From the NCBI GenBank assembly GCA_018895015.1, contig JAHIOX010000015.1, positions 11,533 through 75,532 of the forward strand: DNA of 64,000 bases, in the 5' to 3' direction. Positions 1 to 64,000 of the stretch are shown here, one piece after another. How positions within the stretch are numbered: the first letter of the stretch is position 1; each line of letters opens with the position of its first letter. The DNA is from Patescibacteria group bacterium (lineage in GTDB: Bacteria > Patescibacteriota > Minisyncoccia > UBA9983). Below the pieces are notes generated by a model. The model was not told the origin of the DNA. It saw only the letters and a program-made list of their open reading frames with translations, and made no database searches. A program made the position numbers and the translations under genes.

Positions 1-312
1 CTGCCGTATGTTTTGCTTGAAGCCGGGCTGGCGGAAATTCCAATTATTGCTACAAATGTCGGAGGCGCGCCGGAAATAATAGGCCCCGCCCTATCAAGGT
101 CGGACCTTGGAAATTTAAAAAGGTCCGACCTTAAGGAAACTGGAATTTTAGTAAACCCCGCAAACCCGGAACAACTGGCAGAGGCAATTAAAAAATTAAT
201 TGAAAATCCTGAATTAGCAAAAGCTCTCGCCGCAAACGCGCGTCAAAAAATATTGAGCGAATTTTCTTTTGAAAAGATGCTACAACAAACCTTGGCGGCG
301 TACGAGAATTAA
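1..312 (+). CDS. Glycosyltransferase family 1 (GT4-like), C-terminal part; the gene starts upstream of the window
   Basis: Open frame from position 1. The C-terminal GT1 motif region (EAGLAEIPIIATNVGGAPEII...ILVNP...LAEAIKKLIENPELAKALAANARQKILSEFSFEKM) is typical of GT-B glycosyltransferases. Contains the in-frame palindromic insertion at 96-143. Confidence 0.7.
   Translation: MPYVLLEAGLAEIPIIATNVGGAPEIIGPALSRSDLGNLKRSDLKETGILVNPANPEQLAEAIKKLIENPELAKALAANARQKILSEFSFEKMLQQTLAAYEN
96..143. repeat. Palindromic in-frame insertion (variant): 13-bp inverted repeat AAGGTCGGACCTT / AAGGTCCGACCTT with an 11-nt loop, flanked by CTTGGAAAT and GGAAACTGG motifs shared with the type A elements
   Basis: Read directly: aaggtcggacctt ggaaatttaaa aaggtccgacctt aaggaaactgg. 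It is translated in-frame as LSRSDLGNLKRSDLKETG inside the GT1 gene. Confidence 0.5.
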
Positions 313-1512
313 ACCAGCGCCAGAAATCGCGCCAATCCCCAAAATAGCAAGCAGCCAATTTTTGATATCCCCGTCATTTCCTTTTACAACAGAAACAACA
401 TTAGCAACCTGGCTATCAGTGTTAGAAGCCGAGCTTTCAACACCGGCAACAGCCCCGGAGATGTCGGAAACTCGGTTTCCGACATTAACAATTTCTTCTG
501 GTTCAAAATTTACAACGGACACCGGTTTGGCTATCGCATAGCCAAAAAAAGAAAAAGCGATTGAGCCATTCGGATATAAAATTTCTGCTTTTTGACTCTC
601 TGCCTTAAGCCCAGACACGGAAGAATCTATCATTAAATCTCTGTTTGTTTTTATAAAAGTATTTGCGGGAAATTTAAAAAAAATGTTTTCCGCCTTCAAA
701 AACCAATGCGAAATATCTAATTCAACATTAGAACCGTTATGCAGTTTTATATAATTTTGATTTGCCTCAATAATCTCAAGTTGATTTGGAATTATTTTTG
801 CCGTCAATCTGCCTGAAGCTGAATATTTGCCAGAAGAAATATCCAGAATGACAATGTATTCTCCGGGATATTTATAAACATGTTTGACATTCTGGCCTTC
901 GCTTATCGCGCCATCGCCAAAATTCCAGAGATAACGCGCGCTTTCCAATGGCTCTTTTTTGAGTCCGAGCGCCTTTCCTGAAAAATAAACGTCAGCGCCG
1001 GCAATAGCTGTTTTGTCAGAGCCGGCATTGGCAAAAATCTGCGGCTCCACAGGCCATTCAATTGAACCGTCATCGTAAGTCGGTTTTGGCGATTCAGATT
1101 TTAATTCTGGCGTAAGCGCAGATTCTGATACTACAATATCTTGCTCTGCGGTCCATTGGTTGGCCTTAATGGTTAATTTGTAATTACCAACGGCTGAATC
1201 TTTATAATAAAAACTGCGATTGGCAGTATTTTTAGCCATTGTCAGTTTGCTGGTAGAAACCCATTTAGTGCTGCTGGCGGAAAATTCGCCAGTGCTTGAA
1301 TTAGTTTTGAGTTCAAGATATATAGTTTCTGTTATTTTTACGAGATTCCCATCTGCGTCTTGCGCCTGAACAGTTATTTTTTCCGAGGCTTCATTCGGTT
1401 TAATTACTTGCGGATCTGTTGTAAAAACAAATTGCGATATATCGCTTGCCAAAGCAATATTAATGCTAAACAAAAAAAATAAAAAAGTTGATATCAATCT
1501 AACTGCTAACAT
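280..1512 (-). CDS. Secreted/surface protein with N-terminal signal peptide and a PKD-like domain
   Basis: N-terminal hydrophobic signal (MLAVRLISTFLFFLFSINIALA). PKD-like motif WNFGDG...YKYPGEYIVILDIS. Hydrophobic C-terminus. Lies 5 nt downstream of the ATPase gene on the same strand. Confidence 0.5.
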   Translation of the reverse strand: MLAVRLISTFLFFLFSINIALASDISQFVFTTDPQVIKPNEASEKITVQAQDADGNLVKITETIYLELKTNSSTGEFSASSTKWVSTSKLTMAKNTANRSFYYKDSAVGNYKLTIKANQWTAEQDIVVSESALTPELKSESPKPTYDDGSIEWPVEPQIFANAGSDKTAIAGADVYFSGKALGLKKEPLESARYLWNFGDGAISEGQNVKHVYKYPGEYIVILDISSGKYSASGRLTAKIIPNQLEIIEANQNYIKLHNGSNVELDISHWFLKAENIFFKFPANTFIKTNRDLMIDSSVSGLKAESQKAEILYPNGSIAFSFFGYAIAKPVSVVNFEPEEIVNVGNRVSDISGAVAGVESSASNTDSQVANVVSVVKGNDGDIKNWLLAILGIGAISGAGLILVRRQGLL

Positions 1513-1517
1513 GCTAT

Positions 1518-3227
1518 TTACTCAAACTTTATTCTATCTCCGGGCTTGAGAGTTCCCTTTTTATCATTAACAATTTTTTCTTTCATAACCTCATCTAATA
1601 CTTCTCTCAATTCATCTAATTTGGGTTCTGTTTTGCCTTTTGTCGGGCTAGCGAATTTTTTATTTTCCAATTCTTTCAACGATATTGGCTTTGGAGCCGA
1701 AACCGGTGGCTCGGAATGCCTTCTGTGAGCTTTGCAAAAAACCATCCTTTTCCCGTCCGGCTTAAACGGAACATATGTTTTTTTGCCGCACACATCGCAA
1801 ACCGCTTCATTGAGTTCCGGCGGCGCTTCCATTTTTTCCCTTTCTATTTCAGTATGCGGAAGCGACCTCTTAATGGCGCGCACGGCTGGGGCTGAATACG
1901 CGGCCGCCTTATTTTCATTAACTGTATTTTTCTGATTGCTGGTTTTATGCCACTCGGCGATTTTATTTTCCACCTCCTCTCTCGCCGTGGCGTATTTTTC
2001 GCGCGACACTTCAATTATCTTGTCTCTATGCGAGCTTTCAGGCGGGATTATCGGAGGAAGAGTGCTGGCTGAAAAAGGCCTGGATGCCACACCGTCTATC
2101 ATCAGCTTTAAATAAATACTCGCAAATCCAAGATTTACTATGTCCTGTACGACAAATTCCGGCGCGAATTCCTGCTCTAAAACTTCCGCGTCATAAGCGC
2201 CAACCCTAAAAGCCGCCAGCGTGCCTACGTTTCCAAAAACGGCGTCGCGCACCGTCTCATCCATCTGCGCGATATATTGGTGAGCCAAAACTAAATTGAG
2301 GCGGTATTTTCTCGCCTCTGAAAGAATATCCTTAAACGATTCAGTGGCAAAGTTCTGGAATTCGTCAACGTATAAATAAAAATCCGTCCGCTCTTCTTCG
2401 CTAACGTCAACTCGGCTCATTGCCGCCAGATATATTTTCGTAATAAGCATAGCTCCGATAAGGCGTGAATTTTCTTCGCCTACTCTTCCTTTAGAAAGGT
2501 TCATTATAAATATTTTCTTTTTATCCATTATATCGCGTATGTCAAACGCCGAGTGCGGCTGGCCGATTATGTTGCGTATAATAGGATTGGAAATAAATTG
2601 GCCAACTTTGTTCTGAATGGCGGCGCCGGCCTCAGTCATAAAGCGGTCGGTGTATTTCGCGAATTCATCAGTCCAAAAAGCTTTGATAACAGGGTCTGTA
2701 ATTTTTGAAACAACCTCTTGCCTGTACTCTTTGTCGGACAGCATTCTGTTTATGCCCAAAAGAGTCGACTCCGGATATTCAAGAAGCGCGAGAATGCAAT
2801 TGTTCAAAATATATTCCATTCGCGGCGACCAGACATCCGGCCAGATTTTTTTAAAAACGCCAAGCAAACCGTTGGCAATTAAATGCCGCTGGCTCGTGTC
2901 AACATTTTCCATCACGTTAAAAGCAACCGGCCAATCAGTGTCGTGAGGAGCGAAATAAAGAACATCGCCAATGCGGTTTTCCGGCACAAAATCCAATAAT
3001 TTTTCAGCAAAACCTCCGTGAGGGTCAACAATACCGACCCCTTCTCCGTTTAAAATATCCTGCATCGCCATATTTTCAAGCAAAGTCGTTTTTCCCATGC
3101 CGGTTTTGCCGATAATATACATATGCTTGGTTCGGTCATGCCTTTTAATGCCGAATCTTTTTTTCTCATTGCGAAAATCCGTTTCAGCGAAATAAGTGAT
3201 ATTATTATTGCCGTTTTTATCGTTCAT
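1518..3227 (-). CDS. VirD4/TraG/TraD-like (type IV coupling protein family, FtsK/HerA superfamily) P-loop ATPase with C-terminal CxxC...CxxH zinc ribbon
   Basis: Walker A GKTGMGKTT. Walker B YLYVDEFQNF followed by an RKYRLNLVLAHQYIAQM motif resembling the TraG-D_C region. C-terminal CDVCGK...FCKAHRRH. Paralogous to the CDS at 27761-30163. Confidence 0.5.
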   Translation of the reverse strand: MNDKNGNNNITYFAETDFRNEKKRFGIKRHDRTKHMYIIGKTGMGKTTLLENMAMQDILNGEGVGIVDPHGGFAEKLLDFVPENRIGDVLYFAPHDTDWPVAFNVMENVDTSQRHLIANGLLGVFKKIWPDVWSPRMEYILNNCILALLEYPESTLLGINRMLSDKEYRQEVVSKITDPVIKAFWTDEFAKYTDRFMTEAGAAIQNKVGQFISNPIIRNIIGQPHSAFDIRDIMDKKKIFIMNLSKGRVGEENSRLIGAMLITKIYLAAMSRVDVSEEERTDFYLYVDEFQNFATESFKDILSEARKYRLNLVLAHQYIAQMDETVRDAVFGNVGTLAAFRVGAYDAEVLEQEFAPEFVVQDIVNLGFASIYLKLMIDGVASRPFSASTLPPIIPPESSHRDKIIEVSREKYATAREEVENKIAEWHKTSNQKNTVNENKAAAYSAPAVRAIKRSLPHTEIEREKMEAPPELNEAVCDVCGKKTYVPFKPDGKRMVFCKAHRRHSEPPVSAPKPISLKELENKKFASPTKGKTEPKLDELREVLDEVMKEKIVNDKKGTLKPGDRIKFE

Positions 3228-3259
3228 TTGGCTTAATTATACATAAATCTTAAAATAAA

Positions 3260-4423
3260 TCACTCCTTGTCAAGCGCGGCATGGGTGTATTTATTAGCCG
3301 CGTCCCACAACAGCCAAGAATCCAGGCCGGCATCGTAAACAGCCTGCTTTTGCTTGCGCACCATCGCGGCATCATAAGTCGCGCCCAAATCAAAGTCCTG
3401 AAGCCAAGGCCGTAATTTATTCGGCGTTGAAGTAGCGGCAATCAAACGCCCGGAAGCAGTATCCATCGCCAATTTTACCACTTCATAGGGATGCTCCGCC
3501 GGGTTTTTAAATCCATTATATGTTGGCGGATAATGAGAAGGATAAACCATCGGGCAGATGTAATCAAAATACGGCTCCGTTTTTTCCAAAACCTGGCCGA
3601 TGTTTAAATCGTCGGAATTGGTTGCAGTCATTCCAAACAAATCCGCTGACAAAGGCACATCAAGAACTTCCAGTTCTTTTTTTAGATACGCGAAAAAATT
3701 TTCCATGGCATCGGATTTTTCAATTTCCTTTTGGCAAAAAGAATAGCTTACGTCTTTCATATTGCCGTCGGAAGGAAATCTGATATAGTCAAAATTCAAT
3801 TCGTCAAAACCGACTCGCTCGGTTTCTTTGGCAACGCTTACGGCATAATCCCAAACTTCTTTTGAGCAAGGGTCAAGCCACGCGATTCCTTTCCTGTCCT
3901 TCCAAACAGTTTTACCGTCGCTTCTTTTAACGGCCAAATCCGGCCTTTGTTTAGCCAAATAAACATCTTGAAAAACAGAAATTCGCGCGATAGCGTAAAT
4001 ATTTTTACTGTGAAGATAATCTAAAAAATCTTTTATATCAGCGACGCGCTTTTCTGCGGAACCTATTCCTTGAAGTTTCGGGTCGGAAACTTCAAAAGAA
4101 ATTCTGCCGGTGTAATCTTTCACATCAATCACAACCGCGTTAAGCTCTGTTGAATCTATTAAATTGACAAGCTCCTGGCGCCAGTCTTTTGTTGAAGCAA
4201 CCCAGCTTGTCATGTAGATTCCGCGGACATGCGGCGGAGTTTTTATATGGGCTGGCTTGATTTCTTCCGGAGTAATTATATTATCTTCAGAGCCGGAAAT
4301 TTTAGAAGCAATATATTCAGAATTAGGAACATCAAGCAAAAAACTAACGCCAAAAAAAGCAAAACAAGCGGCGCCGGAAATCAGCGAAAAGACAACGCTC
4401 TTTTTGGTTAAATATTTTTTCAT
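3260..4423 (-). CDS. Membrane-anchored putative glycoside hydrolase-like TIM-barrel protein (DUF4015-like)
   Basis: N-terminal TM/signal anchor. Motifs YMTSWVA...LNAVVIDVKD...DYIRFP resemble the GHL/DUF4015 family. Assignment from memory only. Confidence 0.35.
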   Translation of the reverse strand: MKKYLTKKSVVFSLISGAACFAFFGVSFLLDVPNSEYIASKISGSEDNIITPEEIKPAHIKTPPHVRGIYMTSWVASTKDWRQELVNLIDSTELNAVVIDVKDYTGRISFEVSDPKLQGIGSAEKRVADIKDFLDYLHSKNIYAIARISVFQDVYLAKQRPDLAVKRSDGKTVWKDRKGIAWLDPCSKEVWDYAVSVAKETERVGFDELNFDYIRFPSDGNMKDVSYSFCQKEIEKSDAMENFFAYLKKELEVLDVPLSADLFGMTATNSDDLNIGQVLEKTEPYFDYICPMVYPSHYPPTYNGFKNPAEHPYEVVKLAMDTASGRLIAATSTPNKLRPWLQDFDLGATYDAAMVRKQKQAVYDAGLDSWLLWDAANKYTHAALDKE

Positions 4424-4431
4424 TATTCAAA

Positions 4432-4632
4432 TTACTCCGCTTGCTCTGTTTTTTTATCAGCCGATTGGGCGACAGTTTCGCTCACGCCCCTCCAAAAAGA
4501 GATAAGCGCGACAAGCAAGCCGGATATAATCATAAACGCTCTTTGGACCGCGGACGGGAAACCCAAGAATCCCAAAATAATTATCCAAAGCCCTAAAGCG
4601 CCAATAAACCAATTTCTCCACATATATGCCAT
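4432..4632 (-). CDS. Small two-TM membrane protein (hypothetical)
   Basis: ORF 4432-4731 trimmed to the internal Met (MAYMWRNWFIGALGLWIIILGF...), because the upstream part overlaps the murB 3' end. Confidence 0.3.
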   Translation of the reverse strand: MAYMWRNWFIGALGLWIIILGFLGFPSAVQRAFMIISGLLVALISFWRGVSETVAQSADKKTEQAE

Positions 4633-4661
4633 TATAACACCCCGCCTAAAAAATTCCATTT

Positions 4662-5630
4662 TTAGCGGGGCAAGACAACAATTTCTTCTTCCAAATCTAT
4701 GTTGAATTTTTCTCTCACTTTTTGTTTGCAAATTTTAATGAGTTCCAACACGTCAGCCGCTCGCCCTTCCCCGATATTCACGATAAAATTCGCGTGCAAG
4801 TCCGAAATTTGGGCTCCGCCAATATTCATTCCCTTTAATCCGCATTGCTCTATCAAATATGCCGCTGGAAATTTCCCGGTCTTAATTTTTTCTTGAGGAA
4901 TTAATTTCAAAAACTCGTTTTTGTTCCGTAATCCGCCAATAACAATATTTTTAAATATACTCCCGATTGAAGGATGCGATGGAATCTTTCTTCTGCGATT
5001 CAATAAAATATTTTTAATTTCTTCTTTGCTTTTTTCTTTTCCGCCAGCCGGCGGAGCCTTTGCTAATTTAAATTCTATTTCTAAAATTACTTCGGCGTTG
5101 CCCAAATTTTTGAATCTGCTTCCGCGATAACAAAATTCGCATTCTTTATTTGAATACTTTTTTATCCGCCAGCCGGCGGAGCCAGCCTCATCCAAAACAG
5201 AAACGCTTTCCACGTTTTCAGATATTGAATGGCCGTATGCCCCGCAATTTCCGGCCACGCCTCCGCCAACTGTTCCGGGTATTCCAACGCCCCACTCAAA
5301 GCCAATGAAACCGGCATCAATGGATTTTATAATTAATTGGCTGAATAATACTCCCGCGCCAACATTCACGCTTGAATTTTCAATTTTTAATCCGCCGGCC
5401 GACGGACAATTTCCAATTTTTATCGCAACGCCTTCAAATCCTTCGTCACGAAATAAAATATTACTCCCGCCACCAAACACAAAATAAGGCAGGTTTTTGC
5501 CTTTCGCGAACTTAATCGCCTCAATAATTTCCTCCTTTGATTTCGCGACAACAAAATACCTCGCCGCCCCGCCGATCTTAAAACTGGAGTGATTTTTTAA
5601 TAGCTCGTTTTCTTTAATTTCCAATAACAT
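4662..5630 (-). CDS. murB: UDP-N-acetylenolpyruvoylglucosamine reductase
   Basis: FAD-binding MurB motifs (FKIGGAARYF...FVFGGGSNILF). Start set at ATG 5628-5630 (MLLEIKENELL). The longer ORF to 5804 would run through tRNA-Ile. Confidence 0.85.
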   Translation of the reverse strand: MLLEIKENELLKNHSSFKIGGAARYFVVAKSKEEIIEAIKFAKGKNLPYFVFGGGSNILFRDEGFEGVAIKIGNCPSAGGLKIENSSVNVGAGVLFSQLIIKSIDAGFIGFEWGVGIPGTVGGGVAGNCGAYGHSISENVESVSVLDEAGSAGWRIKKYSNKECEFCYRGSRFKNLGNAEVILEIEFKLAKAPPAGGKEKSKEEIKNILLNRRRKIPSHPSIGSIFKNIVIGGLRNKNEFLKLIPQEKIKTGKFPAAYLIEQCGLKGMNIGGAQISDLHANFIVNIGEGRAADVLELIKICKQKVREKFNIDLEEEIVVLPR

Positions 5631-5632
5631 TG

Positions 5633-5704
5633 TGGGCGTGGAAGGAATCGAACCTTCGACCCCGTTCTTATCAGGAACGTGCTCTACCACTGAGCCACAC
5701 GCCC
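5633..5704 (-). tRNA. tRNA-Ile (anticodon GAT)
   Basis: Reverse complement GGGCGTGTGGCTCAGTGGTAGAGCACGTTCCTGATAAGAACGGGGTCGAAGGTTCGATTCCTTCCACGCCCA. Cloverleaf with anticodon loop CTGATAA. No encoded CCA. Confidence 0.85.
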
Positions 5705-5934
5705 ATCCGTCAGCTGACGGATTCATTCTATAACAAAAAACCGCCCTATTCAAGAGGACGATTTTTTGATTTATAATATTTTTTCTTTTGTTCCGTTCGC
5801 CCATTTTTACCTCTTGAGTTTGAGGAATCTCAAAACAGCTCCGAGATCAACGCTTTATCCGCCTCATCGGCGGACCGACCTAGTCTTTTCTGTCCGCTAT
5901 GTCCGTAAAGGGCATAAAACGAAAGAAAAGATTG

Positions 5935-7452
<1,518 letters not shown>

Positions 7453-7592
7453 AAATGAACGGAACAAAAGAAAAAATATTATCTCGATTCTGGGACTTTA
7501 TGCCAGAATCGGAATGCACAAATGAATCATATTCATTTTTTAATGTTCAAGAAAATTGTACCTCTGTCTGGGTTTATTCAGTTTATATTTTT

Positions 7593-7620
7593 ATTATATA
7601 CCTGTTATATATAGTGTCAA
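7593..7620 (-). promoter_or_regulatory. Consensus sigma70-type promoter TTGACA-16-TATAAT upstream of the 16S rRNA
   Basis: Minus strand reads TTGACACTATATATAACAGGTATATAAT. -35 at 7615-7620 and -10 at 7593-7598, about 140 nt upstream of the mature 16S 5' end. Confidence 0.5.
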
Positions 7621-7732
7621 TACCAGCAACTATCACAAAGTTTACGCTATAGCGAAAAGATTGTGTCATTGAGTTTTTTAAAAAAATTCATTAAAAAAGC
7701 GGGTTTTTAGGCCCGCCTTAAATTCATTGTCC

Positions 7733-7978
7733 TTAATCAAGTATTATATAAGATGTAATATAGTCATCTATTTCTTCGTATTCTTTAAACAGCTTCTTTT
7801 GTTCTTCGTTCATGCTCTCAAGAAATTTTTCTCTTCTCTTTTGTCCTTCTTTCCTTGCGCAAGAAAGGCAAATCGCGTAAATCATTTCGCTATCTTCTAT
7901 ATAACCCCTATCTCCGAAGCACCATAAACATCTTCTTTCAGGACTTACTTCTTCTTTTCGTATCGCTTCCGCTCCCAT
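7733..7978 (-). CDS. Small zinc-ribbon protein (hypothetical)
   Basis: CxxC...CxxC pattern (CLWCFGDRG...ICLSCARKE). Followed by a hairpin at about 7693-7720. Confidence 0.35.
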   Translation of the reverse strand: MGAEAIRKEEVSPERRCLWCFGDRGYIEDSEMIYAICLSCARKEGQKRREKFLESMNEEQKKLFKEYEEIDDYITSYIILD

Positions 7979-8132
7979 TTAACTCACCTCTCTTTCTATT
8001 TTTATCCCATTTTCCACTAATAGATCGGTTATATATTTCTATCTTTCTGAAACTTACATTCATAATTCTCGGTTTCTTGATTTTTTCCATTCCGCACCTC
8101 CGTTGTATATATTAAATTTTCAAAATACTAAT

Positions 8133-9086
8133 TTATTTTCTTTTCCCACTTTTTCTTTCTTGTAATTTATAAATCGTAACCAAAAGCGGCGAAGCTAAAA
8201 AGATTGAAGAATACGTTCCGGCGATTATACCGACTATAAGCGCCAATGAAAAATATTTTGTCGTTTCTCCGCCGAAAAAGAACAGCGCGAGAAGCACCAA
8301 AAACACCGTTAAAGAAGTGTTAATTGAACGGGCAATTGTTTGGTTAACGCTTAACCCAACCGTATTTTCAAAATTCTCTCCAATGCCCTTCCGTAAATTC
8401 TCGCGAACACGGTCAAAAACAACAATGGTATCATGGACGGAAAAACCAAGAATAGTAAGGAGCGCCGTAATAAACAAAATGTCTATTTCCGCGCCAAAAT
8501 ATTTTCCAAGAATCGCGAAAATTCCGGTTGGAATCGCCACATCATGAATAAGAGCGACAACCGCCATCAGCCCGTATTTAAAAGACGAGACTCCCCTGCC
8601 GGTTTTAGACAGCCCGGCTGAAACCTTGCGGAACGCGAAAGCGATATAAAAAATAATCATTGCCAAAACCAGCGCCATGGCAACCCACGATTTTTGCGCG
8701 AGTTCTTTTCCGATAACAGGCCCGATTGAATCAAAACGCGTTTCGGTTATTTCACTTGGAAATCCAGTTTCCAAGTGCTTGGAAACTGGATTTCCAAGTG
8801 CTTGCAATAATAATTGGTGCTCTTCTTCAGATAAATCTTTTGAGCGGATAAGCAATCCATTGTCGCCGGTTGGCTGCAAGGAGATATTGCCCAAATCCAA
8901 CGGAGAAATTTTTTCCTTAATAACGAAATTTTCCGGCCTGTCATTTAAATATTCAATCTCAAGAAGCGAGCCGCCGGTAAAATCTATTCCCAAATTCAAA
9001 CCAAAAAAGAAAATTGAAAATATGCTCGCTACTACGAGCAGTCCTGAAATCGCGTACCAAATTTTTCGATGCTTTATGATATTCAT
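8133..9086 (-). CDS. secF: Protein translocase subunit SecF
   Basis: SecF membrane topology and conserved C-terminal TM region. Start set at ATG 9084-9086, 4 nt after the secD stop. Contains the type A palindrome at 8752-8799, encoding LGNPVSKHLETGFPS. Confidence 0.85.
   Translation of the reverse strand: MNIIKHRKIWYAISGLLVVASIFSIFFFGLNLGIDFTGGSLLEIEYLNDRPENFVIKEKISPLDLGNISLQPTGDNGLLIRSKDLSEEEHQLLLQALGNPVSKHLETGFPSEITETRFDSIGPVIGKELAQKSWVAMALVLAMIIFYIAFAFRKVSAGLSKTGRGVSSFKYGLMAVVALIHDVAIPTGIFAILGKYFGAEIDILFITALLTILGFSVHDTIVVFDRVRENLRKGIGENFENTVGLSVNQTIARSINTSLTVFLVLLALFFFGGETTKYFSLALIVGIIAGTYSSIFLASPLLVTIYKLQERKSGKRK
8752..8799. repeat. In-frame intragenic palindromic element, type A (48 bp, 23-bp perfect arms)
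   Basis: cacttggaaatccagtttccaag tg cttggaaactggatttccaagtg. The left arm is the exact reverse complement of the right arm. Confidence 0.8.
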
Positions 9087-9090
9087 AATT

Positions 9091-10419
9091 CTAACTTTGC
9101 GAAATCTTATGCGAATTATGCGAACCAAACAAAAATTGCGTTAATTTGCTTTCCTCTTTCGCTCCGATTGCCAGCAAAAATGTCCTGCTTATAATAATTG
9201 CCGAGAACATGCTGACTAGCACGCCGATGCCAAGAGTAAGAGCAAAGCCTTTTACCATGCTCGTTCCCATCCAAAAAAGTATGAAAGCGGTAATCAAACT
9301 TGAAACATTTGAATCGCGGATAGACAGCCAAGCGCGAGCAAATCCCTCTGTAATGGCCGTGTTTAATTGCTTGCCGGCCCGCCTTTCCTCTTTCATTCTT
9401 TCAAAAATCAAAATATTCGCGTCAACCGCCATGCCAATGGACAAAATGAAACCGGCAATGCCCGCGGCTGTCAGCGTTACCGGAATAATTTTAAAAATCG
9501 CCAAAACAATAATAATATAAATGGCGAGAGCGAAAACAGAAATAAGCCCCGGCAAACGATACCATAATACAAGAAAAAGGGACACTAAAATAATCCCGTA
9601 AATTCCGGCAGTAATTCCTTTCATTAAAACTTTTTCTCCCAAAGTCGGGCCAACGCTTTGCTGGGAAATAAGCTCAATCGGAACCGGAAGCGCCCCTGAG
9701 TTCAAGCGCTGGACCAGCAGTTTTGCTTCTGTCGGAGTAAATTGGCCGGTTATTTGAGCGCGGCCGTTTGGAATTTCTTCCCTAACCACAGGCGCGCTAA
9801 TCGGAGCGCCGTCTAAAAATATAGCGAGCTGCTTGCCGACATTTTCCTTTGTGAGCTTGGCAAAAATTTCCGCGCCCTCGTCATTAAATTGGATTGAAAT
9901 TTCCGGCTCGTACGTAGTCGGGCTAAATTCAAGCGTTGCTTTTTCAAGATAGCGGCCGGTAAGCCGGGACGGCAAAAAAGCGTCCGCTGCGTTCACGCCT
10001 TCTTCCATATTCGGCGCCTCTATCCTAAATTCCAAAAATGGAGTTTCTCCGAGCATTTTTATCGCTTGATTCACGTCTGTCACGCCAGGCAATTCAACAA
10101 TAAGGCGCTGTTCTTTATTTTCAGATGCCTTTAAAATGCCTTTTTGCTCCACCTGGACAAGCGGTTCGGCAACGCCAAAAAGATTGACCCTTCTTTCAAT
10201 AACATCCCTAAGCCCGTCCATTGCATCCTGAATTTCAGACGGGCTAATTTGAGAAACATCAGCCCGATAAACCAGATGCGCTCCTCCGCGCAAATCCAAA
10301 CCAAGCTTAAACGGCATGGAAAAAAATAGGTTTGGCGAAAATATATGCGCTACGTCAAAATAGCCGATGGCAGCGCCGGCTAAAATAATCAAAACCGCTA
10401 TAAACCTGTATTTCGGCAT
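9091..10419 (-). CDS. secD: Protein translocase subunit SecD
   Basis: SecD periplasmic domain and C-terminal 6-TM region. Adjacent to and co-oriented with secF. Confidence 0.85.
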   Translation of the reverse strand: MPKYRFIAVLIILAGAAIGYFDVAHIFSPNLFFSMPFKLGLDLRGGAHLVYRADVSQISPSEIQDAMDGLRDVIERRVNLFGVAEPLVQVEQKGILKASENKEQRLIVELPGVTDVNQAIKMLGETPFLEFRIEAPNMEEGVNAADAFLPSRLTGRYLEKATLEFSPTTYEPEISIQFNDEGAEIFAKLTKENVGKQLAIFLDGAPISAPVVREEIPNGRAQITGQFTPTEAKLLVQRLNSGALPVPIELISQQSVGPTLGEKVLMKGITAGIYGIILVSLFLVLWYRLPGLISVFALAIYIIIVLAIFKIIPVTLTAAGIAGFILSIGMAVDANILIFERMKEERRAGKQLNTAITEGFARAWLSIRDSNVSSLITAFILFWMGTSMVKGFALTLGIGVLVSMFSAIIISRTFLLAIGAKEESKLTQFLFGSHNSHKISQS

Positions 10420-10451
10420 AATTTTTAATATTATAGTTTTTTAAAAAAAAT

Positions 10452-11375
10452 TCAACCCAATCCGTAAAAATAGCTTGCCAGACCAATCCACAAAATTCCA
10501 AAAATGATAAAACATGTGGCAATAATTTTACCAGCCAAAATCTTTCCGCTAGACCTCTCTTCCAACAAAAACCATGCGCAGAAAAAAATAACAATGTATT
10601 TTAAACTTTGAGTGGCGTCAACCATTGCCGGGTGCGCCAGCCAAACGGCAAAATAAACAAGAACCGACCCGACGCCCGCGTACAACCTGTTGGCAAAATA
10701 AAGAAAATGATGTTTAACTTTTGTCTGGCGGCTGGAAGAAAAAATTCTTTTTCTTAAATTTTTGCGGAGCAAAAACAAAAAAACAAAAAGCGCCCCGCCA
10801 AGCTTAATCCACGCAAAACCGGCGACAAAAGGCGCTGTTTGAAAAACAATTTTAGACAAAACATTTGATAAGCCCAAAAACAAAGCCGACGCGACGACAA
10901 AAAGAAAAAACAAAAATCTAAGCTCTTTTTTCTCAACAAAAAATAAAACTATTCCGCCTAAAACAAGGAATAAAAAAGCTGGCAATTCGCCAAAGCCAAG
11001 CGAAGAGCCAAGAAACAAATAACTGAAAAACAAAGTAAAAATCGGCGAAAACCCGCCGATAACCGGAAGCGCGCTTGACGCGTCTGAATAATCAAGGGCG
11101 TAAAACAGAAAAAGCATAGCCAGAACAAACAACGCGCCGGCGATAACGGCGGTTATAATTGTGTTTAATGGAAGAATTGTGAACCCAACCAAAAAGAAAT
11201 TTCCTGGCTGGGCAAGCCCAAATGGCAAAATGACTAACGCGAAAACGCCGAGCAACCCCAGCCAGAAAGTGTAAACAAGCGGGTCAAAAAACTTTCGCTT
11301 AAGAAGAAGCTTGTCAAAAACCGCCGAAGTCCCCAACACTACCTGCGCCAAAACGGCAATCAAAAGCCAGTTCAT
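10452..11375 (-). CDS. Polytopic membrane protein, EamA/DMT-like transporter
   Basis: About 10 predicted TM helices in two repeated halves. No other motifs. Confidence 0.4.
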   Translation of the reverse strand: MNWLLIAVLAQVVLGTSAVFDKLLLKRKFFDPLVYTFWLGLLGVFALVILPFGLAQPGNFFLVGFTILPLNTIITAVIAGALFVLAMLFLFYALDYSDASSALPVIGGFSPIFTLFFSYLFLGSSLGFGELPAFLFLVLGGIVLFFVEKKELRFLFFLFVVASALFLGLSNVLSKIVFQTAPFVAGFAWIKLGGALFVFLFLLRKNLRKRIFSSSRQTKVKHHFLYFANRLYAGVGSVLVYFAVWLAHPAMVDATQSLKYIVIFFCAWFLLEERSSGKILAGKIIATCFIIFGILWIGLASYFYGLG

Positions 11376-11416
11376 TTAATAAAATTTTAACATTTTTGCG
11401 TTAAAAATAAAAAGCC

Positions 11417-11439
11417 GGGTCAGGAGCAACTCCTGGCCC
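11417..11439 (-). terminator. Rho-independent terminator-like hairpin downstream of the lipoprotein gene
   Basis: gggtcaggag caa ctcctggccc (10-bp stem with one G-U pair), followed on the minus strand by a T-run. Confidence 0.5.
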
Positions 11440-11448
11440 AGCAAACAC

Positions 11449-11916
11449 TTAAAAACGTGTTACGCTCTCTGCTATCTCCATAAACTTCGGGTCATCAATA
11501 TCAACTCTACCTACCTTTTTTATTCCACGACTTGCTACGTCTATGTAGTAAATCAAACGTCCGTCAAAATTGCACAGATTCAACTCTCCGTTTATTATTA
11601 CTTTGTCTCCAATCCTCAATCCTGAGGCTACTCCGATCGACGAAATCACTTGTATTGTCTCAAATTTTTTACCGCTATTATTATCGTCGAACGGCAAAAT
11701 TCCAATAAAAACATCTGCGTATAACGCAGTTAAACCTAATACAGATTGGTATGCCCGTGTCATCAAAACAACACCATCAGTAAAAACGAATTTTTTTGCA
11801 AGATATTTTTGCGGATTTTTTGAAACCTCCTGCAATGAAACTTGCTCGTCCGCGCCGGGAAACAATGAACACCCAACCAACAATAAAATCATTGCTATAA
11901 TCACTGATTTTCTCAT
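11449..11916 (-). CDS. Lipoprotein (hypothetical)
   Basis: Signal peptide with lipobox LLVGCS. Start trimmed to MRKSVIIAMILLLVGCS. Confidence 0.45.
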   Translation of the reverse strand: MRKSVIIAMILLLVGCSLFPGADEQVSLQEVSKNPQKYLAKKFVFTDGVVLMTRAYQSVLGLTALYADVFIGILPFDDNNSGKKFETIQVISSIGVASGLRIGDKVIINGELNLCNFDGRLIYYIDVASRGIKKVGRVDIDDPKFMEIAESVTRF

Positions 11917-12040
11917 GACATCCACCCCCCATTTCATCTAGTTTTTAAATTTCTATTTTGTAGTAAATTATAACATGGCTCTATTACTTTTGCAAGCCCT
12001 TGCTATTCATGGACGCCAATCCGGATTTTGCGCTCCATTG

Positions 12041-12604
12041 TTATACGATATAAATAATCAATATAATTATAGACATTAAAAAAACTAAAAACTCAGCAAC
12101 TGCGATTGGGTGCCATTTATAATAAATATTTTTTACCCAATCAGCGTCTCCGTGCTCTTTTACATAATTAGGCAATTCTTTTTCGCTAAAAGAAAAAATA
12201 AATTTTCTAAGACCTTTTTTGATTTTTTTAGAATAAAGATAAAAAAACGCATAATTATTCCTTGAAAATGGGTAAAGCCATTTTATTCCCCATCCAATTC
12301 CAATGCTGTCATGAACAAAATGCAAAAATGACGCCACAAGAAAAAGTAGCGACCAAGCTTTTCCAAATATCAACCAAATAATACTTGCGCCTATGGGCAA
12401 GTATATTAATGGATAATGAATTATATCTCTATGTTTATAATCTTCTTTGGTATCGCCTCGTTTTGAATAAAAAAACAAAAAATCTGCATCAGGCAACAAA
12501 GTAAAAATGATTGCAAAAAGAAACACCCAAAAATCAGGATTGATGTGAAAAATCCAACTTATAAAAATTACCGAAAAAATACCTAATGCAATATCTAAAA
12601 ACAT
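12041..12604 (-). CDS. Integral membrane protein, possibly membrane-bound metal-dependent hydrolase-like (hypothetical)
   Basis: Multiple TM helices, His/Asp-rich short loops. Weak assignment. Confidence 0.3.
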   Translation of the reverse strand: MFLDIALGIFSVIFISWIFHINPDFWVFLFAIIFTLLPDADFLFFYSKRGDTKEDYKHRDIIHYPLIYLPIGASIIWLIFGKAWSLLFLVASFLHFVHDSIGIGWGIKWLYPFSRNNYAFFYLYSKKIKKGLRKFIFSFSEKELPNYVKEHGDADWVKNIYYKWHPIAVAEFLVFLMSIIILIIYIV

Positions 12605-13341
12605 TTTTTTATTTTTTTATAACTAAAACCGACTTTAAAATTAACAAGATATGCTCCAATAAAATAGTTATAAATAATTCTAACTAGAAAAGCGATCTTA
12701 TTTTTTATTTTATCTTTTCGAGACAATTTGTTTGTCTTTGTAGCATAAGTTATAGAATCTATAAATTTAATATTTTTAAAAAAATTTGATTTATATAAAT
12801 ATTTTTCTACTACCCTTCTTGGACCTGGAAATCCTAAAATTCTTTTACAAGCAATTTCTGGTAATCCAAATGTATCATGAAAAGCCATTATCCCGCCATC
12901 AATTAAATGCGGAAACCATGACTTAAAATCAATCTCTACGAATTCATATTCATGGGCGCCATCTATAAAAATAAAACCAACCGGCTTATCCCATTCACTT
13001 GCCGCCTCCTCTGAAGTTTTAACAACGGGATTTATTACTTCTCCCACTTGCGCCTTTTTAATATTTTTTTTAAATTCATCAAAAGTCCATACTTGGCCAT
13101 ACATTGTTTGATGTTCAGAACTGCCAGCGTGAGGATCAATCGCATAAACCGGAGTTTTATTGCCGACCAATGAACCGCCGGCAAGCCAAATTGTAGATTT
13201 TCCCTTCCAAGAGCCAATTTCTACAATAACGCCCTTCTTGCACTTTTTAGCATATTCATATAAAAATCTGCCTTCTTTATTTGTAAGCCAGCCTTCTGTA
13301 TTTTTAGCAAAATTAGATATTGTTTTTATATTATTATCCAT
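12595..13341 (-). CDS. Class I SAM-dependent methyltransferase (O-methyltransferase family 3-like)
   Basis: Rossmann SAM motif VVEIGSWKGKSTIWLA, acidic residue after strand 2 (AIDPH), FIFIDGAH motif. Confidence 0.6.
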   Translation of the reverse strand: MDNNIKTISNFAKNTEGWLTNKEGRFLYEYAKKCKKGVIVEIGSWKGKSTIWLAGGSLVGNKTPVYAIDPHAGSSEHQTMYGQVWTFDEFKKNIKKAQVGEVINPVVKTSEEAASEWDKPVGFIFIDGAHEYEFVEIDFKSWFPHLIDGGIMAFHDTFGLPEIACKRILGFPGPRRVVEKYLYKSNFFKNIKFIDSITYATKTNKLSRKDKIKNKIAFLVRIIYNYFIGAYLVNFKVGFSYKKIKKCF

Positions 13342-13353
13342 GTAATTTAATTT

Positions 13354-14625
13354 TTATATTTCTAATTTATTATTTTTGCAAATTTTAGCGTATTCATATG
13401 CGCTAGGACGAATTTTGCGTTCTTGAGTTTTAAAATCCACCTCAACCAAACCGAATCTCGGCCAAAATCCGCGAATTTCAACAAACTCAAAATTATCTAT
13501 TAATGACCAATGGAAATATCCTTTTACGTCTACCCCGTCTTTTATTGCCTTATGCACCCAGTACAAATGCTCTTTTATAAATTTTTCTCTTTTTTCGTCT
13601 TTGGCATCAGCCAATCCATTTTCAGTGATATAAATCGGCTTGTTATATTTTTGCAAATTCTTAAGAAAATGGTAAATTCCTTCTGGATATATTTTCCAGC
13701 CTAAATCGGTTCGTTCTCCGCCAGTATCAAGATTATTTTCAATTATTCCTAAAAAATTTCCCCCTAACCTAAATCCCATTTCTATTGAACGATAATATTG
13801 AAACGCGACATAATCAATATTTTTTTTAATTTTTTTAAAAAAACCGCCTTCTAAATAACTGATAATTTTTGCCAAAATTTTATTGTATATTTTATTTTTG
13901 TAAGGAATAAAAAAGTTTGCCGAATTTCCAACACCAACCAACGCAGAATCGGAAATTGAATGTATAGCGTTATAAGCCGATTTCTGCGCTTTGATAAGAT
14001 TCGCCCTTGTTCTCGCCGCCTTAAAAATACTTTTGTTTCCCGGAGGCTGAGTTCCCTTGATTGTTCCTAAAGAAGTATAAACCGCCGGCTCGTTCAGCGT
14101 TATCCAAAATTTTACATCGCTGAAAGATGCTACGATTTTGCTTACATAACGTTCAAAATATTTTGGAGCATTTTTGTTTAACCAGCCGCCTTTCTCCGCA
14201 AGCCATATCGGCAAAGTCCAATGCCAAAGCGTTACAAACGGCTCAAGTCCGCGCGCGCGAAGAGCTTTTATAACTTTTCTATAATGCTCAATTTCTTTTT
14301 CGTCAAACTTCCCTTCTTCCGGCTCAATGCGACTCCACTCTATGGAAAAACGGTGCGCGTTGTGGCCTAGCGATTTCGCAATGCCAAAATCTTCTTCATA
14401 ACGATTGTAATGGTCGCATGCCCGACCGGAAATATAATTTTCCGGCTCAAACATTTCCGGGAATTTCTTTTTTTGCCAATCCTGCCAATGAGTTTGCGCT
14501 TCTTTTGCCAGCCGAGCGCTGTTCGCATGCTCCCATTCGCTCCAATCATTATAATTATTCCCTTCAACTTGATGCGCCGAAGTCGCCGCTCCCCAATAAA
14601 ATCCTTTTGGAAATTCGTATTTCAT
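13354..14625 (-). CDS. Glycoside hydrolase family 1 beta-glucosidase
   Basis: GH1 N-terminal signature FYWGAATSAHQVEG, acid/base TLNEP, nucleophile YITENG. Confidence 0.85.
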   Translation of the reverse strand: MKYEFPKGFYWGAATSAHQVEGNNYNDWSEWEHANSARLAKEAQTHWQDWQKKKFPEMFEPENYISGRACDHYNRYEEDFGIAKSLGHNAHRFSIEWSRIEPEEGKFDEKEIEHYRKVIKALRARGLEPFVTLWHWTLPIWLAEKGGWLNKNAPKYFERYVSKIVASFSDVKFWITLNEPAVYTSLGTIKGTQPPGNKSIFKAARTRANLIKAQKSAYNAIHSISDSALVGVGNSANFFIPYKNKIYNKILAKIISYLEGGFFKKIKKNIDYVAFQYYRSIEMGFRLGGNFLGIIENNLDTGGERTDLGWKIYPEGIYHFLKNLQKYNKPIYITENGLADAKDEKREKFIKEHLYWVHKAIKDGVDVKGYFHWSLIDNFEFVEIRGFWPRFGLVEVDFKTQERKIRPSAYEYAKICKNNKLEI

Positions 14626-15470
14626 TTATTTAATAAAAGTAAATTTTTAAAAATCATTGCCACTGTTATAGGCCCGATTCCGCCCGGCACCGGCGTAAAA
14701 ATAGATGCTTTTTCAGCGACCTCCGGAGCAACATCGCCGACTATACTTGTACTTGGAAATCCAGTTTCCAAATGGAAACTGGATTTCCAGTAACTTGTTC
14801 CCGCGTCTATTATTATAACTCCCTCCTTCACTATTTCTGGCGTTATCAAATCCGGTTTTCCAACTCCTGAAATTATTATGTCCGCCTCTTTTGTAAATTT
14901 TGTGATATCCGAGGTAGCGCTGTTTAAGACTGAAACCGCAGCGCCTCGGTTGATAAGCCAAATCGCAACGGGCTTGCCAACCAAAATTCCACGTCCGATT
15001 ACAACCGCATGCTTCCCATTCAAATCAACTCCGACTTTATCCAAAATAATTTTTGTGGCGCCAACAACCGGCGGAAGAATTTTACTCCTATCCGTAGAAA
15101 AATCTCCAAACGCGCGCGAGGACAAAACATCAACGTCTTTTTTAAGAACAATCCCATTCAAAACATATTGGGTATTTATTTGCTTTGGAAGCGGAAGCTG
15201 AAGAATTACGCCTGAATTTTCCTTAATATGGCTAATTCCAGCCATATTTTGGCGAAGTTTATTCGTTGAAATATCAGCCGGCAGATTATAAACTTTAGTT
15301 TTTACGCCGATTTCCTCGGCAAATTTCACTTTTCTTTCAATAAATTTTTTTGAAACAGGGTCGTCACCCGCCTGAACAATTGCAAGTTTAAGTTTTTTGT
15401 CAGTTTTTGAAATCTCCTGTTTTAGAAACTCCTTAATCTCCTCCGCAATTTTTCTGCCGTCAATAATCAT
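14622..15470 (-). CDS. folD: Bifunctional methylenetetrahydrofolate dehydrogenase/cyclohydrolase
   Basis: FolD motifs (...GDDPVS..., VVIGRGILVGKP, TPVPGGIGPITVAM). Contains the type A palindrome at 14752-14790, encoding WKSSFHLETGFPSTS. Confidence 0.85.
   Translation of the reverse strand: MIIDGRKIAEEIKEFLKQEISKTDKKLKLAIVQAGDDPVSKKFIERKVKFAEEIGVKTKVYNLPADISTNKLRQNMAGISHIKENSGVILQLPLPKQINTQYVLNGIVLKKDVDVLSSRAFGDFSTDRSKILPPVVGATKIILDKVGVDLNGKHAVVIGRGILVGKPVAIWLINRGAAVSVLNSATSDITKFTKEADIIISGVGKPDLITPEIVKEGVIIIDAGTSYWKSSFHLETGFPSTSIVGDVAPEVAEKASIFTPVPGGIGPITVAMIFKNLLLLNK
14752..14790. repeat. In-frame intragenic palindromic element, type A (short form)
   Basis: cttggaaatccagtttcc aaat ggaaactggatttccag. 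Perfect 15-bp arms ggaaatccagtttcc / ggaaactggatttcc. Confidence 0.8.
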
Positions 15471-15484
15471 AATATTAGTTTAAA

Positions 15485-16696
15485 TTATTTAAGTGTTTTA
15501 TCAATCTTCTCCGCGATCTTTATCATATCTTTTTCTTTCATTCCCAATGTAGTTACTGCCGGCGTTCCAATGCGAATGCCTGACGGGCCTGCCGGCCTGC
15601 GCGTATCAAACGGAATCATATTTTTATTCACGATAATTCCCGCTCTTTCCAGTTTATCGCTCGCCTCTTTTCCGCTTATTCCGCGCGACCATGTATCAAC
15701 CAAAAATAAATGCGTGTCAGTTCCGCCGGAAACAATTCTCCACCCGCGTTTTTTTAATTCGTTTGCCAAAACTTGCGCGTTTTTCACTACTTGGTTAGCG
15801 TATATTTTAAAACTTGGCGACATCGCTTCTTTAAGGCAAACGGCAATAGCGGCGATTTGATTTATGTGCGGCCCGCCCTGCAATCCCGGAAAAACCGCCC
15901 GGTCAATTAGGACATCCAGTGTCCACTTGGACACTGGATGTCCAAGTGGTTTAATTTTGCGAGAAAAAATCATTGCTCCACGAGGACCGCGAAGAATTTT
16001 GTGCGTGGTGGTCATTACGACATCCGCGTACGGGAATGGAGATGGATGCTCTCCGCCGGCCACAAGGCCGGCAATATGCGACATATCAACCATCAAATAA
16101 GCGCCGGCCGCGTCGGCTATTTTTCTAAATTTTCTAAAATCAATTTTACGAGAATAGGCGGTAGCGCCGACAACAACCATCGCAGGTTTTTCTTTTTTAG
16201 CTATTTTAAAAATTTCTTCATAATCAAGCCTTTCGGTTTTTTTACTGACTCCGTAAGGAACTTGTTCCCAAAATTTTCCTGTCATGGAAACTTTCTGGCC
16301 ATGAGTCAAATGCCCGCCCATCTCAAGCGACATACCCATAATCTTACTGCCGATTGGAACAAGCGCCGAATAAATCGCCAGATTTGCCGGCGAGCCGGAA
16401 TACGGCTGGACATTAACATGCCACCTCGACTTCGCTCTGTGCAAGCATTTTTTATTACAAAGCTTAAACAGTTTCAACGCGCGATTTTTGCAAAGCTCTT
16501 CTATTTCATCAACTATTTCATTTCCGCCATAATATCTTTTGCCAGGATATCCCTCCGCGTATTTATTAGTAAAAACCGAGCCGAGCGCGCGCAAAACATC
16601 CCCGGAAACATAATTCTCCGAAGCAATCAAATTAACGGCCTTTTTCTGCCGCTTTTCTTCAAGCTTAATTAATCGCTCTATTTCAGAATCTGTCAT
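15485..16696 (-). CDS. glyA: Serine hydroxymethyltransferase
   Basis: SHMT motifs (HLTHGQ, VVMTTTHKILRGPRGAMIF, pyridoxal-phosphate lysine region). Contains the type B palindrome, encoding KPLGHPVSKWTLDV. Confidence 0.9.
   Translation of the reverse strand: MTDSEIERLIKLEEKRQKKAVNLIASENYVSGDVLRALGSVFTNKYAEGYPGKRYYGGNEIVDEIEELCKNRALKLFKLCNKKCLHRAKSRWHVNVQPYSGSPANLAIYSALVPIGSKIMGMSLEMGGHLTHGQKVSMTGKFWEQVPYGVSKKTERLDYEEIFKIAKKEKPAMVVVGATAYSRKIDFRKFRKIADAAGAYLMVDMSHIAGLVAGGEHPSPFPYADVVMTTTHKILRGPRGAMIFSRKIKPLGHPVSKWTLDVLIDRAVFPGLQGGPHINQIAAIAVCLKEAMSPSFKIYANQVVKNAQVLANELKKRGWRIVSGGTDTHLFLVDTWSRGISGKEASDKLERAGIIVNKNMIPFDTRRPAGPSGIRIGTPAVTTLGMKEKDMIKIAEKIDKTLK
15908..15949. repeat. In-frame intragenic palindromic element, type B
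   Basis: ggacatccagtgtcca ct tggacactggatgtcc aagtgg. Perfect 16-bp arms. Core differs from type A by paired a>c and t>g changes. Confidence 0.8.
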
Positions 16697-16735
16697 TCTT
16701 TAATCTTAACGGCTTAAAATATTTTTTCAACCAAA

Positions 16736-17878
16736 TTACTTTGGCCCGAGAAATTCCGCTCCAATATCATCGCGATGGACATGATGCGAATAACGCCGCA
16801 TGCCCATAAGCATGCCGAGCCCGGCGTAGACAACAAGCATATGCGTTCCGCCGTAACTCATGAAAGACAGATTGACGCCGGTGATCGGCATCAAGCCGAT
16901 ATTCATTCCGACGTTAACTATAAAATGCGCCATTATTAATATCGCCAATCCGATGCCGAATAAGACTTCAAAATTACTTTCGCCCATAAAAGCGTTTCTT
17001 AAAATTCTCCAAACAACTATCCCGTAAAATAAAAAAATAAAAAAGACGCCAACAAGCCCCCACTCTTCGGCAAAAGAAGCAAAAATAAAATCAGTCTCAT
17101 GTTCAGGCAAAAAACCCAGCCTGCTTTGGCTGCCGTAACCGATCCCCTTGCCGAAAATTTGACCGGAACCCACCGCGATCATTGACTGAAGCGCGTTGTA
17201 TCCTGCCCCACGCGCATCCTTTAATGGATTAAAAAATGTAACGACTCGCGCCTTCTGATATGGCTCAAGCACAAAAAACCAAGAGACGCTGAATAAAATC
17301 GCGACTAAAATAAAAACGAGCAAAAGATGTTTTTTGCTGACGCCGGAAACCATTATCATGCCAAGCCAAATAATAGAAATAATCAAAGCCGAGCCAAAAT
17401 CCGGCTGCAAAAAACACAAAAAGGCTGGGATGGCGACATAAATGCCGGAAATAATTATATGGCGGATATGAGCAATTTCTATATGGCGCCGCGAAAAATA
17501 TTTTGCCAAAACCAGAATGACAACAAGCTTTATCGGGTCTATCGGCTCTATTGAAAAAAAATATAAATCAAACCAACTGGATGCCCCGCGCACCGCTTTC
17601 CCAAAAATCAAAAGAGACGCGAGAACAAAAACGGAAGCAAAAAAAAGCAAAAGCAAAATTTCGCCCTTGCGTAAAAACCGCCAGTCAATAAAGCTAAAAA
17701 TAAAAAAGATGCCGAAACTGACAACAACCCAAATAATCTGTCGGCTAAAAAAATAATCTCCGCCAGCCAGCGGATTCCCGGCTCCTAAAGCGCGCATTGT
17801 AATCAAGCCGGAAAAAACAATAGGCAAAGTAGCAAAAAAAAGGATCCAGTCTATCTTTAAATTCCTTGCAATCTTCAT
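16736..17878 (-). CDS. ftsW: SEDS-family peptidoglycan glycosyltransferase FtsW/RodA
   Basis: 10-TM SEDS topology with conserved C-terminal motifs (GYGSQS..., LPEHETDFIFA, GMNIGLMPITGVNLSFMSYGGTHML). Confidence 0.8.
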   Translation of the reverse strand: MKIARNLKIDWILFFATLPIVFSGLITMRALGAGNPLAGGDYFFSRQIIWVVVSFGIFFIFSFIDWRFLRKGEILLLLFFASVFVLASLLIFGKAVRGASSWFDLYFFSIEPIDPIKLVVILVLAKYFSRRHIEIAHIRHIIISGIYVAIPAFLCFLQPDFGSALIISIIWLGMIMVSGVSKKHLLLVFILVAILFSVSWFFVLEPYQKARVVTFFNPLKDARGAGYNALQSMIAVGSGQIFGKGIGYGSQSRLGFLPEHETDFIFASFAEEWGLVGVFFIFLFYGIVVWRILRNAFMGESNFEVLFGIGLAILIMAHFIVNVGMNIGLMPITGVNLSFMSYGGTHMLVVYAGLGMLMGMRRYSHHVHRDDIGAEFLGPK

Positions 17879-17892
17879 GCTTTTTTAAATTT

Positions 17893-18651
17893 TTAGATAC
17901 CGAATCCGGTTCTGAAAAATACATCGTTTGACAAAAGTTCCTCAACAAATGGCTGAGGCCAAGTAAATACCACGGACTTGGAACCTCCAGCGGCAACAAT
18001 GTCTATTCTGGAAGAACTTGCCCCCTTAACATTATTATCCTTGTCGTAAAGAACGGCTACGGCATAAATATCTTTTGCCGGCAAAGCGGATTTATTGTCT
18101 ATAACAATGTAAAGCCGCGGAGACGGATCATTAACAAACTCTTTTTTTGAAACCACGAGCTGCATTTTTTCTTTTTCAACAATTTCCCATTTAAAATCAT
18201 TTTTAAACTCAATAAAAGCGCGCTCCGGAACGCGATTGCCGGTGTCTATGTCAGTTTCAAAAATCGGGAAAGCCTCTCCAGAATTGATAAAAGTTTCTCC
18301 GTCTCTAACGGCAATCAACACATTATTTTTATCATAAAGCTTAAGCTGATAGCTGATGGAAGGAATTGCGAGGCGCAGATTCGGATTATCAACCAGCGCG
18401 ATAGCTTCGTATAAATTTTCATCTATTTTAAAAACATTTGCCCATGGGACAATTAAATTTTTTATATCGCCCTTGCATTGATTTTGGCATGGCCCGCCGC
18501 AATCAATCCCCTGTTCATTCTGATTTTGTTTATTATCAAAACAGGTTGGAGCGAATGCCCTGAACGCTAAAAATACTATCATTCCAAAAACAATGACTAA
18601 AAAAAGCGCCAGATATGTCAGTTGTCTTTTTATCGCCCATGGAATATTCAT
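17893..18651 (-). CDS. N-terminally membrane-anchored Cys-rich extracytoplasmic protein (hypothetical)
   Basis: TM helix (LALFLVIVFGMIVFLAF) followed by a CxxGPCQNQC cluster. No recognisable domain. Confidence 0.4.
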   Translation of the reverse strand: MNIPWAIKRQLTYLALFLVIVFGMIVFLAFRAFAPTCFDNKQNQNEQGIDCGGPCQNQCKGDIKNLIVPWANVFKIDENLYEAIALVDNPNLRLAIPSISYQLKLYDKNNVLIAVRDGETFINSGEAFPIFETDIDTGNRVPERAFIEFKNDFKWEIVEKEKMQLVVSKKEFVNDPSPRLYIVIDNKSALPAKDIYAVAVLYDKDNNVKGASSSRIDIVAAGGSKSVVFTWPQPFVEELLSNDVFFRTGFGI

Positions 18652-18687
18652 AACTACATAATACAGAATTTTAAGGAAAAAATAAAA

Positions 18688-18705
18688 CGCGGGAAAAACC
18701 CCGCG
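18688..18705 (-). terminator. Rho-independent terminator after the 5S rRNA
   Basis: cgcggg aaaaac cccgcg hairpin, with a T-run on the minus strand (complement of aaaataaaa at 18680-18687). Confidence 0.55.
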
Positions 18706-18721
18706 CTAAAATTGAATTTTT

Positions 18722-18830
18722 AAGACTGGCGGCTGGCTACTTTCCCCTTGCGAGTATCATCGCTACTACCACCTTTCACTTCCGTGTTCGGAATGGGAAC
18801 GGGTGGGACAATGGCGTCTAGCCACCAGAC
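18722..18830 (-). rRNA. rrf: 5S ribosomal RNA
   Basis: Reverse complement GTCTGGTGGCTAGACGCCATTGTCCCACCCGTTCCCATTCCGAACACGGAAGTGAAAGGTGGTAGTAGCGATGATACTCGCAAGGGGAAAGTAGCCAGCCGCCAGTC. Conserved CCGAACACGGAAG loop. Confidence 0.8.
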
Positions 18831-18869
18831 TAAAAAATTCAATTGTTATTTTTTACGTCATTTTCAGAA

Positions 18870-21958
<3,089 letters not shown>

Positions 21959-22191
21959 TTTCCTATTAGGAAATTAATAATTCTGAAATATAAACGTAAA
22001 AATACTTTAATTACCCATTATGTTTTCAAAGTTCTGGCATTTCTGTCTTTAAAAAATAAAAAATCCGCTTTTAGAAGCGGCTTAATCAAGCAAAAGTAGA
22101 ACAAATGCTACCCTTTTTTACGCTTCCAAAATATTCCTATTTTCTTTCTTATCATATCTTAATTTCATTATATATTCGCAAAACAAAAAGT

Positions 22192-22224
22192 CAACCCCCG
22201 CCTTTTAGTAAAAGGCGGGGGTTG
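22192..22224 (-). terminator. Strong rho-independent terminator (15-bp perfect stem) after the membrane protein gene, upstream of the 23S
   Basis: caacccccgcctttt agt aaaaggcgggggttg with flanking A/T runs on both sides. Probably bidirectional. Confidence 0.6.
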
Positions 22225-22260
22225 CTGACAATCTTTTATTTTACCCTTTAAAACAAAATA

Positions 22261-22947
22261 CTACTTTGATCCAAGATCTCTTTTTAATTTTTCAACATAC
22301 TGCGACGCCGCCTCTTTTCCGCCAAGCCCAAAAGCAAGACCGCCTGCAATCGCGAGCATCGCCACAAATCCCGTGAAAAGGGTTTGGGCAAAAATACCGG
22401 CAATCCCAAGCTGGTAAAGAGCCGCGAGAATCGCAAAAATCCAAATTGACCATTTGGTTATTCCTCCCAAAAGCTGGGTTGAAGGAACACCAGCCGCCTT
22501 AGCCGAACCGACAACAATACGATGCATGGCATTAGCAAGAAAAGCGGCAACAACCAAGATAAGAGCGGCAACAATAACATTAGGAAGATAAGCAAGAACA
22601 ACGTCTTTTAAAAACACATTGACCTGCTGGAGCCCCAGAACATCTATTGAAGCGATTAAAAAAGCGATAATTAAAAACCATCGCACCAAACCGCCAATAA
22701 AAGCCCCTGAATCAAGTCTAAATCCGGCTCTTGCCAAAGGTTCTTCTATCCCTAAAGACTGAAGCGCTTTATCAACTTTAAAGGAACGGATTATTCTGGA
22801 GACTAATTTATCTAAAGTCACAGCAATCACCCAACCTATAATGAAGATTATTATCGCTATAATGAATTTTGGAATAAACATTATTGCTCCTCCCCAAAGT
22901 TGCTGAAAAGAATAAAACAGCACATCACTCCAAGTTTGTAACAACAT
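22261..22947 (-). CDS. Membrane protein with repeated conserved-TM-helix segments (MscS-like N-terminal type; hypothetical)
   Basis: Several TM helices with repeated ...IAGIF... / ...IIAFLIASIDVLGLQ... segments. Confidence 0.35.
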   Translation of the reverse strand: MLLQTWSDVLFYSFQQLWGGAIMFIPKFIIAIIIFIIGWVIAVTLDKLVSRIIRSFKVDKALQSLGIEEPLARAGFRLDSGAFIGGLVRWFLIIAFLIASIDVLGLQQVNVFLKDVVLAYLPNVIVAALILVVAAFLANAMHRIVVGSAKAAGVPSTQLLGGITKWSIWIFAILAALYQLGIAGIFAQTLFTGFVAMLAIAGGLAFGLGGKEAASQYVEKLKRDLGSK

Positions 22948-23074
22948 AAGCTTTATTATTTAAACTATTAATAAAATTACTACGCGTAATAATTTTAAAT
23001 CGACCTGTTTTATACATAATTCAATTATACCAACAATTAAAAAAATTTTAATGGCTTATGTGGATAACCTTGCT

Positions 23075-23146
23075 TGGGCGGTGCAGGAATCGGACCTGCG
23101 CTCTCTGCAATGTGAATGCAGCATTTTACCATTAAACTAACCGCCC
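23075..23146 (-). tRNA. tRNA-Val (anticodon CAC)
   Basis: Reverse complement GGGCGGTTAGTTTAATGGTAAAATGCTGCATTCACATTGCAGAGAGCGCAGGTCCGATTCCTGCACCGCCCA. Anticodon loop TTCACAT. Confidence 0.75.
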
Positions 23147-23773
23147 TTACACGTTTAGCTTATTAATTAGCTTCTCATGCGGATAATCCAGCACGTCGCG
23201 CACAAATTTATCATACATTCCAAACCTGTACAAAAATTCCTTAGTGCTTAAAACAGCGAAAACAAGCTCTTTGCCGATTTCCGCTTCAATGTTTTTTAAC
23301 ACTTTTTGCAAAACCGCCTTTTTTATGGCGTCGCCAACCAAAAACAGGTCTGTTCTGCTGTCTTCGGATTGTATAAAAATTCCTGAAAGAATCGCGAGTT
23401 TCATCCTGCCAACCGAGCTTAACATTTTTATTAATCTCTCATTATCAATAGGCACAGTATCAACAACAAGGCTTTTAAGCGAGCGAAAAAATGGAAAAGA
23501 CATGTTTAATCTTAAGCCGTGAATTTTTTTCCTTATATTTTTTATTTTGCCGTTCTTGAGTTTAATAATGTCATCAATTTTCTCCTCTTTCTGCGTTACA
23601 AAACCCACGCTTTTTAAAAGCAAAATTTCCCGCCGCGCGGATGGCAAAGCCACCCTTGTGCGGCGGGAAATTTCCTTAATATCAAAAAACATATCAGGGT
23701 TTAAGAAAAAAAGCCGTATGATTTTAACTCTCGAGGCAGAGCCGAAGAGCCTTTCTAAAACCCTTTCTTTCAT
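23147..23773 (-). CDS. Winged-helix (ArsR-like HTH) domain protein, hypothetical regulator
   Basis: N-terminal wHTH-like segment (VKIIRLFFLNPDMFFDIKEISRRTRVALPSARREILLLKSVGFV). The stop abuts the tRNA-Val 5' end. Confidence 0.4.
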   Translation of the reverse strand: MKERVLERLFGSASRVKIIRLFFLNPDMFFDIKEISRRTRVALPSARREILLLKSVGFVTQKEEKIDDIIKLKNGKIKNIRKKIHGLRLNMSFPFFRSLKSLVVDTVPIDNERLIKMLSSVGRMKLAILSGIFIQSEDSRTDLFLVGDAIKKAVLQKVLKNIEAEIGKELVFAVLSTKEFLYRFGMYDKFVRDVLDYPHEKLINKLNV

Positions 23774-23793
23774 ATTATTTTATGATATCACAA

Positions 23794-24189
23794 TTATTTC
23801 AACTCAACAGCCGCTCCGGCTGCCTCTAATTTTGCTTTTAATTCCTCGGCTGTTTTTTTATCCGCCCCTTCTTTTACAACGATAGGAGCTCCATCAGCCA
23901 TATCTTTAGCTTCCTTAAGTCCAAGGCTCAATGCGTCTCTTAAAACTTTGATTACTTGAATTTTTTGCTCGCCAGAACTCTTAAGATGGACATTAAAAGA
24001 TTCTTTTTCTTCTCCGACGCTCGCCTCTAGCGCAGTCGGAGCTCCGACTGCGAATGTCGGAGCCGCTGCCGAAACTCCAAATTTCTCCTCCAATAATTTT
24101 ACAAGCTCCGACAAATCAAGAACGCTCATTGATTCTATTTTTTCAACAATATCCTTGAATTTTGCCGGGGTTTTTATTTCTTCTGCCAT
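23794..24189 (-). CDS. rplL: 50S ribosomal protein L7/L12
   Basis: Canonical L7/L12 N-terminal dimerisation and C-terminal domain (SVLDLSELVKLLEEKFGVSAAAP...). Confidence 0.9.
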   Translation of the reverse strand: MAEEIKTPAKFKDIVEKIESMSVLDLSELVKLLEEKFGVSAAAPTFAVGAPTALEASVGEEKESFNVHLKSSGEQKIQVIKVLRDALSLGLKEAKDMADGAPIVVKEGADKKTAEELKAKLEAAGAAVELK

Positions 24190-24195
24190 AATTTT

Positions 24196-24735
24196 TTAAT
24201 TTTTTCCGCCCGAGGCGGATCCGCCTTTGGCGGAAATTTTACCCAATACGCTGACTAAATTTCTCATAATGCCGTTTAAGGCCACGACCACGCCCTTTCT
24301 CGGCGAATTAATAATATTAACTAACTGCCCCAATAAAACCTCCCTTGATGGAATATTTGCCAACTTAATTACTGTTTGAGAATCTATGTACTCATTCTCA
24401 AACACACCTCCTAAAAATTTTATTGTTTTATTCTTTTTCGCGAATTCATTTAGAATTTTTGCCGCCGCAATCGGATCATTCTGCGCGAAAGCCAAAGCTG
24501 CCTCGCCTTCTAATTCCGGAATTTGACCTGAAAAACCAAGCTTTTCCAAGGCTTTTTTAATAAGTGTTTTCTTGGAGACTAAAAAACGCGCTCCAGAAGC
24601 CCTTAGAGATTTCCTTAATTCACTCAAAGAAGCCACGCTCAGGCCATGAAAATTCACAAAAATTGAAATCTTGGATTCTCCAAATCCTTTTTCTAAATCT
24701 TTTAATATTTCTTGTTTTTTTTCTTTTGTAATCAT
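24196..24735 (-). CDS. rplJ: 50S ribosomal protein L10
   Basis: L10 family, immediately upstream of rplL. About 160-nt leader upstream (24736-24896). Confidence 0.85.
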   Translation of the reverse strand: MITKEKKQEILKDLEKGFGESKISIFVNFHGLSVASLSELRKSLRASGARFLVSKKTLIKKALEKLGFSGQIPELEGEAALAFAQNDPIAAAKILNEFAKKNKTIKFLGGVFENEYIDSQTVIKLANIPSREVLLGQLVNIINSPRKGVVVALNGIMRNLVSVLGKISAKGGSASGGKN

Positions 24736-24896
24736 AATATCGCTTCACTCTTTAATTTTCAACAAAAATACGGCCAATAATAGCCGCGAAAAATCTTCTA
24801 CCTCAACAGGACTTATAATGCCTGCTTTCTACGGCTTATTTTTTAGTATATATCCCTCAAAAAAATATGTCAACTAAAACAGGCATGGCCAAACAC

Positions 24897-25592
24897 TTAT
24901 TCCCTTACCGCGCAATGATCAAAATAAGGACTTGCCATGCGGCAAAAGCTCGCGAGTTTTTCTGAAGAATAAGATTTTTCTTCCTTAAACGCGGAATCCA
25001 AAGTTTTCTCATTCCGAAACCGCTGTAAAAAATACCTCTTGCTTCCTTTAAGCCATCGCGAAATATCCAAGATATCTTCTTTGTCATGAAATCGCGGCAA
25101 AACAGTAGTGCGAAATTCATAATCATCCATGTCCATTATCAATCGAACACTCCTTTCAATGTTGTCTAAGTCTACTTTACTATTGGACAATAGCGAATAT
25201 TTTTCTAAAGGACATTTTATATCCATCGCGACATAATCAACTTTGCCGCCGCTAATTAATTTTTCCAGCACTTGCGGGTTGCTGCCATTCGTATCCAGCT
25301 TTACTAAAAAACCCAGATCTTTTATCGCATTGATAAATTCGGGCAAATCCTTTTGAATTGTCGGTTCCCCTCCGGTTATACAAACGCCGTCCAGCATGCC
25401 GACGCGGTCAGACAAAAAATCAAAAAGATACTCTTCTGAAACAACAAATTTTTCTTCCGTTTTTGCCGGCTGAACCAATTCCGGGTTATGGCAAAAAGGG
25501 CAGGAAAAATTACACCCGACCGTAAAAACAGTCGCCGCGATTTTGCCCGGATAATCAATAACGGTAAATTTTTGAAGCCCGCCAATGAACAT
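24897..25592 (-). CDS. nrdG: Anaerobic ribonucleoside-triphosphate reductase activating protein (radical SAM)
   Basis: Radical SAM cluster motif CNFSCPFCHNPE near the N-terminus. Overlaps the nrdD stop by 1 nt. Confidence 0.8.
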   Translation of the reverse strand: MFIGGLQKFTVIDYPGKIAATVFTVGCNFSCPFCHNPELVQPAKTEEKFVVSEEYLFDFLSDRVGMLDGVCITGGEPTIQKDLPEFINAIKDLGFLVKLDTNGSNPQVLEKLISGGKVDYVAMDIKCPLEKYSLLSNSKVDLDNIERSVRLIMDMDDYEFRTTVLPRFHDKEDILDISRWLKGSKRYFLQRFRNEKTLDSAFKEEKSYSSEKLASFCRMASPYFDHCAVRE

Positions 25593-27703
25593 TATACCTT
25601 AAATTTTTTCCTATTTTTAAATTCTTCTTGCTTGCCCGGGTTCCACTGTAGCACCGGCCTTATGTATCCCACAATGCGCGAGTAAACCTCGCATGGTTGC
25701 TGAATAAGGCAATTCGGGCACAAAAAGTGCTCTCCGGCTATATAGCCGTGGTTCGGGCATACGCTAAAAGTAGGGGTAACGGTTAGATACGGGAGGCTGT
25801 ATTTTGAAAAAACCTTTTTGAGCAAAACTTTTACTGACTCGGGATTATCAATTTTTTCGCCTAAAAATACATGCAAAACCGTTCCGCCCGTATATTTTGA
25901 CTGAAGATTGTCTTGAAGCTCCAAAACCGAAAAAATATCTTCGCTGAACCCGACTGGCAATTGCGAAGAATTGGTGTAATATAGCTCTTTTTCGCCGGCT
26001 GTAATAATATCAGGATATTTTTCTTTGTCTTTTTTCGCCAAACGATAACTGGCTCCTTCGGCCGGCGTAGCTTCCAAATTATACATATTGCCTGTTTCTT
26101 CTTGATATTTTACCAATTTATCTCTCATAAAATCTAAAATTTCAGAAGCGAATTTTTGGCCGGATGAAGTAGAAATGTCTTTATCAATAAAATTAAGAAG
26201 CGCTTCATTCATGCCAACAAGGCCTATTGTTGAAAAATGGTTAGCCCAATAGGTCCCTCTCATTTTTTTAACAGACTCCAAATAATATTTTGAATAAGGA
26301 TAAAGTCCTCTTTCAATATAATTATCCAAAACTTTTCTCTTGATCTCCAAGCTATCCCTTGATAAATCCATTAAATGCCCGAGCCGTCCGAAAAAATCTT
26401 TTTTTGTCTTTGAAAGATAGCCGATTTGCGGAAGATTAATAGTTACAACACCAATGCTTCCGGTAAGCGGCGCGGATCCGAAAAGTCCTCCGCCTCTTTT
26501 GTATAATTCCCTATTGTCCAAGCGCAACCGGCAACACATACTTCGCGCGTCATCAACATCCATCTCCGAATTGATAAAATTTGCAAAATAAGGAACACCG
26601 TATTTCGCTGTAAGTTCCCAAATGCCCTGCAAGGCCGGATTGTCCCAATCAAAATCTTTAGTTATGTTATAAGTTGGTATTGGAAAAGTAAACACGCGCC
26701 CTTTGGCATCGCCCAAAAGCATCACTTCGGCAAAAGCCCTGTTAAAAATATCCATCTCGTCTTGGAATTCGCCGTATGTTTCATTTTGCGGAATTCCGCC
26801 GATAATAACCGCCTGGTTCGCCAAATGCGCCGGCGGCTTAATATCAAGCGTTACATTTAAAAATGGCGTCTGAAAACCGACTCGCGTTGGAATGGCGCAA
26901 TTAAAAATGAATTCCTGAATCGCCTGCTTTACCTGCTGATAAGTAAGATTGTCATTCCGTATAAAAGGCGCCAGCAGAGTATCAAAATTGCTGATTGCCT
27001 GGGCGCCGGCTGATTCGCCCTGCAAAGTATAGAAAAAATTAACTAATTGCCCCAAAGCGGTCCGCAAATGTTTTGCGGGCTTTGATTCCACTTTGCCCGG
27101 GACGCCTCCAAACCCCCTGTAAAGCAAATCAAAAAGATCCCATCCGCAACAATACGGCCCCAAAAAATCCAAATCATGGACATGGAACGCTCCTCCGTTA
27201 ATCGCGTCCCTTATTTCTTTTGGGTAAATTTTATTCAGCCAGTATTTTTTGCTGACCGCGGAAACAATATAATGGTGCAGTCCCTGAAGAGAAAAAGACA
27301 TGTTGGCGTTTTCTCTAATCTGCCAATCCAAATCGCCGATATATTTATCCACCATTTCCAAACTCTCATCAATGGCTGTTTTTGCCTCGCGTATGCGCCG
27401 ATGCTGCTCTCTGTACAAGATATAAGCCTTGGCAGTTTCAACATGATTTTCTAAAATCAAAACTTCTTCAACAATATCCTGAATTTCTTCCACTTTTACG
27501 GTATCCTCGTTTCTAAAACGCTTATTTATCAAGTTAACAACCTTGCCTGAAATAAGCTTTGATTCTTTGCCGTCGCCTTCGCCTGAAGCGGTTAACGCTT
27601 TATGTATCGCCTTTTCAATTTTGCTTTGGTCAAAATCAACAATTCTCCCGTCTCTTTTTTCAATTTTTTTAAGAGTTTTGGATTTTTTAACGGCTTTTTT
27701 CAT
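25592..27703 (-). CDS. nrdD: Anaerobic ribonucleoside-triphosphate reductase (class III)
   Basis: N-terminal ATP-cone. Catalytic region. C-terminal zinc ribbon CPNHGY...CPNC and glycyl-radical motif RIVGYIRPV. Confidence 0.85.
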   Translation of the reverse strand: MKKAVKKSKTLKKIEKRDGRIVDFDQSKIEKAIHKALTASGEGDGKESKLISGKVVNLINKRFRNEDTVKVEEIQDIVEEVLILENHVETAKAYILYREQHRRIREAKTAIDESLEMVDKYIGDLDWQIRENANMSFSLQGLHHYIVSAVSKKYWLNKIYPKEIRDAINGGAFHVHDLDFLGPYCCGWDLFDLLYRGFGGVPGKVESKPAKHLRTALGQLVNFFYTLQGESAGAQAISNFDTLLAPFIRNDNLTYQQVKQAIQEFIFNCAIPTRVGFQTPFLNVTLDIKPPAHLANQAVIIGGIPQNETYGEFQDEMDIFNRAFAEVMLLGDAKGRVFTFPIPTYNITKDFDWDNPALQGIWELTAKYGVPYFANFINSEMDVDDARSMCCRLRLDNRELYKRGGGLFGSAPLTGSIGVVTINLPQIGYLSKTKKDFFGRLGHLMDLSRDSLEIKRKVLDNYIERGLYPYSKYYLESVKKMRGTYWANHFSTIGLVGMNEALLNFIDKDISTSSGQKFASEILDFMRDKLVKYQEETGNMYNLEATPAEGASYRLAKKDKEKYPDIITAGEKELYYTNSSQLPVGFSEDIFSVLELQDNLQSKYTGGTVLHVFLGEKIDNPESVKVLLKKVFSKYSLPYLTVTPTFSVCPNHGYIAGEHFLCPNCLIQQPCEVYSRIVGYIRPVLQWNPGKQEEFKNRKKFKV

Positions 27704-27760
27704 ATAGTGTCTTCATCATAATTCATAAAACCAAAAAAGGGAAATTGTGGATAAAAAAGA

Positions 27761-30163
27761 TTAGACGCTATATCTTTGATGTAATTCAGCTTCTATTTCC
27801 GCCCGCGGGCGGCCGTATTTAAGAGACGAAAGTTTTGCGATTTCCTCGCCATCAGCAATCTCTCCTTTTTGAAACGGGCTTGTCTGCATACTGAACGGCC
27901 TTGATGTCTGGCCGTCAATCAAAACCTTGAGACAAGCGTTATAATTATCAATATTTATAAGGTCGTAAGAATTAAAAACCGGCTCAAATTGCTTTTGCAA
28001 AACTTCAGCGTCTTCAGCGCCAACTCTAAAAGCTACGATTGAGCCGACATTGCCGAAAATCGCCTTTTTAATATTTTCCTCAAGCTGGCCGATAAATTGA
28101 TGCGCGATTGCCAGATTTAATTTATACTTGCGCGCCTCGGATAAAATGGTGGCAATGGAATCGGTAGTGACATTATGAAATTCATCAATATACAAATAGA
28201 AATCCCTGCGTTTTTCTTCCGGCATGTCTACGCGCGAAAGCGACGCCATCAAAATTTTGCCCACAATAATCAAGCCAAGCAAATTAGCGTTCAAGTCGCC
28301 CAATCTGCCCTTTGAAAGATTGATTAAAAGTATTTTGCCCTCGTCCATCGCCTGCCTGAAATTAAACGCGGATTTTTCCTGAATTATTATCGGGCGCATG
28401 ATTTCGTTTGACAAGAAATTGTCAAATTTGCTGGTAATATACGGGACCATATTTTGCAAAGAAGCTTCCCCGCCGGCTTTTTCCGCTACATCCCTCCAGA
28501 AATTTTTTACAAGAGGATTGGCGCAAAGAGACAATTTCCGGTCGCGGAAATTTTTGTCGCTCAAAACCCTTTCCACGTCCAACAAGCTGTTCCCGGAAGA
28601 AACATCGTCCATGACCAGCATCACCGAATTTCTAAAATACTGTTCAAACATCGGTCCGCCGGCAGTCTTCATGTCAAAAAGCTTGTTAAAAATTCCGAGT
28701 AATTCATTAACAATAAACGTTTTTTGCTCCGGATGGCTTTGGTCATACTCCAGCATATTCAATCCCATCGGCCGTTCAATATTGCCCGGGTCAAAATAAA
28801 TTACATCTTCCGCTCTGGATGGCGGAATTCGCGATAAAATATCCTGAATGTCAGAGCCGTGCGGGTCAATAAAACAAATTCCTTTGCCCGCCTCAATGTC
28901 CTGGACAATCATATTTTTAAGAAGCACGGATTTGCCGGTGCCTGTCTGTCCGATAGCGTAAATGTGCCTTCGGCGGTCGTCGTCTTTTATATAAACATCG
29001 GAAATTTCTCCGCGATAAATATTTTTGCCTAGCAAAAGCCCTGATTCCGGCAAACTTAATGGCGGAGGCGCTTCTTTTGTTTTTAAATATTTAAGCTTAG
29101 GCGCCGCAGATGAAGCTATGCCAAGCGGAAAATGAAAAATAGTGGCAAGTTCCGCCGCGTTTAACTGTATCGCGTTTTTCGCGTCCGGTAATCTGAAAGA
29201 AAATTTATAAAAAAGACTTTTTAATTTTCTTCCGCGCGGAACAATAAATTCAAATCCGTTTCCTTGCGCTTCTTTAAATTGCAAAAACGCGCTTTTTAAT
29301 TCCGCTAAAATAGAATTCGCCCTTTCTTTGCTCGTTGAAGAAGCAAGAAGGCGGATATTGGCTTGCATCATTTGGCGGGACGCTTTAGACTCAAGCAGTT
29401 TTACCAGCTCTTCGTCAACCGATTTTTGGCCTGATTCATTTTTTCTCGCGTCCTTGCCTGAACCGAATATAAAATTCCACAATTCGCCAAGCATGCTCTT
29501 CCAAAAACTTTCATATCCGCGCAGCGCATCGGACAATGATTCGCCCTTGCGAACCTCTGAAACAACCATTTTCGCCTTTTTAATGATCTCTTCATTTGAC
29601 GGCGAAAGTATTATTTGCAAAGCGGCGCCTTCTCCGTCTTTCTGTAATTTTGAAAAAGTATTTATAGCCACCTGCAAAGGGTCGGACTCAAACCTGTCAT
29701 ACGTTCTAATCGGCAGAACATCCTCTCGGTTTAACCTGGCAAAAGATCCCGCCGAAAAACCGTCCGGTTTAAAAATATTATAATCGTCTTTTTTAACAGA
29801 AACGCCGGCAAAAGGGAAAAGCCCGTTAACAAGCTTTTCAAAAAGCTGATTTTGGCTTTTTTCCACGGCCGCGTAAAAAACCAATTCCTGCCCCTTGGCA
29901 GGCAACCCGATTTCAAGCGCGTAATAACTTTCTACCGCGGCCATTCCGCTGTAAAACTGCTCCATAACCGATATCAATTCTTTAAAGCTTTTATCGCCAT
30001 CTTTCGGCTTTTCATGCGGCAAAGTTATTTCATAAAGCACAAAATTAAGAGAACGAAGAACCTTGCCACGCTCGTTTTTACGCCAGAAAAAAACAACCAA
30101 CAGCGTTCCGCCGATAAAAATTACGGCGGAAAAAAGATAAAAATAGAAAAAAAATTCAAACAT
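27761..30163 (-). CDS. VirD4/TraG/TraD-like coupling-protein-family P-loop ATPase with N-terminal TM anchor and large N-terminal domain
   Basis: N-terminal TM (FYFYLFSAVIFIGGTLLVVFFW). Walker A GQTGTGKSV. Walker B YLYIDEFHNV followed by RKYKLNLAIAHQFIGQL. Paralogous to the CDS at 1518-3227 (same motif order, about 40% local identity by eye). Confidence 0.5.
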   Translation of the reverse strand: MFEFFFYFYLFSAVIFIGGTLLVVFFWRKNERGKVLRSLNFVLYEITLPHEKPKDGDKSFKELISVMEQFYSGMAAVESYYALEIGLPAKGQELVFYAAVEKSQNQLFEKLVNGLFPFAGVSVKKDDYNIFKPDGFSAGSFARLNREDVLPIRTYDRFESDPLQVAINTFSKLQKDGEGAALQIILSPSNEEIIKKAKMVVSEVRKGESLSDALRGYESFWKSMLGELWNFIFGSGKDARKNESGQKSVDEELVKLLESKASRQMMQANIRLLASSTSKERANSILAELKSAFLQFKEAQGNGFEFIVPRGRKLKSLFYKFSFRLPDAKNAIQLNAAELATIFHFPLGIASSAAPKLKYLKTKEAPPPLSLPESGLLLGKNIYRGEISDVYIKDDDRRRHIYAIGQTGTGKSVLLKNMIVQDIEAGKGICFIDPHGSDIQDILSRIPPSRAEDVIYFDPGNIERPMGLNMLEYDQSHPEQKTFIVNELLGIFNKLFDMKTAGGPMFEQYFRNSVMLVMDDVSSGNSLLDVERVLSDKNFRDRKLSLCANPLVKNFWRDVAEKAGGEASLQNMVPYITSKFDNFLSNEIMRPIIIQEKSAFNFRQAMDEGKILLINLSKGRLGDLNANLLGLIIVGKILMASLSRVDMPEEKRRDFYLYIDEFHNVTTDSIATILSEARKYKLNLAIAHQFIGQLEENIKKAIFGNVGSIVAFRVGAEDAEVLQKQFEPVFNSYDLINIDNYNACLKVLIDGQTSRPFSMQTSPFQKGEIADGEEIAKLSSLKYGRPRAEIEAELHQRYSV

Positions 30164-30581
30164 TGTAAGCGCCTTGAAAATATTTTATCAACGCGTCGTG
30201 AAAATCGTCTTCAAGATGCGGATTGTCTAAATGCCTGATTATGGAAATGGCATTCAAAATTCCTTTATCCTGCGCAATTTGCAATAATTCCAAAATTTGC
30301 CTTTGATGCGCTTCGGCTTCTGTCTCCGGGGAAGAAAATTTTAAGGCGGCGATCCGCTCGGCGCGCTCTTTTGCTTCGGACGGCGCGAAGCGCTGGCTTT
30401 CAGCCAAAACACTCTCCGGAGGTTTTTCTATGTGCTCCTTAATCGCTTCGCGAATAATTTCCGGCCGCTCCTTGTTGCCGGAAGATAATTCCAATTCCGC
30501 GATTCTTTTCTTTAGCGCCTCTATTTCCTGCCCGGCCGATTCAATTTTACCACTTTCTTCCATCAATAAATTATACCACAA
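30156..30581 (-). CDS. Coiled-coil protein (hypothetical), translationally coupled to the downstream ATPase gene
   Basis: Overlaps the 27761-30163 start by 8 nt. Helical/acidic composition. Confidence 0.4.
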   Translation of the reverse strand: MWYNLLMEESGKIESAGQEIEALKKRIAELELSSGNKERPEIIREAIKEHIEKPPESVLAESQRFAPSEAKERAERIAALKFSSPETEAEAHQRQILELLQIAQDKGILNAISIIRHLDNPHLEDDFHDALIKYFQGAYNV

Positions 30582-30796
30582 TCAAAAATAAACAAAATTT
30601 TTACGGCCAAGCGTTTCTTTCTGCTTCATATTTCTCCTTTTCTTGTTCATTTTTAATATATTCGGATTTCAGATGCCAACGCCATGAATTGGTATTACCC
30701 AAAAATAAATCCACCATGTCCGGCGTAATATCAGCCGGTAATTTTTCATGCCAGCCATCCAGCGAATTTCCTATCGCGCCTTCAATAATCTGTTTT

Positions 30797-31033
30797 TCAT
30801 TTTCCTGAAAATTCTCCATTTTCTCCATATTCTTTTGTTGAGATATTTCTCTTGCTAAAAATAAAAATATAAAGAATCTCCAAAATAGCCAAAGTATTGA
30901 TTACCAAAAGGGCGATAAACCAATTTCTATGGCTGTTGCGCGCGGCCTTCCACAACGCCACGCCCTTCCATGGCAAAACCCATAATGCAACCAGTAAAAT
31001 GAGCCACTGATTTTGAATTAAAAATTGTTCCAT
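30797..31033 (-). CDS. Small two-TM membrane protein (hypothetical)
   Basis: Two hydrophobic helices (WLILLVALWVLPW, WFIALLVINTLAILEILYIFIF). Confidence 0.3.
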   Translation of the reverse strand: MEQFLIQNQWLILLVALWVLPWKGVALWKAARNSHRNWFIALLVINTLAILEILYIFIFSKRNISTKEYGENGEFSGK

Positions 31034-31062
31034 ATATTTTTATAATATCATAACCCAGCAAA

Positions 31063-31089
31063 AATAAAACACCCCGGCCAGCTTGTGGC
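31063..31089 (-). terminator. Rho-independent terminator after the response-regulator gene
   Basis: ccccggccagc ttgt gctggacgggg hairpin with one mismatch, followed on the minus strand by a T-run. Confidence 0.5.
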
Positions 31090-31116
31090 TGGACGGGGCT
31101 TCGGGTTATCAAGATG

Positions 31117-31539
31117 TCACCTTGATATAAGTAATTCTTTTATTTTTTCGCCGACACCGCGTATCGGCTTTAGGAGAAAAATGTCCGCGCCGGCGGCTAA
31201 GGCAAAACCTTTATTCTCTATGTTGCCGGACATGGCAATCATCAAGGGTGATGACTCCTTAAAACGGCCTGTCATCGCTAATATCTTAGGCAAACGATAT
31301 TTGCCTGCCAAAAATTTTAGCAAATCCAGCCCATCCATTTCCGGCATATTAATATCTGTCAAAATCACATCCGGTGGTGGAACAAATCTCAAAGAAGCAT
31401 CAATGTATTCCTTTGCTTCTTTGCCATTAGCGAAAACGACTACTTCAAAATCCTCGCCCTTAAGCAATTCCTCAAGGGCCGTCCTGATTCCTTCGTCGTC
31501 CTCAACGATAATAATAAAAAACTTTTTCTCTGTTTCCAT
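31117..31539 (-). CDS. Stand-alone response regulator receiver (CheY-like)
   Basis: Receiver motifs IIVEDDEGIR...DVILTDINMPEMDGL...KILAMTG. Start set at the second Met (METEKK), preceded 7 nt upstream by AAGGAGGA. Confidence 0.7.
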   Translation of the reverse strand: METEKKFFIIIVEDDEGIRTALEELLKGEDFEVVVFANGKEAKEYIDASLRFVPPPDVILTDINMPEMDGLDLLKFLAGKYRLPKILAMTGRFKESSPLMIAMSGNIENKGFALAAGADIFLLKPIRGVGEKIKELLISR

Positions 31540-31560
31540 CCAAAAATCCTCCTTGTTTTT

Positions 31561-31576
31561 TTCGCCAGCTGGCGAA
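31561..31576. promoter_or_regulatory. 16-bp perfect palindrome TTCGCCAGCTGGCGAA in the response-regulator 5' region (candidate operator)
   Basis: Sits between a TTGACA-17-TAATGT promoter-like element (minus strand, about 31600-31633) and the Shine-Dalgarno site of the receiver gene. Confidence 0.35.
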
Positions 31577-31685
31577 TTATTTTCAAATTTCAATATAAAT
31601 ATAACATTACACTAAATCATCTCTTTTGTCAATACATGTCTTGTTTTTTCCCTTATCATGCATTAAGATAAATTAAACAAAACAC

Positions 31686-32270
31686 ATGCTTAATTACAAT
31701 GAACTGAAGCCCGGAAAATACTTTATTTTGGACGACCATCCTTATCTTGTCATGGAATTTCATTTTTTAAGGATGCAGCAAAGAAAGCCCGTGGCGCAGA
31801 CAAAAATAAAAAATTTGATTACCGGCAAAACACTTGAAAAAACATTTCAGCAAACAGACAAATTTGAAGAAGCGGATATTAAAACAAAGCCGATAAAATA
31901 TCTGTATAATAATAAAGGGGAATTTTGGTTTTGCCCTGAAAAAAATCCAAGCGCCAGATTCAAACTGGAAGAATCATTGATAGAAAACAACGGCGATCTG
32001 ATGAAGCAAAATTCAATCGTGGACGCGCTTGTTTTTTCTCACAAAGGCAAAGAAGAAATAATCGGCGTTAATCTTCCGGTGAAAATTGAATTAAAAGTAA
32101 TTGAAGCTCCGCCATCCACAAAAGGAAACACGGCGCAAGGTGGAAATAAACAAGTCAAGCTGGAAACAGGCGCGATGATAAACGCGCCGCTTTTCATCAA
32201 CGAAGGAGATATAATTTCCATAAATACCCAGAACCGCGAGTATGTCGAGCGGTCGGAAAAGGGCCTATAG
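31686..32270 (+). CDS. efp: Elongation factor P
   Basis: EF-P three-domain architecture with a KPGK-type N-terminal loop region. 194 aa. Confidence 0.85.
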   Translation: MLNYNELKPGKYFILDDHPYLVMEFHFLRMQQRKPVAQTKIKNLITGKTLEKTFQQTDKFEEADIKTKPIKYLYNNKGEFWFCPEKNPSARFKLEESLIENNGDLMKQNSIVDALVFSHKGKEEIIGVNLPVKIELKVIEAPPSTKGNTAQGGNKQVKLETGAMINAPLFINEGDIISINTQNREYVERSEKGL

Positions 32271-32334
32271 TAAAGTGGCATTACGCTACATTCGCATTGT
32301 AGAGGCGGGAGTTCGATTCTCCCTAGGTCCACCA
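32261..32334 (+). tRNA. tRNA-Ala (anticodon CGC), CCA encoded; overlaps the efp stop codon
   Basis: GGGCCTATAGTAAAGTGGCATTACGCTACATTCGCATTGTAGAGGCGGGAGTTCGATTCTCCCTAGGTCCACCA. G3:U70 Ala identity pair present. Anticodon loop TTCGCAT. Confidence 0.8.
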
Positions 32335-32344
32335 GAATAAATTT

Positions 32345-32575
32345 ATGTGTTTAGCCATTCCGGGAAAAATAATTTCAATAAAAAAGCAAAACGCCACTGT
32401 TGATTTTAGAGGCATTAAAAAAGAGGTGGACATTTCTTTGGTCAGCGCCAAGCCGGGCGACTATGTTGTCGTTCACACCGGCTTCGCGGTCGGCAAATTG
32501 GATAAAAAATCCGCCAATGAATCCTACAAATACTTTGATGAATATATCAAAACAAAACACGGAAAAAATACTTGA
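32345..32575 (+). CDS. hypC: Hydrogenase maturation factor HypC
   Basis: N-terminal MCLAIPGKI signature of HypC/HupF. Confidence 0.8.
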   Translation: MCLAIPGKIISIKKQNATVDFRGIKKEVDISLVSAKPGDYVVVHTGFAVGKLDKKSANESYKYFDEYIKTKHGKNT

Positions 32576-33587
32576 TGAAATAAAAAAACTGGCGAAATCA
32601 ATAGGCCGCGAAACGCGGCTGATGGGACTTTGCGGAACTCATTCCCAAACCATCGCGCAATACGGCCTCAAAAACTTATTGCCGCGCAATATCAAACTGG
32701 TTGCCGGACCCGGATGCCCGGTTTGCGTCACCGCGCGCGAAGATATTGACGCGGTTATTGGATTGGCTTTAGCTGGAATGCCTTTGGCTGTTTACGGAGA
32801 CACATTAGCTGTTCCCGGCTCAACAGAAAGTCTTGAAAACGCCAGGCAAAAAGGCGCGGATATTAAAATAATTTATTCCATCAAAGAGGCGCTGAAAGAA
32901 CAAAAAATAAAACCCGACTTGGTTTTTTTCGGAGTCGGATTTGAAACAACGGCACCCATGACAGCTTGGGCTATAAAACAAGGATTGCGCGTTTACAGCG
33001 CCCATAAATTTTTCCCGCCGGCAATGGCCGCGCTTTTAAAAAACAAAAAAATTAAAATTGACGGACTTATAGACCCAGGGCATGTGAGCGCGATTATCGG
33101 CGAATCTCCATATAAAAAATTTGAAATTCCGCAAGTAATTACCGGATTTGAACCGGAAGATGTCTTAATGGCGGTTTTGATGCTGCTAAATCAAATCGCT
33201 GAAGGCAAACGCGATCTTGAAAACGAATACGGCCGCGTGGTAAAAAAAAATGGAAACGAGAAAGCGGTAAATTTAATCAATGAAGTTTTTGAGCAATGCG
33301 ACGCCGAATGGCGCGGCATAGGCCTGATAAAAAATTCCGGAATGAAAATAAGAAAAAAATATTCCGCTTGCGACGCCAAAATAAAATATCGCCGGACAAT
33401 CGCAGAAATTTTATCGCGGACAAAAACCAAAAAAACTGCCTGCAGATGCGGAGAAATATTGCAAGGGTTAATTGAACCGAACCAATGCCCTTTATTTAAA
33501 AAAATCTGCGCCCCGGAAAATCCTTTCGGCGCATGCATGGTTTCAATTGAAGGAACCTGTAATATAGAATATAAATATGCGCGCTAA
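32538..33587 (+). CDS. hypD: Hydrogenase maturation factor HypD
   Basis: GLCGTHSQ and GPGCPVCVT motifs plus C-terminal CxxC-rich region. Start chosen at ATG 32538 (MNISKQNTEKILDEIKK), aligning with the HypD N-terminus. The ORF-track start at 32400 is an upstream extension. Confidence 0.8.
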   Translation: MNISKQNTEKILDEIKKLAKSIGRETRLMGLCGTHSQTIAQYGLKNLLPRNIKLVAGPGCPVCVTAREDIDAVIGLALAGMPLAVYGDTLAVPGSTESLENARQKGADIKIIYSIKEALKEQKIKPDLVFFGVGFETTAPMTAWAIKQGLRVYSAHKFFPPAMAALLKNKKIKIDGLIDPGHVSAIIGESPYKKFEIPQVITGFEPEDVLMAVLMLLNQIAEGKRDLENEYGRVVKKNGNEKAVNLINEVFEQCDAEWRGIGLIKNSGMKIRKKYSACDAKIKYRRTIAEILSRTKTKKTACRCGEILQGLIEPNQCPLFKKICAPENPFGACMVSIEGTCNIEYKYAR

Positions 33588-34596
33588 AAAACAAAATAAC
33601 GATACGATAGAACTGGACCACGGCGGAGGAGGATACAAGTCGTGGGAATTGATTGAGGAAATCCGCGGGAATATGGCTGACAGCCGCCGACTGGCGAAAA
33701 AATGGCAAAATTGCGAAGACGACGCGGCAGTTTATAATTTAGGAAAACAAAAATTGGTTTTTACCACAGACGCTTTTATAATTGACCCGATATTTTTCCC
33801 GAGTGGCGACATAGGAAAAATAGCCGCTTGCGGCACAATAAACGATTTGGCGGTAATGGGCGCGAAACCGATAGGCCTTTCTTTAAGCATTGTGATTGAG
33901 GAAGGTTTTTCAAAAAAAGATTTGCTGAAAATCATCCGTTCAATAAATAATGTTTCCAAAGAAAGCGGCGTCCCTATTGTCACCGGCGACACCAAAGTAA
34001 CTGAGAAAGGGAAACTGGACAAAATTGAAATCACCACCGCCGGCGTCGGTCTAGCCGGGAAAATAATTGAAAATAAAGGAATTGAGACTGGCGATTTAAT
34101 AATCGCTTCCGGAGATCTTGGCGAACATGGCATAGCTCTGCTTTCGCAAAGATTTAATTGCAAAAGCAAAATAAAAAGCGATTGCAAACCTTTGAACAAA
34201 GAGATTGGAAGCGTCGCGAGCTATCTGCATTCTTGCAAAGACCCGACGCGCGGAGGATTGGCGGCGAATTTATATGAAATGGCGGAAAAATCCGGAGCGC
34301 GTATTATTTTGGAAGAAAAAAAACTTCCATACAAAAAAGAGGCTTTTGCCCTAGCGGAACTTTTGGGGATTGATATCTTTTCACTGCCCTCCGAGGGTAG
34401 ATTTATTGCTGCTGTTTCAGAAGGAGACGCGGAAAAAACTTTAAAAATACTTAAAAAAAATAATCCTGAAGCAAAAATCATAGGCAGAGCTGAAAAAGCA
34501 AGCAATAAAAACAGCGGCGTCTTCTTAAAAACAAGTATCGGCGGAATAAGGGAAATTGAAATGCCGAGAGGAAAATTAATTCCCAGAATTTGCTGA
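33577..34596 (+). CDS. hypE: Hydrogenase maturation factor HypE (carbamoyl dehydratase)
   Basis: AIR-synthase-related fold motifs and the HypE C-terminal ...PRIC ending with the catalytic Cys. Confidence 0.85.
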   Translation: MRAKKQNNDTIELDHGGGGYKSWELIEEIRGNMADSRRLAKKWQNCEDDAAVYNLGKQKLVFTTDAFIIDPIFFPSGDIGKIAACGTINDLAVMGAKPIGLSLSIVIEEGFSKKDLLKIIRSINNVSKESGVPIVTGDTKVTEKGKLDKIEITTAGVGLAGKIIENKGIETGDLIIASGDLGEHGIALLSQRFNCKSKIKSDCKPLNKEIGSVASYLHSCKDPTRGGLAANLYEMAEKSGARIILEEKKLPYKKEAFALAELLGIDIFSLPSEGRFIAAVSEGDAEKTLKILKKNNPEAKIIGRAEKASNKNSGVFLKTSIGGIREIEMPRGKLIPRIC

Positions 34597-35757
34597 CAAA
34601 TAATAAAAAACCTGACCAAAAGAAATTCCGGCGTCTCCGCGAGGAATTTTTTTATTGGCAACAGCTCCTTTTGATTCAAAATATTCGGAAATAATTTTAT
34701 TGTTCGCCATTCCCCCGCCAAAATAAACCGGCGCTTCCATATTTTTGGCTAAAAAATTATCCTCAACTATTTTATAAAGCCCTTTCGCCAGATAACTTTG
34801 GGCCGCGGCCGCCTTTTTATTTTTCTGGCGCGTGTTTTTCGCAAGATATTTAAAAAGCGGCGCTAAGCGCAAAATAAAAATTCCATTTTCATTTTTTATT
34901 TCCGGCTTAATATCCTTATAAACTACTGATGAATTTTTTTCCAATAAATCAATCGGCTCGTGCTTATAACCCCTTCTGTTTCCGCAAAAACCCAATAAAA
35001 TTGAAGCCGCGTCCAATACTCTTGCCGAGCTTGATGTTTCCGCGCAGTTAAAATTTTGCATGAGCTGATTGCGCAAAATCTCAAATTGTTTTTTTGAATA
35101 ATATTTTTTTAAATATTTATAAACCGATTCTTTGTCTAAAAATCCGCTTAAAATAACCATCAGCATTCTGGCTGGCTCCTCCACAGCCAATTCTCCGCCA
35201 AGCATAATTTGATTCTCCAAATGCCCTATCCTTTCAACGGCTACAGCGCTACGCGCGGAAAACCGGTTTTTAATTTTAATTCTGAAAATTTCTCCGCCCC
35301 ATATTTTTCCATCCAAACCATAACCTGTACCATCCATAGCTATTCCGCAAAAATTATCTGTTTTTCCAAAATTCGCCTCTCCATACGCGGAAAAAATATG
35401 CGCTATGTGATGCTGAACCTGAAAAAATTTCGCTCCGAATTTTCGCGCGAGCTCGTTTCCCATGGCTGTAGTTTTAAAAAGCGGATGTAAATCTGATATG
35501 ACTATATCCGGCTTTATATCATTTTGCTTTAAATATTCCAAAACTGATTTTTTGAAAAACCGGAAATTAGCTTCGTCTAAAAGATCTCCGAAATCATCTG
35601 ACAAAAATATTTTTCCTTTTCTGCAAACGCAAAAAACGCCGCAAGATTCGGCGCCCAATGCTATGACCGTTTTTTTCTTTTGAAAAGGCGTATTAAACCT
35701 TATCACATTTTTATGCTCTATCTTGATACAAAAGGAATGAGTCCCAAGAATCGGCAC
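34576..35757 (-). CDS. hypF: HypF-like carbamoyltransferase, C-terminal Kae1/YrdC-like portion only (truncated relative to canonical HypF)
   Basis: VQHHIAHI and GGVANN-type Kae1-like motifs. No acylphosphatase or zinc-finger N-terminal domains in a 393-aa ORF. Start uncertain (overlaps rpsR). Confidence 0.5.
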   Translation of the reverse strand: MPILGTHSFCIKIEHKNVIRFNTPFQKKKTVIALGAESCGVFCVCRKGKIFLSDDFGDLLDEANFRFFKKSVLEYLKQNDIKPDIVISDLHPLFKTTAMGNELARKFGAKFFQVQHHIAHIFSAYGEANFGKTDNFCGIAMDGTGYGLDGKIWGGEIFRIKIKNRFSARSAVAVERIGHLENQIMLGGELAVEEPARMLMVILSGFLDKESVYKYLKKYYSKKQFEILRNQLMQNFNCAETSSSARVLDAASILLGFCGNRRGYKHEPIDLLEKNSSVVYKDIKPEIKNENGIFILRLAPLFKYLAKNTRQKNKKAAAAQSYLAKGLYKIVEDNFLAKNMEAPVYFGGGMANNKIISEYFESKGAVANKKIPRGDAGISFGQVFYYLSANSGN

Positions 35758-35918
35758 CGTTTTACCGCGCGCGCCAATTTTCTCTGGTGTTTGGCGCAGA
35801 CATTTGTTTCTTCTCTTGGCAAAATTTTTGACTGAAAATTCAAAAATTTTTTAAGAAGCTCCGACTCTTTGTAATCAACCTCTTTTATATTGTTTGTGCA
35901 AAAATAACACTGTCGCAT
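35718..35918 (-). CDS. rpsR: 30S ribosomal protein S18
   Basis: S18 family (CYFCTNNIKEVDYK...RAVKRCRFLGLIP). Confidence 0.85.
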   Translation of the reverse strand: MRQCYFCTNNIKEVDYKESELLKKFLNFQSKILPREETNVCAKHQRKLARAVKRCRFLGLIPFVSR

Positions 35919-35931
35919 GGTTTTTATAAAA

Positions 35932-36369
35932 TTAAAAAGGTATTTCCTCCGGGTTAATATCTTCTTCCGGATACTCTATTGTTTCCAATTCTTCCGGCGC
36001 GCTTTCCGGCTTTTGCTTTTGAGAAACGCCCTGGCTCTCCGCTCTTCGCGGCCCAAACTGAATTCTCTCCGCCACTATTTCCGTCCTATTCTTTTTTGAG
36101 CCGTCCTGCGCATCCCAATTTCTTGTTTGTATCCTGCCTTCCACAAAAACAAGGCTTCCTTTTTTTAAATATTGCGACGCTAAGTCAGCCAATTTCCCGA
36201 ATACCACTATATTGTGGAATTGGGCATCTTGCTGATTTTGGCCCTGCTGATTTTTCCAAATTCTGTTAGTCGCCACCCCAAAAGAAACTACCGGCACGCC
36301 CGACGGCAACGACCTTGATTCCGGGTCTCTTGTCAAATTTCCTATAATAAACGCTTTATTTAAATTCAT
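35932..36369 (-). CDS. ssb: Single-stranded DNA-binding protein
   Basis: OB-fold SSB with acidic C-terminal tail ...PEEIPF. Confidence 0.9.
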   Translation of the reverse strand: MNLNKAFIIGNLTRDPESRSLPSGVPVVSFGVATNRIWKNQQGQNQQDAQFHNIVVFGKLADLASQYLKKGSLVFVEGRIQTRNWDAQDGSKKNRTEIVAERIQFGPRRAESQGVSQKQKPESAPEELETIEYPEEDINPEEIPF

Positions 36370-36381
36370 AATCGTAAAAAT

Positions 36382-36825
36382 TTATACTCCTAATAATTCT
36401 TCTAATTTTTTATCAATCTCTTCACTTTTTATTCCCGTCTTCTCATCCATTCCTTCTGTTTTTTTCACTCCGGCAATTTTCTTTCTGCCAATCAGTTTTT
36501 TATCGCGCAATTTTACAACGCCTGTTTCTTTTGCCGGTTTAATAACCAAAAAGCGAAGAACGTTGTCATTTTTTTCAAAAGACGCTGAAATATCATTTAT
36601 AATTTCTGAATTTGCCATAAATTTAACCCAGCCAAAATGCGCGCTGTCAAAACTTTTTATTGAATACGCTAATTTTTGCGCTTTCGGGCGGCCTTCCATT
36701 AAAATAAGGCCATGCTTATCTTCTATGAATTTTCTCAGATTGGAAACATTATCATCCAGCTTGTCTTCCGGGATAAGCGGCGTCAGCAAATAACCTATTT
36801 CATATGTATTTTGATTTTTTTCCAT
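36382..36825 (-). CDS. rpsF: 30S ribosomal protein S6
   Basis: S6 family N-terminal domain (YEIGYLLTP...), with a Lys/Glu-rich C-terminal extension. Confidence 0.8.
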   Translation of the reverse strand: MEKNQNTYEIGYLLTPLIPEDKLDDNVSNLRKFIEDKHGLILMEGRPKAQKLAYSIKSFDSAHFGWVKFMANSEIINDISASFEKNDNVLRFLVIKPAKETGVVKLRDKKLIGRKKIAGVKKTEGMDEKTGIKSEEIDKKLEELLGV

Positions 36826-36886
36826 AAAACCATACTAACAAATAAATATAGTTTAGGCAATCCCATGTGACTGGACAAGGCAAAAA

Positions 36887-36895
36887 TGATATAAT
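36887..36895 (+). promoter_or_regulatory. Extended -10 promoter element TGaTATAAT immediately upstream of pgm (leaderless or near-leaderless start)
   Basis: TGATATAAT ends 6 nt before ATG 36902, with an upstream TGACTG -35-like hexamer at the right spacing. Confidence 0.4.
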
Positions 36896-36901
36896 TAAAC
36901 A

Positions 36902-38050
36902 ATGAAAATCAAGCAATCCATATTTAAAGAATACGATATCAGGGGGAGGTATCCGAGCGAAATAAACAAAGACGCCGCTTATAAAATAGGCAGGGCTTTG
37001 GCCATTTTTTTAAAACTTAAACACAAAAATAAGATTATTGTTGCCAGAGATGGCCGCCCGAGCTCTCCGGCGCTCTCTAAAGCTTTTGTTTCCGGAATAA
37101 TTGATTCCGGCGCCAGCGCGATAGACATAGGCATAGTTACAACCCCAACGCTTTATTTCGCTGTCCCATTTTTAAAAGCCGACGGAGGCGCGATGGTCAC
37201 CGCTTCGCACAACCCGATAAGCGATAACGGGATAAAGCTTGTCAAAAAAGAGTCGGAGCCGCTCAACGAAAAATCTTTATTAAAAATTTATGAAATCGCG
37301 AACAATCTTCCGGATAGACTCCCGGGCAAACTGGGAGAATATAAAAAAATGGATGTTGAAAAAGATTATCTTGAAGCAATGCTCAGCGATTACAAAATTA
37401 ACAAGCCTGGCTTTTCTTATTCTTTTGATTACGACGGCGACCGGTTAATGCTCAAAAATAAAAATGGTAAAGAAATAAGAGGCGACATAGCCGGAGGCAT
37501 TATGGCCGACACAGTCGCGAACGCCGGTGATACCATTGTTTACGACGTAAGATGTTCGCACGGCGTCGTAAAGTATTTTGAAAACAAAGGAATCATTGCC
37601 GCTCCAAGCCGAACTGGGCACTCCAATATCAAAAAATTAATGAGAGAAAAAAACGCAATCTTTGGCATGGAAATAACCGGCCATTACTATTTTAAAAAAT
37701 TCCATTATTGCGAATCGCCATTGTACGGAATAAAAAAAATAGCTGAAAAAATAAGCGAGAGCGGAAAAAACATTGATGAATTGTCAAAGCCCTTTATGAA
37801 ATACTGCCATTCAGGAATAATAAACACCTCTGCCAAGGGCGGGCGAATCGAAAAAATTATAGAAAAATTGAAAGAAGAATATAAAAATGGAGCCCAGAAT
37901 GAACTGGACGGCTTAACAGTAGAATTTTCAAACTGGTGGTTCAACATCCAGCCGTCTCAAACAGAACCAATTATACGGCTAGTGATAGAAACAAAAACAC
38001 CGCAACTTTTAGCGGAAAAGAAAAAAGAATTGTTGAAACTTATATCTTAA
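36902..38050 (+). CDS. Phosphoglucomutase/phosphomannomutase family protein (short form)
   Basis: Active-site TASHNP, metal-binding DGDGDR-like FDYDGDR, GEYK... motifs. Confidence 0.8.
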   Translation: MKIKQSIFKEYDIRGRYPSEINKDAAYKIGRALAIFLKLKHKNKIIVARDGRPSSPALSKAFVSGIIDSGASAIDIGIVTTPTLYFAVPFLKADGGAMVTASHNPISDNGIKLVKKESEPLNEKSLLKIYEIANNLPDRLPGKLGEYKKMDVEKDYLEAMLSDYKINKPGFSYSFDYDGDRLMLKNKNGKEIRGDIAGGIMADTVANAGDTIVYDVRCSHGVVKYFENKGIIAAPSRTGHSNIKKLMREKNAIFGMEITGHYYFKKFHYCESPLYGIKKIAEKISESGKNIDELSKPFMKYCHSGIINTSAKGGRIEKIIEKLKEEYKNGAQNELDGLTVEFSNWWFNIQPSQTEPIIRLVIETKTPQLLAEKKKELLKLIS

Positions 38051-38829
38051 ATTCTAAATAAGTTTAATGCGTTGGCGGTTGTGACTTTTGCCGCTTCTTC
38101 TTCTGAAATGCCTTTTATCTCCGCGATTTTTTTGGCAACCTCAATAACATACGACGGCTCGTTGCGCTGGCCCCTGTAAGTAATCGGCGCAACGAACGGC
38201 GCGTCGGTTTCAATCATAATTTTATCCAACGGCGCGTTTCTGATTATTTCATCATAGTCTCGAGCAAAAGTGATAACGCCAGTGAAAGAAATTAAAAATC
38301 CCAGTTCAAAATATTTTTCCGCCTGCTCCAGACTGCCGGAGAAAAAATGAATATCGCCTCGCAGTTTTTGGCATTTATGCAAATTAAGAATTTCCAAAAC
38401 ATCTTTGTGCGCATCGCGGCAATGAATCATTAATGGCTTATCCAATTCTATCGCCAATTCAATCTGTTGTTTTAAAATATCTTTTTGTCTTGCTAAATAA
38501 TCTTTTTCTCTGCGAAAAATATCAATTCCGCATTCCCCTATTGCCATCACTTTTGGATGTTGAGTCAATTTGCGCAACTTGGAAATCCAGTTTCCACTTG
38601 GAAACTGGATTTCCAAGTTCTCTGCATCCGTAGGATGCAGACCCACTGAAGCAAACATCCCTTCGTATTTTCCCGCGATTTCCACGGCCTTTTTAGAGCT
38701 TTCAAAATCCACACCAACAATAATAGTCCAAATTCCATGAGCCAACATCCGTTTGATGACTTCTTCCCTGTCTTTATCAAAATCCGCAAAATTCAAATGC
38801 GAATGAATGTCAAAATATTTTGGAATCAT
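38047..38829 (-). CDS. tatD: TatD-family metal-dependent DNase/hydrolase
   Basis: TatD motifs (FDIHSHL, AIGECGID, HCRDA, ETDAPF). Contains the type A palindrome, encoding EIQFPSGNWISK. Confidence 0.85.
   Translation of the reverse strand: MIPKYFDIHSHLNFADFDKDREEVIKRMLAHGIWTIIVGVDFESSKKAVEIAGKYEGMFASVGLHPTDAENLEIQFPSGNWISKLRKLTQHPKVMAIGECGIDIFRREKDYLARQKDILKQQIELAIELDKPLMIHCRDAHKDVLEILNLHKCQKLRGDIHFFSGSLEQAEKYFELGFLISFTGVITFARDYDEIIRNAPLDKIMIETDAPFVAPITYRGQRNEPSYVIEVAKKIAEIKGISEEEAAKVTTANALNLFRI
38578..38617. repeat. In-frame intragenic palindromic element, type A
   Basis: cttggaaatccagtttcca ct tggaaactggatttccaag. Perfect 19-bp arms. Confidence 0.8.
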
Positions 38830-38832
38830 AAT

Positions 38833-40305
38833 CTATTTTCTCAAAAACAACGGCTCCGGCATTTTATTCGCTTCAATGGCGCGAAGAATTTTTTCTGAAG
38901 TTTCCGGCAAAAATGGTCCCAGCATAATCGCGACTTCGAAAAGCCCGCTGACTAATTCCAGTAAAATTTTTTTGGCCGCCTTCTCGTCTATTTTTATCAG
39001 CTTGAACGGCTCTGTTTCCTGAATTTTTTTATCCAAATCGGAAATTTTTTGCCAAATAAAATCCATTGCTTTATTCAATTCAAAATCATCCATAAACTTT
39101 TTGTAGTCTTCCGGCACTTGGACATCCAGTGTCCAAGTGGACACTGGATGTCCGCTATCAAAATATTGTTCGCTCATCTTCATAATTCTTGCCGTTAAAT
39201 TTCCCAATCCGTTGGCAAGATTGGCGTTATACGCTTCTTTGAATTTTTCTTCCGTTATGTCGCCGTCTTCAAATATTGTTATCTCTCTCAACAAATAATA
39301 ACGGACCGCGTCTGCCCCGTATCCTTCAATCAAATCAAACGGGTTTATAACATTGCCCAAAGTTTTAGACATTTTTCTGCCGCCGGAAAGCGCAAATCCG
39401 TGCACTAAAATTTCTTTAGGCAAAGGCAAGCCGGCGGACAAAAGCATCGCCGGCCATACAATCGCGTGGAAACGTGAAATGTCTTTGCCTATGACATGCA
39501 AATCCGCCGGCCAAAATTTCGCAAAATTGATATCGTCAGTGCTTCCATATCCAAGAGCGGAAATATAATTCGCGAGCGCGTCGCACCAAACATACATAAT
39601 CTGGCTTGAATCATTTGGAACGGGCACGCCCCAATCCAACTTTTCAACCGGCCTTGAAAAACTTATATCTTCCAACCCGTCGCCAAGCATCACCAGCGCC
39701 TCGTTTTTTCTTGAAACAGGAATAATTTTAAATTCGTCTGATTTTATTTTATTTTTTATTTCTTCCGCGTATTTTGAAAGCCTGAAAAAATAATTTTTTT
39801 CTTCAATCAATTCCGGCTCCTTGTCGTGAATCGGGCATTTCCCGTCAACTAATTCTTTTTCAGTTATATACGCCTCGCATCCGATGCAATAATATCCTTT
39901 GTATTTTGCCTTATAAATATCGCCGGAATCATCAAGTTTTTTCCAGAGCGACTGCACGCCAGGCCAATGCCGTTTTTTATCAGTAGTCCGTATAAAATCG
40001 TCAATTGAAATGCTCAATGCCACTGCAAGCTTTTTGTACATTTCAACATTTTCGTCAACAAAATCTTTTACATTCTTGCCGCGCGCTTCGGCCATTTTCA
40101 ATATTTTAATCCCGTGCTCATCCGCACCTGATAAAAAATAAACTTCTTTTCCCAAAAAACGCTGGTATCGGGCAATAACATCCGCCTGCGTTTTCTCCAG
40201 CGCGTGGCCAAAATGAGGAACGTCACTGGCATAATCAATGGCAGTTGTAATATAAAATTTTTCCATTTTAACCGGCAGCCCTATGTTTTTTATGGTCAAT
40301 ATCAT
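38833..40305 (-). CDS. metG: Methionyl-tRNA synthetase (short, single-chain form)
   Basis: Class I HIGH (PHFGHALE) and KMSKS (KMSKT) motifs, zinc knuckle CIGCE...CPIH. Contains the type B palindrome, encoding GHPVSTWTLDVQV. Confidence 0.9.
   Translation of the reverse strand: MILTIKNIGLPVKMEKFYITTAIDYASDVPHFGHALEKTQADVIARYQRFLGKEVYFLSGADEHGIKILKMAEARGKNVKDFVDENVEMYKKLAVALSISIDDFIRTTDKKRHWPGVQSLWKKLDDSGDIYKAKYKGYYCIGCEAYITEKELVDGKCPIHDKEPELIEEKNYFFRLSKYAEEIKNKIKSDEFKIIPVSRKNEALVMLGDGLEDISFSRPVEKLDWGVPVPNDSSQIMYVWCDALANYISALGYGSTDDINFAKFWPADLHVIGKDISRFHAIVWPAMLLSAGLPLPKEILVHGFALSGGRKMSKTLGNVINPFDLIEGYGADAVRYYLLREITIFEDGDITEEKFKEAYNANLANGLGNLTARIMKMSEQYFDSGHPVSTWTLDVQVPEDYKKFMDDFELNKAMDFIWQKISDLDKKIQETEPFKLIKIDEKAAKKILLELVSGLFEVAIMLGPFLPETSEKILRAIEANKMPEPLFLRK
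39115..39153. repeat. In-frame intragenic palindromic element, type B
   Basis: cacttggacatccagtgtcc aagt ggacactggatgtccgc. Perfect 15-bp arms ggacatccagtgtcc / ggacactggatgtcc. Confidence 0.8.
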
Positions 40306-41308
40306 TCAAAATTTCAACCAGAATAGTAACCACGGGGACAGCCAAAAGCATGCCGATTAACCCGGCCAATTTAGCCCCTGCCACAAGAGCCAAAATCGTC
40401 ATTATTGGCGGGATGCCGACTATTTTTCTTACCACCAGCGGATAGATCAAATGATTTTCAAATTGCTGGACTACGATATAAAGAATAAGAACCTTAAGAG
40501 CCAAAATCGGGCTGATAGACAAAGCCACGGCTATCGGCGGAATAGACGCTAAAATGGGGCCGAATACCGGAATTAGCTCAAACATTCCGGCAAGGAGCGC
40601 GAAAGCAAGCGCGTATTCAATGCCCAATATGCTCAAGCCAAGGAAAGAAAGAACGGCTATTATTACGCCGAGCAAAAACTGGCCCTGCAACCAAAGCCCG
40701 ATCTTCCGGCGAGCCCTTAGCCATAAATCAATAATATACTCTTCGTGCTTGATTGGTATAATGATGCGAAGAAAATTTTCTATTCCTTTTTCCTGAACAG
40801 ACAAGTAAAAAGAAAGCACGACTACCAAAACAAGCGAAACCGCCCCACCGAAAAGGCTTGCGGCGCCATGGGAAAAATCGGTTTTAAAATTCTCTAAATA
40901 TCGAGAGGCGTCTGCGGCAAAATTCCTTAACAAACCGGAAATAGATGAAGGGAAAACCGCGAGAAGCTCGTCTAAAACATTTTGCTCGGCTGGTCTTTCA
41001 AAATAAGCGTCCATTTTTACGACAAATGAAGAAAATTCAGAAAAAATCGCGGGAATTATGATATAAAACATCAATCCAATCGCCACAAAAGTTATAAGAT
41101 ATATAAAAATAACGGCTGGAGTGCGAGGAATCTTTCTTTTTTGGAACCAAACGGCGGCAGGCTCCACGCCAGAAGCTATTACAACCGAAAGAAGAATTAC
41201 CGCGATCAAATCGCGTGTCAAATAAAGAAAAATTAAAAGCAAAACGGTAAAAACAACTTTTATAATAGCGCCTGTCGCGATATTGATTGTTATTTTTTTA
41301 TCAGTCAT
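40268..41308 (-). CDS. AI-2E family transporter (PerM/UPF0118-like permease)
   Basis: 8-TM topology with conserved C-terminal GLIGMLLAVP-like segment. Confidence 0.55.
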   Translation of the reverse strand: MTDKKITINIATGAIIKVVFTVLLLIFLYLTRDLIAVILLSVVIASGVEPAAVWFQKRKIPRTPAVIFIYLITFVAIGLMFYIIIPAIFSEFSSFVVKMDAYFERPAEQNVLDELLAVFPSSISGLLRNFAADASRYLENFKTDFSHGAASLFGGAVSLVLVVVLSFYLSVQEKGIENFLRIIIPIKHEEYIIDLWLRARRKIGLWLQGQFLLGVIIAVLSFLGLSILGIEYALAFALLAGMFELIPVFGPILASIPPIAVALSISPILALKVLILYIVVQQFENHLIYPLVVRKIVGIPPIMTILALVAGAKLAGLIGMLLAVPVVTILVEILNDIDHKKHRAAG

Positions 41309-41317
41309 GCCAATTGG

Positions 41318-42604
41318 CTATAAATTTGAAAATAATTTTTTATAAAACGCCGCGCTTTCTGCGGTATCTTCCTGATTGCCGATAACAGCCATGTTAATTT
41401 TATTAGACCGGAAAATATCTCTCGCTACTTCCAGAATATCATCCTTGCTTACTTTTTCAATCTTTTTTATAATCTCTTCCGGTTGCATAATCTTTTTATA
41501 AAAAAGCTCCTGCCCGGCGATAAACGACGCGATCTCGTCAGTAGATTCCAATCTTAACGCCATTTGTCCCCTTAAAAACCCCTTTGCGAAATCCAAATCT
41601 TTTTTAGAAATTCCATTCTTTTTAATGCCGCCGATCATATCTGTGATTTTGCCGATGACTTTCTTCAATTTTTCATGAGGAATTCCGGCAGCCATTCCCA
41701 AATATCCGCAATCGGCATACTGGTCGCCAAAAGCGTAAACATAATACGCAAGCCCGAGTTTTTCCCTTATTTCAACAAAAAGGCGCGAAGACATATTCCC
41801 GCCCAAAATCACAGACAAAATATTTAGCGCGTACCTGCGCTCATCAAACATGCTATATCCACTTGCCGCTATCGCGAAATGGGTTTGGTCGGAATCTTTT
41901 CGCAAAATTTTTACATTTGGCGCCTTTTGAAAAACTAAAGTTTTTTTATACGATTTATTTTTGCCATTATCAAGGCGGTCAAAAGCTTTTTCAACTTTTT
42001 GAAAAATTATTTTTTCGTCAATTCCGCCAGCGACAACAACAACAATATTTTTAGAAAAATAGTTTTTTAACTTAAAGTCTATAATGTCGGCGCGCCTTAT
42101 GACGCGGACGTTTTCTTTTGTTCCTATGATATCCCAGCCGACTGGCTGGTCGCCGTAAATAACATTTTCTATAACATCCAAAACTTTTTTTCTTGGTTCA
42201 TCTTCATACATGCTGATTTCCTGCAAAATCACCCCTCGTTCTTTCTCAATCTCTTCTTCCTTAAAAATAGATTCCTGCAAAATATCGGAAACAATATCCA
42301 GGCTTTCATCAAAATCCCCTACCGAAGATTTTACCCAAAATCCCGTATTTTCTTTTGATGTGAAAGCATTATACGACGCGCCCATTCTGTCAAGCTCCTT
42401 AAAAACTTCGCCAGCCTTTGGCCTGTTTTTCGTGCCTTTGAAAAACAAGTGCTCCAAAAAATGAGAAATGCCGTTTATTTTTTTGGTTTCGTGCCGCGAA
42501 CCAACGCCCACCAAAACCAAAAGAGTCACCGCTTCAGTATTTTTCATCGGCGCCGCAAACACCCTTAATCCGTTGTTTAAAACTTTTTTTTCAAAATGAA
42601 TCAT
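41318..42604 (-). CDS. M16-family zinc metallopeptidase (insulinase/PqqL-like)
   Basis: Inverted zinc-binding motif HFLEH...E in the N-terminal domain. Two-domain M16 architecture. Confidence 0.8.
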   Translation of the reverse strand: MIHFEKKVLNNGLRVFAAPMKNTEAVTLLVLVGVGSRHETKKINGISHFLEHLFFKGTKNRPKAGEVFKELDRMGASYNAFTSKENTGFWVKSSVGDFDESLDIVSDILQESIFKEEEIEKERGVILQEISMYEDEPRKKVLDVIENVIYGDQPVGWDIIGTKENVRVIRRADIIDFKLKNYFSKNIVVVVAGGIDEKIIFQKVEKAFDRLDNGKNKSYKKTLVFQKAPNVKILRKDSDQTHFAIAASGYSMFDERRYALNILSVILGGNMSSRLFVEIREKLGLAYYVYAFGDQYADCGYLGMAAGIPHEKLKKVIGKITDMIGGIKKNGISKKDLDFAKGFLRGQMALRLESTDEIASFIAGQELFYKKIMQPEEIIKKIEKVSKDDILEVARDIFRSNKINMAVIGNQEDTAESAAFYKKLFSNL

Positions 42605-43917
42605 GAAATTGCATTATGCAGGAATTTTGTCAATTCATCAATTTTTACTCTTTCCTGCTCGCCGGTGTCGCGGCTACGGACAGTGACGGTGTCGTTATCC
42701 AAAGTTTCAAAATCAACGGTAACGCAAAACGGCGTGCCGATTTCATCCTGCCTTCTGTAGCGCTTGCCAATATTGCCGTTATCGTCAAACATCGCTGGCT
42801 GAATTCCTGCCTCGCCGGCAGGCGAGTCTTTTTTTACCATGGCATAAACTTCTTTTGCCTTTTCAACCAGCTCCGGTTTGTTTTTCAGCAATGGAAAAAC
42901 CGCGGCTTTAACTGGCGCTATTTTTGGATTAAATTTTAAAACAATTCTTTTTTCGCCTCCCATTTCATCCTCGCTGTACGCCTCGCATAACAACGCCAAA
43001 ATAGTTCTGTCAATTCCAAATGTCGGCTCTATAACATGCGGCGTAAAAGTCTCTTTCGTTTCCTCGTCATAATAATCAAGCCCGTGATTTTTTAAATCAA
43101 AATCGGCGCGATAAGCGATACCATAAAGCTCTCCTCTGCCAAAAGGATAATTATAATCAATATCGATAGTCCTTTTTGAATAATGCGCTCTGTCTTTTTC
43201 TTCCACCTCCCTGTCAAAAATATTTTTTCCGCTTATCCCGATTTCTTTCATCCAATCATGCATCTGGTTCAGCCAATACTCAAAACTTTTCTCCCACGCC
43301 AACACGCCGTTCGGTTGCTTGATAAAATACTCTATTTCCATTTGCTCAAACTCCCTTATCCTGAATATAAAATCACACGGGGTAATTTCATTCCTGAACG
43401 CCTTGCCTATTTGCGCGATGCCAAAAGGAATTTTGGGGTGAAAAGAATCAATGATATTTTTGAAATTAACAAACATCCCTTGCGCGGTTTCCGGGCGCAG
43501 ATAAATCTGCGAAGCGCTGTCTTCCGCCGAGCCGATAAGTGTTTTAAACATTGTGTTAAACTTTCTCGGCTCTGTAATCTCACCGCCGCAAACATGACAA
43601 CAAAATTCTTCCTTTAACTGCTCTGCCCTGAATCTTTTATGGCACTTTTTGCATTCAACAAGCTTGTCGGAAAATTCTTTGATGTGGCCGGACGCCTCCC
43701 AAACTTTTGTGTTCATTAAAATCGCCGAATCAATCCCGTACATATCATCCCTGTCCAGCACAAACTTTTTCCACCACAAACTCTTAATATTGTTTTTCAG
43801 CAAAACTCCGAGCGGGCCGTAATCCCAAGCGCCAGCCAATCCGCCGTAAATATCAGAGCTCGGATAAATAAAACCGCGCCTTTTTGCCAATGATACGATT
43901 TTTTCTAAGTTGTCCAT
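42601..43917 (-). CDS. glyQS: Glycyl-tRNA synthetase (dimeric class II form)
   Basis: N-terminal RRGFIYPSSDIYGGLAGAWDYGPLG signature. Class II motifs 2 and 3. Anticodon-binding domain. Confidence 0.9.
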   Translation of the reverse strand: MDNLEKIVSLAKRRGFIYPSSDIYGGLAGAWDYGPLGVLLKNNIKSLWWKKFVLDRDDMYGIDSAILMNTKVWEASGHIKEFSDKLVECKKCHKRFRAEQLKEEFCCHVCGGEITEPRKFNTMFKTLIGSAEDSASQIYLRPETAQGMFVNFKNIIDSFHPKIPFGIAQIGKAFRNEITPCDFIFRIREFEQMEIEYFIKQPNGVLAWEKSFEYWLNQMHDWMKEIGISGKNIFDREVEEKDRAHYSKRTIDIDYNYPFGRGELYGIAYRADFDLKNHGLDYYDEETKETFTPHVIEPTFGIDRTILALLCEAYSEDEMGGEKRIVLKFNPKIAPVKAAVFPLLKNKPELVEKAKEVYAMVKKDSPAGEAGIQPAMFDDNGNIGKRYRRQDEIGTPFCVTVDFETLDNDTVTVRSRDTGEQERVKIDELTKFLHNAIS

Positions 43918-43918
43918 T

Positions 43919-45817
43919 TTATCTTATTACCTTGCCCTCTTCATATTTAAAATTCGGGTCGTTTTTCAAAATAATATCAACCTGCTGAAAACTGCGCTTA
44001 AAATCATCCTCAACAAAATTATCGCGCCCTTCCAAAATTCCTTCGCTTACTAAAGTTGGCGACAGCCCTTCTAAATTCGAGCCCGGGGTAAACGCGATCT
44101 TAAAAACAACTTCTTTTGGCGGCATTACAACGCCGGTTCCGGCGTTAATATGCCCGGCGCTCCAAACAATATTTCCGCCCCTTTCTTCATATTTAATTTC
44201 CGCCCCTTCCGGAGAAACAACACCGAGCCAACGCGCGTAAGAAGGCAATGACGCAGTTGCTTTTACGTTTGACAAATCATTAGAAACTCCGCTCAAAGAC
44301 CAAACTACAGTATAAGTGGTTTCTTGGCCAATTCTTGGAGGCATAGGCCCGGAGTTTTTAAACGGCCCTGAATAATAAAGAGCGGTGGAAGTAAAATTGA
44401 TTGGCGAGGCGATTTTAATTTCTTTCAAATCATTGTCAAAAATCTCTATGGCTTGCGATTCTTCCGAGGTTTCCATGCCGGAAATTTTTGACTCCAAAAT
44501 TATAGAAAAATTCTTGTCATTTATGTTTTTTGCCGGCAATAAATCTAGCACCGAAAAATTGCACTGAACTCTCCCTGTGTCGCCCGGGCTGACCAAAGAA
44601 AACTCCGGAACGCCGGATGAATTCCAAACTATCTTTTTATCAAACGCTCTGTAAACACCTCCTCTTGCTGAAATAGAACGCTCATCATAAACGTCTCCCT
44701 TTATTTGAAGCTCAATGGTCGCGTTGCGAACGAAGTTTGGCGTATTATTCACCCATTGCAAATCTAAATTCACCAAATCGCCGGCGCGAGCCGTGTTTCT
44801 CTCTCCGTCTTTGCCGTTTATAAAAAAAGAAAGATTGAAAGGCGACCTTTTTATAATCAGCGATGCTGAGGCGTTGCCAAAAGATATTAAATTTTCGTCT
44901 TCTTTAGCCGCGCCAACCGAAACATTAAACGCTTTTTCTTCCAAATCCTGCCCTTCAATAATTCCTTTTATGATTATCTCTCTTTTTTCCAGCGAATTTA
45001 TGTCTCCGAGCAACCAAACATTATCTCCTTCCGATGGCTTTGGAACAGCGTTGCCAAAATGAAATCCCGACGGATACAAAACATGCAAAAATATATTTTT
45101 CGCGGCTAACTCGGAGTTTGAAACTGCCTCTATTTTTATTTCTATCTCGCGCATGGAATTCGTTTCTTTCGGCGCCAACACAGACACTCCGATTGCCGGC
45201 CGAGATATTTTAACAAGATACTCGTTATTTTTTGTAAAAATCGCGCTTGAACCCGCAAGACGATACTCAAGAACAATATTCACTTTTTTTTCTTCGTTTT
45301 CAAGCCCTAAAAAAACAATGTCTTTAAGTTTGCCAATCCTTTCATTTGACTTAACCTCACCTAAAGAAATTCGCTCTCTCTTGAGCGCGACGCCATCAAT
45401 TGAATAAGCCCCTTCCGGAAATTCTAAAATTAAATCCGCCACTTCTAAATTTGTCTTATTTTTATTTTCAACAAAAACGTTAAAATTTGAAATTTTACCG
45501 CCTTCAATATAGGCCGGGCCTTTTATTTCCAAACTTATGTTTCTTGAAGAAATAATATTGCTTTCGGAAAACCAAAAATAAAGCGCGGCTGCGGAAGCGC
45601 CAATAAACAACAAAATAATTAGTGAAATAAAAATAGTTTTCATCACGCTACCGTCTTTTTTCTCTCCTGACGCGCTTTGCCAATAAGAAGGCATTTGACC
45701 GATATTTTCTCCGTAAATTCTTGTTCTTTTCCGCCGTTCTTCAAAAGTCTCTTCTTTCTTATAAAGACGGTCTTTGAGCTTTTTTAGAACGCCGCTATTT
45801 ATACCCATGTTGTTCAT
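43919..45817 (-). CDS. Large membrane-anchored extracytoplasmic protein (hypothetical)
   Basis: Basic N-terminus, single TM (IFISLIILLFIGASAAALYFWF), about 550-aa beta-rich extracellular region. No recognised domain. Confidence 0.4.
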   Translation of the reverse strand: MNNMGINSGVLKKLKDRLYKKEETFEERRKRTRIYGENIGQMPSYWQSASGEKKDGSVMKTIFISLIILLFIGASAAALYFWFSESNIISSRNISLEIKGPAYIEGGKISNFNVFVENKNKTNLEVADLILEFPEGAYSIDGVALKRERISLGEVKSNERIGKLKDIVFLGLENEEKKVNIVLEYRLAGSSAIFTKNNEYLVKISRPAIGVSVLAPKETNSMREIEIKIEAVSNSELAAKNIFLHVLYPSGFHFGNAVPKPSEGDNVWLLGDINSLEKREIIIKGIIEGQDLEEKAFNVSVGAAKEDENLISFGNASASLIIKRSPFNLSFFINGKDGERNTARAGDLVNLDLQWVNNTPNFVRNATIELQIKGDVYDERSISARGGVYRAFDKKIVWNSSGVPEFSLVSPGDTGRVQCNFSVLDLLPAKNINDKNFSIILESKISGMETSEESQAIEIFDNDLKEIKIASPINFTSTALYYSGPFKNSGPMPPRIGQETTYTVVWSLSGVSNDLSNVKATASLPSYARWLGVVSPEGAEIKYEERGGNIVWSAGHINAGTGVVMPPKEVVFKIAFTPGSNLEGLSPTLVSEGILEGRDNFVEDDFKRSFQQVDIILKNDPNFKYEEGKVIR

Positions 45818-46359
45818 TATAGCATACTTTCTTTAATTGCTCTGTTAATTGACGGGATAAGCAGACTTTTCGAAGATGGAATATCCGGCATATAGCCCAG
45901 GTTGTTTAAAATTCTTGCCATAGCCGCGGTTTCCAAATCATGCAGATTTTTATTCCGGCTATCTCCGCCGCTCAAGTTTAAAAATAAATTCTTGATTTCC
46001 TCCCAAATAAAATTATTTTTCTCCTCTCCTTTTATCATGCGGACCAAGAATTTTGCGATTCTGGCAAAAGTTTTCAGCTTATCGGAATCAACAGCGAGCA
46101 TGGCCGAGCTTTTATTTTCCTGCGCGTCAATCACGCGCCAAACCAGCCCGCCGTCGGATTTTCCCGCGATTAAAGAAAAATTGGCGCAAGAAAATAAATC
46201 TAAATTGCAGCGCAGTTTTGATTTCGCGTAACGCACGCCCTGCGCAATCGCGTTGATCATCCCGAATTTTTCCGTAAAAATATAATAAAATCGATTCGCC
46301 TCCCCAAAATCGCTCTTTCCCAAAATTATTCCCTCTGTCTGGTAAATAATATGCGGCAT
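45817..46359 (-). CDS. recO: DNA repair protein RecO (short form)
   Basis: N-terminal OB-fold pattern (TEGIILGKSDFGEANRFYYIFTEKFGMINAIAQG). 180 aa. Moderate confidence. Confidence 0.5.
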   Translation of the reverse strand: MPHIIYQTEGIILGKSDFGEANRFYYIFTEKFGMINAIAQGVRYAKSKLRCNLDLFSCANFSLIAGKSDGGLVWRVIDAQENKSSAMLAVDSDKLKTFARIAKFLVRMIKGEEKNNFIWEEIKNLFLNLSGGDSRNKNLHDLETAAMARILNNLGYMPDIPSSKSLLIPSINRAIKESML

Positions 46360-46376
46360 ACATTATAATTTAAAAA

Positions 46377-46802
46377 TCAAATATCAAAATTATTAATTTT
46401 AGAAATATCGCCGTTAATAATAATCGGCCTTACTGCCTCAATTTCAGTTTTGCAATACGGCATATCCGGAATTTGATTCCACAAAAATATCTTCTGGTTC
46501 AACACGTGCGCAAAGCCAATTTCCATTAAAGTATTCCCACCAATATAATTCTTGGTGCCGTTCTTATCAAAATTCAAGACGAGAACGGCGTCAGCGCCTT
46601 GCATAGCTCTCCAAAATTCACGAATCGCGTCCATATTATATTTCTGATGAAGTTTTATTTTTTCAATTTCTTCATTATTTTTGCCAATCATAGCCTTGTG
46701 CAAATCCGTAACAAAAGCGTCATGCCCAAATTCGCGTAGCTTGTCACGAACCTCAAGCATTTTATCGGTAAATTGCATAGAACCGATTATTCCTATTTTC
46801 AT
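46377..46802 (-). CDS. Hypothetical Rossmann-like protein (nucleoside 2-deoxyribosyltransferase-like fold?)
   Basis: MKIGIIGS...ADAVLVLNF...YIGGNTLMEIGFA pattern. Weak. Confidence 0.25.
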   Translation of the reverse strand: MKIGIIGSMQFTDKMLEVRDKLREFGHDAFVTDLHKAMIGKNNEEIEKIKLHQKYNMDAIREFWRAMQGADAVLVLNFDKNGTKNYIGGNTLMEIGFAHVLNQKIFLWNQIPDMPYCKTEIEAVRPIIINGDISKINNFDI

Positions 46803-46825
46803 ATTTTTAATTAAAATTTTATTTG

Positions 46826-47083
46826 CTAATTCTTATAAATTTCCTTTCTGTGGCCAACTTTTAAAATAAGTAAAATATTCTTTTTGACATCAAAAAGAAT
46901 TCTGTAATCGCCTATCCGGAAACGATACTCTCCAAATCTTTGGTCCTTAAGTTTTTCGGCAAACGTCAAAGGATTTTCCTGAAGCGAGTAAAATTGAAGT
47001 TTTTTTAAAATTCTTTCGCGAATTTGAGGAGACAATTTTTCAATCTCCCTTGCCGCTTTTCTTTTAAATTCAAAATTAAACAC
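46826..47083 (-). CDS. Type II toxin, RelE/ParE family
   Basis: RelE/ParE fold signature (GEYRFRIGDYRILFDV...ILKVGHRKEIY). 85 aa. Confidence 0.75.
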   Translation of the reverse strand: MFNFEFKRKAAREIEKLSPQIRERILKKLQFYSLQENPLTFAEKLKDQRFGEYRFRIGDYRILFDVKKNILLILKVGHRKEIYKN

Positions 47084-47086
47084 AAA

Positions 47087-47293
47087 TTAAATGCGGTATT
47101 TTTTAAGAATATTTTTTAAGGGAATTGTTCCTTTTTCTTTGCGTCTCTTTTGTATCTCTTTTGCCAGAGCTTCTGAACGGTACATTTCTAAATTTTCCAA
47201 TTCTTCCTCAATTTTTTGCCATTTTTTCAGCGGCAAAATCACAACCCCTTCTTTTCCTCGTATAACGGATTTTGGCAAAACTATTGTATTCAT
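47087..47293 (-). CDS. Type II antitoxin (Phd/YefM- or RelB-like), partner of the downstream RelE/ParE
   Basis: 68 aa. The stop lies 4 nt before the toxin start. Typical antitoxin-then-toxin order. Confidence 0.55.
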   Translation of the reverse strand: MNTIVLPKSVIRGKEGVVILPLKKWQKIEEELENLEMYRSEALAKEIQKRRKEKGTIPLKNILKKYRI

Positions 47294-47395
47294 ATATTGT
47301 TATTCTAAAATTTACTCAAAAAAAGTCAATCCAACAAAATTATCCCCTCTGTTTGATAAATCCTACGCGCCATGTGCGCCACTAAGTGGCTAACA

Positions 47396-47968
47396 CTAAC
47401 TGCTCATTTCCAAAATTTTTTCCAAAGCAACCGGCAATTCAATAACACCATCACTGGCATTAAAATGGCCCTTATTGCGTTCAACTATAATTCCGGCTCC
47501 AAGTTCTTTTTTAAAAATCTCATTATCGTTTAATGGCACCACTGGGTCGTTATCGGAAAAAATAGCGGCAATTTTTTTAGAACTATTTTTAATTTTTTCT
47601 AGATTTATCGGCGTTTCCACCCATGGCCTTGCGATTTTTTCTTCCTCTTCGGACTCCAAATTCGCCAGATTAAACCATCCAGCGACAAACACAATTCCGC
47701 CAACCTTTATGCCATCAAATCTTTCCATATACCTCATTATTGCCTGACGCCCGATGCTATGCCCGACAAAATATGTATTCTCGTCAGACTCGCCGACAAG
47801 GTTCGCGAGAAACGACACCCATTCTTCAATCTTCGGCTCTTCCGTATTCGGCATCGCAGGCGCAAAAACTTCAAAACCTTTTTGCTCCAATTCTTTTTTC
47901 AGCCAAGGAAACCAGTCGTCTTCGGGACTGCCTCCCCACCCATGAATTATAAAAACCCGCTTTTTCAT
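47396..47968 (-). CDS. Alpha/beta serine hydrolase, YdeN/RBBP9-like
   Basis: Nucleophile elbow GHSIG. About 190 aa, FIIHGWGG N-terminal motif. Confidence 0.65.
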   Translation of the reverse strand: MKKRVFIIHGWGGSPEDDWFPWLKKELEQKGFEVFAPAMPNTEEPKIEEWVSFLANLVGESDENTYFVGHSIGRQAIMRYMERFDGIKVGGIVFVAGWFNLANLESEEEEKIARPWVETPINLEKIKNSSKKIAAIFSDNDPVVPLNDNEIFKKELGAGIIVERNKGHFNASDGVIELPVALEKILEMSS

Positions 47969-47970
47969 AA

Positions 47971-48294
47971 TTATTCCGCTTGTTCTAAAAATATTTTTTT
48001 CTCAAATCCGCCGCGCTTTTGCTTTCTTTCTTCTTTCATTTTTAAAATTTCGTCTTTGCTTAAACCGAAAGCTTTTTCTATGGCTTCAATCACCTCAAAG
48101 ATATCGCCGATTTCTTTCATCAATTCATGGCTATTTTCTGCCAAAACAGCTTCTTGGGATTCTTCTAAGAGCTTATTTTTCAGTTCTTTTTTATATTCTT
48201 CATCATCAAGTATACGAGTTATAGGCTTTTCACCATCATTTTCAATAATTTCGGGAATTTTATCTCTCACTAATTTATTATAAATTTTCACCAT
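47971..48294 (-). CDS. MazG-like nucleotide pyrophosphohydrolase domain protein
   Basis: All-alpha MazG/HisE-like pattern (KLVRDKIPEII...EE..E..L). Confidence 0.45.
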   Translation of the reverse strand: MVKIYNKLVRDKIPEIIENDGEKPITRILDDEEYKKELKNKLLEESQEAVLAENSHELMKEIGDIFEVIEAIEKAFGLSKDEILKMKEERKQKRGGFEKKIFLEQAE

Positions 48295-48298
48295 AAAT

Positions 48299-51193
48299 TT
48301 ATTGGATAATTTTAATGATAAATTTTAATTCTTCTATTTTTATTTCTTCGCCATCGTTTTCTGAAAATTCTATTAAGGCAGTATTTGTGCCTTTTTTGAT
48401 TTCACTTTCAAATTTTTTGATTAATTTTTCGCCGTTATAATCTGTCTCAACAACTAAATCTATTTCTTGTCCAGGCATTAACCCTGCCTTTTTGCGCAAA
48501 TCCTGAATATTACGGACTAATTCCCGCATCATGCCTTCGTCTTTAAGTTCAGAAGTAACAATAATATCCAACTTTACGGACGGATCATCTTGAGCCATAG
48601 TAGCATCAAGCATAACCTCCTTTACATTCACTTCGGCTGCGAGAATATCTTTTACTTCACTCCAATACTGCACTTTTTCTCCATTATGCTTAATAGATAA
48701 TCTTTGTAACGGTTGACGTACTTTTATATTATGTTTAGCTCGTTCCATAAGCGCTATAGACGCGAATGACCTGACAAAACTCATAGCAGTTAGTAAATCA
48801 ACATCTACCGAACCAGACTCGGGCCATTCTTCCAAATGTACTGATTCTTTCTCTCTACCCAATTCTTGATAAATTTCTTCTGCCGCAAAAGGCGCGAATG
48901 GCGCGAGCAATTTTGAAAATTCTACCAACACAAAACACGTTGTGCTGACTACGTTATTTTTATCTTCGCCTTCTTCTTTGAATCTGCTTCTCGAACGCCT
49001 GATATACCAAGTGGACAAATCATCAACAAAATCTCCGAGCGGCCGCGCAGCTTTATCTAGTTCGTAGTTTTCCATCGCTTCGGTAATTTCTTGCGTTAAT
49101 TGGTTCAACCGCGCCAAAATCCATTTGTCTAAAATATTTTTAACACTTGGAAATCCAGTTTCCAAGTGTGCGGAAACTGGATTTCCAAGTGTGTACATTT
49201 TATAAAACGCCAAAACATTTTTGAGTCGCATAATTATTTTTTTGTTGACTTCATCCACGCCTTTTTCCGAAAAATTCAAACTCTCGGCGCGCACGGCTGG
49301 CGAAGAAAGAAGGTAAAAACGCAGCGCGTCAGCGCCATATTTTTCAACAATATCCATCGGGTCTGGATAATTTTTAAGGCGCTTTGACATTTTTTGTCCA
49401 TCTTCAGCCAAAATAATTCCGTTGGCAACAACATTTTTATACGCTGGCTTATCAAAAAGAGCCGTGGAAAGAACAAGCAAAGTATAAAACCATCCTCTGG
49501 TCTGGTCCACGCCCTCGGCAATAAACTCCGCCGGAAATGTTTTTTCAAATTCCTCTTTATTTTCAAACGGATAATGCTTTTGAGCGTAAGGCATTGAACC
49601 GGATTCAAACCAGCAATCAAAAACCTCGGGCACGCGCTTCATTTTTTCACCACAATCACATTGAAATTCAATTTTATCAATATGCGGCCTATGCAAATCT
49701 ATTTTGCCAACTTCTTCTGCCGAACCAATGACTTTTATTTCTCCGCATTTTTCGCATCTCCAAACGGGCAAAGGCGCGCCCCAGTAGCGTGAGCGGGAAA
49801 TCGCCCAGTCGCGCGCGCCCTCAAGCCATTTTCCAAAACGGCCGTCGCGCAAATTCGCCGGAATCCAGTTTATTTTTTTGTTGTTTTCCAAAAGCTGGCC
49901 TTTTATTTTTTCAACATTCACGAACCACGAACTCGCCGCGTAATTCAAAAGCGGAGTTTCGCACCGCCAGCAAAAAGGATACGAGTGCGAAATTGATTCC
50001 TGATTAAAAACTTTATCGCCCAAAAATTCAATAATTTTTTCATCGGTCTCTCTTGGATTGCCCTTCGGCTTAACTTGCAAGCCGGCGAAGCCTTCAACTT
50101 CCGGCTTAAACTTCCCGTCCATTCCGACATGCTGAATAAATGGCAATTTTTCTTTTTTACCCAATTCCATATCGTTCTCACCGAACGCCGGCGCGATATG
50201 GACAATTCCCGTTCCATCTTCAGTATTCACAAAATCCGCAGAATAAATTCTCCAACCGTTATTACTATTTTCTAATTTTTTATCTTTAGAATAATAATTA
50301 AATAACGGCTTGTATTTTTTCCCGATCAAGTCTTTTCCTTTTAATTCTTGGATAATTTTATATTCTTTGTCTTTTAGAATGTCATCAATTCTATCTTTTG
50401 CCAAAATAAAATACTCATTATTTTTGAGATTTGATTTTTGAGATTTGATTTTGCAATAAATCACTTTGTGATTTATTGCCAACGCGACATTTCCGGGCAA
50501 TGTCCACGGAGTCGTGGTCCATGCTAAAACATAAGTATCCGGCTCGTCTTCCAATTCAAATTTAACAGTAACGGCAATATCTTTAATCTCTTTATAATTT
50601 TGCGTTACTTCAAAATTTGAAAGAGTGGTTTCGCATCGCGGGCAGACGTGCATTGATTTATGCCCTTCATAAATTAATCCTTTGTCATAAAGCGTCTTAA
50701 AAACCCGCCAGACCGATTCAGTGTAATTTCTGTCCATTGTCTTATAATCATTTTCCATATCCACCCATCTGCCGATACGCGGAATTATTTTTTTCCATTC
50801 GTCAGCGTATTCCAAAACGCTTTCCTCAGCCTTTTTATTAAATTTTTCAATGCCATATTCTTCAATGTCTTTTTTGCTTTTCAAACGCAAATCTTTTTCT
50901 ACGAGATTTTCAATCGGCAAACCATGACAATCCCAACCCCACCTGCGCGGAACATTTTTCCCTCTCATTGTCTGATAACGCGGAATCGCGTCTTTTATTA
51001 TGCTCGCCAAAATGTGGCCGTAGTGAGGAAGGCCTGTGGCAAACGGCGGCCCGTCATAAAAAGAAAAAACAGGCTTGTTTTTGCCCTGCTCAAGCGTCTT
51101 TTCAAAAATTTTATTCTCTTCCCAAAATTTAAGTATTTCTTCCTCTTTTTTAGCGATTTCAGATTTATTTGTTTTATTTTCTTTGTTTTTCAT
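48299..51193 (-). CDS. ileS: Isoleucyl-tRNA synthetase
   Basis: Class I HYGH (PHYGHIL) and KMSKR motifs, CP1 editing domain, C-terminal zinc motif CxxC. Contains the type A palindrome, encoding LGNPVSAHLETGFPS. Confidence 0.9.
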   Translation of the reverse strand: MKNKENKTNKSEIAKKEEEILKFWEENKIFEKTLEQGKNKPVFSFYDGPPFATGLPHYGHILASIIKDAIPRYQTMRGKNVPRRWGWDCHGLPIENLVEKDLRLKSKKDIEEYGIEKFNKKAEESVLEYADEWKKIIPRIGRWVDMENDYKTMDRNYTESVWRVFKTLYDKGLIYEGHKSMHVCPRCETTLSNFEVTQNYKEIKDIAVTVKFELEDEPDTYVLAWTTTPWTLPGNVALAINHKVIYCKIKSQKSNLKNNEYFILAKDRIDDILKDKEYKIIQELKGKDLIGKKYKPLFNYYSKDKKLENSNNGWRIYSADFVNTEDGTGIVHIAPAFGENDMELGKKEKLPFIQHVGMDGKFKPEVEGFAGLQVKPKGNPRETDEKIIEFLGDKVFNQESISHSYPFCWRCETPLLNYAASSWFVNVEKIKGQLLENNKKINWIPANLRDGRFGKWLEGARDWAISRSRYWGAPLPVWRCEKCGEIKVIGSAEEVGKIDLHRPHIDKIEFQCDCGEKMKRVPEVFDCWFESGSMPYAQKHYPFENKEEFEKTFPAEFIAEGVDQTRGWFYTLLVLSTALFDKPAYKNVVANGIILAEDGQKMSKRLKNYPDPMDIVEKYGADALRFYLLSSPAVRAESLNFSEKGVDEVNKKIIMRLKNVLAFYKMYTLGNPVSAHLETGFPSVKNILDKWILARLNQLTQEITEAMENYELDKAARPLGDFVDDLSTWYIRRSRSRFKEEGEDKNNVVSTTCFVLVEFSKLLAPFAPFAAEEIYQELGREKESVHLEEWPESGSVDVDLLTAMSFVRSFASIALMERAKHNIKVRQPLQRLSIKHNGEKVQYWSEVKDILAAEVNVKEVMLDATMAQDDPSVKLDIIVTSELKDEGMMRELVRNIQDLRKKAGLMPGQEIDLVVETDYNGEKLIKKFESEIKKGTNTALIEFSENDGEEIKIEELKFIIKIIQ
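49143..49192. repeat. In-frame intragenic palindromic element, type A (long form)
   Basis: acacttggaaatccagtttcc aagtgtgc ggaaactggatttccaagtgt. Perfect 21-bp arms. Confidence 0.8.
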
Positions 51194-51285
51194 TGTTTAA
51201 TAAAACCCCTCCTTGCCTCCCCTTGTCAGGGGAGGAATTTATTTTGCTCCCTCCCTGACAAGGGAGGGTCGGGGTGGGTTTAATA
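51186..51285. repeat. 100-bp direct repeat, copy 1: structured leader overlapping the ileS start codon
   Basis: tttttcattgtttaataaaacccctccttgcctccccttgtcaggggaggaatttattttgctccctccctgacaagggagggtcggggtgggtttaata. Two internal 7-bp hairpins plus an outer aaacccc/ggggttt pairing. Confidence 0.85.
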
Positions 51286-51388
51286 CGATCACTATAAATA
51301 AAAGTTTAATAGATTCCGCACTTAAATACAATAAAGAAAAAGAAAAAATCCCACAAGGGATTCTTTTTTGTAAACAGCTATTTATAAA

Positions 51389-51847
51389 TTATTTTTTGGC
51401 TTTTATTTCTTCGTATTTCTCAGCGACAGCTTGCTTTATCTCCTGCAGATGTTGCAGTCGAACGCCATAACTGCATTTATCGCAAGTAACCGTACTCCTG
51501 CTATCCGAATGGCAAAAGCAACTGATTTCCCCACCAAATACTTCTTGGATAAAAGTCACGCATCTTTGAAAGTTCTGCGGATCATTCTGCAATAATTTAA
51601 ACGCTTCTTCAATCGCTTGTTTTTCCAACCCGAATTTAACCTCCAAAAACATCGACTGCAATCTGCGCTCATACGAAGGCAAGCCCTGCTCTCTTTTATA
51701 TGACCCCTCTAAGCCTTCATCAAAACTCCGCGAGCTCGAAACAATCTTGCTATGCAAAGTCCCACTATTTACCATTTCCGCCAGCACGCCAAGGTTTGCC
51801 AAACAAAACCAATACTTTCTTTCTTTCAACCATTCTCTCGCGTCCAT
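51389..51847 (-). CDS. Hypothetical protein with C-terminal Cys cluster
   Basis: CFCHSD...CDKC cluster. Lies inside the segment bracketed by the 100-bp direct repeats. Confidence 0.4.
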   Translation of the reverse strand: MDAREWLKERKYWFCLANLGVLAEMVNSGTLHSKIVSSSRSFDEGLEGSYKREQGLPSYERRLQSMFLEVKFGLEKQAIEEAFKLLQNDPQNFQRCVTFIQEVFGGEISCFCHSDSRSTVTCDKCSYGVRLQHLQEIKQAVAEKYEEIKAKK

Positions 51848-51919
51848 ATTCCGCCTCCTGTTCGCATTTTTTCTATCCGCATACTATCACACTACACTTA
51901 CAAAAATCAAGATAATTTA

Positions 51920-52321
51920 TTAATTTTGCAATACATCATGCTTTTGACGGTACGGTTTTATTTTCTTAATCTTCTCTTTTAAGTCTTGATAAACTTCTTC
52001 TATATTAAACATTACGTCATTATTTGTGTAACGGACTACTTTAATACCATACGCTTTTAATTTTTCAGACCTTAATACGTCATATTCTTGCCGTATTACG
52101 TGAGAATCTCCATCAATTTCAATAGCCAACATCAATTCCGAACAATAAAAATCTACAATAAAATTATCTAATGGCTTTTGACGAATAAATTTATAATTCT
52201 CAAATTGCCTACTTTTTAATACTCTAAACCATATTTTCTTTTCCGCGTGTGTTGGATTTTTTCTATTTTCCCTTGCTACTTCTATGAGTTTTTGATTGTA
52301 TGGAATATAAAGTTTTTTCAT
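51920..52321 (-). CDS. DUF559 (Vsr-like/restriction-endonuclease-fold) domain protein
   Basis: THAEKKIW...YKFIRQ...DFYC...LAIEIDGDSH... pattern of the DUF559 endonuclease family. Its start codon is embedded in repeat copy 2. Confidence 0.65.
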   Translation of the reverse strand: MKKLYIPYNQKLIEVARENRKNPTHAEKKIWFRVLKSRQFENYKFIRQKPLDNFIVDFYCSELMLAIEIDGDSHVIRQEYDVLRSEKLKAYGIKVVRYTNNDVMFNIEEVYQDLKEKIKKIKPYRQKHDVLQN

Positions 52322-52412
52322 TGTTTAATAAAACCCCTCCTTGCCTCCCCTTGTCAGGGGAGGAATTTATTTTGCTCCCTCCCTGACAAGGAGGGTCGGG
52401 GTGGGTTTAATA
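52313..52412. repeat. 100-bp direct repeat, copy 2 (99 bp; one G deleted in the second hairpin)
   Basis: Identical to copy 1 except for a 1-nt deletion (gacaaggagggtc versus gacaagggagggtc). Overlaps the DUF559 gene start. Confidence 0.85.
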
Positions 52413-52414
52413 GT

Positions 52415-54160
52415 TTATATCCTTTCCAAAGTTTTAATTCCCAGCAAGCCCAAGCCGGTTTTGAGAGTAGCTGCGATTGCCTGCGCCAAAGCTAAGCGGG
52501 CTTCTCTCTCGCCCTTCGACGCGGCAAGCACTTTTTCTTTTTGGTAAAATAAATTCGCCTCTTGCGCCAACTTGTACAAATACTCCGCCAAATAATGCGG
52601 AAGATAATTTTTTGTAACTAAATCCAAAACATCCGGAAATTCCGAGAGCAGCAAAATAATTCTAGTTTCAATTTCGCTGTTTAAAAATTTCTGGTCAAAC
52701 CTAGCAACCGGTTTCGCTTTGCGCAAAATGCTTTTTAATCGCGCGTAAGCGTACTGTAAATACGGCGCGGAATTGCCTTCAAGGTTCAGCATTTTCTCCC
52801 ACTTAAAAGCGATGTCTGACATCCGATTTTGCGAAAGATCATTATATTTAAGCGCGCCTATGCCGATTGTCTCGGCGATTTTTTGCTTTTCCTTTGATTC
52901 CAAATCCGGCTGTTTTTTCTCTGCCACATTTCTCGCGCGAGACACGGCTTCATCCATCACCTCTTGCAAAGAAATATGCCGGCCGGCCCTGGTGGAAAGT
53001 TTTTTCAAGCCCTCAGACAAAACTAAACCAAATTTGGCATGAAATAATTTTTCTTTTTTTGCCAAGCCCAGTCTTTCCGCGGATTTGAATAACTGCTCAA
53101 AATGAAGCGACTGGCCATTGTCCACCACGTACAGAACCATGTCCGGCTTGAACTTTTTCATCCTGTATTTTATTGCCGCCAGGTCGGTTGTGGAATATAA
53201 ATACGCTTCATCTGATTTGCGAATTATAAACGGCGGCTGATTATTATCCATTGGAATAACTGCGGCGCTATCACTTATTCTCGCGGCGCCATTTTTTAAA
53301 GCGTCGGTTACAATCCCTTCCAGCATAGGTTTGTAAAAACTCTCGCCCAAATAATAATCAAATTTTATATCCAGCCGTTTGTAAACTTTTTTAAATTCGT
53401 CCAGGCTTATTTTGTAAAACCTTTTCCAGATTTTTATATTTTCCTTGTCTCCGCGCTGAAGCTTTTTGGTTTCTTCACGCGCTTTATCTTCCAGCTCTGA
53501 ATTATTTTTCATGCGCGCGGTATAATCCACGTACAAATTCATTAAATCCTCTATTTTTAAGTCTTTTTTATTTTTCAAATCAGACTGCTTAAACGCGGCA
53601 ATTAAAATTCCAAACTGCTTGCCCCAGTCCCCCAAATGATTATCGCCGATTGTTCTCCATCCTCTAAATTTAAAAATATTGCAAAGTGCCTGACCGATTA
53701 TCGTGGAACGCAAATGCGCCACGCTCATTGGCTTGGCGATGTTCGGATGGGAATAATCTATCACGATTGTTTTTCTCTCTTTTATTTTGAACTTACCCCA
53801 TTTATCTTTGTTTTTAAAAATTTCAACAAAATCTTTTTGAATACTTTCTGGCTTCAGCCAGAAATTCAAATAGCCAGCTCCGGCAGTTTCAATTTTGTCC
53901 GTTATTTCTTTAACAGCTTTCAATTTTAACAATTCATCTTTAAATTTTTCCGCGAATTCATTCGGAGGCGTTTTTCGCGCTTCAACTGAAGAAGTCCTAA
54001 TCGTCATTAAATTTGCCGAGTAATGCCCGAACTTTTCTTCGGGTACAATATTAAACATGGCTTTGCCCAAACCAAGCTTTTGCGCGACTTTTTCCATATT
54101 CTTACGCAATATCTCCTTGTTCATTAAACTTAATATATCACAAAAAATCTGCCGCGTCAT
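52415..54160 (-). CDS. argS: Arginyl-tRNA synthetase
   Basis: N-terminal Add-1 domain, class I HIGH-like (SHPNIAKPMSVAHLRS), C-terminal DALR anticodon-binding domain. Confidence 0.9.
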   Translation of the reverse strand: MTRQIFCDILSLMNKEILRKNMEKVAQKLGLGKAMFNIVPEEKFGHYSANLMTIRTSSVEARKTPPNEFAEKFKDELLKLKAVKEITDKIETAGAGYLNFWLKPESIQKDFVEIFKNKDKWGKFKIKERKTIVIDYSHPNIAKPMSVAHLRSTIIGQALCNIFKFRGWRTIGDNHLGDWGKQFGILIAAFKQSDLKNKKDLKIEDLMNLYVDYTARMKNNSELEDKAREETKKLQRGDKENIKIWKRFYKISLDEFKKVYKRLDIKFDYYLGESFYKPMLEGIVTDALKNGAARISDSAAVIPMDNNQPPFIIRKSDEAYLYSTTDLAAIKYRMKKFKPDMVLYVVDNGQSLHFEQLFKSAERLGLAKKEKLFHAKFGLVLSEGLKKLSTRAGRHISLQEVMDEAVSRARNVAEKKQPDLESKEKQKIAETIGIGALKYNDLSQNRMSDIAFKWEKMLNLEGNSAPYLQYAYARLKSILRKAKPVARFDQKFLNSEIETRIILLLSEFPDVLDLVTKNYLPHYLAEYLYKLAQEANLFYQKEKVLAASKGEREARLALAQAIAATLKTGLGLLGIKTLERI

Positions 54161-54228
54161 TCACAAAATAACAACAAGGCCAAAGAAAAAAGCCCCTAGA
54201 CAAACTCGGGGCCCTTAATTTTGCAAAT

Positions 54229-54462
54229 TTAAATAAGATTAGTAAATCCTTCGGGAATGTTTTTTTCAAGGAACTCCTCGTAAACCATCAAGGTCATGTC
54301 GTTTATTTCCTCATCAGACATGCCATGGCGCATTTTTAGTTTTTTGACAAATTCAAGATACCATTCTTCTTTGGAGCTTACATACGATTGCTTCAAAAGT
54401 CGCTTTTTTATTTCTTCTTTAAACTCTTGCTTAATTTCCGATAAATTATCGCCTGATCCCAT
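54229..54462 (-). CDS. Small acidic hypothetical protein
   Basis: 77 aa. Strong SD (GGAGGTG) 5 nt upstream. Last gene of the tmk/ThyA-like operon. Confidence 0.4.
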   Translation of the reverse strand: MGSGDNLSEIKQEFKEEIKKRLLKQSYVSSKEEWYLEFVKKLKMRHGMSDEEINDMTLMVYEEFLEKNIPEGFTNLI

Positions 54463-54480
54463 GTAACACCTCCGCCCATT

Positions 54481-55206
54481 TTATTCTAAAGTTTTAGCGA
54501 AAGACGCTTTATCCAAGAGAACATTTTCGTCAACAACAACTTTGTCTACATTTAGCGCGTTGACCAGTTCAAAATACTGGTCATAAATATGCAACCCGTC
54601 GCTATAAGCGATTAAATCGCCGTCAACTAAATTCAGGCCGTCCAGATGCGCGAGAACATATTCCTTAACCATCTGCAATCCGCCGAGATTTTCCGGTAAG
54701 CCGGCGAATAAATCCCACGAACGGAAAAAAACTGCCATATTTAATTTCCCGTTCACAACCTTGAAATCAATCACGCGCAAACAAGGTGGGTCGGGTAGGA
54801 AAATTGATTCTTTATCCCCGACAGAAATACAAGCCTGATTTGTGTTTCCGTTTGAGCTTTGCAATAAATCAATAACGCGAGGTAATTGCGGTTTTATATA
54901 GCTTCCGTAAGTATACTGTTCGTTTTTTTCCAGCTTATCCTCCATAAGATATCCCAGAAAATATTTTTCTATTTTTTCTTCGCTTGTGGGCGAAGGCCAC
55001 GGAGGCGGCACAATAGGCGCCAGCGGCCTTTTAGCGGGCTCTTTTATTTTCAGAACCACATAAGGCAGCTGTTTCCTTATCTGCCCCACATAACTACCGC
55101 CTTTTACCACAAAATCATAGCCCTGCATTACGCAAAGCCACATTACTTCCCGCCAAACATCATCTATTCTATTGCCTTCCACATAATTCGTCTTAAAATC
55201 TATCAT
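54481..55206 (-). CDS. Divergent thymidylate synthase (ThyA)-family protein: thymidylate synthase or pyrimidine-nucleotide hydroxymethylase-like
   Basis: The C-terminal half aligns with ThyA: catalytic Cys (DPPCLRV aligning with APCHAFF), FFRSWDLFAGLPEN (QRSCDVFLGLPFN), SDGLHIYDQY (GGDTHLYSNH). The N-terminal phosphate-binding motifs (RTGTGT, SRRI) are not conserved. Confidence 0.55.
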   Translation of the reverse strand: MIDFKTNYVEGNRIDDVWREVMWLCVMQGYDFVVKGGSYVGQIRKQLPYVVLKIKEPAKRPLAPIVPPPWPSPTSEEKIEKYFLGYLMEDKLEKNEQYTYGSYIKPQLPRVIDLLQSSNGNTNQACISVGDKESIFLPDPPCLRVIDFKVVNGKLNMAVFFRSWDLFAGLPENLGGLQMVKEYVLAHLDGLNLVDGDLIAYSDGLHIYDQYFELVNALNVDKVVVDENVLLDKASFAKTLE

Positions 55207-55871
55207 TATACTCTCCCTTCATAAAGAAAATTTCTTACTGCGCATACCACATCTTTCTGCACAACATCTTCATCGCGGCTGGCATCAACTGTAATCCAAT
55301 TTCCGTTCTGTCCGGCTAATTTCAAAAACCCGCTTCTCACTCTTTGATGAAACATGATGTCCTTTACATCAAATCTTGTAATTTCGCCAGCGTTTTTCCT
55401 ACGTTCCAGCCCAATCGCCGGATCTACATCTAAATAAATTATTAAATCCGGTTTAAGATTATTTGTCGCGATGTAATTCAGCTCATCAAAAATAGTTTTA
55501 TATCCTTCCCTCTGCGCGCCAATGATTTGGTACGCGAATGTTGAAGGGCTAAATCTGTCGCAAATGACATTTACGCCATTTTTAAGCGCTGGCCGAATAA
55601 CTTTCGCGCAATGTTCCGCGCGCACGGCGCAGAAAAGAAAAAGTTCCGCGAGCGTCGTTATGTGATTGCTTTTATCCATCAAAATCGCGCGAATCTCTTC
55701 GCCGACTTCCGTTCCGCCCGGCTCGCGAGTGAAAATTGAGTTGCCGATATTTTCTTTTTTCAGCTCCTCTATACAGGTGCTTTTTCCGCTTCCTTCGCCG
55801 CCCTCAATCACAATAAACTTTCCTCGTTCCGACATAAATAATCTCCTCTCTTTCTTTAATTTTATTGTCAA
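55206..55871 (-). CDS. tmk: Thymidylate kinase
   Basis: P-loop FIVIEGGEGSGKST, DRF-type motif region, LID region. 1-nt overlap with the downstream ThyA-like gene. Confidence 0.85.
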   Translation of the reverse strand: MTIKLKKERRLFMSERGKFIVIEGGEGSGKSTCIEELKKENIGNSIFTREPGGTEVGEEIRAILMDKSNHITTLAELFLFCAVRAEHCAKVIRPALKNGVNVICDRFSPSTFAYQIIGAQREGYKTIFDELNYIATNNLKPDLIIYLDVDPAIGLERRKNAGEITRFDVKDIMFHQRVRSGFLKLAGQNGNWITVDASRDEDVVQKDVVCAVRNFLYEGRV

Positions 55872-55942
55872 AAAAACTAAAAACTCTCTTTATATTCATA
55901 CAACAAAGAGAGTCTAAAGTCAACGCGGCAAATTTTTTCTAT

Positions 55943-56365
55943 TTATTCAATTGAGATGCCCATTGAGCGCGCTGTGCCGGCGATAATTTTTTCCGCCGCT
56001 TTAATATCGTTAGCGTTCAAATCATCCATTTTCCGTTCCGCGATTTCTTTTAACTGCGCTTTGGTGATTTTCCCCGCCTTAGAGGTTATATTCTTGCCAG
56101 AGCCTTTTTCAACGCCGGCCATTTTTCTCAATAAGTCTGACGCTGGCGGAGTTTTTAATTTAAAATCAAATGTTCTGTCTTCGTAAACAGTAATTTCAAC
56201 AGGAATGATATCGCCGGTTTTATCTTTTGTCACGTCATTAAACTTACTGACAAAATCGCTGATATTCAATCCGTGCTGGCCCAAAGCCGGGCCAATCGGA
56301 GGAGCGGGGTTTGCCTTGCCTGCCGGAATTTGTAATTTAATTATAGTTTTTATTTTCTTTGCCAT
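55943..56365 (-). CDS. rplK: 50S ribosomal protein L11
   Basis: [21 protein letters not shown] signature. Confidence 0.9.
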
Positions 56366-56374
56366 AGTTGATTA

Positions 56375-56920
56375 TTATAACTTTTTAATCTGCAAAAAGT
56401 CCATCTCCAGCGGAGTTTCTCTGCCAAAAATTGAAACAAGCACTTTAAGCTTTCCTTTTTCCTCGTCCACTTCGTTTATTCTGCCTTCAAAATCCTTAAA
56501 TGGGCCGTCAGCGACCCTGACAATATCGCCAATCTTGACATCAATTTTATATTTTGGCTCTTTAACTCCCATTCTTTCAAAAAGATGGTCAACCTCATCT
56601 TTCGCGAGCGGCACCGGCGTGGTGCTTGAACCGACAAAACCTGTTACGCGCGGAGTATTGCGCACCACATACCATGAATTATCGTCAACAACCATATCAA
56701 CAAGAACATAGCCGGGATAAATTTTTTCTTCAACAACCCTTCGTTTGCCTCCATGAATTTTTATTTTTTTCTCCGTCGGCACAACAACACTGAAAATTTT
56801 ATCCTCCATTCCGAGCGATTCAATCCTTTGCTTCAAATTGCGCACCACGGCATCTTCATATCCGGCGTATGTATGAATCGCGTACCAATTTCTTCCGGCG
56901 TGTACTTTTTGTTTTACCAT
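56375..56920 (-). CDS. nusG: Transcription termination/antitermination factor NusG
   Basis: NGN domain (WYAIHTYAGYE) and C-terminal KOW (GDIVRVADGPFKDFEGRI). Confidence 0.85.
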   Translation of the reverse strand: MVKQKVHAGRNWYAIHTYAGYEDAVVRNLKQRIESLGMEDKIFSVVVPTEKKIKIHGGKRRVVEEKIYPGYVLVDMVVDDNSWYVVRNTPRVTGFVGSSTTPVPLAKDEVDHLFERMGVKEPKYKIDVKIGDIVRVADGPFKDFEGRINEVDEEKGKLKVLVSIFGRETPLEMDFLQIKKL

Positions 56921-56924
56921 AAAA

Positions 56925-57107
56925 TTATAGAATAAATTGCCTTAAAATATAGCTTAAGGCAATATCAAAAAGGCCCAAAAATAAAGCGATGCCCAAAGAA
57001 ACAGAAATCACGATAATTGTAAAATTAATAGTCTGCTTTCTTGTGGGCCAATTAACATGCTTTAATTCCGCCCTTGTTTCTTTTATATAATTTATTAACT
57101 TGTTCAT
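56925..57107 (-). CDS. secE: Preprotein translocase subunit SecE
   Basis: 60-aa single-TM protein immediately upstream of nusG (conserved secE-nusG-rplK order). Confidence 0.7.
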   Translation of the reverse strand: MNKLINYIKETRAELKHVNWPTRKQTINFTIIVISVSLGIALFLGLFDIALSYILRQFIL

Positions 57108-57217
57108 TTTAGCTTCCTTTCAAAAAAGCCCCTCCCGGGCTTATGCAATATTTATATCATACGCTTTTATAAAAAAAGGTCAACCCCGCCTGGCGGGGTC
57201 AAGTCCAAAAATAAAAT

Positions 57218-57253
57218 GCCCCGTTCGCGCGAACGCGAACGGGGCTTTCTTTA
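57218..57253. terminator. Strong bidirectional rho-independent terminator (12-bp perfect stem), preceded by two further GC hairpins (57130-57146, 57185-57199)
   Basis: gccccgttcgcg cgaa cgcgaacggggc then tttctttat on the plus strand; A/T-rich on the other side. Confidence 0.6.
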
Positions 57254-57751
57254 TCTAAGCAGAAGCCTTGGCTTGGCCGGCAAAGGCCTCACCGCAATTC
57301 CAAAATTTTCAACAAAATCTTTTAACTCTCTGCCCATCTCTTTTGTATAGGCAAAAAAAGTTAAGGTTTTTCTTTTTTTAATAACTTCTGACGCCAATTC
57401 TATAATATGCTTATCGTGCGTCAGAATTACAAAATCCGTAATTTCTTTATATCGTAAAAAACTTATTCCCATAATTGCCATTCGTGAATCAACCTTATCC
57501 TCCCGCTTTTCAGAATCCGCCAAAGAATCCATTTTCTGGCAGACAACAATTTCAAAGCCCAAATTGTTTACTTTTGGCAAACTATGATAGCTGCCAAATG
57601 GAACGAATATCGCGGCAAAATCCACCTCGCCTATTTCCAAAAACTGCTTCATTAATTCAGCAAAATCTAAACTCTCATTATGCTTTCTCATCTGGGAATC
57701 AACATTGTCGTAATCAATAAAAGCAATTAGTATCCTTCTTTTCTTGCTCAT
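57251..57751 (-). CDS. NYN-domain (LabA-like, PIN-fold) predicted ribonuclease
   Basis: NYN motifs IAFIDYDNV, AAIFVPFGSY, KVDSRMAIMGI, DFVILTHDKHIIELA, KTLTFFAY. Perfect SD AAGGAGGTGA 6 nt upstream. Confidence 0.55.
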   Translation of the reverse strand: MSKKRRILIAFIDYDNVDSQMRKHNESLDFAELMKQFLEIGEVDFAAIFVPFGSYHSLPKVNNLGFEIVVCQKMDSLADSEKREDKVDSRMAIMGISFLRYKEITDFVILTHDKHIIELASEVIKKRKTLTFFAYTKEMGRELKDFVENFGIAVRPLPAKPRLLLR

Positions 57752-57829
57752 CTTTTCACCTCCTTTATTCTGGAGTTAATAAAGGGCCGGGCGCTAGCGC
57801 GATTCACCGGCCCCTGTTTTTCCCGCAAG

Positions 57830-58978
57830 CTATTCCTTCCGCGACAAAGCATAACCTGTCGCAACATAAATCTTGCGACATACATCCAGAACAAACTCCT
57901 GATGCTCTTCCGGGACACTATCTGAAATCTTTTTGTCTTTCAAATAACCGCGATAAGTAGGTACCGCTACCCACTTACCTCTGTCGGCCTCTCGCCATGA
58001 CTTGAGTGAACCGGCGCCGTCTTCAACCCTAACAACCAAAAATGGGAACGCCCCTTTTTTATCCTTATTAAGGTCAACAATTTGGACAATACCGGCACCC
58101 TCGCCCCACCCATTGGGACGTTTTTCGTCGGGCGGTAGATAAAGGGTATAATACCCCTCTTTGCCGTCAGCGATAAGCCTTAATGGCAAGCCATGCCTGG
58201 CACGGATATCCGCGATTCGAGTTGCTTCTTCAGCGAGAGCCTTTTCAGCTTTCTCGCGAGAAAAACCAACGAACCGGTAGACAAGCGCGCGAAGCGCCTT
58301 AAAGATGCGCTTGTCAGCGCCTGACACCTGACCTTCGCGGCCTGGCATTTGAGAAAAAATGTGTAAAAGCACATAATGCCTGTCGCCATTGCGGAAATAA
58401 ACATGATCCGTAGACCATTTCTCGTTTTTTCTCCGGAACTCCTTATCTTCCGCATCTGGCACACGCCCGCGCCCCATCGCGAGTGTCCGGTTGAACATCA
58501 TAAGAACATCGTAGGGATTCCTCGGTTCCAGGTTATCAATCTCCGTGATAAATAAATCCACGGCAAATTGGTCCTGGACGCCCTTGGGTTGGCGTGCCAA
58601 AACATCGTTTATCCGGCTCTGCTCGGACAGAAGCTCCCTTAATTCACGAAATTGCGCGGTCAACTCAATCCCCTCCACCGACTGCAATTCCGCAATTCGC
58701 CGGCAGATTTTGAAATAATCTGCGGCAGACCCAAATACCTGCTCGCTTCTTTTTTTTGCCTCGGCCTTAACGGCCTCGGCGTCAAAATCTTCAGTGGCTT
58801 TCTTTCTCGCCACAAGCCCGTCAATATCCGCCTTGGGCTCTGGCTCGACCAACTTGTTTCCATTTCCGCCGACATTGGTTTTTGGCAGTTTTTCTTTAAT
58901 TTCAGCCAGCGCCGCGAACGGCGTCTGAACAACATTACCTTCACCAAAACTACATTTTAGCGTACTTTCTTTTGGCAT
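57830..58978 (-). CDS. Hypothetical protein encoded by a compositionally distinct (GC-rich) gene
   Basis: 382 aa, no recognised domain. Visibly higher GC than the flanking sequence. SD GGAGGTG 6 nt upstream. A GC-rich hairpin (57784-57815) separates it from the NYN gene. Confidence 0.45.
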   Translation of the reverse strand: MPKESTLKCSFGEGNVVQTPFAALAEIKEKLPKTNVGGNGNKLVEPEPKADIDGLVARKKATEDFDAEAVKAEAKKRSEQVFGSAADYFKICRRIAELQSVEGIELTAQFRELRELLSEQSRINDVLARQPKGVQDQFAVDLFITEIDNLEPRNPYDVLMMFNRTLAMGRGRVPDAEDKEFRRKNEKWSTDHVYFRNGDRHYVLLHIFSQMPGREGQVSGADKRIFKALRALVYRFVGFSREKAEKALAEEATRIADIRARHGLPLRLIADGKEGYYTLYLPPDEKRPNGWGEGAGIVQIVDLNKDKKGAFPFLVVRVEDGAGSLKSWREADRGKWVAVPTYRGYLKDKKISDSVPEEHQEFVLDVCRKIYVATGYALSRKE

Positions 58979-59095
58979 TTCACACCTCCAAAATTTTCAT
59001 TTTCAGAATTTTTTGAGAAAAATACAAGCGCAAAAAACCGGATTTCACCTCCTTTTTTATTTTTTAAGACTGCTTAATCTAAAAAGAATTATAAA

Positions 59096-59896
59096 CTATT
59101 TTATTTCGTATGTCAAGCTAACCGTAGTTGTTATTTTATTTTCACCAGCCGGGATTTCAGGCGCTGGCGCCGCTTCTCCCCCCATGCCAAACCCAGCCGT
59201 TTTCAAATTATATAAATACGGGCTGTCTCCGCCTGATTCAGAAAAGCTTACCAAGCGGACAATCTTTACGCCTAAATCTTTTGCAAGCTGAGCTGATTTT
59301 TCCTTCGCGTCAATAATGGCCTTCTGCCTTGCTTCTCTTTTTGGAGCCTCTTCATCGTCAACAGTAAAATAAATTCCGCCGACCTGATTGGCTCCTGCCA
59401 GCGCCGCGCCAGACAAAATTTTTCCGGTTTCATCAATTTTCCTGATTTTTATCTCTAGAGTCTGCGTTACCGTATATCCTCGGAAAACTCTGCCTTGCTC
59501 TTCAAGATAATCGTAGCGCGGATAAATATTATAATTTGTTGTCTTAATATCTTTATCCTCAATTGATGACCCTTTCAAAAAGGCAATAATTTTATTGATG
59601 TCTTCTGTCGCTTTGTTTTGAGCTTCAGCGACTGAAAGCGCTTCTTTTTCAACCGAAATTGAAATTTTCGCGATATCCGGTTTTGTAAAAATTTCCCCCT
59701 TGCCGCTGACGGTTATGGTGTTTACCGGAATAATATCCTGGCCGATATATTTTCTTTGCTCAATTTCATTGAAAGATTTCGCGATAAAAAAAATGACCAG
59801 CACGGCTAAAAAAACGGAAGCCAGCGCGGCCATTATTTTTTTTAATTTAATAATGGAAGCCTTGTTTCCTTCAGATAAAAAATTTTCGTTAAACAT
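59096..59896 (-). CDS. SIMPL/DUF541-family periplasmic protein (26-kDa periplasmic immunogenic protein-like)
   Basis: N-terminal TM anchor plus the SIMPL domain pattern (NTITVSGKGE...DIAKISISVE...YTVTQTLEIKIR). Confidence 0.65.
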   Translation of the reverse strand: MFNENFLSEGNKASIIKLKKIMAALASVFLAVLVIFFIAKSFNEIEQRKYIGQDIIPVNTITVSGKGEIFTKPDIAKISISVEKEALSVAEAQNKATEDINKIIAFLKGSSIEDKDIKTTNYNIYPRYDYLEEQGRVFRGYTVTQTLEIKIRKIDETGKILSGAALAGANQVGGIYFTVDDEEAPKREARQKAIIDAKEKSAQLAKDLGVKIVRLVSFSESGGDSPYLYNLKTAGFGMGGEAAPAPEIPAGENKITTTVSLTYEIK

Positions 59897-59938
59897 ATTA
59901 GTATATTTAAATAATAATTTATAAACCAGCTAAATTTT

Positions 59939-60009
59939 TCGGGCTGCGGAGACTCGAACTCCAACTAAATCCTCCCGAAGGACTCGTGCTGCCATTACAC
60001 TACAGCCCG
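59939..60009 (-). tRNA. tRNA-Pro (anticodon CGG)
   Basis: Reverse complement CGGGCTGTAGTGTAATGGCAGCACGAGTCCTTCGGGAGGATTTAGTTGGAGTTCGAGTCTCCGCAGCCCGA. Anticodon loop TTCGGGA. Confidence 0.7.
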
Positions 60010-60033
60010 ATAGTGTAGGACCTCTCGCAACAA

Positions 60034-60288
60034 TTAAAGACTGTTCAAATCATCGTCAATTTCTTTAAATTCTTTGTCCAAATCAATTGTCTCGATCCCC
60101 TCCAAATCGGCGTTAATATCAGAAACAGAGTCGCTTTCTTTTGGCGTCGCGCTCTGTTGCGGAGCCGTGCTTGGCGGTTCAACCTGTATTGATTCCAGAT
60201 TTCGCGTCTGGCTCCAATAAAACCAGATAGCGACGCCAATTATGGCTAAAATTATAATGACTGTGATTATTATGATTGCTTTATTCAT
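60034..60288 (-). CDS. Small N-terminally anchored acidic protein (hypothetical)
   Basis: TM helix (IIIITVIIILAIIGVAIWFYW) followed by an acidic tail. Confidence 0.35.
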   Translation of the reverse strand: MNKAIIIITVIIILAIIGVAIWFYWSQTRNLESIQVEPPSTAPQQSATPKESDSVSDINADLEGIETIDLDKEFKEIDDDLNSL

Positions 60289-60325
60289 ATTAAATTAATA
60301 TTAATTTTTAATCTGGCTAAAAAGC

Positions 60326-61159
60326 TTATTCAGCCGGAGTGGATGTCGCCGTTGGTTCCTCTGGCAATTCCAAGCTGTCAATTCCCGAAATTTGATAAAG
60401 CGCCTGCGCGGCTTTTTTTACCGCCTCACGCGCGGCAAATACAGCTTCCCTCACGGCCACCAAATCCGAGTGCAAAAGCTGGCGCGCCTTTCCGACATCC
60501 TGTTTTAACGCGTCTTCGGCATTAACGGTTATCTCATAAGTTTTCGCGGCTTGCGCTTCAATTGCCGCTCGGCTAACCGTTATCTCTTTATTCGCGTCAT
60601 TAATTGCCGTTTGAACAGCTGTTATGTCTCGGCCGTTTGCGGCCGCCTTATCGGCGCGCGAGGCGATTTTACTAAGAACACTTTCCAAATGCGCAAGAAC
60701 ATCGGAAAAATGCTTAAGTATCCTCTCGTTCAGCGCGTTGATATTGTCAGCGATTCTTACGACAATTTCTTTCTTACGCTCGTCTTTTATTTTTTGCAAA
60801 TTTTGTTTCAATTCCTCGCGCTCGGCCTGAATTTTATTTTTAACTTCTTCGCGCTTATTTTCAATTTTTTCCTTAAACTCATTCTGTTTCCGCTCGCGCA
60901 AAGTATTTGCCTCTTCCAGCCTGCTCTGAAATTCTTGCCTTAATTTCTGTACTGCCTCTTTTGATTCAATTCTTATCTCTTGTCTTGCCTCATTCATCTC
61001 CTGCGTTGCGCTTTGCTTAATATCGCGAACCTCGTTGCGTATAGCTTCGCGCTTTTCGTTTAAAATATCATCCGGCGCGGAAACGACTTGCGCCACGACC
61101 GGCATCGCAAAAAACAAAGACAGACTGATTAAAATCATGATTTTACTTATTTTGTTCAT
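60326..61159 (-). CDS. Secreted coiled-coil protein (hypothetical)
   Basis: Signal peptide (MNKISKIMILISLSLFFAMPVVAQ) followed by long heptad-like E/K/R-rich helices. Start trimmed to the internal Met. Confidence 0.4.
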   Translation of the reverse strand: MNKISKIMILISLSLFFAMPVVAQVVSAPDDILNEKREAIRNEVRDIKQSATQEMNEARQEIRIESKEAVQKLRQEFQSRLEEANTLRERKQNEFKEKIENKREEVKNKIQAEREELKQNLQKIKDERKKEIVVRIADNINALNERILKHFSDVLAHLESVLSKIASRADKAAANGRDITAVQTAINDANKEITVSRAAIEAQAAKTYEITVNAEDALKQDVGKARQLLHSDLVAVREAVFAAREAVKKAAQALYQISGIDSLELPEEPTATSTPAE

Positions 61160-61350
61160 ATTTTTTATAAAATTAATTATTAAGCCGATAAAATAACACT
61201 TATAAATAAGTATAATATATCGCAAATGTTTGTCCACCCTGTGGGGTATACCTCCAAGTTATGATTCTTGTTATGGTCGCCTAAATTCGCCGCCCTTCGC
61301 GCTGCTCAGGACACTGAATTTTTATAGTCGCTTCGCTCATTAAAAATTCG

Positions 61351-61424
61351 TGGGTGCCTAGAGGGAATCGAACCCTCGATATCAGTTCCACAAACTGAAG
61401 TTTTGCCACTAAACTATAGGCACC
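61351..61424 (-). tRNA. tRNA-His (anticodon GTG), with encoded G-1 and CCA
   Basis: Reverse complement G-GTGCCTATAGTTTAGTGGCAAAACTTCAGTTTGTGGAACTGATATCGAGGGTTCGATTCCCTCTAGGCACC-CA. Anticodon loop TTGTGGA. Extra 5' G pairs with the discriminator C. Confidence 0.85.
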
Positions 61425-61436
61425 ATAAATATCTTG

Positions 61437-62219
61437 CTATTTTACTTCCATTATTCTTAATTTGCCTTTTTCGTCTTCAACCAAATTTTCTTCCAATTTT
61501 TCTAAATCCAAAAGCTTTTTCGAATTTTTCCCAATCTCGCCGCGCAACATCTCAAACTCTTCTTTTGAAATTCCCTCGGTTTCAAAGTTCCGAAATAAAT
61601 AAAAAAAACGCAAATAATCATCGGCAGGCAGTTGAAACTTATGCGCCGTTGAAAGGTCGCTATATCTGTAATAATCATATTTTTCAAGATAACCGTGCTT
61701 TTTCCTGATTTCATCTTCTAAAATTTGATCATTTCTATTCATTTCCGCAATATAATATTCAAGATATCCGGTTAAATACTTAAGAGTCTCTATCGTTTTT
61801 TTGTAAGAATCTGTTTCTTTTATTTTATCAATATCCTTGCCTTCTCTTTTATAGCGCTCATATCTGTTAGCTTGCCCGAAAATATCATGAAAAAAATTTC
61901 TGACAATATGTTTCAAATTGCTTCTTTTAATCTTTGACAAAGAATAGTCGCTTTCAAACCTAATTTTTATTTTCTCTTTCAAAATCTCAACATTGTCAAT
62001 TAAAAATTTTTTCTCATCTTCGCCAAGATTAATATCTTTTGCCGCAAACTCGCTTGAAAACTCGCCGCTTATAAATTCTTTGGCGTTATCCAATGTTTCC
62101 GTAATTGTTTCCCCTTTGCCTTTTTCCTCCGGCTCTTTCAGCTCCTGTTCAATCAAAATTCTTTTAATTTCTTCCTGCTCTCTCGCTTTATTCAATTGTT
62201 CATAAGAACCTAAAGCCAT
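61437..62219 (-). CDS. Coiled-coil/acidic hypothetical protein
   Basis: 260 aa, E/K-rich. No recognised domain. Confidence 0.4.
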   Translation of the reverse strand: MALGSYEQLNKAREQEEIKRILIEQELKEPEEKGKGETITETLDNAKEFISGEFSSEFAAKDINLGEDEKKFLIDNVEILKEKIKIRFESDYSLSKIKRSNLKHIVRNFFHDIFGQANRYERYKREGKDIDKIKETDSYKKTIETLKYLTGYLEYYIAEMNRNDQILEDEIRKKHGYLEKYDYYRYSDLSTAHKFQLPADDYLRFFYLFRNFETEGISKEEFEMLRGEIGKNSKKLLDLEKLEENLVEDEKGKLRIMEVK

Positions 62220-62281
62220 ATTAATGCAAACTTAAATTACGACAAGCAAATTGCCGCGCCGTTAAAATAAAAAATTATAAT

Positions 62282-62530
62282 CTACCCTTCTTCTCTGAAA
62301 ACTTTCGCGCCTTCGTGCGTTTTCCGCTCAACCTTTACGGCAACCTCTTCTCCTGCTTCGCCAAATTGAATCGCCTGGCGCTCAACTTCCATGGATTCAA
62401 TCTTTTGGACAAACTCGTCGTCTGCGTAAATGAATTTCACAATATCGCCAACGCTAAGCTTATCGTTAAGCCGAATAACAGCCACCATCGCCTTGTCAAA
62501 ATAATGGATTACTTTGCCTATTTGTTCCAT
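62282..62530 (-). CDS. Small hypothetical protein (beta-barrel-like)
   Basis: 82 aa. No signature identified. Confidence 0.3.
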   Translation of the reverse strand: MEQIGKVIHYFDKAMVAVIRLNDKLSVGDIVKFIYADDEFVQKIESMEVERQAIQFGEAGEEVAVKVERKTHEGAKVFREEG

Positions 62531-62614
62531 ATAATTAAGTATTGGCTACTTAATAACTCGACCTGCTTTAATAATACAGGAAAACAAAAAAAGCAAAAGC
62601 CCGATTAAAAAAAC

Positions 62615-62701
62615 TGGTGCGCGGGAGAGGATTTGAACCTCCACGCCCTTGCGGACACCAGCCCCTCAAGCTGGCCTGTCTACCAATTTCAGCACCCGCG
62701 C
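62615..62701 (-). tRNA. tRNA-Leu (anticodon GAG), type II with long variable arm, CCA encoded
   Basis: Reverse complement GCGCGGGTGCTGAAATTGGTAGACAGGCCAGCTTGAGGGGCTGGTGTCCGCAAGGGCGTGGAGGTTCAAATCCTCTCCCGCGCACCA. Confidence 0.8.
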
Positions 62702-62704
62702 GGA

Positions 62705-63115
62705 TTATTCTTTTATCTCTGCTTTGTCTTCTTTGTTCTCTCCTGCCCCTGTCGCTTCCTCAACCATTTCTTTTTTCTCAAAAATTCTTATCTGTTTCAT
62801 TTTTTTCCTAATTTCTTTCGCCGCTTTTCCGCGCACATAATAAAGCTTGGCGCGCCTAGCCTTAGATTTTTTCACTAAATCCACTTTTTCAATATTTGGA
62901 GAAAATAACGGGAAAATTCTTTCAACTCCTATGCCTCCGGAGATTTTTCGAACGGTAAAAGTCGCGCCAGGCTCGCAGCCGTGCTTATGCGCGATAATAA
63001 GGCCTTCAAAAGCCTGAAGCCGAGTTTTATCCCCTTCTTTTATCTTTTGCCAAACCTTAACAGTATTACCGGGCTCAATTTTCCATTTTCCCCTTTGCTC
63101 AATATTAACTGACAT
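62705..63115 (-). CDS. rplS: 50S ribosomal protein L19 (with K/E-rich C-terminal extension)
   Basis: L19 core ([19 protein letters not shown]...[21 protein letters not shown]). Confidence 0.85.
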
Positions 63116-63136
63116 AACGATTAATAATCTAACATA

Positions 63137-63856
63137 TTATTTTTCCTTCCGCAATCCCTCTAAAAAATTTTCCATGCCAAAAGGCAAATCAGCCTCGATT
63201 CTCGCCAAAGAACCGTTTGGCAAAACAAGCTCAAGATAATTCGCGTGAAGAAAATGCTGTTTTATTTCTGAAGGGCAAAACGCGTTTTTAAATCCGTATA
63301 ACTTGTCGCAAACAATCGGATGTCCAATTTCCCTAAAATGAACTCTTATCTGATGCGTTCTGCCGGTTTTTGGAAAAACTTCAACAAGCGTATATTCAGG
63401 AAATTTTTTAATAATTTTATATTCGGTAATGGCTTCACGGATTTTGCCGGTTATTTCTCCACCCGCGACACGCTTACGGAAATCTTTTTTGCTTTTGGCA
63501 ATCGGCAATTCAATCACGCCTGATTTCGCGCCACCGGGCGGCTTTACATCGCCATGCACCAATGCGATATATTTTTTCTTTATTTTCCTATTTTGAAATT
63601 GCAATTTCAAATATTCAAACGCGCGCTGATTTTTTGCAATCAACAAAACGCCGCTTGTGTCTTTATCCAAACGATGAACAATGCCGGGGCGAAGCTCGGG
63701 TAAATCACCGACATTTTTTACTTCCGGATATTTTTCAACCAGCCAATCAACAAGAGTTTTTTCATGTGTTTTTAGCGCGGGATGGACCAAAAGGCCTGCC
63801 GGCTTATTTATGGCTAGAATGTCTTTGTCTTCGTAGATTATTTTTATATCCTCCAT
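63137..63856 (-). CDS. rluD: RluA-family 23S rRNA pseudouridine synthase (RluD-like)
   Basis: Catalytic motif HRLDKDTSGVLLIAKN. RluA family conserved core. Confidence 0.85.
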   Translation of the reverse strand: MEDIKIIYEDKDILAINKPAGLLVHPALKTHEKTLVDWLVEKYPEVKNVGDLPELRPGIVHRLDKDTSGVLLIAKNQRAFEYLKLQFQNRKIKKKYIALVHGDVKPPGGAKSGVIELPIAKSKKDFRKRVAGGEITGKIREAITEYKIIKKFPEYTLVEVFPKTGRTHQIRVHFREIGHPIVCDKLYGFKNAFCPSEIKQHFLHANYLELVLPNGSLARIEADLPFGMENFLEGLRKEK

Positions 63857-63861
63857 TCCAA

Positions 63862-63910
63862 TGGGCGGTATAGGACTCGAACCTATGACCTTCTCGGCTT
63901 GCCCCGTTAG
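63862..63910 (-). other. tRNA-like 3' fragment (T-arm + acceptor 3' strand + discriminator) lacking a 5' half
   Basis: Reverse complement CTAACGGGGCAAGCCGAGAAGGTCATAGGTTCGAGTCCTATACCGCCCA. Clean T-arm ATAGG-TTCGAGT-CCTAT and acceptor ACCGCCC-A, but no complementary GGGCGGT upstream. 8 nt downstream of tRNA-Val(TAC). Confidence 0.4.
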
Positions 63911-63918
63911 ATTTTTTG

Positions 63919-63992
63919 TGGACGATGCAGGATTCGAACCTGCGGCCTTCTCGGTGTAAACGAGACGCTCTAACCAACTGAGCTAATCGTCC
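63919..63992 (-). tRNA. tRNA-Val (anticodon TAC)
   Basis: Reverse complement GGACGATTAGCTCAGTTGGTTAGAGCGTCTCGTTTACACCGAGAAGGCCGCAGGTTCGAATCCTGCATCGTCCA. Anticodon loop TTTACAC. Confidence 0.85.
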
Positions 63993-64000
63993 ATGAAATC

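What the first reader, a model, noticed from the sequence alone, without database searches (positions are those of the whole stretch)
8752..49192. Family of 39-50 bp perfect palindromes inserted in-frame inside seven conserved housekeeping genes (RPE-like element, not previously familiar to me in this lineage)
Seen directly: near-identical palindromes built on the core ggaaatccagtttcc / ggaaactggatttcc (type A) or ggacatccagtgtcc / ggacactggatgtcc (type B), flanked by cacttgg / ccaagtg. They occur at 8752-8799 (secF), 14752-14790 (folD), 15908-15949 (glyA), 38578-38617 (tatD), 39115-39153 (metG) and 49143-49192 (ileS), with a diverged relative at 96-143 (glycosyltransferase). All seven copies lie inside coding sequences of conserved enzymes, none is intergenic, and every copy keeps the host reading frame open. 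Each adds a 13-16 residue peptide: LGNPVS(K/A)HLETGFPS in one phase, EIQFPSGNWISK in another, LGHPVSKWTLDV for type B. The peptides sit at positions corresponding to surface loops of the host proteins (for example between VIDAGTSY and IVGDV in FolD, and inside the FYKMYT...VKNIL region of IleRS). This is the behaviour described for Rickettsia palindromic elements (established knowledge). Seven copies of an RPE-like, coding-region-restricted element in 64 kb would imply hundreds genome-wide, with peptide insertions in many essential proteins. The mechanism (a mobile hairpin element versus hairpin-templated repair) and any function are unknown.
Basis: partly seen in the sequence, partly recalled or inferred. 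Interest (0 to 1): 0.85.

Follow-up and report, generated by a model that had tools for sequence, protein, structure and literature searches.

The report
REP hairpin repeats inside CPR genes
The palindromes are real. They are paired copies of a short hairpin repeat (REP/REPIN type) whose matching tyrosine transposase gene lies about 5.5 kb beyond the window in the same Patescibacteria genome, and they sit in frame in fast-changing loops of essential enzymes.

Summary
Observation confirmed. Six perfect or near-perfect 39-50 nt palindromes lie in frame in secF, folD, glyA, tatD, metG and ileS.

Interpretation partly supported. Each palindrome is a doublet of one ~21-25 nt hairpin, (C)ACTTGG-N3-N5-N3-CCAAGT(G), the architecture of a REPIN.

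The decisive result comes from contig JAHIML010000011.1 (GCA_018896515.1). It is 100% identical to window 59469-64000 and runs past the window's end. About 5.5 kb beyond that end it carries a Y1 (HUH) transposase. The best structural match of this protein is the E. coli REP-associated tyrosine transposase (4ER8). The exact type-A hairpin flanks the gene on both sides and occurs twice in frame inside it. Five other metagenome loci, found only through the hairpin sequence, show the same pairing.

The family is not restricted to coding DNA. In related contigs 28 of 48 hairpins lie outside ORFs that cover 83% of the DNA.

The copies are not simple insertions. They occupy hypervariable loops where strains 97-99% identical carry other repeats or the native sequence.

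Verdict: a known kind of element (REP/REPIN-RAYT, with RPE-like intragenic behaviour). I found no description of it for Patescibacteria. Two features look unusual: cognate REPs embedded in the transposase ORF, and strain-level turnover in essential proteins.

The parts
8753..8800 (.). Type-A REP doublet (REPIN-like) in secF (ORF 8133-9128, minus strand). It is CACTTGGAAAtccagTTTCCAAGTG followed by CTTGGAAActggaTTTCCAAGTG, and encodes LGNPVSKHLETGFPS.
   Evidence: (I3). The first arm is identical to the hairpin that flanks the transposase gene (L148 5266-5290).
14751..14791 (.). Type-A REP doublet in folD (ORF 14622-15470, minus strand), encoding WKSSFHLETGFPS. The perfect palindrome spans 14754-14789.
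   Evidence: (I10). The orthologous copy in L143 is less perfectly palindromic.
15910..15949 (.). Type-B REP doublet (inner stem ACA/TGT) in glyA (ORF 15485-16696, minus strand), encoding LGHPVSKWTLDV. It is the exact reverse complement of the metG copy.
   Evidence: (I16). Absent from L143, which is 93% identical over this region. Present in L144 with both loops changed in concert. In the AF2 model it lies in a coil between strand 241-246 and helix 260-267.
38576..38619 (.). Type-A REP doublet in tatD (ORF 38047-38829, minus strand), encoding NLEIQFPSGNWISK.
   Evidence: (I5). Absent from strain L145 (97-99% identical), which has the native NGNEIFDIEKY. Identical in L146. L147 has a different hairpin of the same superfamily at this site.
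38621..38641 (.). A perfect 9-bp hairpin, TCTGCATCCgtaGGATGCAGA, abutting the tatD element and coding the conserved LHPTDAE.
   Evidence: Four synonymous differences from L145 all improve the pairing. Its relation to the REP family is not established.
39115..39153 (.). Type-B REP doublet in metG (ORF 38833-40305, minus strand; the true start is probably the Met of MEKFYITT), encoding GHPVSTWTLDVQV.
   Evidence: (I17). At this site L145 has a direct doublet of CTTAGAAGCcttGCTTCTAAG, L146 has TTGGCGCC twice, and L147 has (AAAATC)n.
49143..49192 (.). Type-A REP doublet with an 8-nt spacer in ileS (ORF 48299-51193, minus strand), encoding LGNPVSAHLETGFPS.
   Evidence: (I6). L147 has unrelated direct repeats at this site.
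96..143 (.). A palindromic doublet of another sequence (AAGGTCGGACCTT ... AAGGTCCGACCTT) in the C-terminal part of a glycosyltransferase ORF (13-312, plus strand). Possibly a decayed or overwritten relative.
   Evidence: 135-149, 3 mismatches; Glycos_transf_1; -13.9 kcal/mol. Family membership is not shown.

Best explanation
The palindromes are REPIN-type doublets of a REP hairpin family of a Paceibacteria-class (Patescibacteria/CPR) bacterium.

The unit is a ~21-25 nt hairpin. Its outer stem, (C)ACTTGG/CCAAGT(G), is conserved. Its 3-bp inner stem covaries (AAA/TTT = type A, ACA/TGT = type B). Its loop is 5 nt.

A RAYT-like Y1 (HUH) tyrosine transposase in the same genome is flanked by this hairpin. 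By analogy with E. coli TnpA-REP and IS608 TnpA, I infer that this enzyme recognises the folded hairpin on single-stranded DNA, then cuts and rejoins it. That would disperse and homogenise copies.

The genome is 87% coding. Copies that land in genes survive only where three conditions hold: the length change is a multiple of three, no stop codon is created (the element is stop-free in all six frames), and the protein tolerates the change. The tolerant places are surface loops that are already variable. Homologous recombination between strains then spreads or removes occupied alleles.

Shown: the repeat family, the doublet architecture, the link to the transposase in the same genome and in five other loci, the RAYT-like fold, strain-level presence/absence and replacement, and concerted change of copies.

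Inferred: that this transposase moves the hairpins, the single-strand mechanism, that the peptides are translated, and that the copies are neutral passengers.
For: (1) Same genome. L148 (GCA_018896515.1) and L149 are 100% identical to window 59469-64000 over 4532 nt. In L148, 5469 nt past the window's end, ORF 5304-5945 (213 aa, P0243) lies between map and ruvX. CACTTGGAAAtccagTTTCCAAGTG sits 14 nt before its ATG. ACTTGGAAAtccagTTTCCAAGT sits 12 nt after its stop. Two further copies lie in frame inside the ORF.

(2) Other loci. Loci retrieved only through the hairpin 21-mer carry homologous transposase genes or remnants with flanking hairpins: L127, L131, L141, L118 and L142. L126/L034 carries a distant Y1 gene. 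L150 shows the same arrangement with its own loop variant.

(3) Identity of the protein. Pfam Y1_Tnp scores 34.4 and 32 bits against a cut-off of 23. The only NCBIfam hit is REP_Tyr_transpos. JGI names homologues 'REP element-mobilizing transposase RayT'. The AF2 model has pLDDT 83. Its best PDB match is 4ER8, a RAYT bound to a REP hairpin (E = 3.9e-6), followed by the IS608 and ISDra2 TnpA structures.

(4) Doublets of inverted hairpins that fold into one long hairpin, which is the REPIN definition (PMC3116915).

(5) Concerted evolution.
- The L144 glyA copy has its loops changed from TCCAG/CTGGA to TTTAA/TTAAA and remains a perfect palindrome.
- In 71 RAYT homologues the two internal hairpin peptides share 2.04 of 3 variable residues, against 0.72 in shuffles.
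- 17 of 19 centre-only differences are those produced by reverse-complementing the loop codon.

(6) Turnover. L145 is 97-99% identical over 4.3 kb, and its only large differences (indels of 3 nt or more, and local identity falling to 0.64-0.87) are at the metG and tatD element sites.

(7) Precedent. Intragenic REPs, mostly dimers encoding 20-30 aa and including copies in tRNA synthetases, are documented in other phyla (PMC3733652).
Against: - No target-site duplication or clean empty site was seen. Every comparison shows replacement of loop codons, which a simple cut-and-paste insertion does not predict.
- The hairpins lack the GTAG or CGTC tag of the two large REP superfamilies.
- The transposase scores below the NCBIfam RAYT cut-off (31.6 against 80 bits). 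A sequence profile finds no PDB relative.
- All six window copies are intragenic, whereas REPINs are defined as extragenic.
- Type-B copies have no matching transposase in the DNA I could read from this genome. L127's homologue is flanked by type B, but it comes from another organism.
- RAYT-driven REP transposition has not been shown in vivo, to my knowledge.
- There is no evidence on transcription or translation here.
Confidence: 0.75

Rival explanations
1. Palindromes are generated and homogenised without a transposase. Replication template switching at quasi-palindromes, or hairpin-templated repair, perfects and extends local inverted repeats. Ectopic template switching or gene conversion between hairpins that share stems then copies sequences between loci.
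For: - Both halves of the glyA element changed in concert in L144.
- The window's folD copy is a better palindrome than its orthologue in L143.
- Four synonymous differences create a perfect hairpin at 38621-38641.
- Elements replace loop codons rather than inserting with duplications.
- The same loops hold tandem or direct repeats in other strains.
Against: - It does not explain why the same hairpin flanks a Y1 transposase gene in six or more independent loci.
- It does not explain why the outer stem ACTTGG/CCAAGT is conserved across divergent lineages while the inner stems covary.
- It may still act alongside the transposase.
Confidence: 0.15
2. An RPE-like selfish element specialised for coding regions. 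It inserts preferentially into genes and adds a defined peptide module.
For: - Six of six window copies are in frame in conserved genes.
- The elements are stop-free in all six frames.
- Coding singlets are always read in one phase, LGxxxSK.
Against: - 28 of 48 family hairpins in related loci lie outside ORFs of 100 aa or more.
- Non-coding clusters exist.
- The window is 87% coding, so six of six is expected by chance.
- Doublets are read in three different phases, giving unrelated peptides.
Confidence: 0.05
3. The hairpins are kept because they function as structured RNA or DNA signals, for example terminators, mRNA stabilisers, or binding sites for the Y1 protein acting as a regulator. The coding copies would then be exapted regulatory sites.
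For: - Some intergenic copies sit directly after stop codons, and one is followed by a T run (L125, L150).
- The transposase family keeps two internal copies at conserved positions across more than 100 homologues. This suggests selection, possibly autoregulation.
Against: - Coding copies come and go between strains that are 97-99% identical.
- Stems are perfect Watson-Crick palindromes with no G-U pairs, and they occur in both orientations, which fits DNA-level symmetry better than an RNA function.
- No expression data are available.
Confidence: 0.05

Closest known systems
REP/REPIN elements with their REP-associated tyrosine transposase, RAYT (Nunvar 2010; Bertels & Rainey 2011, PMC3116915; Messing 2012, PMC3479197, PDB 4ER8; Bertels 2017, PMC5581495)
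   Same: - A short palindromic unit is repeated around the genome.
- Inverted doublets fold into a longer hairpin.
- The transposase is a Y1 HUH protein whose gene is flanked by its own repeats, and its fold is closest to 4ER8.
- The gene keeps a conserved chromosomal position (map-RAYT-ruvX in L148, L149, L131, L141 and L118), as expected for a vertically inherited gene.
- Repeat sequence and transposase lineage co-vary.
   Different: - There is no GTAG or CGTC tag.
- The doublets are much shorter (39-50 nt) and the two units overlap or abut.
- All window copies are intragenic and in frame.
- Two cognate hairpins are embedded in frame in the transposase ORF at conserved positions.
- The protein is too divergent to reach the NCBIfam RAYT cut-off.
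- The lineage is Patescibacteria; I found no paper describing the system there.
Intragenic REPs and Rickettsia palindromic elements, RPE (Ogata 2000; Di Nocera 2013, PMC3733652)
   Same: - Palindromic repeats lie in frame in ORFs of functional, conserved proteins, including tRNA synthetases.
- Many are dimers.
- Insertion sites appear compatible with protein folding.
   Different: - RPE-1 is about 100-150 bp and specific to Rickettsia; here the elements are 39-50 nt and share no sequence with it.
- Here the transposase partner is identified.
- Here the occupied sites are hypervariable loops with strain-level replacement.
IS200/IS605 family (IS608 and ISDra2 TnpA)
   Same: - The catalytic domain is a Y1 HUH domain (Pfam PF01797).
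- Subterminal hairpins flank the gene.
- The presumed substrate is single-stranded DNA.
   Different: - The hairpins are dispersed on their own in many copies, without the gene.
- No tnpB is present.
- The gene sits in a conserved housekeeping neighbourhood.
Optional G+C-rich palindromic clusters in yeast mitochondrial var1, and coding palindromes in Nematomorpha mitochondria (PMC6649704)
   Same: Short palindromes are tolerated inside translated genes. The yeast case shows presence/absence polymorphism spread by gene conversion; that point rests on my own knowledge, not a paper read here.
   Different: These are organellar systems with no associated Y1 transposase. In Nematomorpha both arms encode conserved protein sequence, rather than loop filler.

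Membership tests
REP/REPIN-RAYT system | A short (about 20-40 nt) palindromic unit present in many copies in one genome | tested here: met
   There are 12 hairpin units in six doublets in the window. Four more lie in the 11.4 kb beyond it. The window holds 59 perfect hairpins with stems of 8 bp or more, against 8.7 in shuffles.
REP/REPIN-RAYT system | Units arranged as inverted doublets that form a longer hairpin (REPIN) | tested here: met
   All six window copies are doublets of this kind. Predicted single-strand folds are -17 to -24 kcal/mol.
REP/REPIN-RAYT system | A Y1 (HUH) tyrosine transposase gene flanked by the same repeat, in the same genome | tested here: met
   In L148 the gene at 5304-5945 is flanked by the hairpin at 5266-5290 and 5957-5979. 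The contig is 100% identical to the window over 4532 nt. The same arrangement is seen in L127, L131, L141, L118 and L150.
REP/REPIN-RAYT system | The transposase belongs to the RAYT clade rather than to IS200 | tested here: inconclusive
   The best structural match is 4ER8 (E = 3.9e-6, TM 0.65 on the target), ahead of IS608 and ISDra2. The only NCBIfam hit is REP_Tyr_transpos, but at 31.6 bits against a cut-off of 80. A profile search finds no PDB sequence. No phylogeny was made.
REP/REPIN-RAYT system | Single-copy, vertically inherited transposase gene | tested here: inconclusive
   The map-RAYT-ruvX synteny is conserved in L148, L149, L131, L141 and L118.
REP/REPIN-RAYT system | Extragenic location | tested here: not met
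   Six of six window copies are inside ORFs. In related loci 28 of 48 are outside ORFs, so the wider family does lean towards extragenic DNA.
REP/REPIN-RAYT system | A conserved GTAG or CGTC tetranucleotide at one end (the Di Nocera superfamilies) | tested here: not met
   The flanks of the 16 copies read show no conserved GTAG/CTAC or CGTC/GACG.
REP/REPIN-RAYT system | The transposase binds and cleaves its REP hairpin, and copies move | not testable with these tools
   This needs biochemistry or mutation-accumulation sequencing.
Rickettsia palindromic elements (RPE) | Palindromic repeat inserted in frame in ORFs of conserved proteins | tested here: met
Rickettsia palindromic elements (RPE) | Size about 100-150 bp (RPE-1), sequence families of Rickettsia | tested here: not met
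   The elements are 39-50 nt. The host is a Patescibacteria/Paceibacteria-class bacterium (source names).
MITE | Terminal inverted repeats plus a target-site duplication, 70-300 bp | tested here: not met
   No duplication is seen at any of the sites compared; loop codons are replaced. The elements are also too short.
DNA uptake sequences | A short motif strongly over-represented genome-wide, beyond any repeat element | tested here: not met
   CACTTGG occurs only inside the elements, and no 6- to 8-mer stands out.

The most novel reading that the evidence does not exclude
Patescibacterial RAYT-type transposases keep two copies of their own cognate REP hairpin in frame inside their coding sequence, at conserved positions. 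The copies are either identical or loop-inverted, and they evolve in concert with the flanking copies. The gene would then act as the master template or autoregulatory sensor for the genome's REPIN population. That population continually overwrites variable surface loops of essential proteins (aminoacyl-tRNA synthetases, SHMT, FolD, SecF), so that strains of one species differ in the protein sequence of housekeeping enzymes. This would be a previously undescribed source of proteome microdiversity in the Candidate Phyla Radiation.
Probability: 0.3. Interest if true: 0.7.

Novelty: new member of a known kind. Interest (0 to 1): 0.5.

Why it matters
REP/REPIN-RAYT systems have been studied almost only in Proteobacteria, and as extragenic DNA. 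Here one operates in a CPR bacterium whose genome has almost no intergenic space, so the repeats end up inside essential genes.

This gives a concrete, testable explanation for many of the lineage-specific loop insertions seen in CPR housekeeping proteins. It also shows that such loops can differ between strains that are 97-99% identical.

It supplies a matched enzyme-substrate pair for biochemistry: a 213-aa Y1 protein and a 25-nt hairpin.

Two practical consequences follow. These elements will confuse orthologue alignments and phylogenies of marker proteins. They probably also break metagenome assemblies, since most contigs carrying the transposase are only 1-3 kb long.

Tried and rejected
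- Genome collection scan with a 16-nt single-arm pattern. One hit (L034) turned out to be a true relative by luck.
- Viral contigs: no match.
- DNA uptake sequence idea: rejected, because no motif is over-represented outside the elements.
- Transposase in the window itself: none found. Two Pfam calls covered 34 of the 69 ORFs; the other 35 were judged housekeeping by eye only. A tblastn with the RAYT proteins found nothing in the window. Only a DUF559 endonuclease-like gene, a ParE toxin, a NYN-domain protein and RecO turned up.
- TIGR-Tas array idea for the non-coding hairpin cluster in L034/L126: not pursued. The spacing is irregular (36-219 nt) and the variable parts are only 3+5+3 nt.
- Sequence searches of the transposase against PDB: single sequence found only spurious hits, and the profile found nothing. 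The fold search was needed.
- 'Recombination tract' as proof of homing. Identity drops around the glyA and tatD elements, but these genomes are mosaic everywhere and the metG replacement has clean flanks. Recombination therefore explains spread, not origin.
- Literature: four targeted searches found no paper on REP, RAYT or in-frame palindromes in Patescibacteria. The 'RAYT' hits were unrelated words.

Full report
**1. Observation**

- secF: 8753-8800
- folD: 14751-14791
- glyA: 15910-15949
- tatD: 38576-38619
- metG: 39115-39153
- ileS: 49143-49192

The 15-nt core with up to three mismatches occurs 19 times, against 2.8 expected. All six hosts are minus-strand ORFs that stay open. Pfam confirms them as SecF, FolD, SHMT, TatD, MetRS and IleRS.

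The window also holds unlinked 16S and 23S rRNA genes. Homologues of its proteins are named Patescibacteria, Paceibacterota or Parcubacteria by their sources. The organism is therefore a CPR bacterium.

The 'seventh copy' at 96-143 is a palindromic doublet of a different sequence. I do not count it as a member.

**2. Anatomy**

Each arm of each palindrome is itself a hairpin. Type A is CACTTGGAAA-tccag-TTTCCAAGTG. Type B is CACTTGGACA-tccag-TGTCCAAGTG. Each element is this unit followed by a copy with the loop reverse-complemented. The metG and glyA elements are exact reverse complements of each other.

The elements contain no stop codon in any of the six frames. Only 2-3.6% of random palindromes of this size share that property. 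As single-stranded DNA they fold at -17 to -24 kcal/mol.

The doublets are read in three different phases, giving unrelated peptides. What is conserved is therefore the DNA, not the peptide.

**3. The wider family**

A metagenome scan with a 21-nt hairpin pattern returned 25 loci. In these, the identical hairpin occurs both as singlets and as doublets.

The general form is CTTGG-N3-N5-N3-CCAAG, with compensatory changes in the inner stem: AAA/TTT, ACA/TGT, AAG/CTT, TGG/CCA, GTG/CAC.

Over 166 kb of related loci, 20 hairpins lie inside ORFs of 100 aa or more and 28 lie outside. Such ORFs cover 83% of that DNA. The family therefore leans towards non-coding DNA, with clusters such as L034/L126.

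In the window, ORFs cover 87% of the sequence. Six of six copies in genes is what chance gives (0.87^6 = 0.43). This refutes 'coding-region-restricted'.

**4. The sites are hypervariable loops, not conserved sequence**

*GlyA.* The closest orthologue (P0001/L143, 93% nucleotide identity over ftsW-glyA-folD) lacks the element and has the majority form CRKELADKID. Many Paceibacteria orthologues carry other insertions at this same loop, and at a second loop.

*MetRS.* Nearly every orthologue has a 12-15 residue segment of lineage-specific sequence at the site.
- L145: a direct doublet of CTTAGAAGCcttGCTTCTAAG
- L146: TTGGCGCC twice
- L147: (AAAATC)n

*L145.* This contig is 97-99% identical to the window over 4.3 kb. 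Its only large differences (indels of 3 nt or more, and local identity falling to 0.64-0.87) are at the metG and tatD element sites. In tatD it carries the native NGNEIFDIEKY.

*L146 and L147.* L146 shares the tatD element exactly. L147 has another hairpin of the superfamily there, CTTGGCGGTgaaACCGCCAAG. In ileS it has unrelated repeats.

*Length changes.* Net changes are +11, +6, -5 and +3 residues, so loop codons were replaced rather than simply added to.

*Structure.* PDB alignments place the FolD and SHMT elements at gap-prone positions. In an AF2 model of the window's SHMT (pLDDT 86), the element is a coil between strand 241-246 and helix 260-267.

*Recombination.* Identity drops over about 150 nt around the glyA and tatD elements. 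These genomes are mosaic throughout. Recombination explains how alleles spread; it does not explain their origin.

**5. The transposase**

When I translated ORFs next to the hairpins in the metagenome loci, three encoded the same protein family, with an HUH motif (NHYHF/L) and a GALWQGRFKS-like motif.

*Sequence and structure evidence.*
- Pfam gives Y1_Tnp above its cut-off.
- The only NCBIfam hit is REP-associated tyrosine transposase, below its cut-off.
- tblastn adds L118 (C-terminus plus hairpin), L142 (a decayed remnant plus hairpins) and a distant Y1 gene in L126/L034.
- In each locus the hairpin lies 12-20 nt outside the start and the stop.
- A database search finds 4158 homologues. Those in the top 120 that carry a source name are named Patescibacteria or its candidate phyla. 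NCBI calls them 'transposase' and JGI calls them 'REP element-mobilizing transposase RayT'.

*The same genome.* Fetching the contig of homologue P0243 gave L148 (GCA_018896515.1, JAHIML010000011.1) and L149. Both are 100% identical to window 59469-64000. They are the same strain and extend 11.4 kb beyond the window.

In L148 the transposase gene (5304-5945, between map and ruvX) begins 5469 nt past the window's end. The exact type-A hairpin is present four times, all in one orientation:
- at 5266-5290, before the gene
- at 5473-5497 and 5750-5772, inside the gene in frame, each read as LGNPVSK
- at 5957-5979, after the gene

*The fold.* An AF2 model has pLDDT 83 and pTM 0.82. Its low-confidence segments (pLDDT below 50) are residues 56-61 and 151-153, which overlap the two hairpin-encoded peptides, and the C-terminal residues 210-213. 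Its best match in the PDB is 4ER8, the E. coli RAYT bound to a REP hairpin. The IS608 and ISDra2 transposases follow.

**6. Concerted evolution**

In L144 the glyA element has loops TTTAA/TTAAA instead of TCCAG/CTGGA and is still a perfect palindrome. A MetRS from another genome (P0139) carries the matching peptide variant, GHLMSNWTLNV.

In the transposase family, the two internal hairpin peptides vary between homologues but agree within each protein. They share 2.04 of 3 variable residues, against 0.72 in shuffles; 0 of 1000 shuffles reach the observed value. Of 19 pairs that differ only at the centre, 17 are the amino-acid pairs produced by reverse-complementing the loop codon (P/G, R/S, F/E, K/L). 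Chance would give 14%.

The copies are thus defined at the DNA level and are kept alike within a genome. This is the pattern described for REPIN populations and their RAYTs.

**7. Mechanism**

Most likely (0.75): these are REPIN-like elements dispersed and homogenised by the RAYT-like Y1 transposase acting on folded single-stranded DNA. Selection keeps only in-frame, stop-free copies in tolerant loops. Recombination moves alleles between strains.

The link to the transposase, its fold, the element architecture, the turnover and the concerted change are shown. The catalytic role, the single-strand pathway and translation of the peptides are inferred.

The main rival (0.15) is transposase-independent template switching and gene conversion. 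It fits the replacement pattern and the palindrome-improving substitutions. It does not explain the transposase association or the conserved outer stem. The two processes may act together.

**8. Comparison and novelty**

The system meets the main REP/REPIN-RAYT criteria: repeated palindromic unit, inverted doublets, a cognate Y1 gene flanked by the repeat, and a RAYT-like fold. It fails two descriptive ones: extragenic location, and a GTAG or CGTC tag.

Intragenic REP dimers encoding 20-30 residues, including copies in tRNA synthetases, are already described in Opitutus, Rickettsia (RPE-4 and RPE-6) and other bacteria (PMC3733652). The behaviour is therefore known.

What appears new:
- the lineage; no paper was found in the held library
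- the very small size of the doublets
- the two cognate hairpins embedded in the transposase ORF
- replacement of loop alleles in essential enzymes between near-identical strains

I class it as a new member of a known kind, with interest 0.5.

Noticed in passing
window 51202-52404: A 1.2-kb cassette lies between ileS and argS. It holds a Cys-rich 152-aa ORF (51389-51847) and a DUF559 endonuclease-like ORF (51920-52321). A GC-rich repeat brackets it (51200-51284 and 52332-52408). The cassette is absent from relative L147, where argS and ileS are 10 nt apart.
   Followed up: partly
L148 5304-5945 (about 5.5-6.1 kb beyond window position 64000); alignment A1: The RAYT-like transposase family keeps two in-frame copies of its own REP hairpin at conserved positions, after ENSFRK and after NLNNKVH. 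Within a protein the two copies are identical in 31 of 71 cases, and in 17 of 71 they differ only by a central residue that fits a reverse-complemented loop codon. The four hairpins in and around the L148 gene are spaced 207, 277 and 207 nt apart.
   Followed up: partly
window 38621-38641: A perfect 9-bp hairpin directly abuts the tatD element and encodes the conserved LHPTDAE. Compared with strain L145 (97-99% identical), four synonymous differences all improve the pairing. This suggests hairpin-templated correction, or import of a foreign tract.
   Followed up: partly
window 16410-16465 (glyA residues about 77-90): SHMT has a second hypervariable loop. There is an 18-nt indel against L143, and many different short insertions occur in Paceibacteria orthologues (PLDSARGK, HRAKSR and others). 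pLDDT is below 50 at residues 85-88.
   Followed up: partly
window 461-485, 4070-4095, 24031-24063, 24203-24236: Other perfect hairpins lie inside ORFs: a PKD-domain protein, a DUF4015 protein, ribosomal protein L7/L12, and the C-terminus of L10. The one at 461-485 has a GGAAActcggTTTCC core like hairpin variants seen in L034 and L129, but a different outer stem.
   Followed up: no
window 5935-7454 and 18724-21968; L144 1159-1605: The 16S and 23S-5S rRNA genes are 11 kb apart with protein genes between them. Relative L144 has a LAGLIDADG ORF inside its 23S gene that the window lacks. The window's 23S match spans 3089 nt for a 2925-nt model.
   Followed up: no
L034 5190-5790 (= L126 6880-7480): A non-coding cluster holds seven hairpins of the CTTGG...CCAAG family with different inner stems and loops. 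They are interleaved with two other repeated hairpins (CATAGGAGTTTCCTATG and TCACTTGTCTCCCGTCGGGAGACAAGTGA). A distant Y1 transposase gene lies about 3 kb away.
   Followed up: partly
loci L120, L121, L124, L127, L131, L141, L147, L148, L150: Single hairpins inside long ORFs are always read in the same phase and orientation (CTT GGN ... AAG = LGxxxSK), although all six frames are open. Several intergenic copies overlap a stop codon directly after AAG.
   Followed up: partly
window 1518-3227 and 27761-30163: Two paralogous TraD/VirD4-like coupling-protein ATPases are present (TrwB_AAD_bind, T4SS-DNA_transf). The first ends in a treble-clef zinc finger.
   Followed up: no
L146 11256-11976 against window 36864-36886: A toxin-antitoxin insertion of about 700 nt (ParE family) is present in relative L146 and absent from the window. 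It is bordered by repeated CCAAGGGTGACCCTTGG hairpins.
   Followed up: no

Follow-up and report, generated by a model that had tools for sequence, protein, structure and literature searches.

The palindromes that recur in the window, by which we mean the whole 64-kb stretch of Patescibacteria DNA analyzed here, are probably REPIN-like elements whose hairpins have been kept by selection for recognition by a transposase. Judging from the copies compared below, something beyond inheritance actively keeps their two-fold symmetry, most likely the fact that only copies that form a hairpin spread. Recognition would take place on single-stranded DNA hairpins, the units being spread by a cognate IS200-like Y1 (HUH) transposase of the RAYT kind, and we infer that selection acts through this recognition of the hairpin.

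A search with the 15-mer core GGAAATCCAGTTTCC, allowing up to two mismatches, gave 13 matches in the window (0.25 expected from shuffles), and 12 of them pair up into six inverted pairs. The arms of all six, 16–23 nt long around a centre of 2–8 nt, are 100% complementary. The palindromes are thus real, and each is internally perfect, as the earlier note had claimed; its two types are also found, four doublets being type A (core GGAAATCCAGTTTCC, GGAAA..TTTCC) and two type B (core GGACATCCAGTGTCC, GGACA..TGTCC). Among the type A copies, the secF doublet (8753–8800; arms of 23 nt with 2 nt between them) lies in frame in a SecF-like ORF (8133–9128, minus strand) that matches Pfam SecD_SecF_C, and encodes ALGNPVSKHLETGFPSE. 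It is nearly full length, consisting of two 25-nt units of which the second is short by 2 nt, with an inner hairpin at 8753–8777 and a minimum free energy of −24.2 kcal/mol (z −11.6) as single-stranded DNA. The compact folD doublet (14754–14789), with perfectly complementary arms of 17 nt and the spacer AAAT, encodes YWKSSFHLETGFPS in frame in the FolD ORF (14622–15470, minus strand). The tatD doublet (38576–38619; perfectly complementary arms of 21 nt; −21.2 kcal/mol, z −9.4) encodes NLEIQFPSGNWISKL in a TatD-like ORF (38047–38829, minus strand), the counterpart of which in genome L183 is annotated TatD_DNase. The ileS doublet (49143–49192; perfectly complementary arms of 21 nt around an 8-nt centre; −23.3 kcal/mol, z −10.5) encodes TLGNPVSAHLETGFPSV in the IleS ORF (48299–51193, minus strand) and is unchanged in four other assemblies. 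Of the type B copies, both with 16-nt arms, the glyA doublet (15910–15943, to 15949 with its inner hairpin, which spans 15923–15949 and has an 11-bp stem) encodes PLGHPVSKWTLDVL in the SHMT (glyA) ORF (15485–16696, minus strand), and the metG doublet (39115–39153) encodes GHPVSTWTLDVQV in a MetG-like ORF (38833–40305, minus strand) that matches tRNA-synt_1g. The window holds, besides the six doublets, at least one single unit, with another outer stem (461–485; ATGTC GGAAAC TCG GTTTCC GACAT, 11-bp stem, 3-nt loop), which encodes VGNRVSD in a PKD-domain ORF (280–1512, minus strand). Further copies of the window lineage were found in L032 and L059, and four more units at the transposase gene described below.

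The basic unit is a 25-nt hairpin, CACTTGGAMAY-NNN-RTKTCCAAGTG (i.e., CACTTGGA-M-A-Y NNN R-T-K-TCCAAGTG), with a stem of 9–11 bp, a loop of 3–5 nt and the conserved foot CACTT/AAGTG. A doublet is such a unit followed by its own reverse complement; the cores abut or overlap, with 2–12 nt between them, and as single-stranded DNA the doublet can also fold into one hairpin of 16–23 bp. Because each 15-mer arm is itself a hairpin (GGAMA-TCCAG-TKTCC), the whole element is a nested palindrome in all six window copies. Folding by minimum free energy yields the long hairpin (−17 to −24 kcal/mol, z −6 to −12), and for a single unit the value is −8.8 kcal/mol. In the outward flanks, where a GTAG or CGTC tag was sought, none is present: they read AAGT(G/T) and are random thereafter. 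Neither a target-site duplication nor a conserved target beyond the palindrome is visible, although differing flanks in the empty alleles leave the exact insertion boundaries unfixed, and Rfam holds no family matching the element.

The difference between types A and B had been described as two positions, one in each arm. It actually comprises four: positions 4 and 12 of the 15-mer, which sit in one arm and pair with each other in the small inner hairpin, are repeated in the second arm. Both type B copies do carry the change, as claimed, but they do not count as independent cases, since metG 39115–39153 is the exact reverse complement of glyA 15910–15948, i.e., one 39-nt sequence in opposite orientations and one A/B difference. 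The window alone is therefore no proof of the earlier note's claim that symmetry is regenerated, because identical type B copies can be explained by copying of one symmetric master; it is the wider copy set that shows active keeping.

All six window doublets lie inside long minus-strand ORFs (secF, folD, glyA, tatD, metG and ileS), in frame and without a stop codon. All three reading frames are used among them, giving LGNPVSKHLETGFPS, YWKSSFHLETGFPS, LGHPVSKWTLDVL, NLEIQFPSGNWISKL, GHPVSTWTLDVQV and LGNPVSAHLETGFPS, and therefore what they share is DNA and not a peptide. Over the wider set, 50 of 61 doublets are in long open frames, and this proportion (82%) is the background rate, as 85% of random positions are so placed; the doublets are not preferentially extragenic.

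A candidate for the cognate enzyme is encoded next to the repeats. Genome L179 (GCA_018896515.1), which overlaps the window by 10864 bases and agrees with it at 10857 of them (99.9%), contains a 213-aa ORF at the window-equivalent position 69469–70110, 5.5 kb past the window end, and this ORF matches Pfam Y1_Tnp with 25.7 bits (cut-off 23), as an IS200-like Y1 protein. One type A unit stops 13 nt short of its ATG, the 15-nt core of another starts 16 nt after its stop codon, and two further type A units lie in frame inside the gene. All four have the same orientation, not inverted as in classical REPtrons, and are single, whereas most dispersed units form doublets whose centres and ends vary. 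This arrangement of gene and units recurs in two unrelated genomes, L096 (Y1_Tnp, 33 bits) and L182, and all of 31 homologs preserve the HUH motif and the tyrosine. When the PDB was searched by sequence with the transposase, nothing was found. For an AlphaFold model of the homolog P0166 (pLDDT 80.8; 75% identical to the transposase of the window genome), the best PDB match was 4ER8 (E-value 3.6e-4, probability 1.0), a REP-associated tyrosine transposase from E. coli in complex with its REP hairpin, which ranks above the IS608 and ISDra2 transposases. The NCBIfam model REP_Tyr_transpos scores only 16.9 bits on the protein, far under its cut-off of 80. Some homologs carry the JGI name RayT, which is a general COG name. 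The two in-frame hairpins are conserved across more than 100 homologs of the gene; that at site 1 is paired in 100 of 113 despite many changes in its stem, and the amino acids at these hairpins covary as reverse-complement codons. An enzyme for type B was not found, the units at the transposase gene being type A.

In the mechanism that we favor, the IS200-like Y1 transposase would recognize the units as single-stranded DNA hairpins and spread them. In this Patescibacteria genome, which is almost without intergenic space, copies would consequently land in genes, and those that survive would be the ones that keep the frame, fall in tolerant loops and are translated as 13–18 extra residues. Symmetry would persist because a copy that no longer forms a hairpin is not spread. 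Subfamily differences (A and B, and the loops) would therefore be compensatory, arising stepwise via T.G or mismatch intermediates, and mutations private to a single copy would be asymmetric.

Copies from other genomes bear on this scheme. A family scan, in which the loop and the variable stem positions were left free and 8 positions per arm were fixed, so that decayed copies are under-sampled, showed the architecture to be widespread in Patescibacteria, with matches in Giovannoni-, Moran-, Sacchari-, Vogel-, Nealson-, Falkow- and Niyogibacteria and in Paceibacterota. Of 51 doublets from other genomes, 40 are inverted and 3 direct. At the seven free positions, 40 of the 51 are perfectly mirrored, representing 14 arm types, and the mean arm mismatch is 0.37 (3.5 expected for independent arms). 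Sixteen perfectly mirrored arm types occur among all 61 doublets, and at least 20 mirrored substitution events are needed to link them. Ten of the links connect arm types that are a single step apart, and seven of these steps are transitions, as read from the list of links. Within the arms, positions 4 and 12 are Watson–Crick paired in 100 of 102 cases and positions 6 and 10 in 96 of 102. Intermediates can also be seen. T.G states occur in the window family and in L079; in L101 the long palindrome is intact and the inner pairs are broken, in L145 the reverse is the case, and T-A, T.G and C-G states coexist in a single genome (JAHIER01). The differences counted in this larger set are mostly symmetric: relative to the commonest arm type, 159 positions are changed identically in both arms, and the arms disagree at 19. 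One-arm changes, which the earlier note took as the mark of ordinary decay and as a refutation of its idea, are seen in part, 11 of the 51 doublets being asymmetric. Of the two causes that it proposed, hairpin selection is better supported, by the flanking Y1 gene and the stepwise intermediates, and templating of one arm from the other is the less likely.

Such templating would make a single mutation symmetric without any selection. The correction of quasi-palindromes described in E. coli is of this kind, with intramolecular template switching during replication of a near-palindrome. The element would still be REP-like, its symmetry being restored by template switching, gene conversion between the arms or inverted duplication of a single master unit, and we regard this as an unlikely alternative. 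First, symmetry between the arms is stricter than inner pairing: nine of nine doublets of the window lineage have a T.G / C.A inner state, yet their arms are perfectly mirrored, and single-step arm types with a broken inner pair, such as that of L079, are still perfectly mirrored. This persistence of arm symmetry beside an imperfect inner hairpin fits selection on the long hairpin and arm-to-arm copying equally. Second, the centres of full-length doublets vary symmetrically (AAGTGCACTT, AAGTATACTT and AAGTTAACTT). Third, when the SHMT copies of L062 and the window are compared, each of three substitutions in one loop is matched by its mirror image in the other, with no unpaired change. Fourth, the contrast between single units at the transposase gene and variable-ended dispersed doublets is what imprecise fold-back would give. 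However, the 19 mismatched positions of the asymmetric doublets have not been corrected, A/B intermediates of both kinds exist (L101 and L145), and neither a templating enzyme nor an intermediate has been seen. Moreover, single units, which have no partner arm, keep their hairpin through compensatory changes, as at site 1 of the transposase gene, and from these comparisons selection on hairpins appears to operate in any case. A particular version, in which each doublet arises by inverted copying of a single master hairpin or template switching lets one arm correct the other, would take as masters the units that flank the transposase gene and those within it, a self-referential unit rewriting copies at fixed sites; this, too, seems unlikely. 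The mirrored loop changes at the SHMT site would fit such rewriting, as would the PKD-domain gene of L130 (49% amino-acid identity), in which the same hairpin stands at the matching place with its loop flipped (CGA versus TCG). If mechanical restoration were true, the transposase gene would have kept, throughout the Patescibacteria clade, two in-frame copies of the hairpin that its product acts on.

Comparison of matching sites also bears on the reading that the hairpins are kept for a host function (RNase III or pausing sites, signals for DNA uptake or recombination, or sites for a dimeric protein) and that the transposase link is secondary, which we consider improbable. Some copies are indeed old at fixed sites: the PKD-gene hairpin has been kept at the above identity, the two in-frame hairpins of the transposase gene are widely conserved, and L178, a genome 7% diverged, has an orthologous folD copy whose arms are unchanged and whose four differences fall in the spacer (three) and at the base next to the left arm (one). 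On the other hand, individual copies are missing from close relatives. The SHMT copy is absent from L178, at 93% identical DNA, within a divergent tract of roughly 200 nt, which suggests homologous recombination rather than fresh insertion; this is the sole presence/absence case named, and no transposition event was observed. In L063, FolD lacks 18 aa at the site of the folD doublet, and the SecF ortholog has no hairpin-encoded sequence and is 8 aa shorter at the secF site. Furthermore, the host genes are unrelated, the copies use every reading frame and lie in open reading frames only at the background rate, the 16 arm types between genomes are unlike one fixed recognition site, and Rfam gave no match. 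Although some library linkers are palindromic and short-read contigs often end or start within the element, an origin as an artefact (adapter or linker palindromes, or chimeras of sequencing or assembly) has a negligible probability and was rejected, because identical copies stand at identical sites in independent NCBI, JGI, ENA and Logan assemblies, every window copy is in frame in an intact gene, relatives carry sequence variants at matching sites, and the family is restricted to one lineage with its own transposase gene.

REPs and REPINs are textbook extragenic repeats of proteobacteria. The elements described here share with REPINs a short hairpin unit, occurrence mostly as inverted doublets (40 versus 3 direct) but also as single units, compensatory changes in the hairpin, a Y1/HUH gene flanked by units, and the match of the P0166 model to 4ER8. 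REPINs and their RAYT transposases were originally reported from Pseudomonas fluorescens SBW25 and E. coli; 93% of the published REPINs are inverted, and compensatory changes across the hairpin were reported to be common (Bertels and Rainey, 2011; PMC3116915). The present units differ in that they abut or overlap, whereas REPIN units are tens of bases apart, and in that they lack the GTAG tag and are translated, being intragenic at the background rate, whereas REPINs are extragenic. In addition, the protein falls far short of the NCBIfam RAYT cut-off, its own gene holds two in-frame units, and the host belongs to the Patescibacteria (CPR). Intragenic REPs have been reported in several species, where units and dimers in ORFs encode extra residues and tyrosine transposase genes are flanked by repeats, but there they are a minority, and one end of each unit bears GTAG or CGTC (Di Nocera et al., 2013; PMC3733652). 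Here, intragenic copies are the majority and the foot is CACTT/AAGTG. The element is set apart by being translated, mostly intragenic, devoid of a GTAG tag and present in frame inside its own transposase gene.

In IS200/IS605 elements and their miniature palindrome-associated derivatives (PATEs), a Y1 HUH transposase recognizes hairpins near the element ends on single-stranded DNA, and the four units in the same orientation around and inside the gene of the window genome resemble such left- and right-end hairpins. There is, however, no sign of gene and hairpins moving together as a multi-copy IS, the dispersed copies being bare hairpins or inverted doublets. MITEs are distinguished by terminal inverted repeats, target-site duplication and a DDE transposase, whereas the associated gene here is Y1. 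Rickettsia palindromic elements (RPEs), of which there are several families, are palindromic repeats of about 100–150 bp that lie in frame in unrelated housekeeping genes of a small-genome bacterium and are translated. The location in frame in protein genes is a likeness, but the elements here are 25–50 bp long, lack a CGTC end and have a cognate Y1 transposase gene. RPEs end in CGTC, and repeats with this tag are not known to have a transposase of their own (Di Nocera et al., 2013; PMC3733652).

If the favored reading holds, the logic of REPs and REPINs (a hairpin unit, inverted doublets and a cognate Y1 gene) operates in the reduced genomes of Patescibacteria, where the elements would have only essential genes to enter and hence be translated. 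This would explain many short odd insertions in CPR proteins as well as contig breaks in CPR assemblies. The copies would also constitute a natural experiment in which nucleic-acid structure overrides protein sequence, the transposase residues covarying as reverse-complement codons, and a large natural set of varied hairpins for deciphering what such transposases recognize. Selection and arm-to-arm templating would thereby become testable with genome data.

A few matches in the window are of uncertain membership. The architecture GG-N4-N3-N4′-CC has three perfect matches (0.4 in shuffles), and possible diverged single units lie at 526–546 (TTTGGCTAT cgc ATAGCCAAA), with this architecture and another inner stem, and at 8342–8356 in the SecF-like ORF (GGTTAA CGC TTAACC). 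A possible decayed partner arm of the PKD-gene unit is located at 424–438, where 11 of 15 positions match.

Thirteen matches to the 15-mer GGAAATCCAGTTTCC were found across the whole window with up to two mismatches, where 0.25 would be expected, and 12 of the 13 form six inverted pairs, whose arms of 16–23 nt are 100% complementary and are separated by a centre of 2–8 nt. The palindromes described in an earlier note on this DNA were therefore correctly observed. Four pairs are of type A (GGAAA..TTTCC cores) and two are of type B (GGACA..TGTCC cores). The earlier note had separated these types by two positions that change together in mirror image; the joint, mirrored change is real, but the types differ at four positions, not two, and the arms are nested hairpins. 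Indeed, each 15-mer arm is a small hairpin by itself, GGAMA-TCCAG-TKTCC, or CACTTGGAMA-TCCAG-TKTCCAAGTG with the flanks included, so that in each element a hairpin precedes its own reverse complement. Both type B copies are one 39-nt sequence in opposite orientations. The predicted fold of the doublet as single-stranded DNA is a long hairpin (−17 to −24 kcal/mol; z-scores between −6 and −12). The six copies are each embedded in a long minus-strand ORF, in frame and free of stop codons; the ORFs are SecF-like, FolD, SHMT, TatD-like, MetG-like and IleS.

A strict two-arm pattern with the loop fixed as in the window matched none of 185,579 species genomes. In the metagenome collection it retrieved three new copies (L032, L034 and L059) and two duplicates of window copies (L031 and L048), and it also matched 29 unrelated high-GC hairpins. 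These 29 loci (L028–L061 except the five just named) share the hairpin TTGGCAATCCAGTATCC..GGTTACTGGATCGCC with conserved flanks; this hairpin has no relation to the element and could represent a structured RNA. A one-arm 17-mer gave 25 single matches in viral contigs, none of them with a partner arm, and these were dismissed as chance. When neither the loop nor the variable stem positions were constrained, at least 114 loci were found. About 50 of the matches listed were classed as Patescibacteria, most by source name and a few ‘bacterium’ records by the architecture of the element, and one architecture is common to them. The family unit, 25 nt long, reads CACTTGGA-M-A-Y NNN R-T-K-TCCAAGTG. 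A full-length doublet consists of two units back to back with the centre AAGTGCACTT, compact doublets lack about 6 nt of this centre or part of one end, and units are also found singly. Free-loop matches in Kiritimatiellae, Prevotella, Akkermansia and Bacteroidetes proved to be unrelated tandem arrays and not family members; the arms of these non-Patescibacteria arrays match roughly as random ones do (3.3 vs. 4.5 expected). One high-GC uncultured bacterium outside Patescibacteria has, on four of its contigs (L106, L142, L148 and L168), a different doublet family that is likewise perfectly mirrored, GGACAACTCGTGTCC GATC GGACACGAGTTGTCC. No Rfam family was found at any copy of the element.

The free-loop scan demanded eight intact positions in each arm, so decayed copies are under-sampled. 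Symmetry was assessed at the other seven positions of each arm, which the search had not constrained. Of the 51 doublets among the matches listed, 40 mirror each other perfectly at these positions, in 14 arm types, and the mean arm-to-arm mismatch is 0.37, compared with 3.5 for independent draws. When the window lineage and L062, a contig of a more distant relative, are added (61 doublets), the per-position comparison of arms proposed in the earlier note gives 159 positions with the same departure from the commonest type in both arms and 19 at which the arms are discordant. The perfectly mirrored arm types then number 16, and a minimum spanning tree over them contains at least 20 mirrored substitution events. 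Within arms, positions 4-12 form a Watson-Crick pair (A-T or C-G) in 100 of 102 cases and positions 6-10 pair in 96 of 102. In a single genome, one stem pair occurs as T-A, as T.G and as C-G, and the window family represents the T.G state, one mirrored transition from the GGACAC-CCA-GTGTCC type (L076, L089). The earlier view that symmetry is regenerated rather than merely inherited is partly supported, in that mirrored changes dominate and stems covary, but it has to accommodate asymmetric copies (11 of the 51 doublets among the matches listed, three of them direct instead of inverted) and A/B intermediates of both kinds (L101, L145).

Individual sites were compared among relatives; the named homologues of the window SHMT are from Patescibacteria or Parcubacteria and assign the source organism to that group. 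In L063, FolD lacks 18 residues at the element site, and SecF is shorter by 8 residues at its site, where hairpin-encoded sequence is absent. In L178, which has the closest SHMT (93% DNA identity), the type B copy in SHMT is absent and the type A copy in folD is present. The arms of this folD copy are identical to those in the window; of its four changes, three affect the spacer and the fourth a base flanking the left arm. Around the SHMT copy, about 200 nt diverge between the window and L178 in a gene that is otherwise about 95% identical, which suggests that this copy was gained or lost via homologous recombination; from a comparison of 15700–15990 with L178 and L062, it apparently passed from one lineage to another through homologous recombination of a tract containing it. 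The SHMT copy of L062 (68% DNA identity overall) has the same ends as that of the window, and the two share all 39 nt that lead into the element on its left side. The loops of these two copies, TCCAG/CTGGA in the window and TTTAA/TTAAA in L062, differ by three substitutions and the three mirror images of these. A single unit at 461–485 in a PKD-domain gene, GTCGGAAAC-NNN-GTTTCCGAC, has its counterpart in the homologue in L130 (4490–4516; 49% amino-acid identity), where the same hairpin stands at the same place with its loop flipped (CGA vs. TCG). Other hairpin-encoded inserts, e.g., LGGETAKRRLHRL and LLSSITD..GNDSRK, are seen in the SHMT loop of relatives (columns 320–360 of alignment A1), and the SHMT loop of L063 (10690–10760) has GGCGGT AAA ACCGCC, sharing the architecture GG-N4-N3-N4′-CC with a different inner stem. 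Judged from these sequences, the element super-family is wider than the scanned GGAMA pattern. Strains found through neighbouring ribosomal genes carry identical element copies and added no polymorphism.

A candidate enzyme was found beside the units themselves. In L096, a contig of Paceibacterota, a 221-aa ORF matching Pfam Y1_Tnp (33 bits, cut-off 23) has a single unit directly on each side, with inverted loops, and a third unit inside in frame. The window genome has a corresponding ORF of 213 aa (Y1_Tnp, 25.7 bits) 5.5 kb past the window end, at 3747–4388 of L179, a contig of the NCBI assembly GCA_018896515.1 identical to the window at 10857 of 10864 overlapping bases; the gene would lie at about 69469–70110 in window numbering. 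One type A unit ends 13 nt ahead of its ATG, the core of another begins 16 nt past its stop codon, and two further units within the gene encode RKLGNPVSKLEK and HSLGNPVSKLRL in frame. L182 represents a third genome with a unit-flanked transposase. The transposase family has about 2900 members, all of which, where a source is named, are from Patescibacteria, and an alignment of 31 homologues shows no variation in the HUH motif or the tyrosine. The AlphaFold model (pLDDT 80.8) of P0166, a homologue 75% identical to the protein of the window genome, best matches 4ER8, the Escherichia coli REP-associated tyrosine transposase with bound REP hairpin, followed by the IS608 and ISDra2 transposases. 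This relationship was matched by the fold search alone: PDB searches with the sequence and its profile found nothing, and the NCBIfam RAYT model matches weakly (16.9 bits, cut-off 80). A second transposase, one belonging to type B, was looked for and not found; P0158, the sole homologue with LGHPVSK, was rejected as the type B enzyme, being from another sample and flanked by a different loop variant.

The units inside the transposase gene correspond to a heptapeptide, L-G-X-x-X′-S-K, which most homologues carry at two corresponding positions (more than 100 Patescibacteria genes; alignments A2 and A3). At site 1, reverse-complement codons could encode X and X′ in 100 of 113 sequences (shuffle mean 49, maximum 63), with the pairs H/M, S/T, S/A, N/V, G/A, R/T and G/T. 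This covariation indicates that, at one fixed site, many compensatory changes have preserved the DNA hairpin, and that the protein sequence follows. The segment is modelled as a low-confidence loop (residues 52–65, pLDDT below 50).

By the structural and genetic definition, these elements are REPINs. They share with REPINs the hairpin unit, its predominant arrangement as inverted doublets that form a longer hairpin, and the Y1 transposase gene flanked by the elements' own unit; REPINs are reported to undergo compensatory change across their hairpin commonly (PMC3116915). Unlike REPs, they lack the GTAG/CGTC tag (PMC3733652) and are found within genes about as often as random positions are (82% vs. 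85%), whereas REPs within genes are known as a minority (PMC3733652). Unlike in REPINs, the two units abut, and two in-frame copies reside in the elements' own transposase gene. Selection for a hairpin that the transposase would recognise, acting among the copies, is the likeliest cause of the retained symmetry, and the data contain stepwise intermediates. Mechanical restoration, through template switching in a near-palindrome or the making of doublets from single masters, also fits, and accords with a between-arm symmetry that is stricter than the pairing of the inner hairpin. A peptide motif is ruled out, since copies are read in three frames and both orientations; the frame differs even among the six window copies, so that no particular peptide is conserved, and a composite of all element-encoded peptides found nothing in the protein database at E ≤ 10. 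Identical copies in independent NCBI, JGI, ENA and Logan assemblies exclude an adapter or assembly artefact.

Contigs from short reads often break within the element (at position 1 in L185 and L186 and at the ends of L031 and L032), and such elements therefore probably fragment assembled CPR genomes. The window also contains two copies of a repeat of about 100 nt (51186–51285 and 52316–52417), which differ by one indel, span the start codon and leader of minus-strand genes (ileS and DUF559-like), and each include a G+C-rich imperfect palindrome. The 16S (5935–7454) and 23S (18880–21968) rRNA genes are not adjacent: 11 kb with protein genes lies between the two. The 23S match, spanning 3089 nt against a 2925-nt model, suggests an insertion. 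The ORFs at 1518–3227 and 27761–30163 resemble type IV secretion coupling proteins (TrwB/TraG-like).

Follow-up and report, generated by a model that had tools for sequence, protein, structure and literature searches.

DUF559 proteins fall, together with Vsr and the homing endonuclease I-Bth0305I, into one PD-(D/E)XK clade (PMC3424549); Vsr-like homing endonucleases of the free-standing type exist as well (Dassa et al. 2009, PMC2677866). The only functional study of a DUF559 protein that was found concerns VsrA of Caulobacter, which carries this domain and to which the study assigns a mismatch-repair-like function connected with a methyltransferase (PMC12907096). Here we describe a DUF559 gene enclosed by two copies of a palindromic element. 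Members of the DUF559 family are flanked by related elements in many bacterial phyla, a pattern that suggests a partnership between nuclease and repeat not described before.

The window (the whole 64-kb stretch of Patescibacteria DNA that was analysed) contains two essential genes that are normally neighbours, argS (52415..54160, minus strand) and, downstream of the cassette, ileS (48299..51193, minus strand). Copy 1 of the repeat (51186..51285, minus strand, 100 nt) adjoins ileS upstream and takes in its first 8 nt. Copy 2 (52314..52412, minus strand, 99 nt) occupies the gap between argS and the DUF559 gene and starts 2 nt past the argS stop codon (52415-52417). The sole difference between them is one G absent from GGGAGGG in copy 2, and the 100-bp direct repeat reported in the first-pass annotation is in this sense real; its coordinates hold for copy 1, while the start of copy 2 had to be moved from 52313 to 52314. 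Read along the minus strand, copy 2 consists of TATT, the palindromic element, the leader ATTAAACA and ATGAAAAA, the last being the DUF559 start; this repeat terminus doubles as the start of ileS and of DUF559. The element is present twice in the 64 kb examined; 20- and 21-nt sub-motifs occur nowhere in the window beyond the two copies and gave 0 matches in 100 shuffles. The repeat is genuine and no assembly artefact, since it is reproduced by a second MAG, which is colinear over 10.4 kb and bears the deletion variant in its own copy 2, and by Logan unitigs, which hold copy 1 with the non-deleted variant and stop exactly k-1 = 30 nt short of the repeat ends.

Between the copies lie, as had been claimed, a DUF559 gene and a Cys-containing ORF. 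The former (51920..52321, minus strand) is predicted to encode a Vsr-like PD-(D/E)XK nuclease of 133 aa which begins MKKLYIPYN. It scores 101 bits against Pfam PF04480 (cut-off 20.6), covering profile positions 3-108 of 109, and has a match to NCBIfam PRK09767 DUF559 (E = 6e-21) that stays below the equivalog cut-off. Across 120 homologues including the window protein there is no variation at D57, E68, G71, H74, D81 and R84 and almost none at D70 and D72; the conserved residues supply the acidic residues and His of the D...ExD..H catalytic-core motif. A phmmer search against all PDB sequences (E <= 0.01) matched only 3hrl, an "endonuclease-like protein" (E = 2e-14); 3r3p (I-Bth0305I) was absent, and membership in the Vsr-like EDxHD family of that enzyme was not found by this search. 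On sequence grounds the protein is classed as a Vsr-like PD-(D/E)XK family member and putative nuclease. The Cys-containing ORF (51389..51847, minus strand, 152 aa) is an orphan passenger, for which Pfam, NCBIfam and PADLOC returned no match and a homologue search only the protein itself. The 3' end of the cassette is formed by an intrinsic-terminator-like hairpin (51343..51366, minus strand; AAAGAATCCC TTGT GGGATTTTTT followed by a T-run). No transposase-like, recombinase or integrase Pfam families were found within 10 kb on either side of the locus, and no methyltransferase gene is adjacent to it.

In all relatives examined argS directly abuts ileS. The gap is 10, 1 and 4 nt in three relatives with IleRS identities of 76%, 72% and 63%, the nearest in this comparison being at only 76%, and their empty loci contain neither cassette nor element nor C-rich hairpins. 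Because argS is directly followed by ileS in these genomes, the 1.2-kb block is an insertion. In the closest relative (L208) the ileS leader is ATTAAACA-ATG, and the identical leader (attaaaca) precedes DUF559 in the window; in five close DUF559 relatives the gene is preceded by unrelated leaders of 7-34 nt. Since the L208 ileS leader is thus also found before DUF559, the duplicated DNA is target sequence, comprising the element, the ileS leader and ATGAAAAA, so that the leader and start codon of ileS lie inside the duplicated unit. TATT (or TATTAAAC) directly borders the core element on both sides in the window, and the L208 empty site, compared for target-site duplication, reads TAATTAAAC; by-eye inspection of two Nomurabacteria solo copies (L043 and L090) revealed no obvious target duplication. 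The 5' junction falls inside the 8-nt ATGAAAAA common to DUF559 and ileS, which suggests microhomology-assisted joining. Close DUF559 homologues (75-80% identity) are located elsewhere, between yqeY and ybeY and upstream of secD, and are again element-flanked. Of two readings offered in the first-pass annotation, the first, in which a selfish DUF559 cassette was inserted at the element and duplicated it, gains support from the argS-ileS junction of the relatives, where both cassette and element are missing, and from these homologues at other chromosomal sites with the same element type around them. The element may have preceded the cassette or arrived with it.

The core palindromic double-hairpin element of copy 1 (51203..51281, ~79 nt) reads on the plus strand AAACCCCTCC, TTG, hairpin 1, a 13-nt spacer, hairpin 2, TCG and GGGTGGGTTT, and has a GC content of 57% as against 41% for the window. 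Hairpin 1 (51216..51235) has the 7-bp stem CCTCCCC/GGGGAGG and the loop TTGTCA; hairpin 2 (51249..51268) has the 7-bp stem CCCTCCC/GGGAGGG and the loop TGACAA. The core of copy 2 lies at 52331..52408, with hairpins at 52344-52363 and 52377-52395, the second with the 1-nt deletion; the two 7-bp hairpins previously described were therefore recovered in each copy. In copy 1 the minus strand carries, after the purine arm of hairpin 1 (GGGGAGG) and an intervening CAA, the mirror image of that arm, GGAGGGG (51206-51212); on the plus strand the purine arm of hairpin 2 (GGGAGGG) leads across TCG into the mirror G-tract GGGTGGG (51272-51278). The inverted arms of the element are 37 nt long with 73% complementarity and an 11-nt gap. 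Folding predicts, at minimum energy, a single long imperfect hairpin (z ~ -5 on both strands) instead of the compact three-stem leader that had been proposed, and the outer AAACCCC/GGGGTTT stem postulated with it found no backing in partner-shuffling among 65 family members (7.49 observed vs 7.04 shuffled). AAGGAGGGG is not primarily a Shine-Dalgarno sequence; it is the family-wide mirror G-tract after the terminal hairpin and lies 14 nt from the ATG. Perfect mirror flanks number 146 in the element family vs 25 direct ones, with a partner-shuffled maximum of 71, and 87 vs 40 at DUF559 loci (shuffled maximum 31). This mirror rule could in part stem from common descent inside subfamilies. The element is MITE-like in size (~79 nt, i.e. 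<300 bp), in its palindromic ends (AAACCC.../...GGGTTT) and in being non-coding. The best scores in a search of Rfam 15 were 18-22 bits (gathering thresholds 37-72, E >= 0.28), all from unrelated eukaryotic families.

In species-representative genomes at least 120 loci share the whole architecture, vs ~17 expected by chance: a C-tract, two C-rich hairpins with a spacer between them, and a G-tract, the purine arm of the terminal hairpins being followed by its own mirror image. Members occur in Gallionella, Geobacter, Sphingomonas, cyanobacteria and several Patescibacteria, and copies were found on multiple contigs in several Gallionella, Sphingomonas and other genomes. A DUF559 gene is absent within 8 kb at 117 of the 120 element loci and immediately adjoins the element at two. 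No other gene family, transposase or RAYT recurs among the neighbours of solo elements at these loci. In sequence flavour the solo elements resemble the gene-side elements of their own contig.

Viewed from the gene, the picture is one of close association. At 80 metagenome loci hairpins show a 12-45-fold enrichment up to 300 nt from DUF559 genes. Their density is 3.43/kb upstream and 2.79/kb downstream, as against 0.24/kb in far intergenic-like DNA and 0.07/kb in what remains of these loci. Hairpins flank the gene on one side or both at 65 of the loci, and on both at 33; with the detector used here none was registered at 15. Flanking repeats occur at 46 of 75 DUF559 loci, the pairs being direct in 18 instances and inverted in 26. 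Because inverted pairs are about as frequent as direct ones, no single simple integration mechanism fits every locus. Where DUF559 homologues carry N- and C-terminal "extensions", these are elements that have been translated (e.g. SPDKGRLGGV, PPLSGGE), and a matching pattern is seen in finished genomes of Sphingomonas, Pseudanabaena, Picosynechococcus PCC 7002 and Azospirillum. The DUF559-element association is thus demonstrated, and a conserved DUF559 subfamily is characteristically flanked by this element family. It had been suggested that many dispersed copies apart from DUF559 would mark a generic repeat and not an insertion scar. Such copies are indeed in the majority (117 of 120, over 8 kb), but they do not refute the scar, because elements are so strongly enriched beside DUF559 genes. 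The second reading of the first-pass annotation stands as regards a dispersed repetitive element, which is found in many phyla and mostly without DUF559, and falls as regards a cis-regulatory ileS leader, the ileS of the relatives having no element. The two readings are partly supported, each being half right, and are not mutually exclusive.

The best reading of these data is that DUF559 nucleases and their elements form a selfish partnership, either REPIN-RAYT-like or homing-like. A mobile cassette (DUF559 gene, orphan ORF and terminator) has entered the otherwise contiguous argS-ileS operon of this Patescibacteria genome, and the 100-bp repeat is its duplicated target, made up of the ~79-bp palindromic element, the native ileS leader and the start codon. 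The mechanism we infer is as follows. The nuclease would recognise or cut its cognate element, which may form hairpin or triplex DNA structures, in the manner of a RAYT with REP/REPIN or a homing endonuclease with its target. Repair of breaks at the element would install the gene beside it and sometimes duplicate it, as here. Solo elements would be independent copies or remnants after gene loss. To this statement as a whole, including the nuclease-element partnership, we assign a probability of roughly 0.55. Its descriptive parts alone (insertion, target duplication, family membership, DUF559-element association and mirror rule) are put forward with high confidence.

An unlikely competitor is a generic REP/MITE-like repeat that has no functional tie to DUF559 and accumulates in any permissive intergenic DNA, also around an accessory gene of low expression. 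The cassette would then have come to lie between two pre-existing copies or been co-duplicated by ordinary homologous or illegitimate recombination. The solo state of most copies and the mixed orientation of flanking pairs are what such a repeat would produce, repeats are recognised recombination substrates, and the 8-nt ATGAAAAA junction microhomology fits host-mediated illegitimate recombination. It does not explain why the enrichment beside DUF559 is still 12-14-fold when intergenic-like DNA from the same contigs serves as the reference and is seen again in at least four phyla and sequence flavours that differ widely, why the elements lie within tens of nt of the DUF559 gene ends, or why such recurrent adjacency is found for no other gene family.

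We consider it slightly less probable again that a selfish nuclease gene carries the hairpins for expression control, as terminators, insulators or translational hairpins that limit the production of a toxic nuclease, and that they are not recognition or mobility sites, their likeness across phyla being due to co-transfer with the gene. Hairpins do precede the start codon in 15 of 16 free-standing homing endonuclease genes (PMC2677866), hairpin 1 followed by AATTTATTTT on the plus strand scores as an intrinsic terminator, and the G-tract looks like a Shine-Dalgarno sequence. However, the elements flank the gene on both sides and solo copies far from DUF559 are abundant; the sense strand has no T-run directly after either hairpin; GGAGG is 14 nt from the ATG, with a separate Shine-Dalgarno nearer the start elsewhere; and a terminator needs neither palindromic symmetry nor the mirror rule.

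A cis-regulatory leader RNA of ileS (T-box-like or a translational operator) copied by the cassette would suit the position in the 5' region of an aminoacyl-tRNA synthetase gene and the strong structure (z ~ -5), but it is very improbable, being effectively refuted by the empty sites, where ileS follows argS after 1-10 nt and has no such leader; there is no Rfam match, and the same element family, symmetric on both strands, stands beside unrelated genes in many phyla. More improbable still is an assembly artefact in the MAG, whether a chimeric join induced by the repeat or a graph loop that was collapsed or duplicated, for although assemblies break at the repeat and a de Bruijn graph loop is uncountable from k-mers alone, two MAGs agree, the 1-nt indel sits in the expected copy in the unitigs and finished isolate genomes show the same anatomy.

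The partnership can be set beside several known systems. The attC sites of integrons are imperfect palindromes of 60-120 nt with conserved ends and a variable centre. As with integron cassettes, a small promoterless gene lies between imperfect palindromes and direct repeats bracket it at some loci; but there is no integron integrase near, inverted flanking pairs are common, and the ends are AACCCC...GGGGTT (AAC/GTT outermost) vs the attC core RYYYAAC...GTTRRRY. The very-short-patch repair nucleases Vsr and VsrA (PMC12907096) share the fold and Pfam clan and nick at specific short motifs. Vsr genes of the repair type have a linked cytosine methyltransferase, whereas no methyltransferase is adjacent here, and they are not known to have repeats at their flanks. 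MITEs differ in that the sole gene recurrently bounded by the present elements is DUF559, and not a known transposase. REP-targeting insertion sequences (ISPpu9 of Pseudomonas putida, PMC8450116) likewise place a mobile gene specifically at palindromic repeats, but carry a transposase and inverted repeats of their own; the present locus lacks a transposase, and its flanks are the repeats themselves.

Free-standing Vsr-like homing endonuclease genes (PMC2677866; I-Bth0305I, PDB 3r3p) are comparable as small Vsr-fold genes at sites uninterrupted in relatives, with a sporadic distribution, hairpins upstream of the start codon and their own control elements. Unlike the present gene, which is intergenic, they interrupt coding sequences (split inteins, group I introns), possess a separate DNA-binding domain where DUF559 proteins have a single domain of 120-135 aa, and address a unique target and not a dispersed repeat. 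With REPIN-RAYT (PMC3116915, PMC3337134) the locus shares an inverted doublet of short palindromic hairpins which with its spacer forms a longer hairpin, many solo copies (counted across the family) spread through intergenic DNA, and a single small nuclease-type gene between cognate repeats whose flavour matches within a lineage. The gene is, however, of the PD-(D/E)XK type (DUF559/Vsr-like) and not an HUH Y1 transposase (IS200/IS605-like RAYT), and the stems are rich in C/G homopolymers with a mirror-image G-tract in place of a GTAG/CGTC tag, neither GTAG nor CGTC being present at the hairpin feet of the window element or of the 65 listed family members. Also unlike REPIN-RAYT, the element family is common to several phyla, and the ~60% identity of DUF559 proteins between phyla suggests horizontal spread as opposed to strictly vertical inheritance.

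The 100-nt unit that spans the start of ileS (TATTAAACCCACCCCGACCCTCCCTTGTCAGGGAGGGAGCAAAATAAATTCCTCCCCTGACAAGGGGAGGCAAGGAGGGGTTTTATTAAACAATGAAAAA on the minus strand, 51285-51186) recurs in the same orientation at 52412-52314, as a 99-nt copy in which one C of CCCTCCC (a G on the plus strand) is missing. Both copies terminate in ATGAAAAA, with which the ileS gene (48299-51193, minus strand) starts in copy 1 and the DUF559 gene (51920-52321, minus strand; Pfam PF04480, 101 bits) in copy 2; the onset of copy 2 is 2 nt past the argS stop codon. Between the copies are also found a Cys-containing ORF of 152 aa (51389-51847) and a terminator-like hairpin (51343-51366). Sub-motifs of 20-21 nt from the repeat occur in two copies only within the 64-kb window, even when 3 mismatches are allowed (none in shuffled sequence), and a generic hairpin detector run over the whole window returned four hairpins, all within the two copies.

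The repeat is no artefact. A second MAG (GCA_018898075.1), in addition to the one containing the window (GCA_018896515.1, contig JAHIML010000011.1), begins within copy 2, has the deletion variant and shows one mismatch over 10.4 kb of colinear sequence. A Logan unitig (SRR27456247) covering 52343-51234 has its start precisely 30 nt (k-1) short of the end of copy 2 and extends 52 nt into copy 1, where it has the non-deleted variant; the start of another unitig is 30 nt short of the copy 1 end. Both the repeat and the 1-nt difference between its copies have thus been seen independently, and the 100-bp repeat, single-G deletion and shared ileS/DUF559 start described in the first-pass annotation are confirmed by the window sequence, the second MAG and the unitigs. 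The 152-aa ORF matched only itself among 5.8 billion proteins, had no family match, and may be a lineage-specific gene or non-coding cargo. It can be ruled out as a conserved partner of DUF559, since it has no homologues and other cassettes carry different passengers or none.

Each copy contains a palindromic double-hairpin core of approximately 79 nt, here called the element, which folds strongly on both strands (z = -4.75 and -5.22). A scan of the region against Rfam at permissive E-values gave chance matches only, the element having no Rfam family, and a promoter scan revealed no sigma-70-like site in or beside it on the sense strand. The outer AAACCC/GGGTTT helix earlier proposed to close a three-way junction did not hold up, contiguous pairing averaging 7.49 as against 7.04 for shuffled partners, with no covariation. 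The AAGGAGGGG tract, taken earlier for a Shine-Dalgarno sequence, is the mirror tract of the terminal hairpin, a distance of 14 nt separating its GGAGG from the ATG; the suggestion that the element is a leader RNA was likewise answered in the negative.

The element belongs instead, with high confidence, to a family of dispersed repeats, as had been offered as an alternative. Scanning the pattern CCYYCCCTTGTCAGGGRRGG over one genome per species gave at least 120 loci, against approximately 17 chance matches by our own estimate, and the surrounding sequence at these loci has the entire architecture in common, beyond the hairpin searched for: (A)AACCCCTCCC-nn-[CCTCCCC TTGTCA GGGGAGG]-spacer of 2-39 nt-[CYCCCCC TGACAA GGGGGRG]-nnn-GAGGGGGTT. 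The second hairpin lay outside the search pattern; its stems have many different sequences, each perfectly self-complementary, and the local hairpins have therefore been kept through compensatory change. Among the loci listed the hosts include Gallionella, Sideroxydans and other Nitrosomonadales (many contigs per genome), Geobacter, Trichlorobacter, Sphingomonas, Thiotrichales, Zixibacteria and Omnitrophota, and, within the Patescibacteria, Nomurabacteria, Gracilibacteria, Saccharibacteria and Peribacteria. No recurring transposase, RAYT or other family was found beside solo elements, that is, those located away from DUF559. Another type of repeat that uses the identical hairpin, CCTCCCCTTGTCAGGGGAGGtggc-[variable hairpin]-gacGGAGGGGTAGT, is common in MAGs of gut and rumen Clostridia (Clostridia/Oscillospiraceae loci L042, L047, L050, L058, L102, L105, L107, L124 and L127), and in L050 a DUF559 gene lies 1.2 kb from it.

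With high confidence the elements also follow a mirror rule, a structural regularity that is new. The purine arm of each terminal hairpin recurs 2-4 nt further on as a mirror image of itself, in which T sometimes takes the place of A, as in AGGGGGAG-ctg-GAGGGGGT, AGGGGGGA-ttg-AGGGGGGT and GGGGAGG-ccg-GGAGGGG; the window pairs are GGGGAGG-caa-GGAGGGG (minus strand) and GGGAGGG-tcg-GGGTGGG (plus strand). With asymmetric arms only being counted, the 450 hairpins of the genome-scan loci include 146 with perfect mirror flanks versus 25 with perfect direct-repeat flanks (partner-shuffled mean 57, maximum 71), and the corresponding values for 236 hairpins at DUF559 loci are 87 and 40 (shuffled mean 22, maximum 31). 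Since on either strand a mirror flank should accompany just the terminal hairpin, some half of all hairpins are expected to be without it. For an intramolecular purine-motif triplex (H-DNA) the sequence has to contain a homopurine mirror repeat next to a hairpin, and from established nucleic-acid chemistry such a triplex could form at the elements.

We have high confidence that DUF559 and the element are associated. The window DUF559 protein has three matches among the 120 element loci listed, two of which, L026 (Thiotrichaceae) and L071 (Imperialibacter), have the element directly upstream of the gene; in L026 the reading frame continues through it. Homologues at E <= 1e-10 number 599, many of them on contigs of 1-2 kb, and the N- and C-terminal "extensions" of the long ones are translated element: SPDKGRLGGV corresponds to TCC CCT GAC AAG GGG AGG CTG GGA GGG GTT, and PPLSGGE and PLIRGAGRG are variants. 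When C-rich perfect hairpins were counted at 80 metagenome loci encoding DUF559 relatives of 38-63% identity, their density was 3.43/kb in the 300 nt upstream of the gene and 2.79/kb in the 300 nt downstream, as compared with 0.12/kb within the gene, 0.07/kb in the remaining 311 kb and 0.24/kb in far intergenic-like DNA. At least one flanking hairpin was present at 65 of the 80 loci, and hairpins on both sides at 33.

The flavour of the element differs with lineage, being Geobacter-like, cyanobacterial (GATCCCCCC...), Bacteroidota-like (CCCCTCC...GGGGTGGGTT) or of the CCCTCTCCC...GGGAGAGGG-YCGGGGTGAGGG type, while its layout is identical in all, and solo copies have the flavour of the gene-adjoining copies on the same contigs. 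Close relatives of the window DUF559 (75-80% identity) are located in other Patescibacteria at yqeY|ybeY and upstream of secD, with different passengers or none and with elements always flanking. The same pattern is seen in finished replicons of the cultured Sphingomonas parapaucimobilis, Pseudanabaena sp. ABRG5-3, Picosynechococcus sp. PCC 7002 (pAQ6) and Azospirillum brasilense. No recombinase is encoded within 10 kb of the window locus, and searches of plasmids and phages revealed no close relatives, the matches having 35-43% identity.

Members of this DUF559 subfamily (proteins P0001-P0120) are some 60% identical among Patescibacteria, Geobacter/Desulfuromonadaceae and other lineages, an identity unusually high for proteins from different phyla, which suggests that they spread horizontally. 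Several cyanobacterial loci have tandem arrays of hairpin units adjoining DUF559 (L147, 946-1340; L151, L152 and L160; L235, 1530-1730), that of L147 consisting of six 66-nt units, each with CCCCCCC TTAAGAA GGGGGG plus TAGGGGGGATC. In two Patescibacteria lineages (L215-L221 and L226-L229) and in the alphaproteobacterium S. parapaucimobilis (L233) the DUF559 cassette is directly downstream of a GatB/YqeY-family gene, which could be a recurrent target or a coincidence.

The host of the window is a Parcubacteria-like member of the Patescibacteria, and relatives of the window locus provide the empty site. Where IleRS is 76%, 72% and 63% identical, ileS comes straight after argS and the synteny is otherwise conserved (secE-nusG-rplK...argS-ileS...recO), the gaps being 1 nt (L209-211), 4 nt (L212-214) and 10 nt (L208), with no C-rich hairpin at any of the L208-L214 argS-ileS loci. 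Since these genes are adjacent there, the earlier proposal that the cassette (DUF559 gene, 152-aa ORF and terminator-like hairpin) was inserted between them is upheld with high confidence. At L208 (GCA_020052905.1) the junction reads argS-TAA-TAATTAAACA-ATGGAAGACAAAAAC, yielding MEDKNNKTNKSEIAKKEEE, and the window counterpart is MKNKENKTNKSEIAKKEEE; the annotated ileS start of this genome (L208, 1684-1760) is miscalled approximately 60 nt too far downstream, and when translation starts from the ATG at 1694, the N-terminus aligns with that of the window IleRS. Both window copies end ...GGGGTTT-TATTAAACA-ATGAAAAA. The leaders of five close DUF559 relatives are 7-34 nt long and unrelated to the window leader and to one another, and the 8-nt leader before the window DUF559 is therefore the ileS leader. 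A TTAAAC-ATG leader native to DUF559, which the translated extension of P0034 had implied, is ruled out by the DNA of the same five relatives.

On sequence comparison we have high confidence that what was duplicated is target sequence: the 100-nt unit is made up of TATT, followed by the element, the leader of ileS and ATGAAAAA. The incoming DNA has its 5' junction within ATGAAAAA, which is common to DUF559 (MKK...) and ileS (MKN...). The element core is directly flanked on both sides by TATT (or TATTAAAC), which is compatible with, but no proof of, an earlier MITE-like entry of the element into a native TATTAAAC. The window is a clean and recent example of the proposed nuclease-repeat partnership.

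Other parts of this neighbourhood are also variable. Related IleRS proteins (P0124-P0240) are mostly 1150-1200 aa with a PF00300 histidine-phosphatase domain, which the window protein (964 aa) and a few close relatives lack. Between ileS and recO (46826-48294) the window has five extra genes, including a 107-aa ORF, a Ser_hydrolase, a 68-aa ORF with ParE toxin and a 141-aa ORF, at a second variable spot adjoining ileS that in L208, L209 and L212 contains one small gene at most. Genes for nucleotide metabolism upstream of argS vary among relatives: thymidylate kinase and a weakly ThyA-like 241-aa protein in the window (54481-55871), a dUTPase/dCMP-deaminase fusion in L209, and dCMP deaminase with ThyX in L212.

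At 46 of the 75 loci for which sufficient flanking sequence was available, the gene lies within a significant repeat pair; the orientation is clearly direct in 18 pairs (among them the window, L187, L222, PCC 7002 and Sphingomonas), clearly inverted in 26 and ambiguous in 2. At some Bacteroidota-like loci the gene is flanked by half-elements only, which make up a perfect inverted repeat, as with [hairpin + GGGGTGGGT]-gene-[ACCCACCCC + hairpin] in L157. At the majority of loci the repeat ends before the start codon, its extension through ATGAAAAA being peculiar to the window. It is doubtful that the ATGAGAAAACTTTACAC downstream of the gene in L226 represents a duplicated DUF559 5' end, because the flanking pair there is inverted.

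We propose, with moderate to low confidence, that the nuclease acts on the element and that repair installs its gene. The DUF559 enzyme would recognise or nick its cognate element, possibly as a hairpin or triplex, and repair of breaks at elements would place the gene beside one; at the window locus this would have involved joining at the ATGAAAAA microhomology, with the target that bears the element being duplicated. Flanking copies could recombine with each other, whereby the gene would be lost and a solo element left behind. An intact ileS 5' region (leader and start) was restored by the insertion, which would explain why the cassette is tolerated within an essential operon. On a broader level, we assign a probability of about 0.4 to the reading that this DUF559 subfamily comprises the dedicated nucleases of a hitherto unrecognised, cross-phylum class of structured DNA repeats, a REPIN-RAYT-like replicator in which a PD-(D/E)XK nicking enzyme replaces the HUH transposase and in which the repeats, each a hairpin plus mirror-image G-tract, could form hairpin-triplex or H-DNA-like structures. 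A caveat to the model comes from a study of a DUF559 protein, Caulobacter VsrA, whose authors interpret it as a repair enzyme (PMC12907096). Long target-site duplication or Campbell integration is ruled out as a universal rule, since with 26 of the 46 flanking pairs inverted no single mechanism giving direct repeats only can be general. A role in defence was not favoured, PADLOC giving just a weak match (24 bits) to a methyl-directed restriction enzyme model.

To our knowledge DUF559 (PF04480/COG2852) is a very large nuclease family without assigned biology. C/G-rich "untagged" palindromic repeats are widespread; they break metagenome assemblies and cause spurious gene calls, such as ORFs of the PLSGGE / SPDKGRLGGV / GEGWGEG type. 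The association joins the nuclease family with these repeats and predicts a specific enzyme-substrate pair. If true, the reading would assign a function to one of the largest nuclease families of "unknown function" and explain the origin of the ubiquitous C/G-rich palindromic repeats in Patescibacteria, Proteobacteria, Cyanobacteria and Bacteroidota. The window itself shows that a selfish cassette within the argS-ileS operon is tolerated even by a reduced Patescibacteria genome. The REP literature explicitly leaves the "untagged" families unexplained and their origin an open question (PMC3733652). No prior description of a DUF559-element link or of DUF559 mobility was found in the literature searched, which largely excludes subscription journals, so that an earlier account is possible.

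At the family level the picture recalls REPIN-RAYT: cognate palindromic repeats on either side of a small nuclease gene, together with numerous solo repeats of matching flavour, are the signature that linked RAYTs to REPINs (PMC3116915, PMC3337134). The DUF559 system differs in having neither a GTAG tag nor a Y1 transposase. At the level of the locus it resembles free-standing homing endonuclease genes, among which Vsr-like enzymes belong (PMC2677866), in that the site is empty in relatives, the sites differ among genomes and the nuclease has the Vsr fold; Vsr, DUF559 and I-Bth0305I have been grouped together (PMC3424549), while by sequence the system falls outside the EDxHD homing endonuclease family. 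It lacks the defining features of integron cassettes and, unlike classical MITEs, has no parent transposase element. We classify DUF559 and its elements as a selfish nuclease-repeat partnership.
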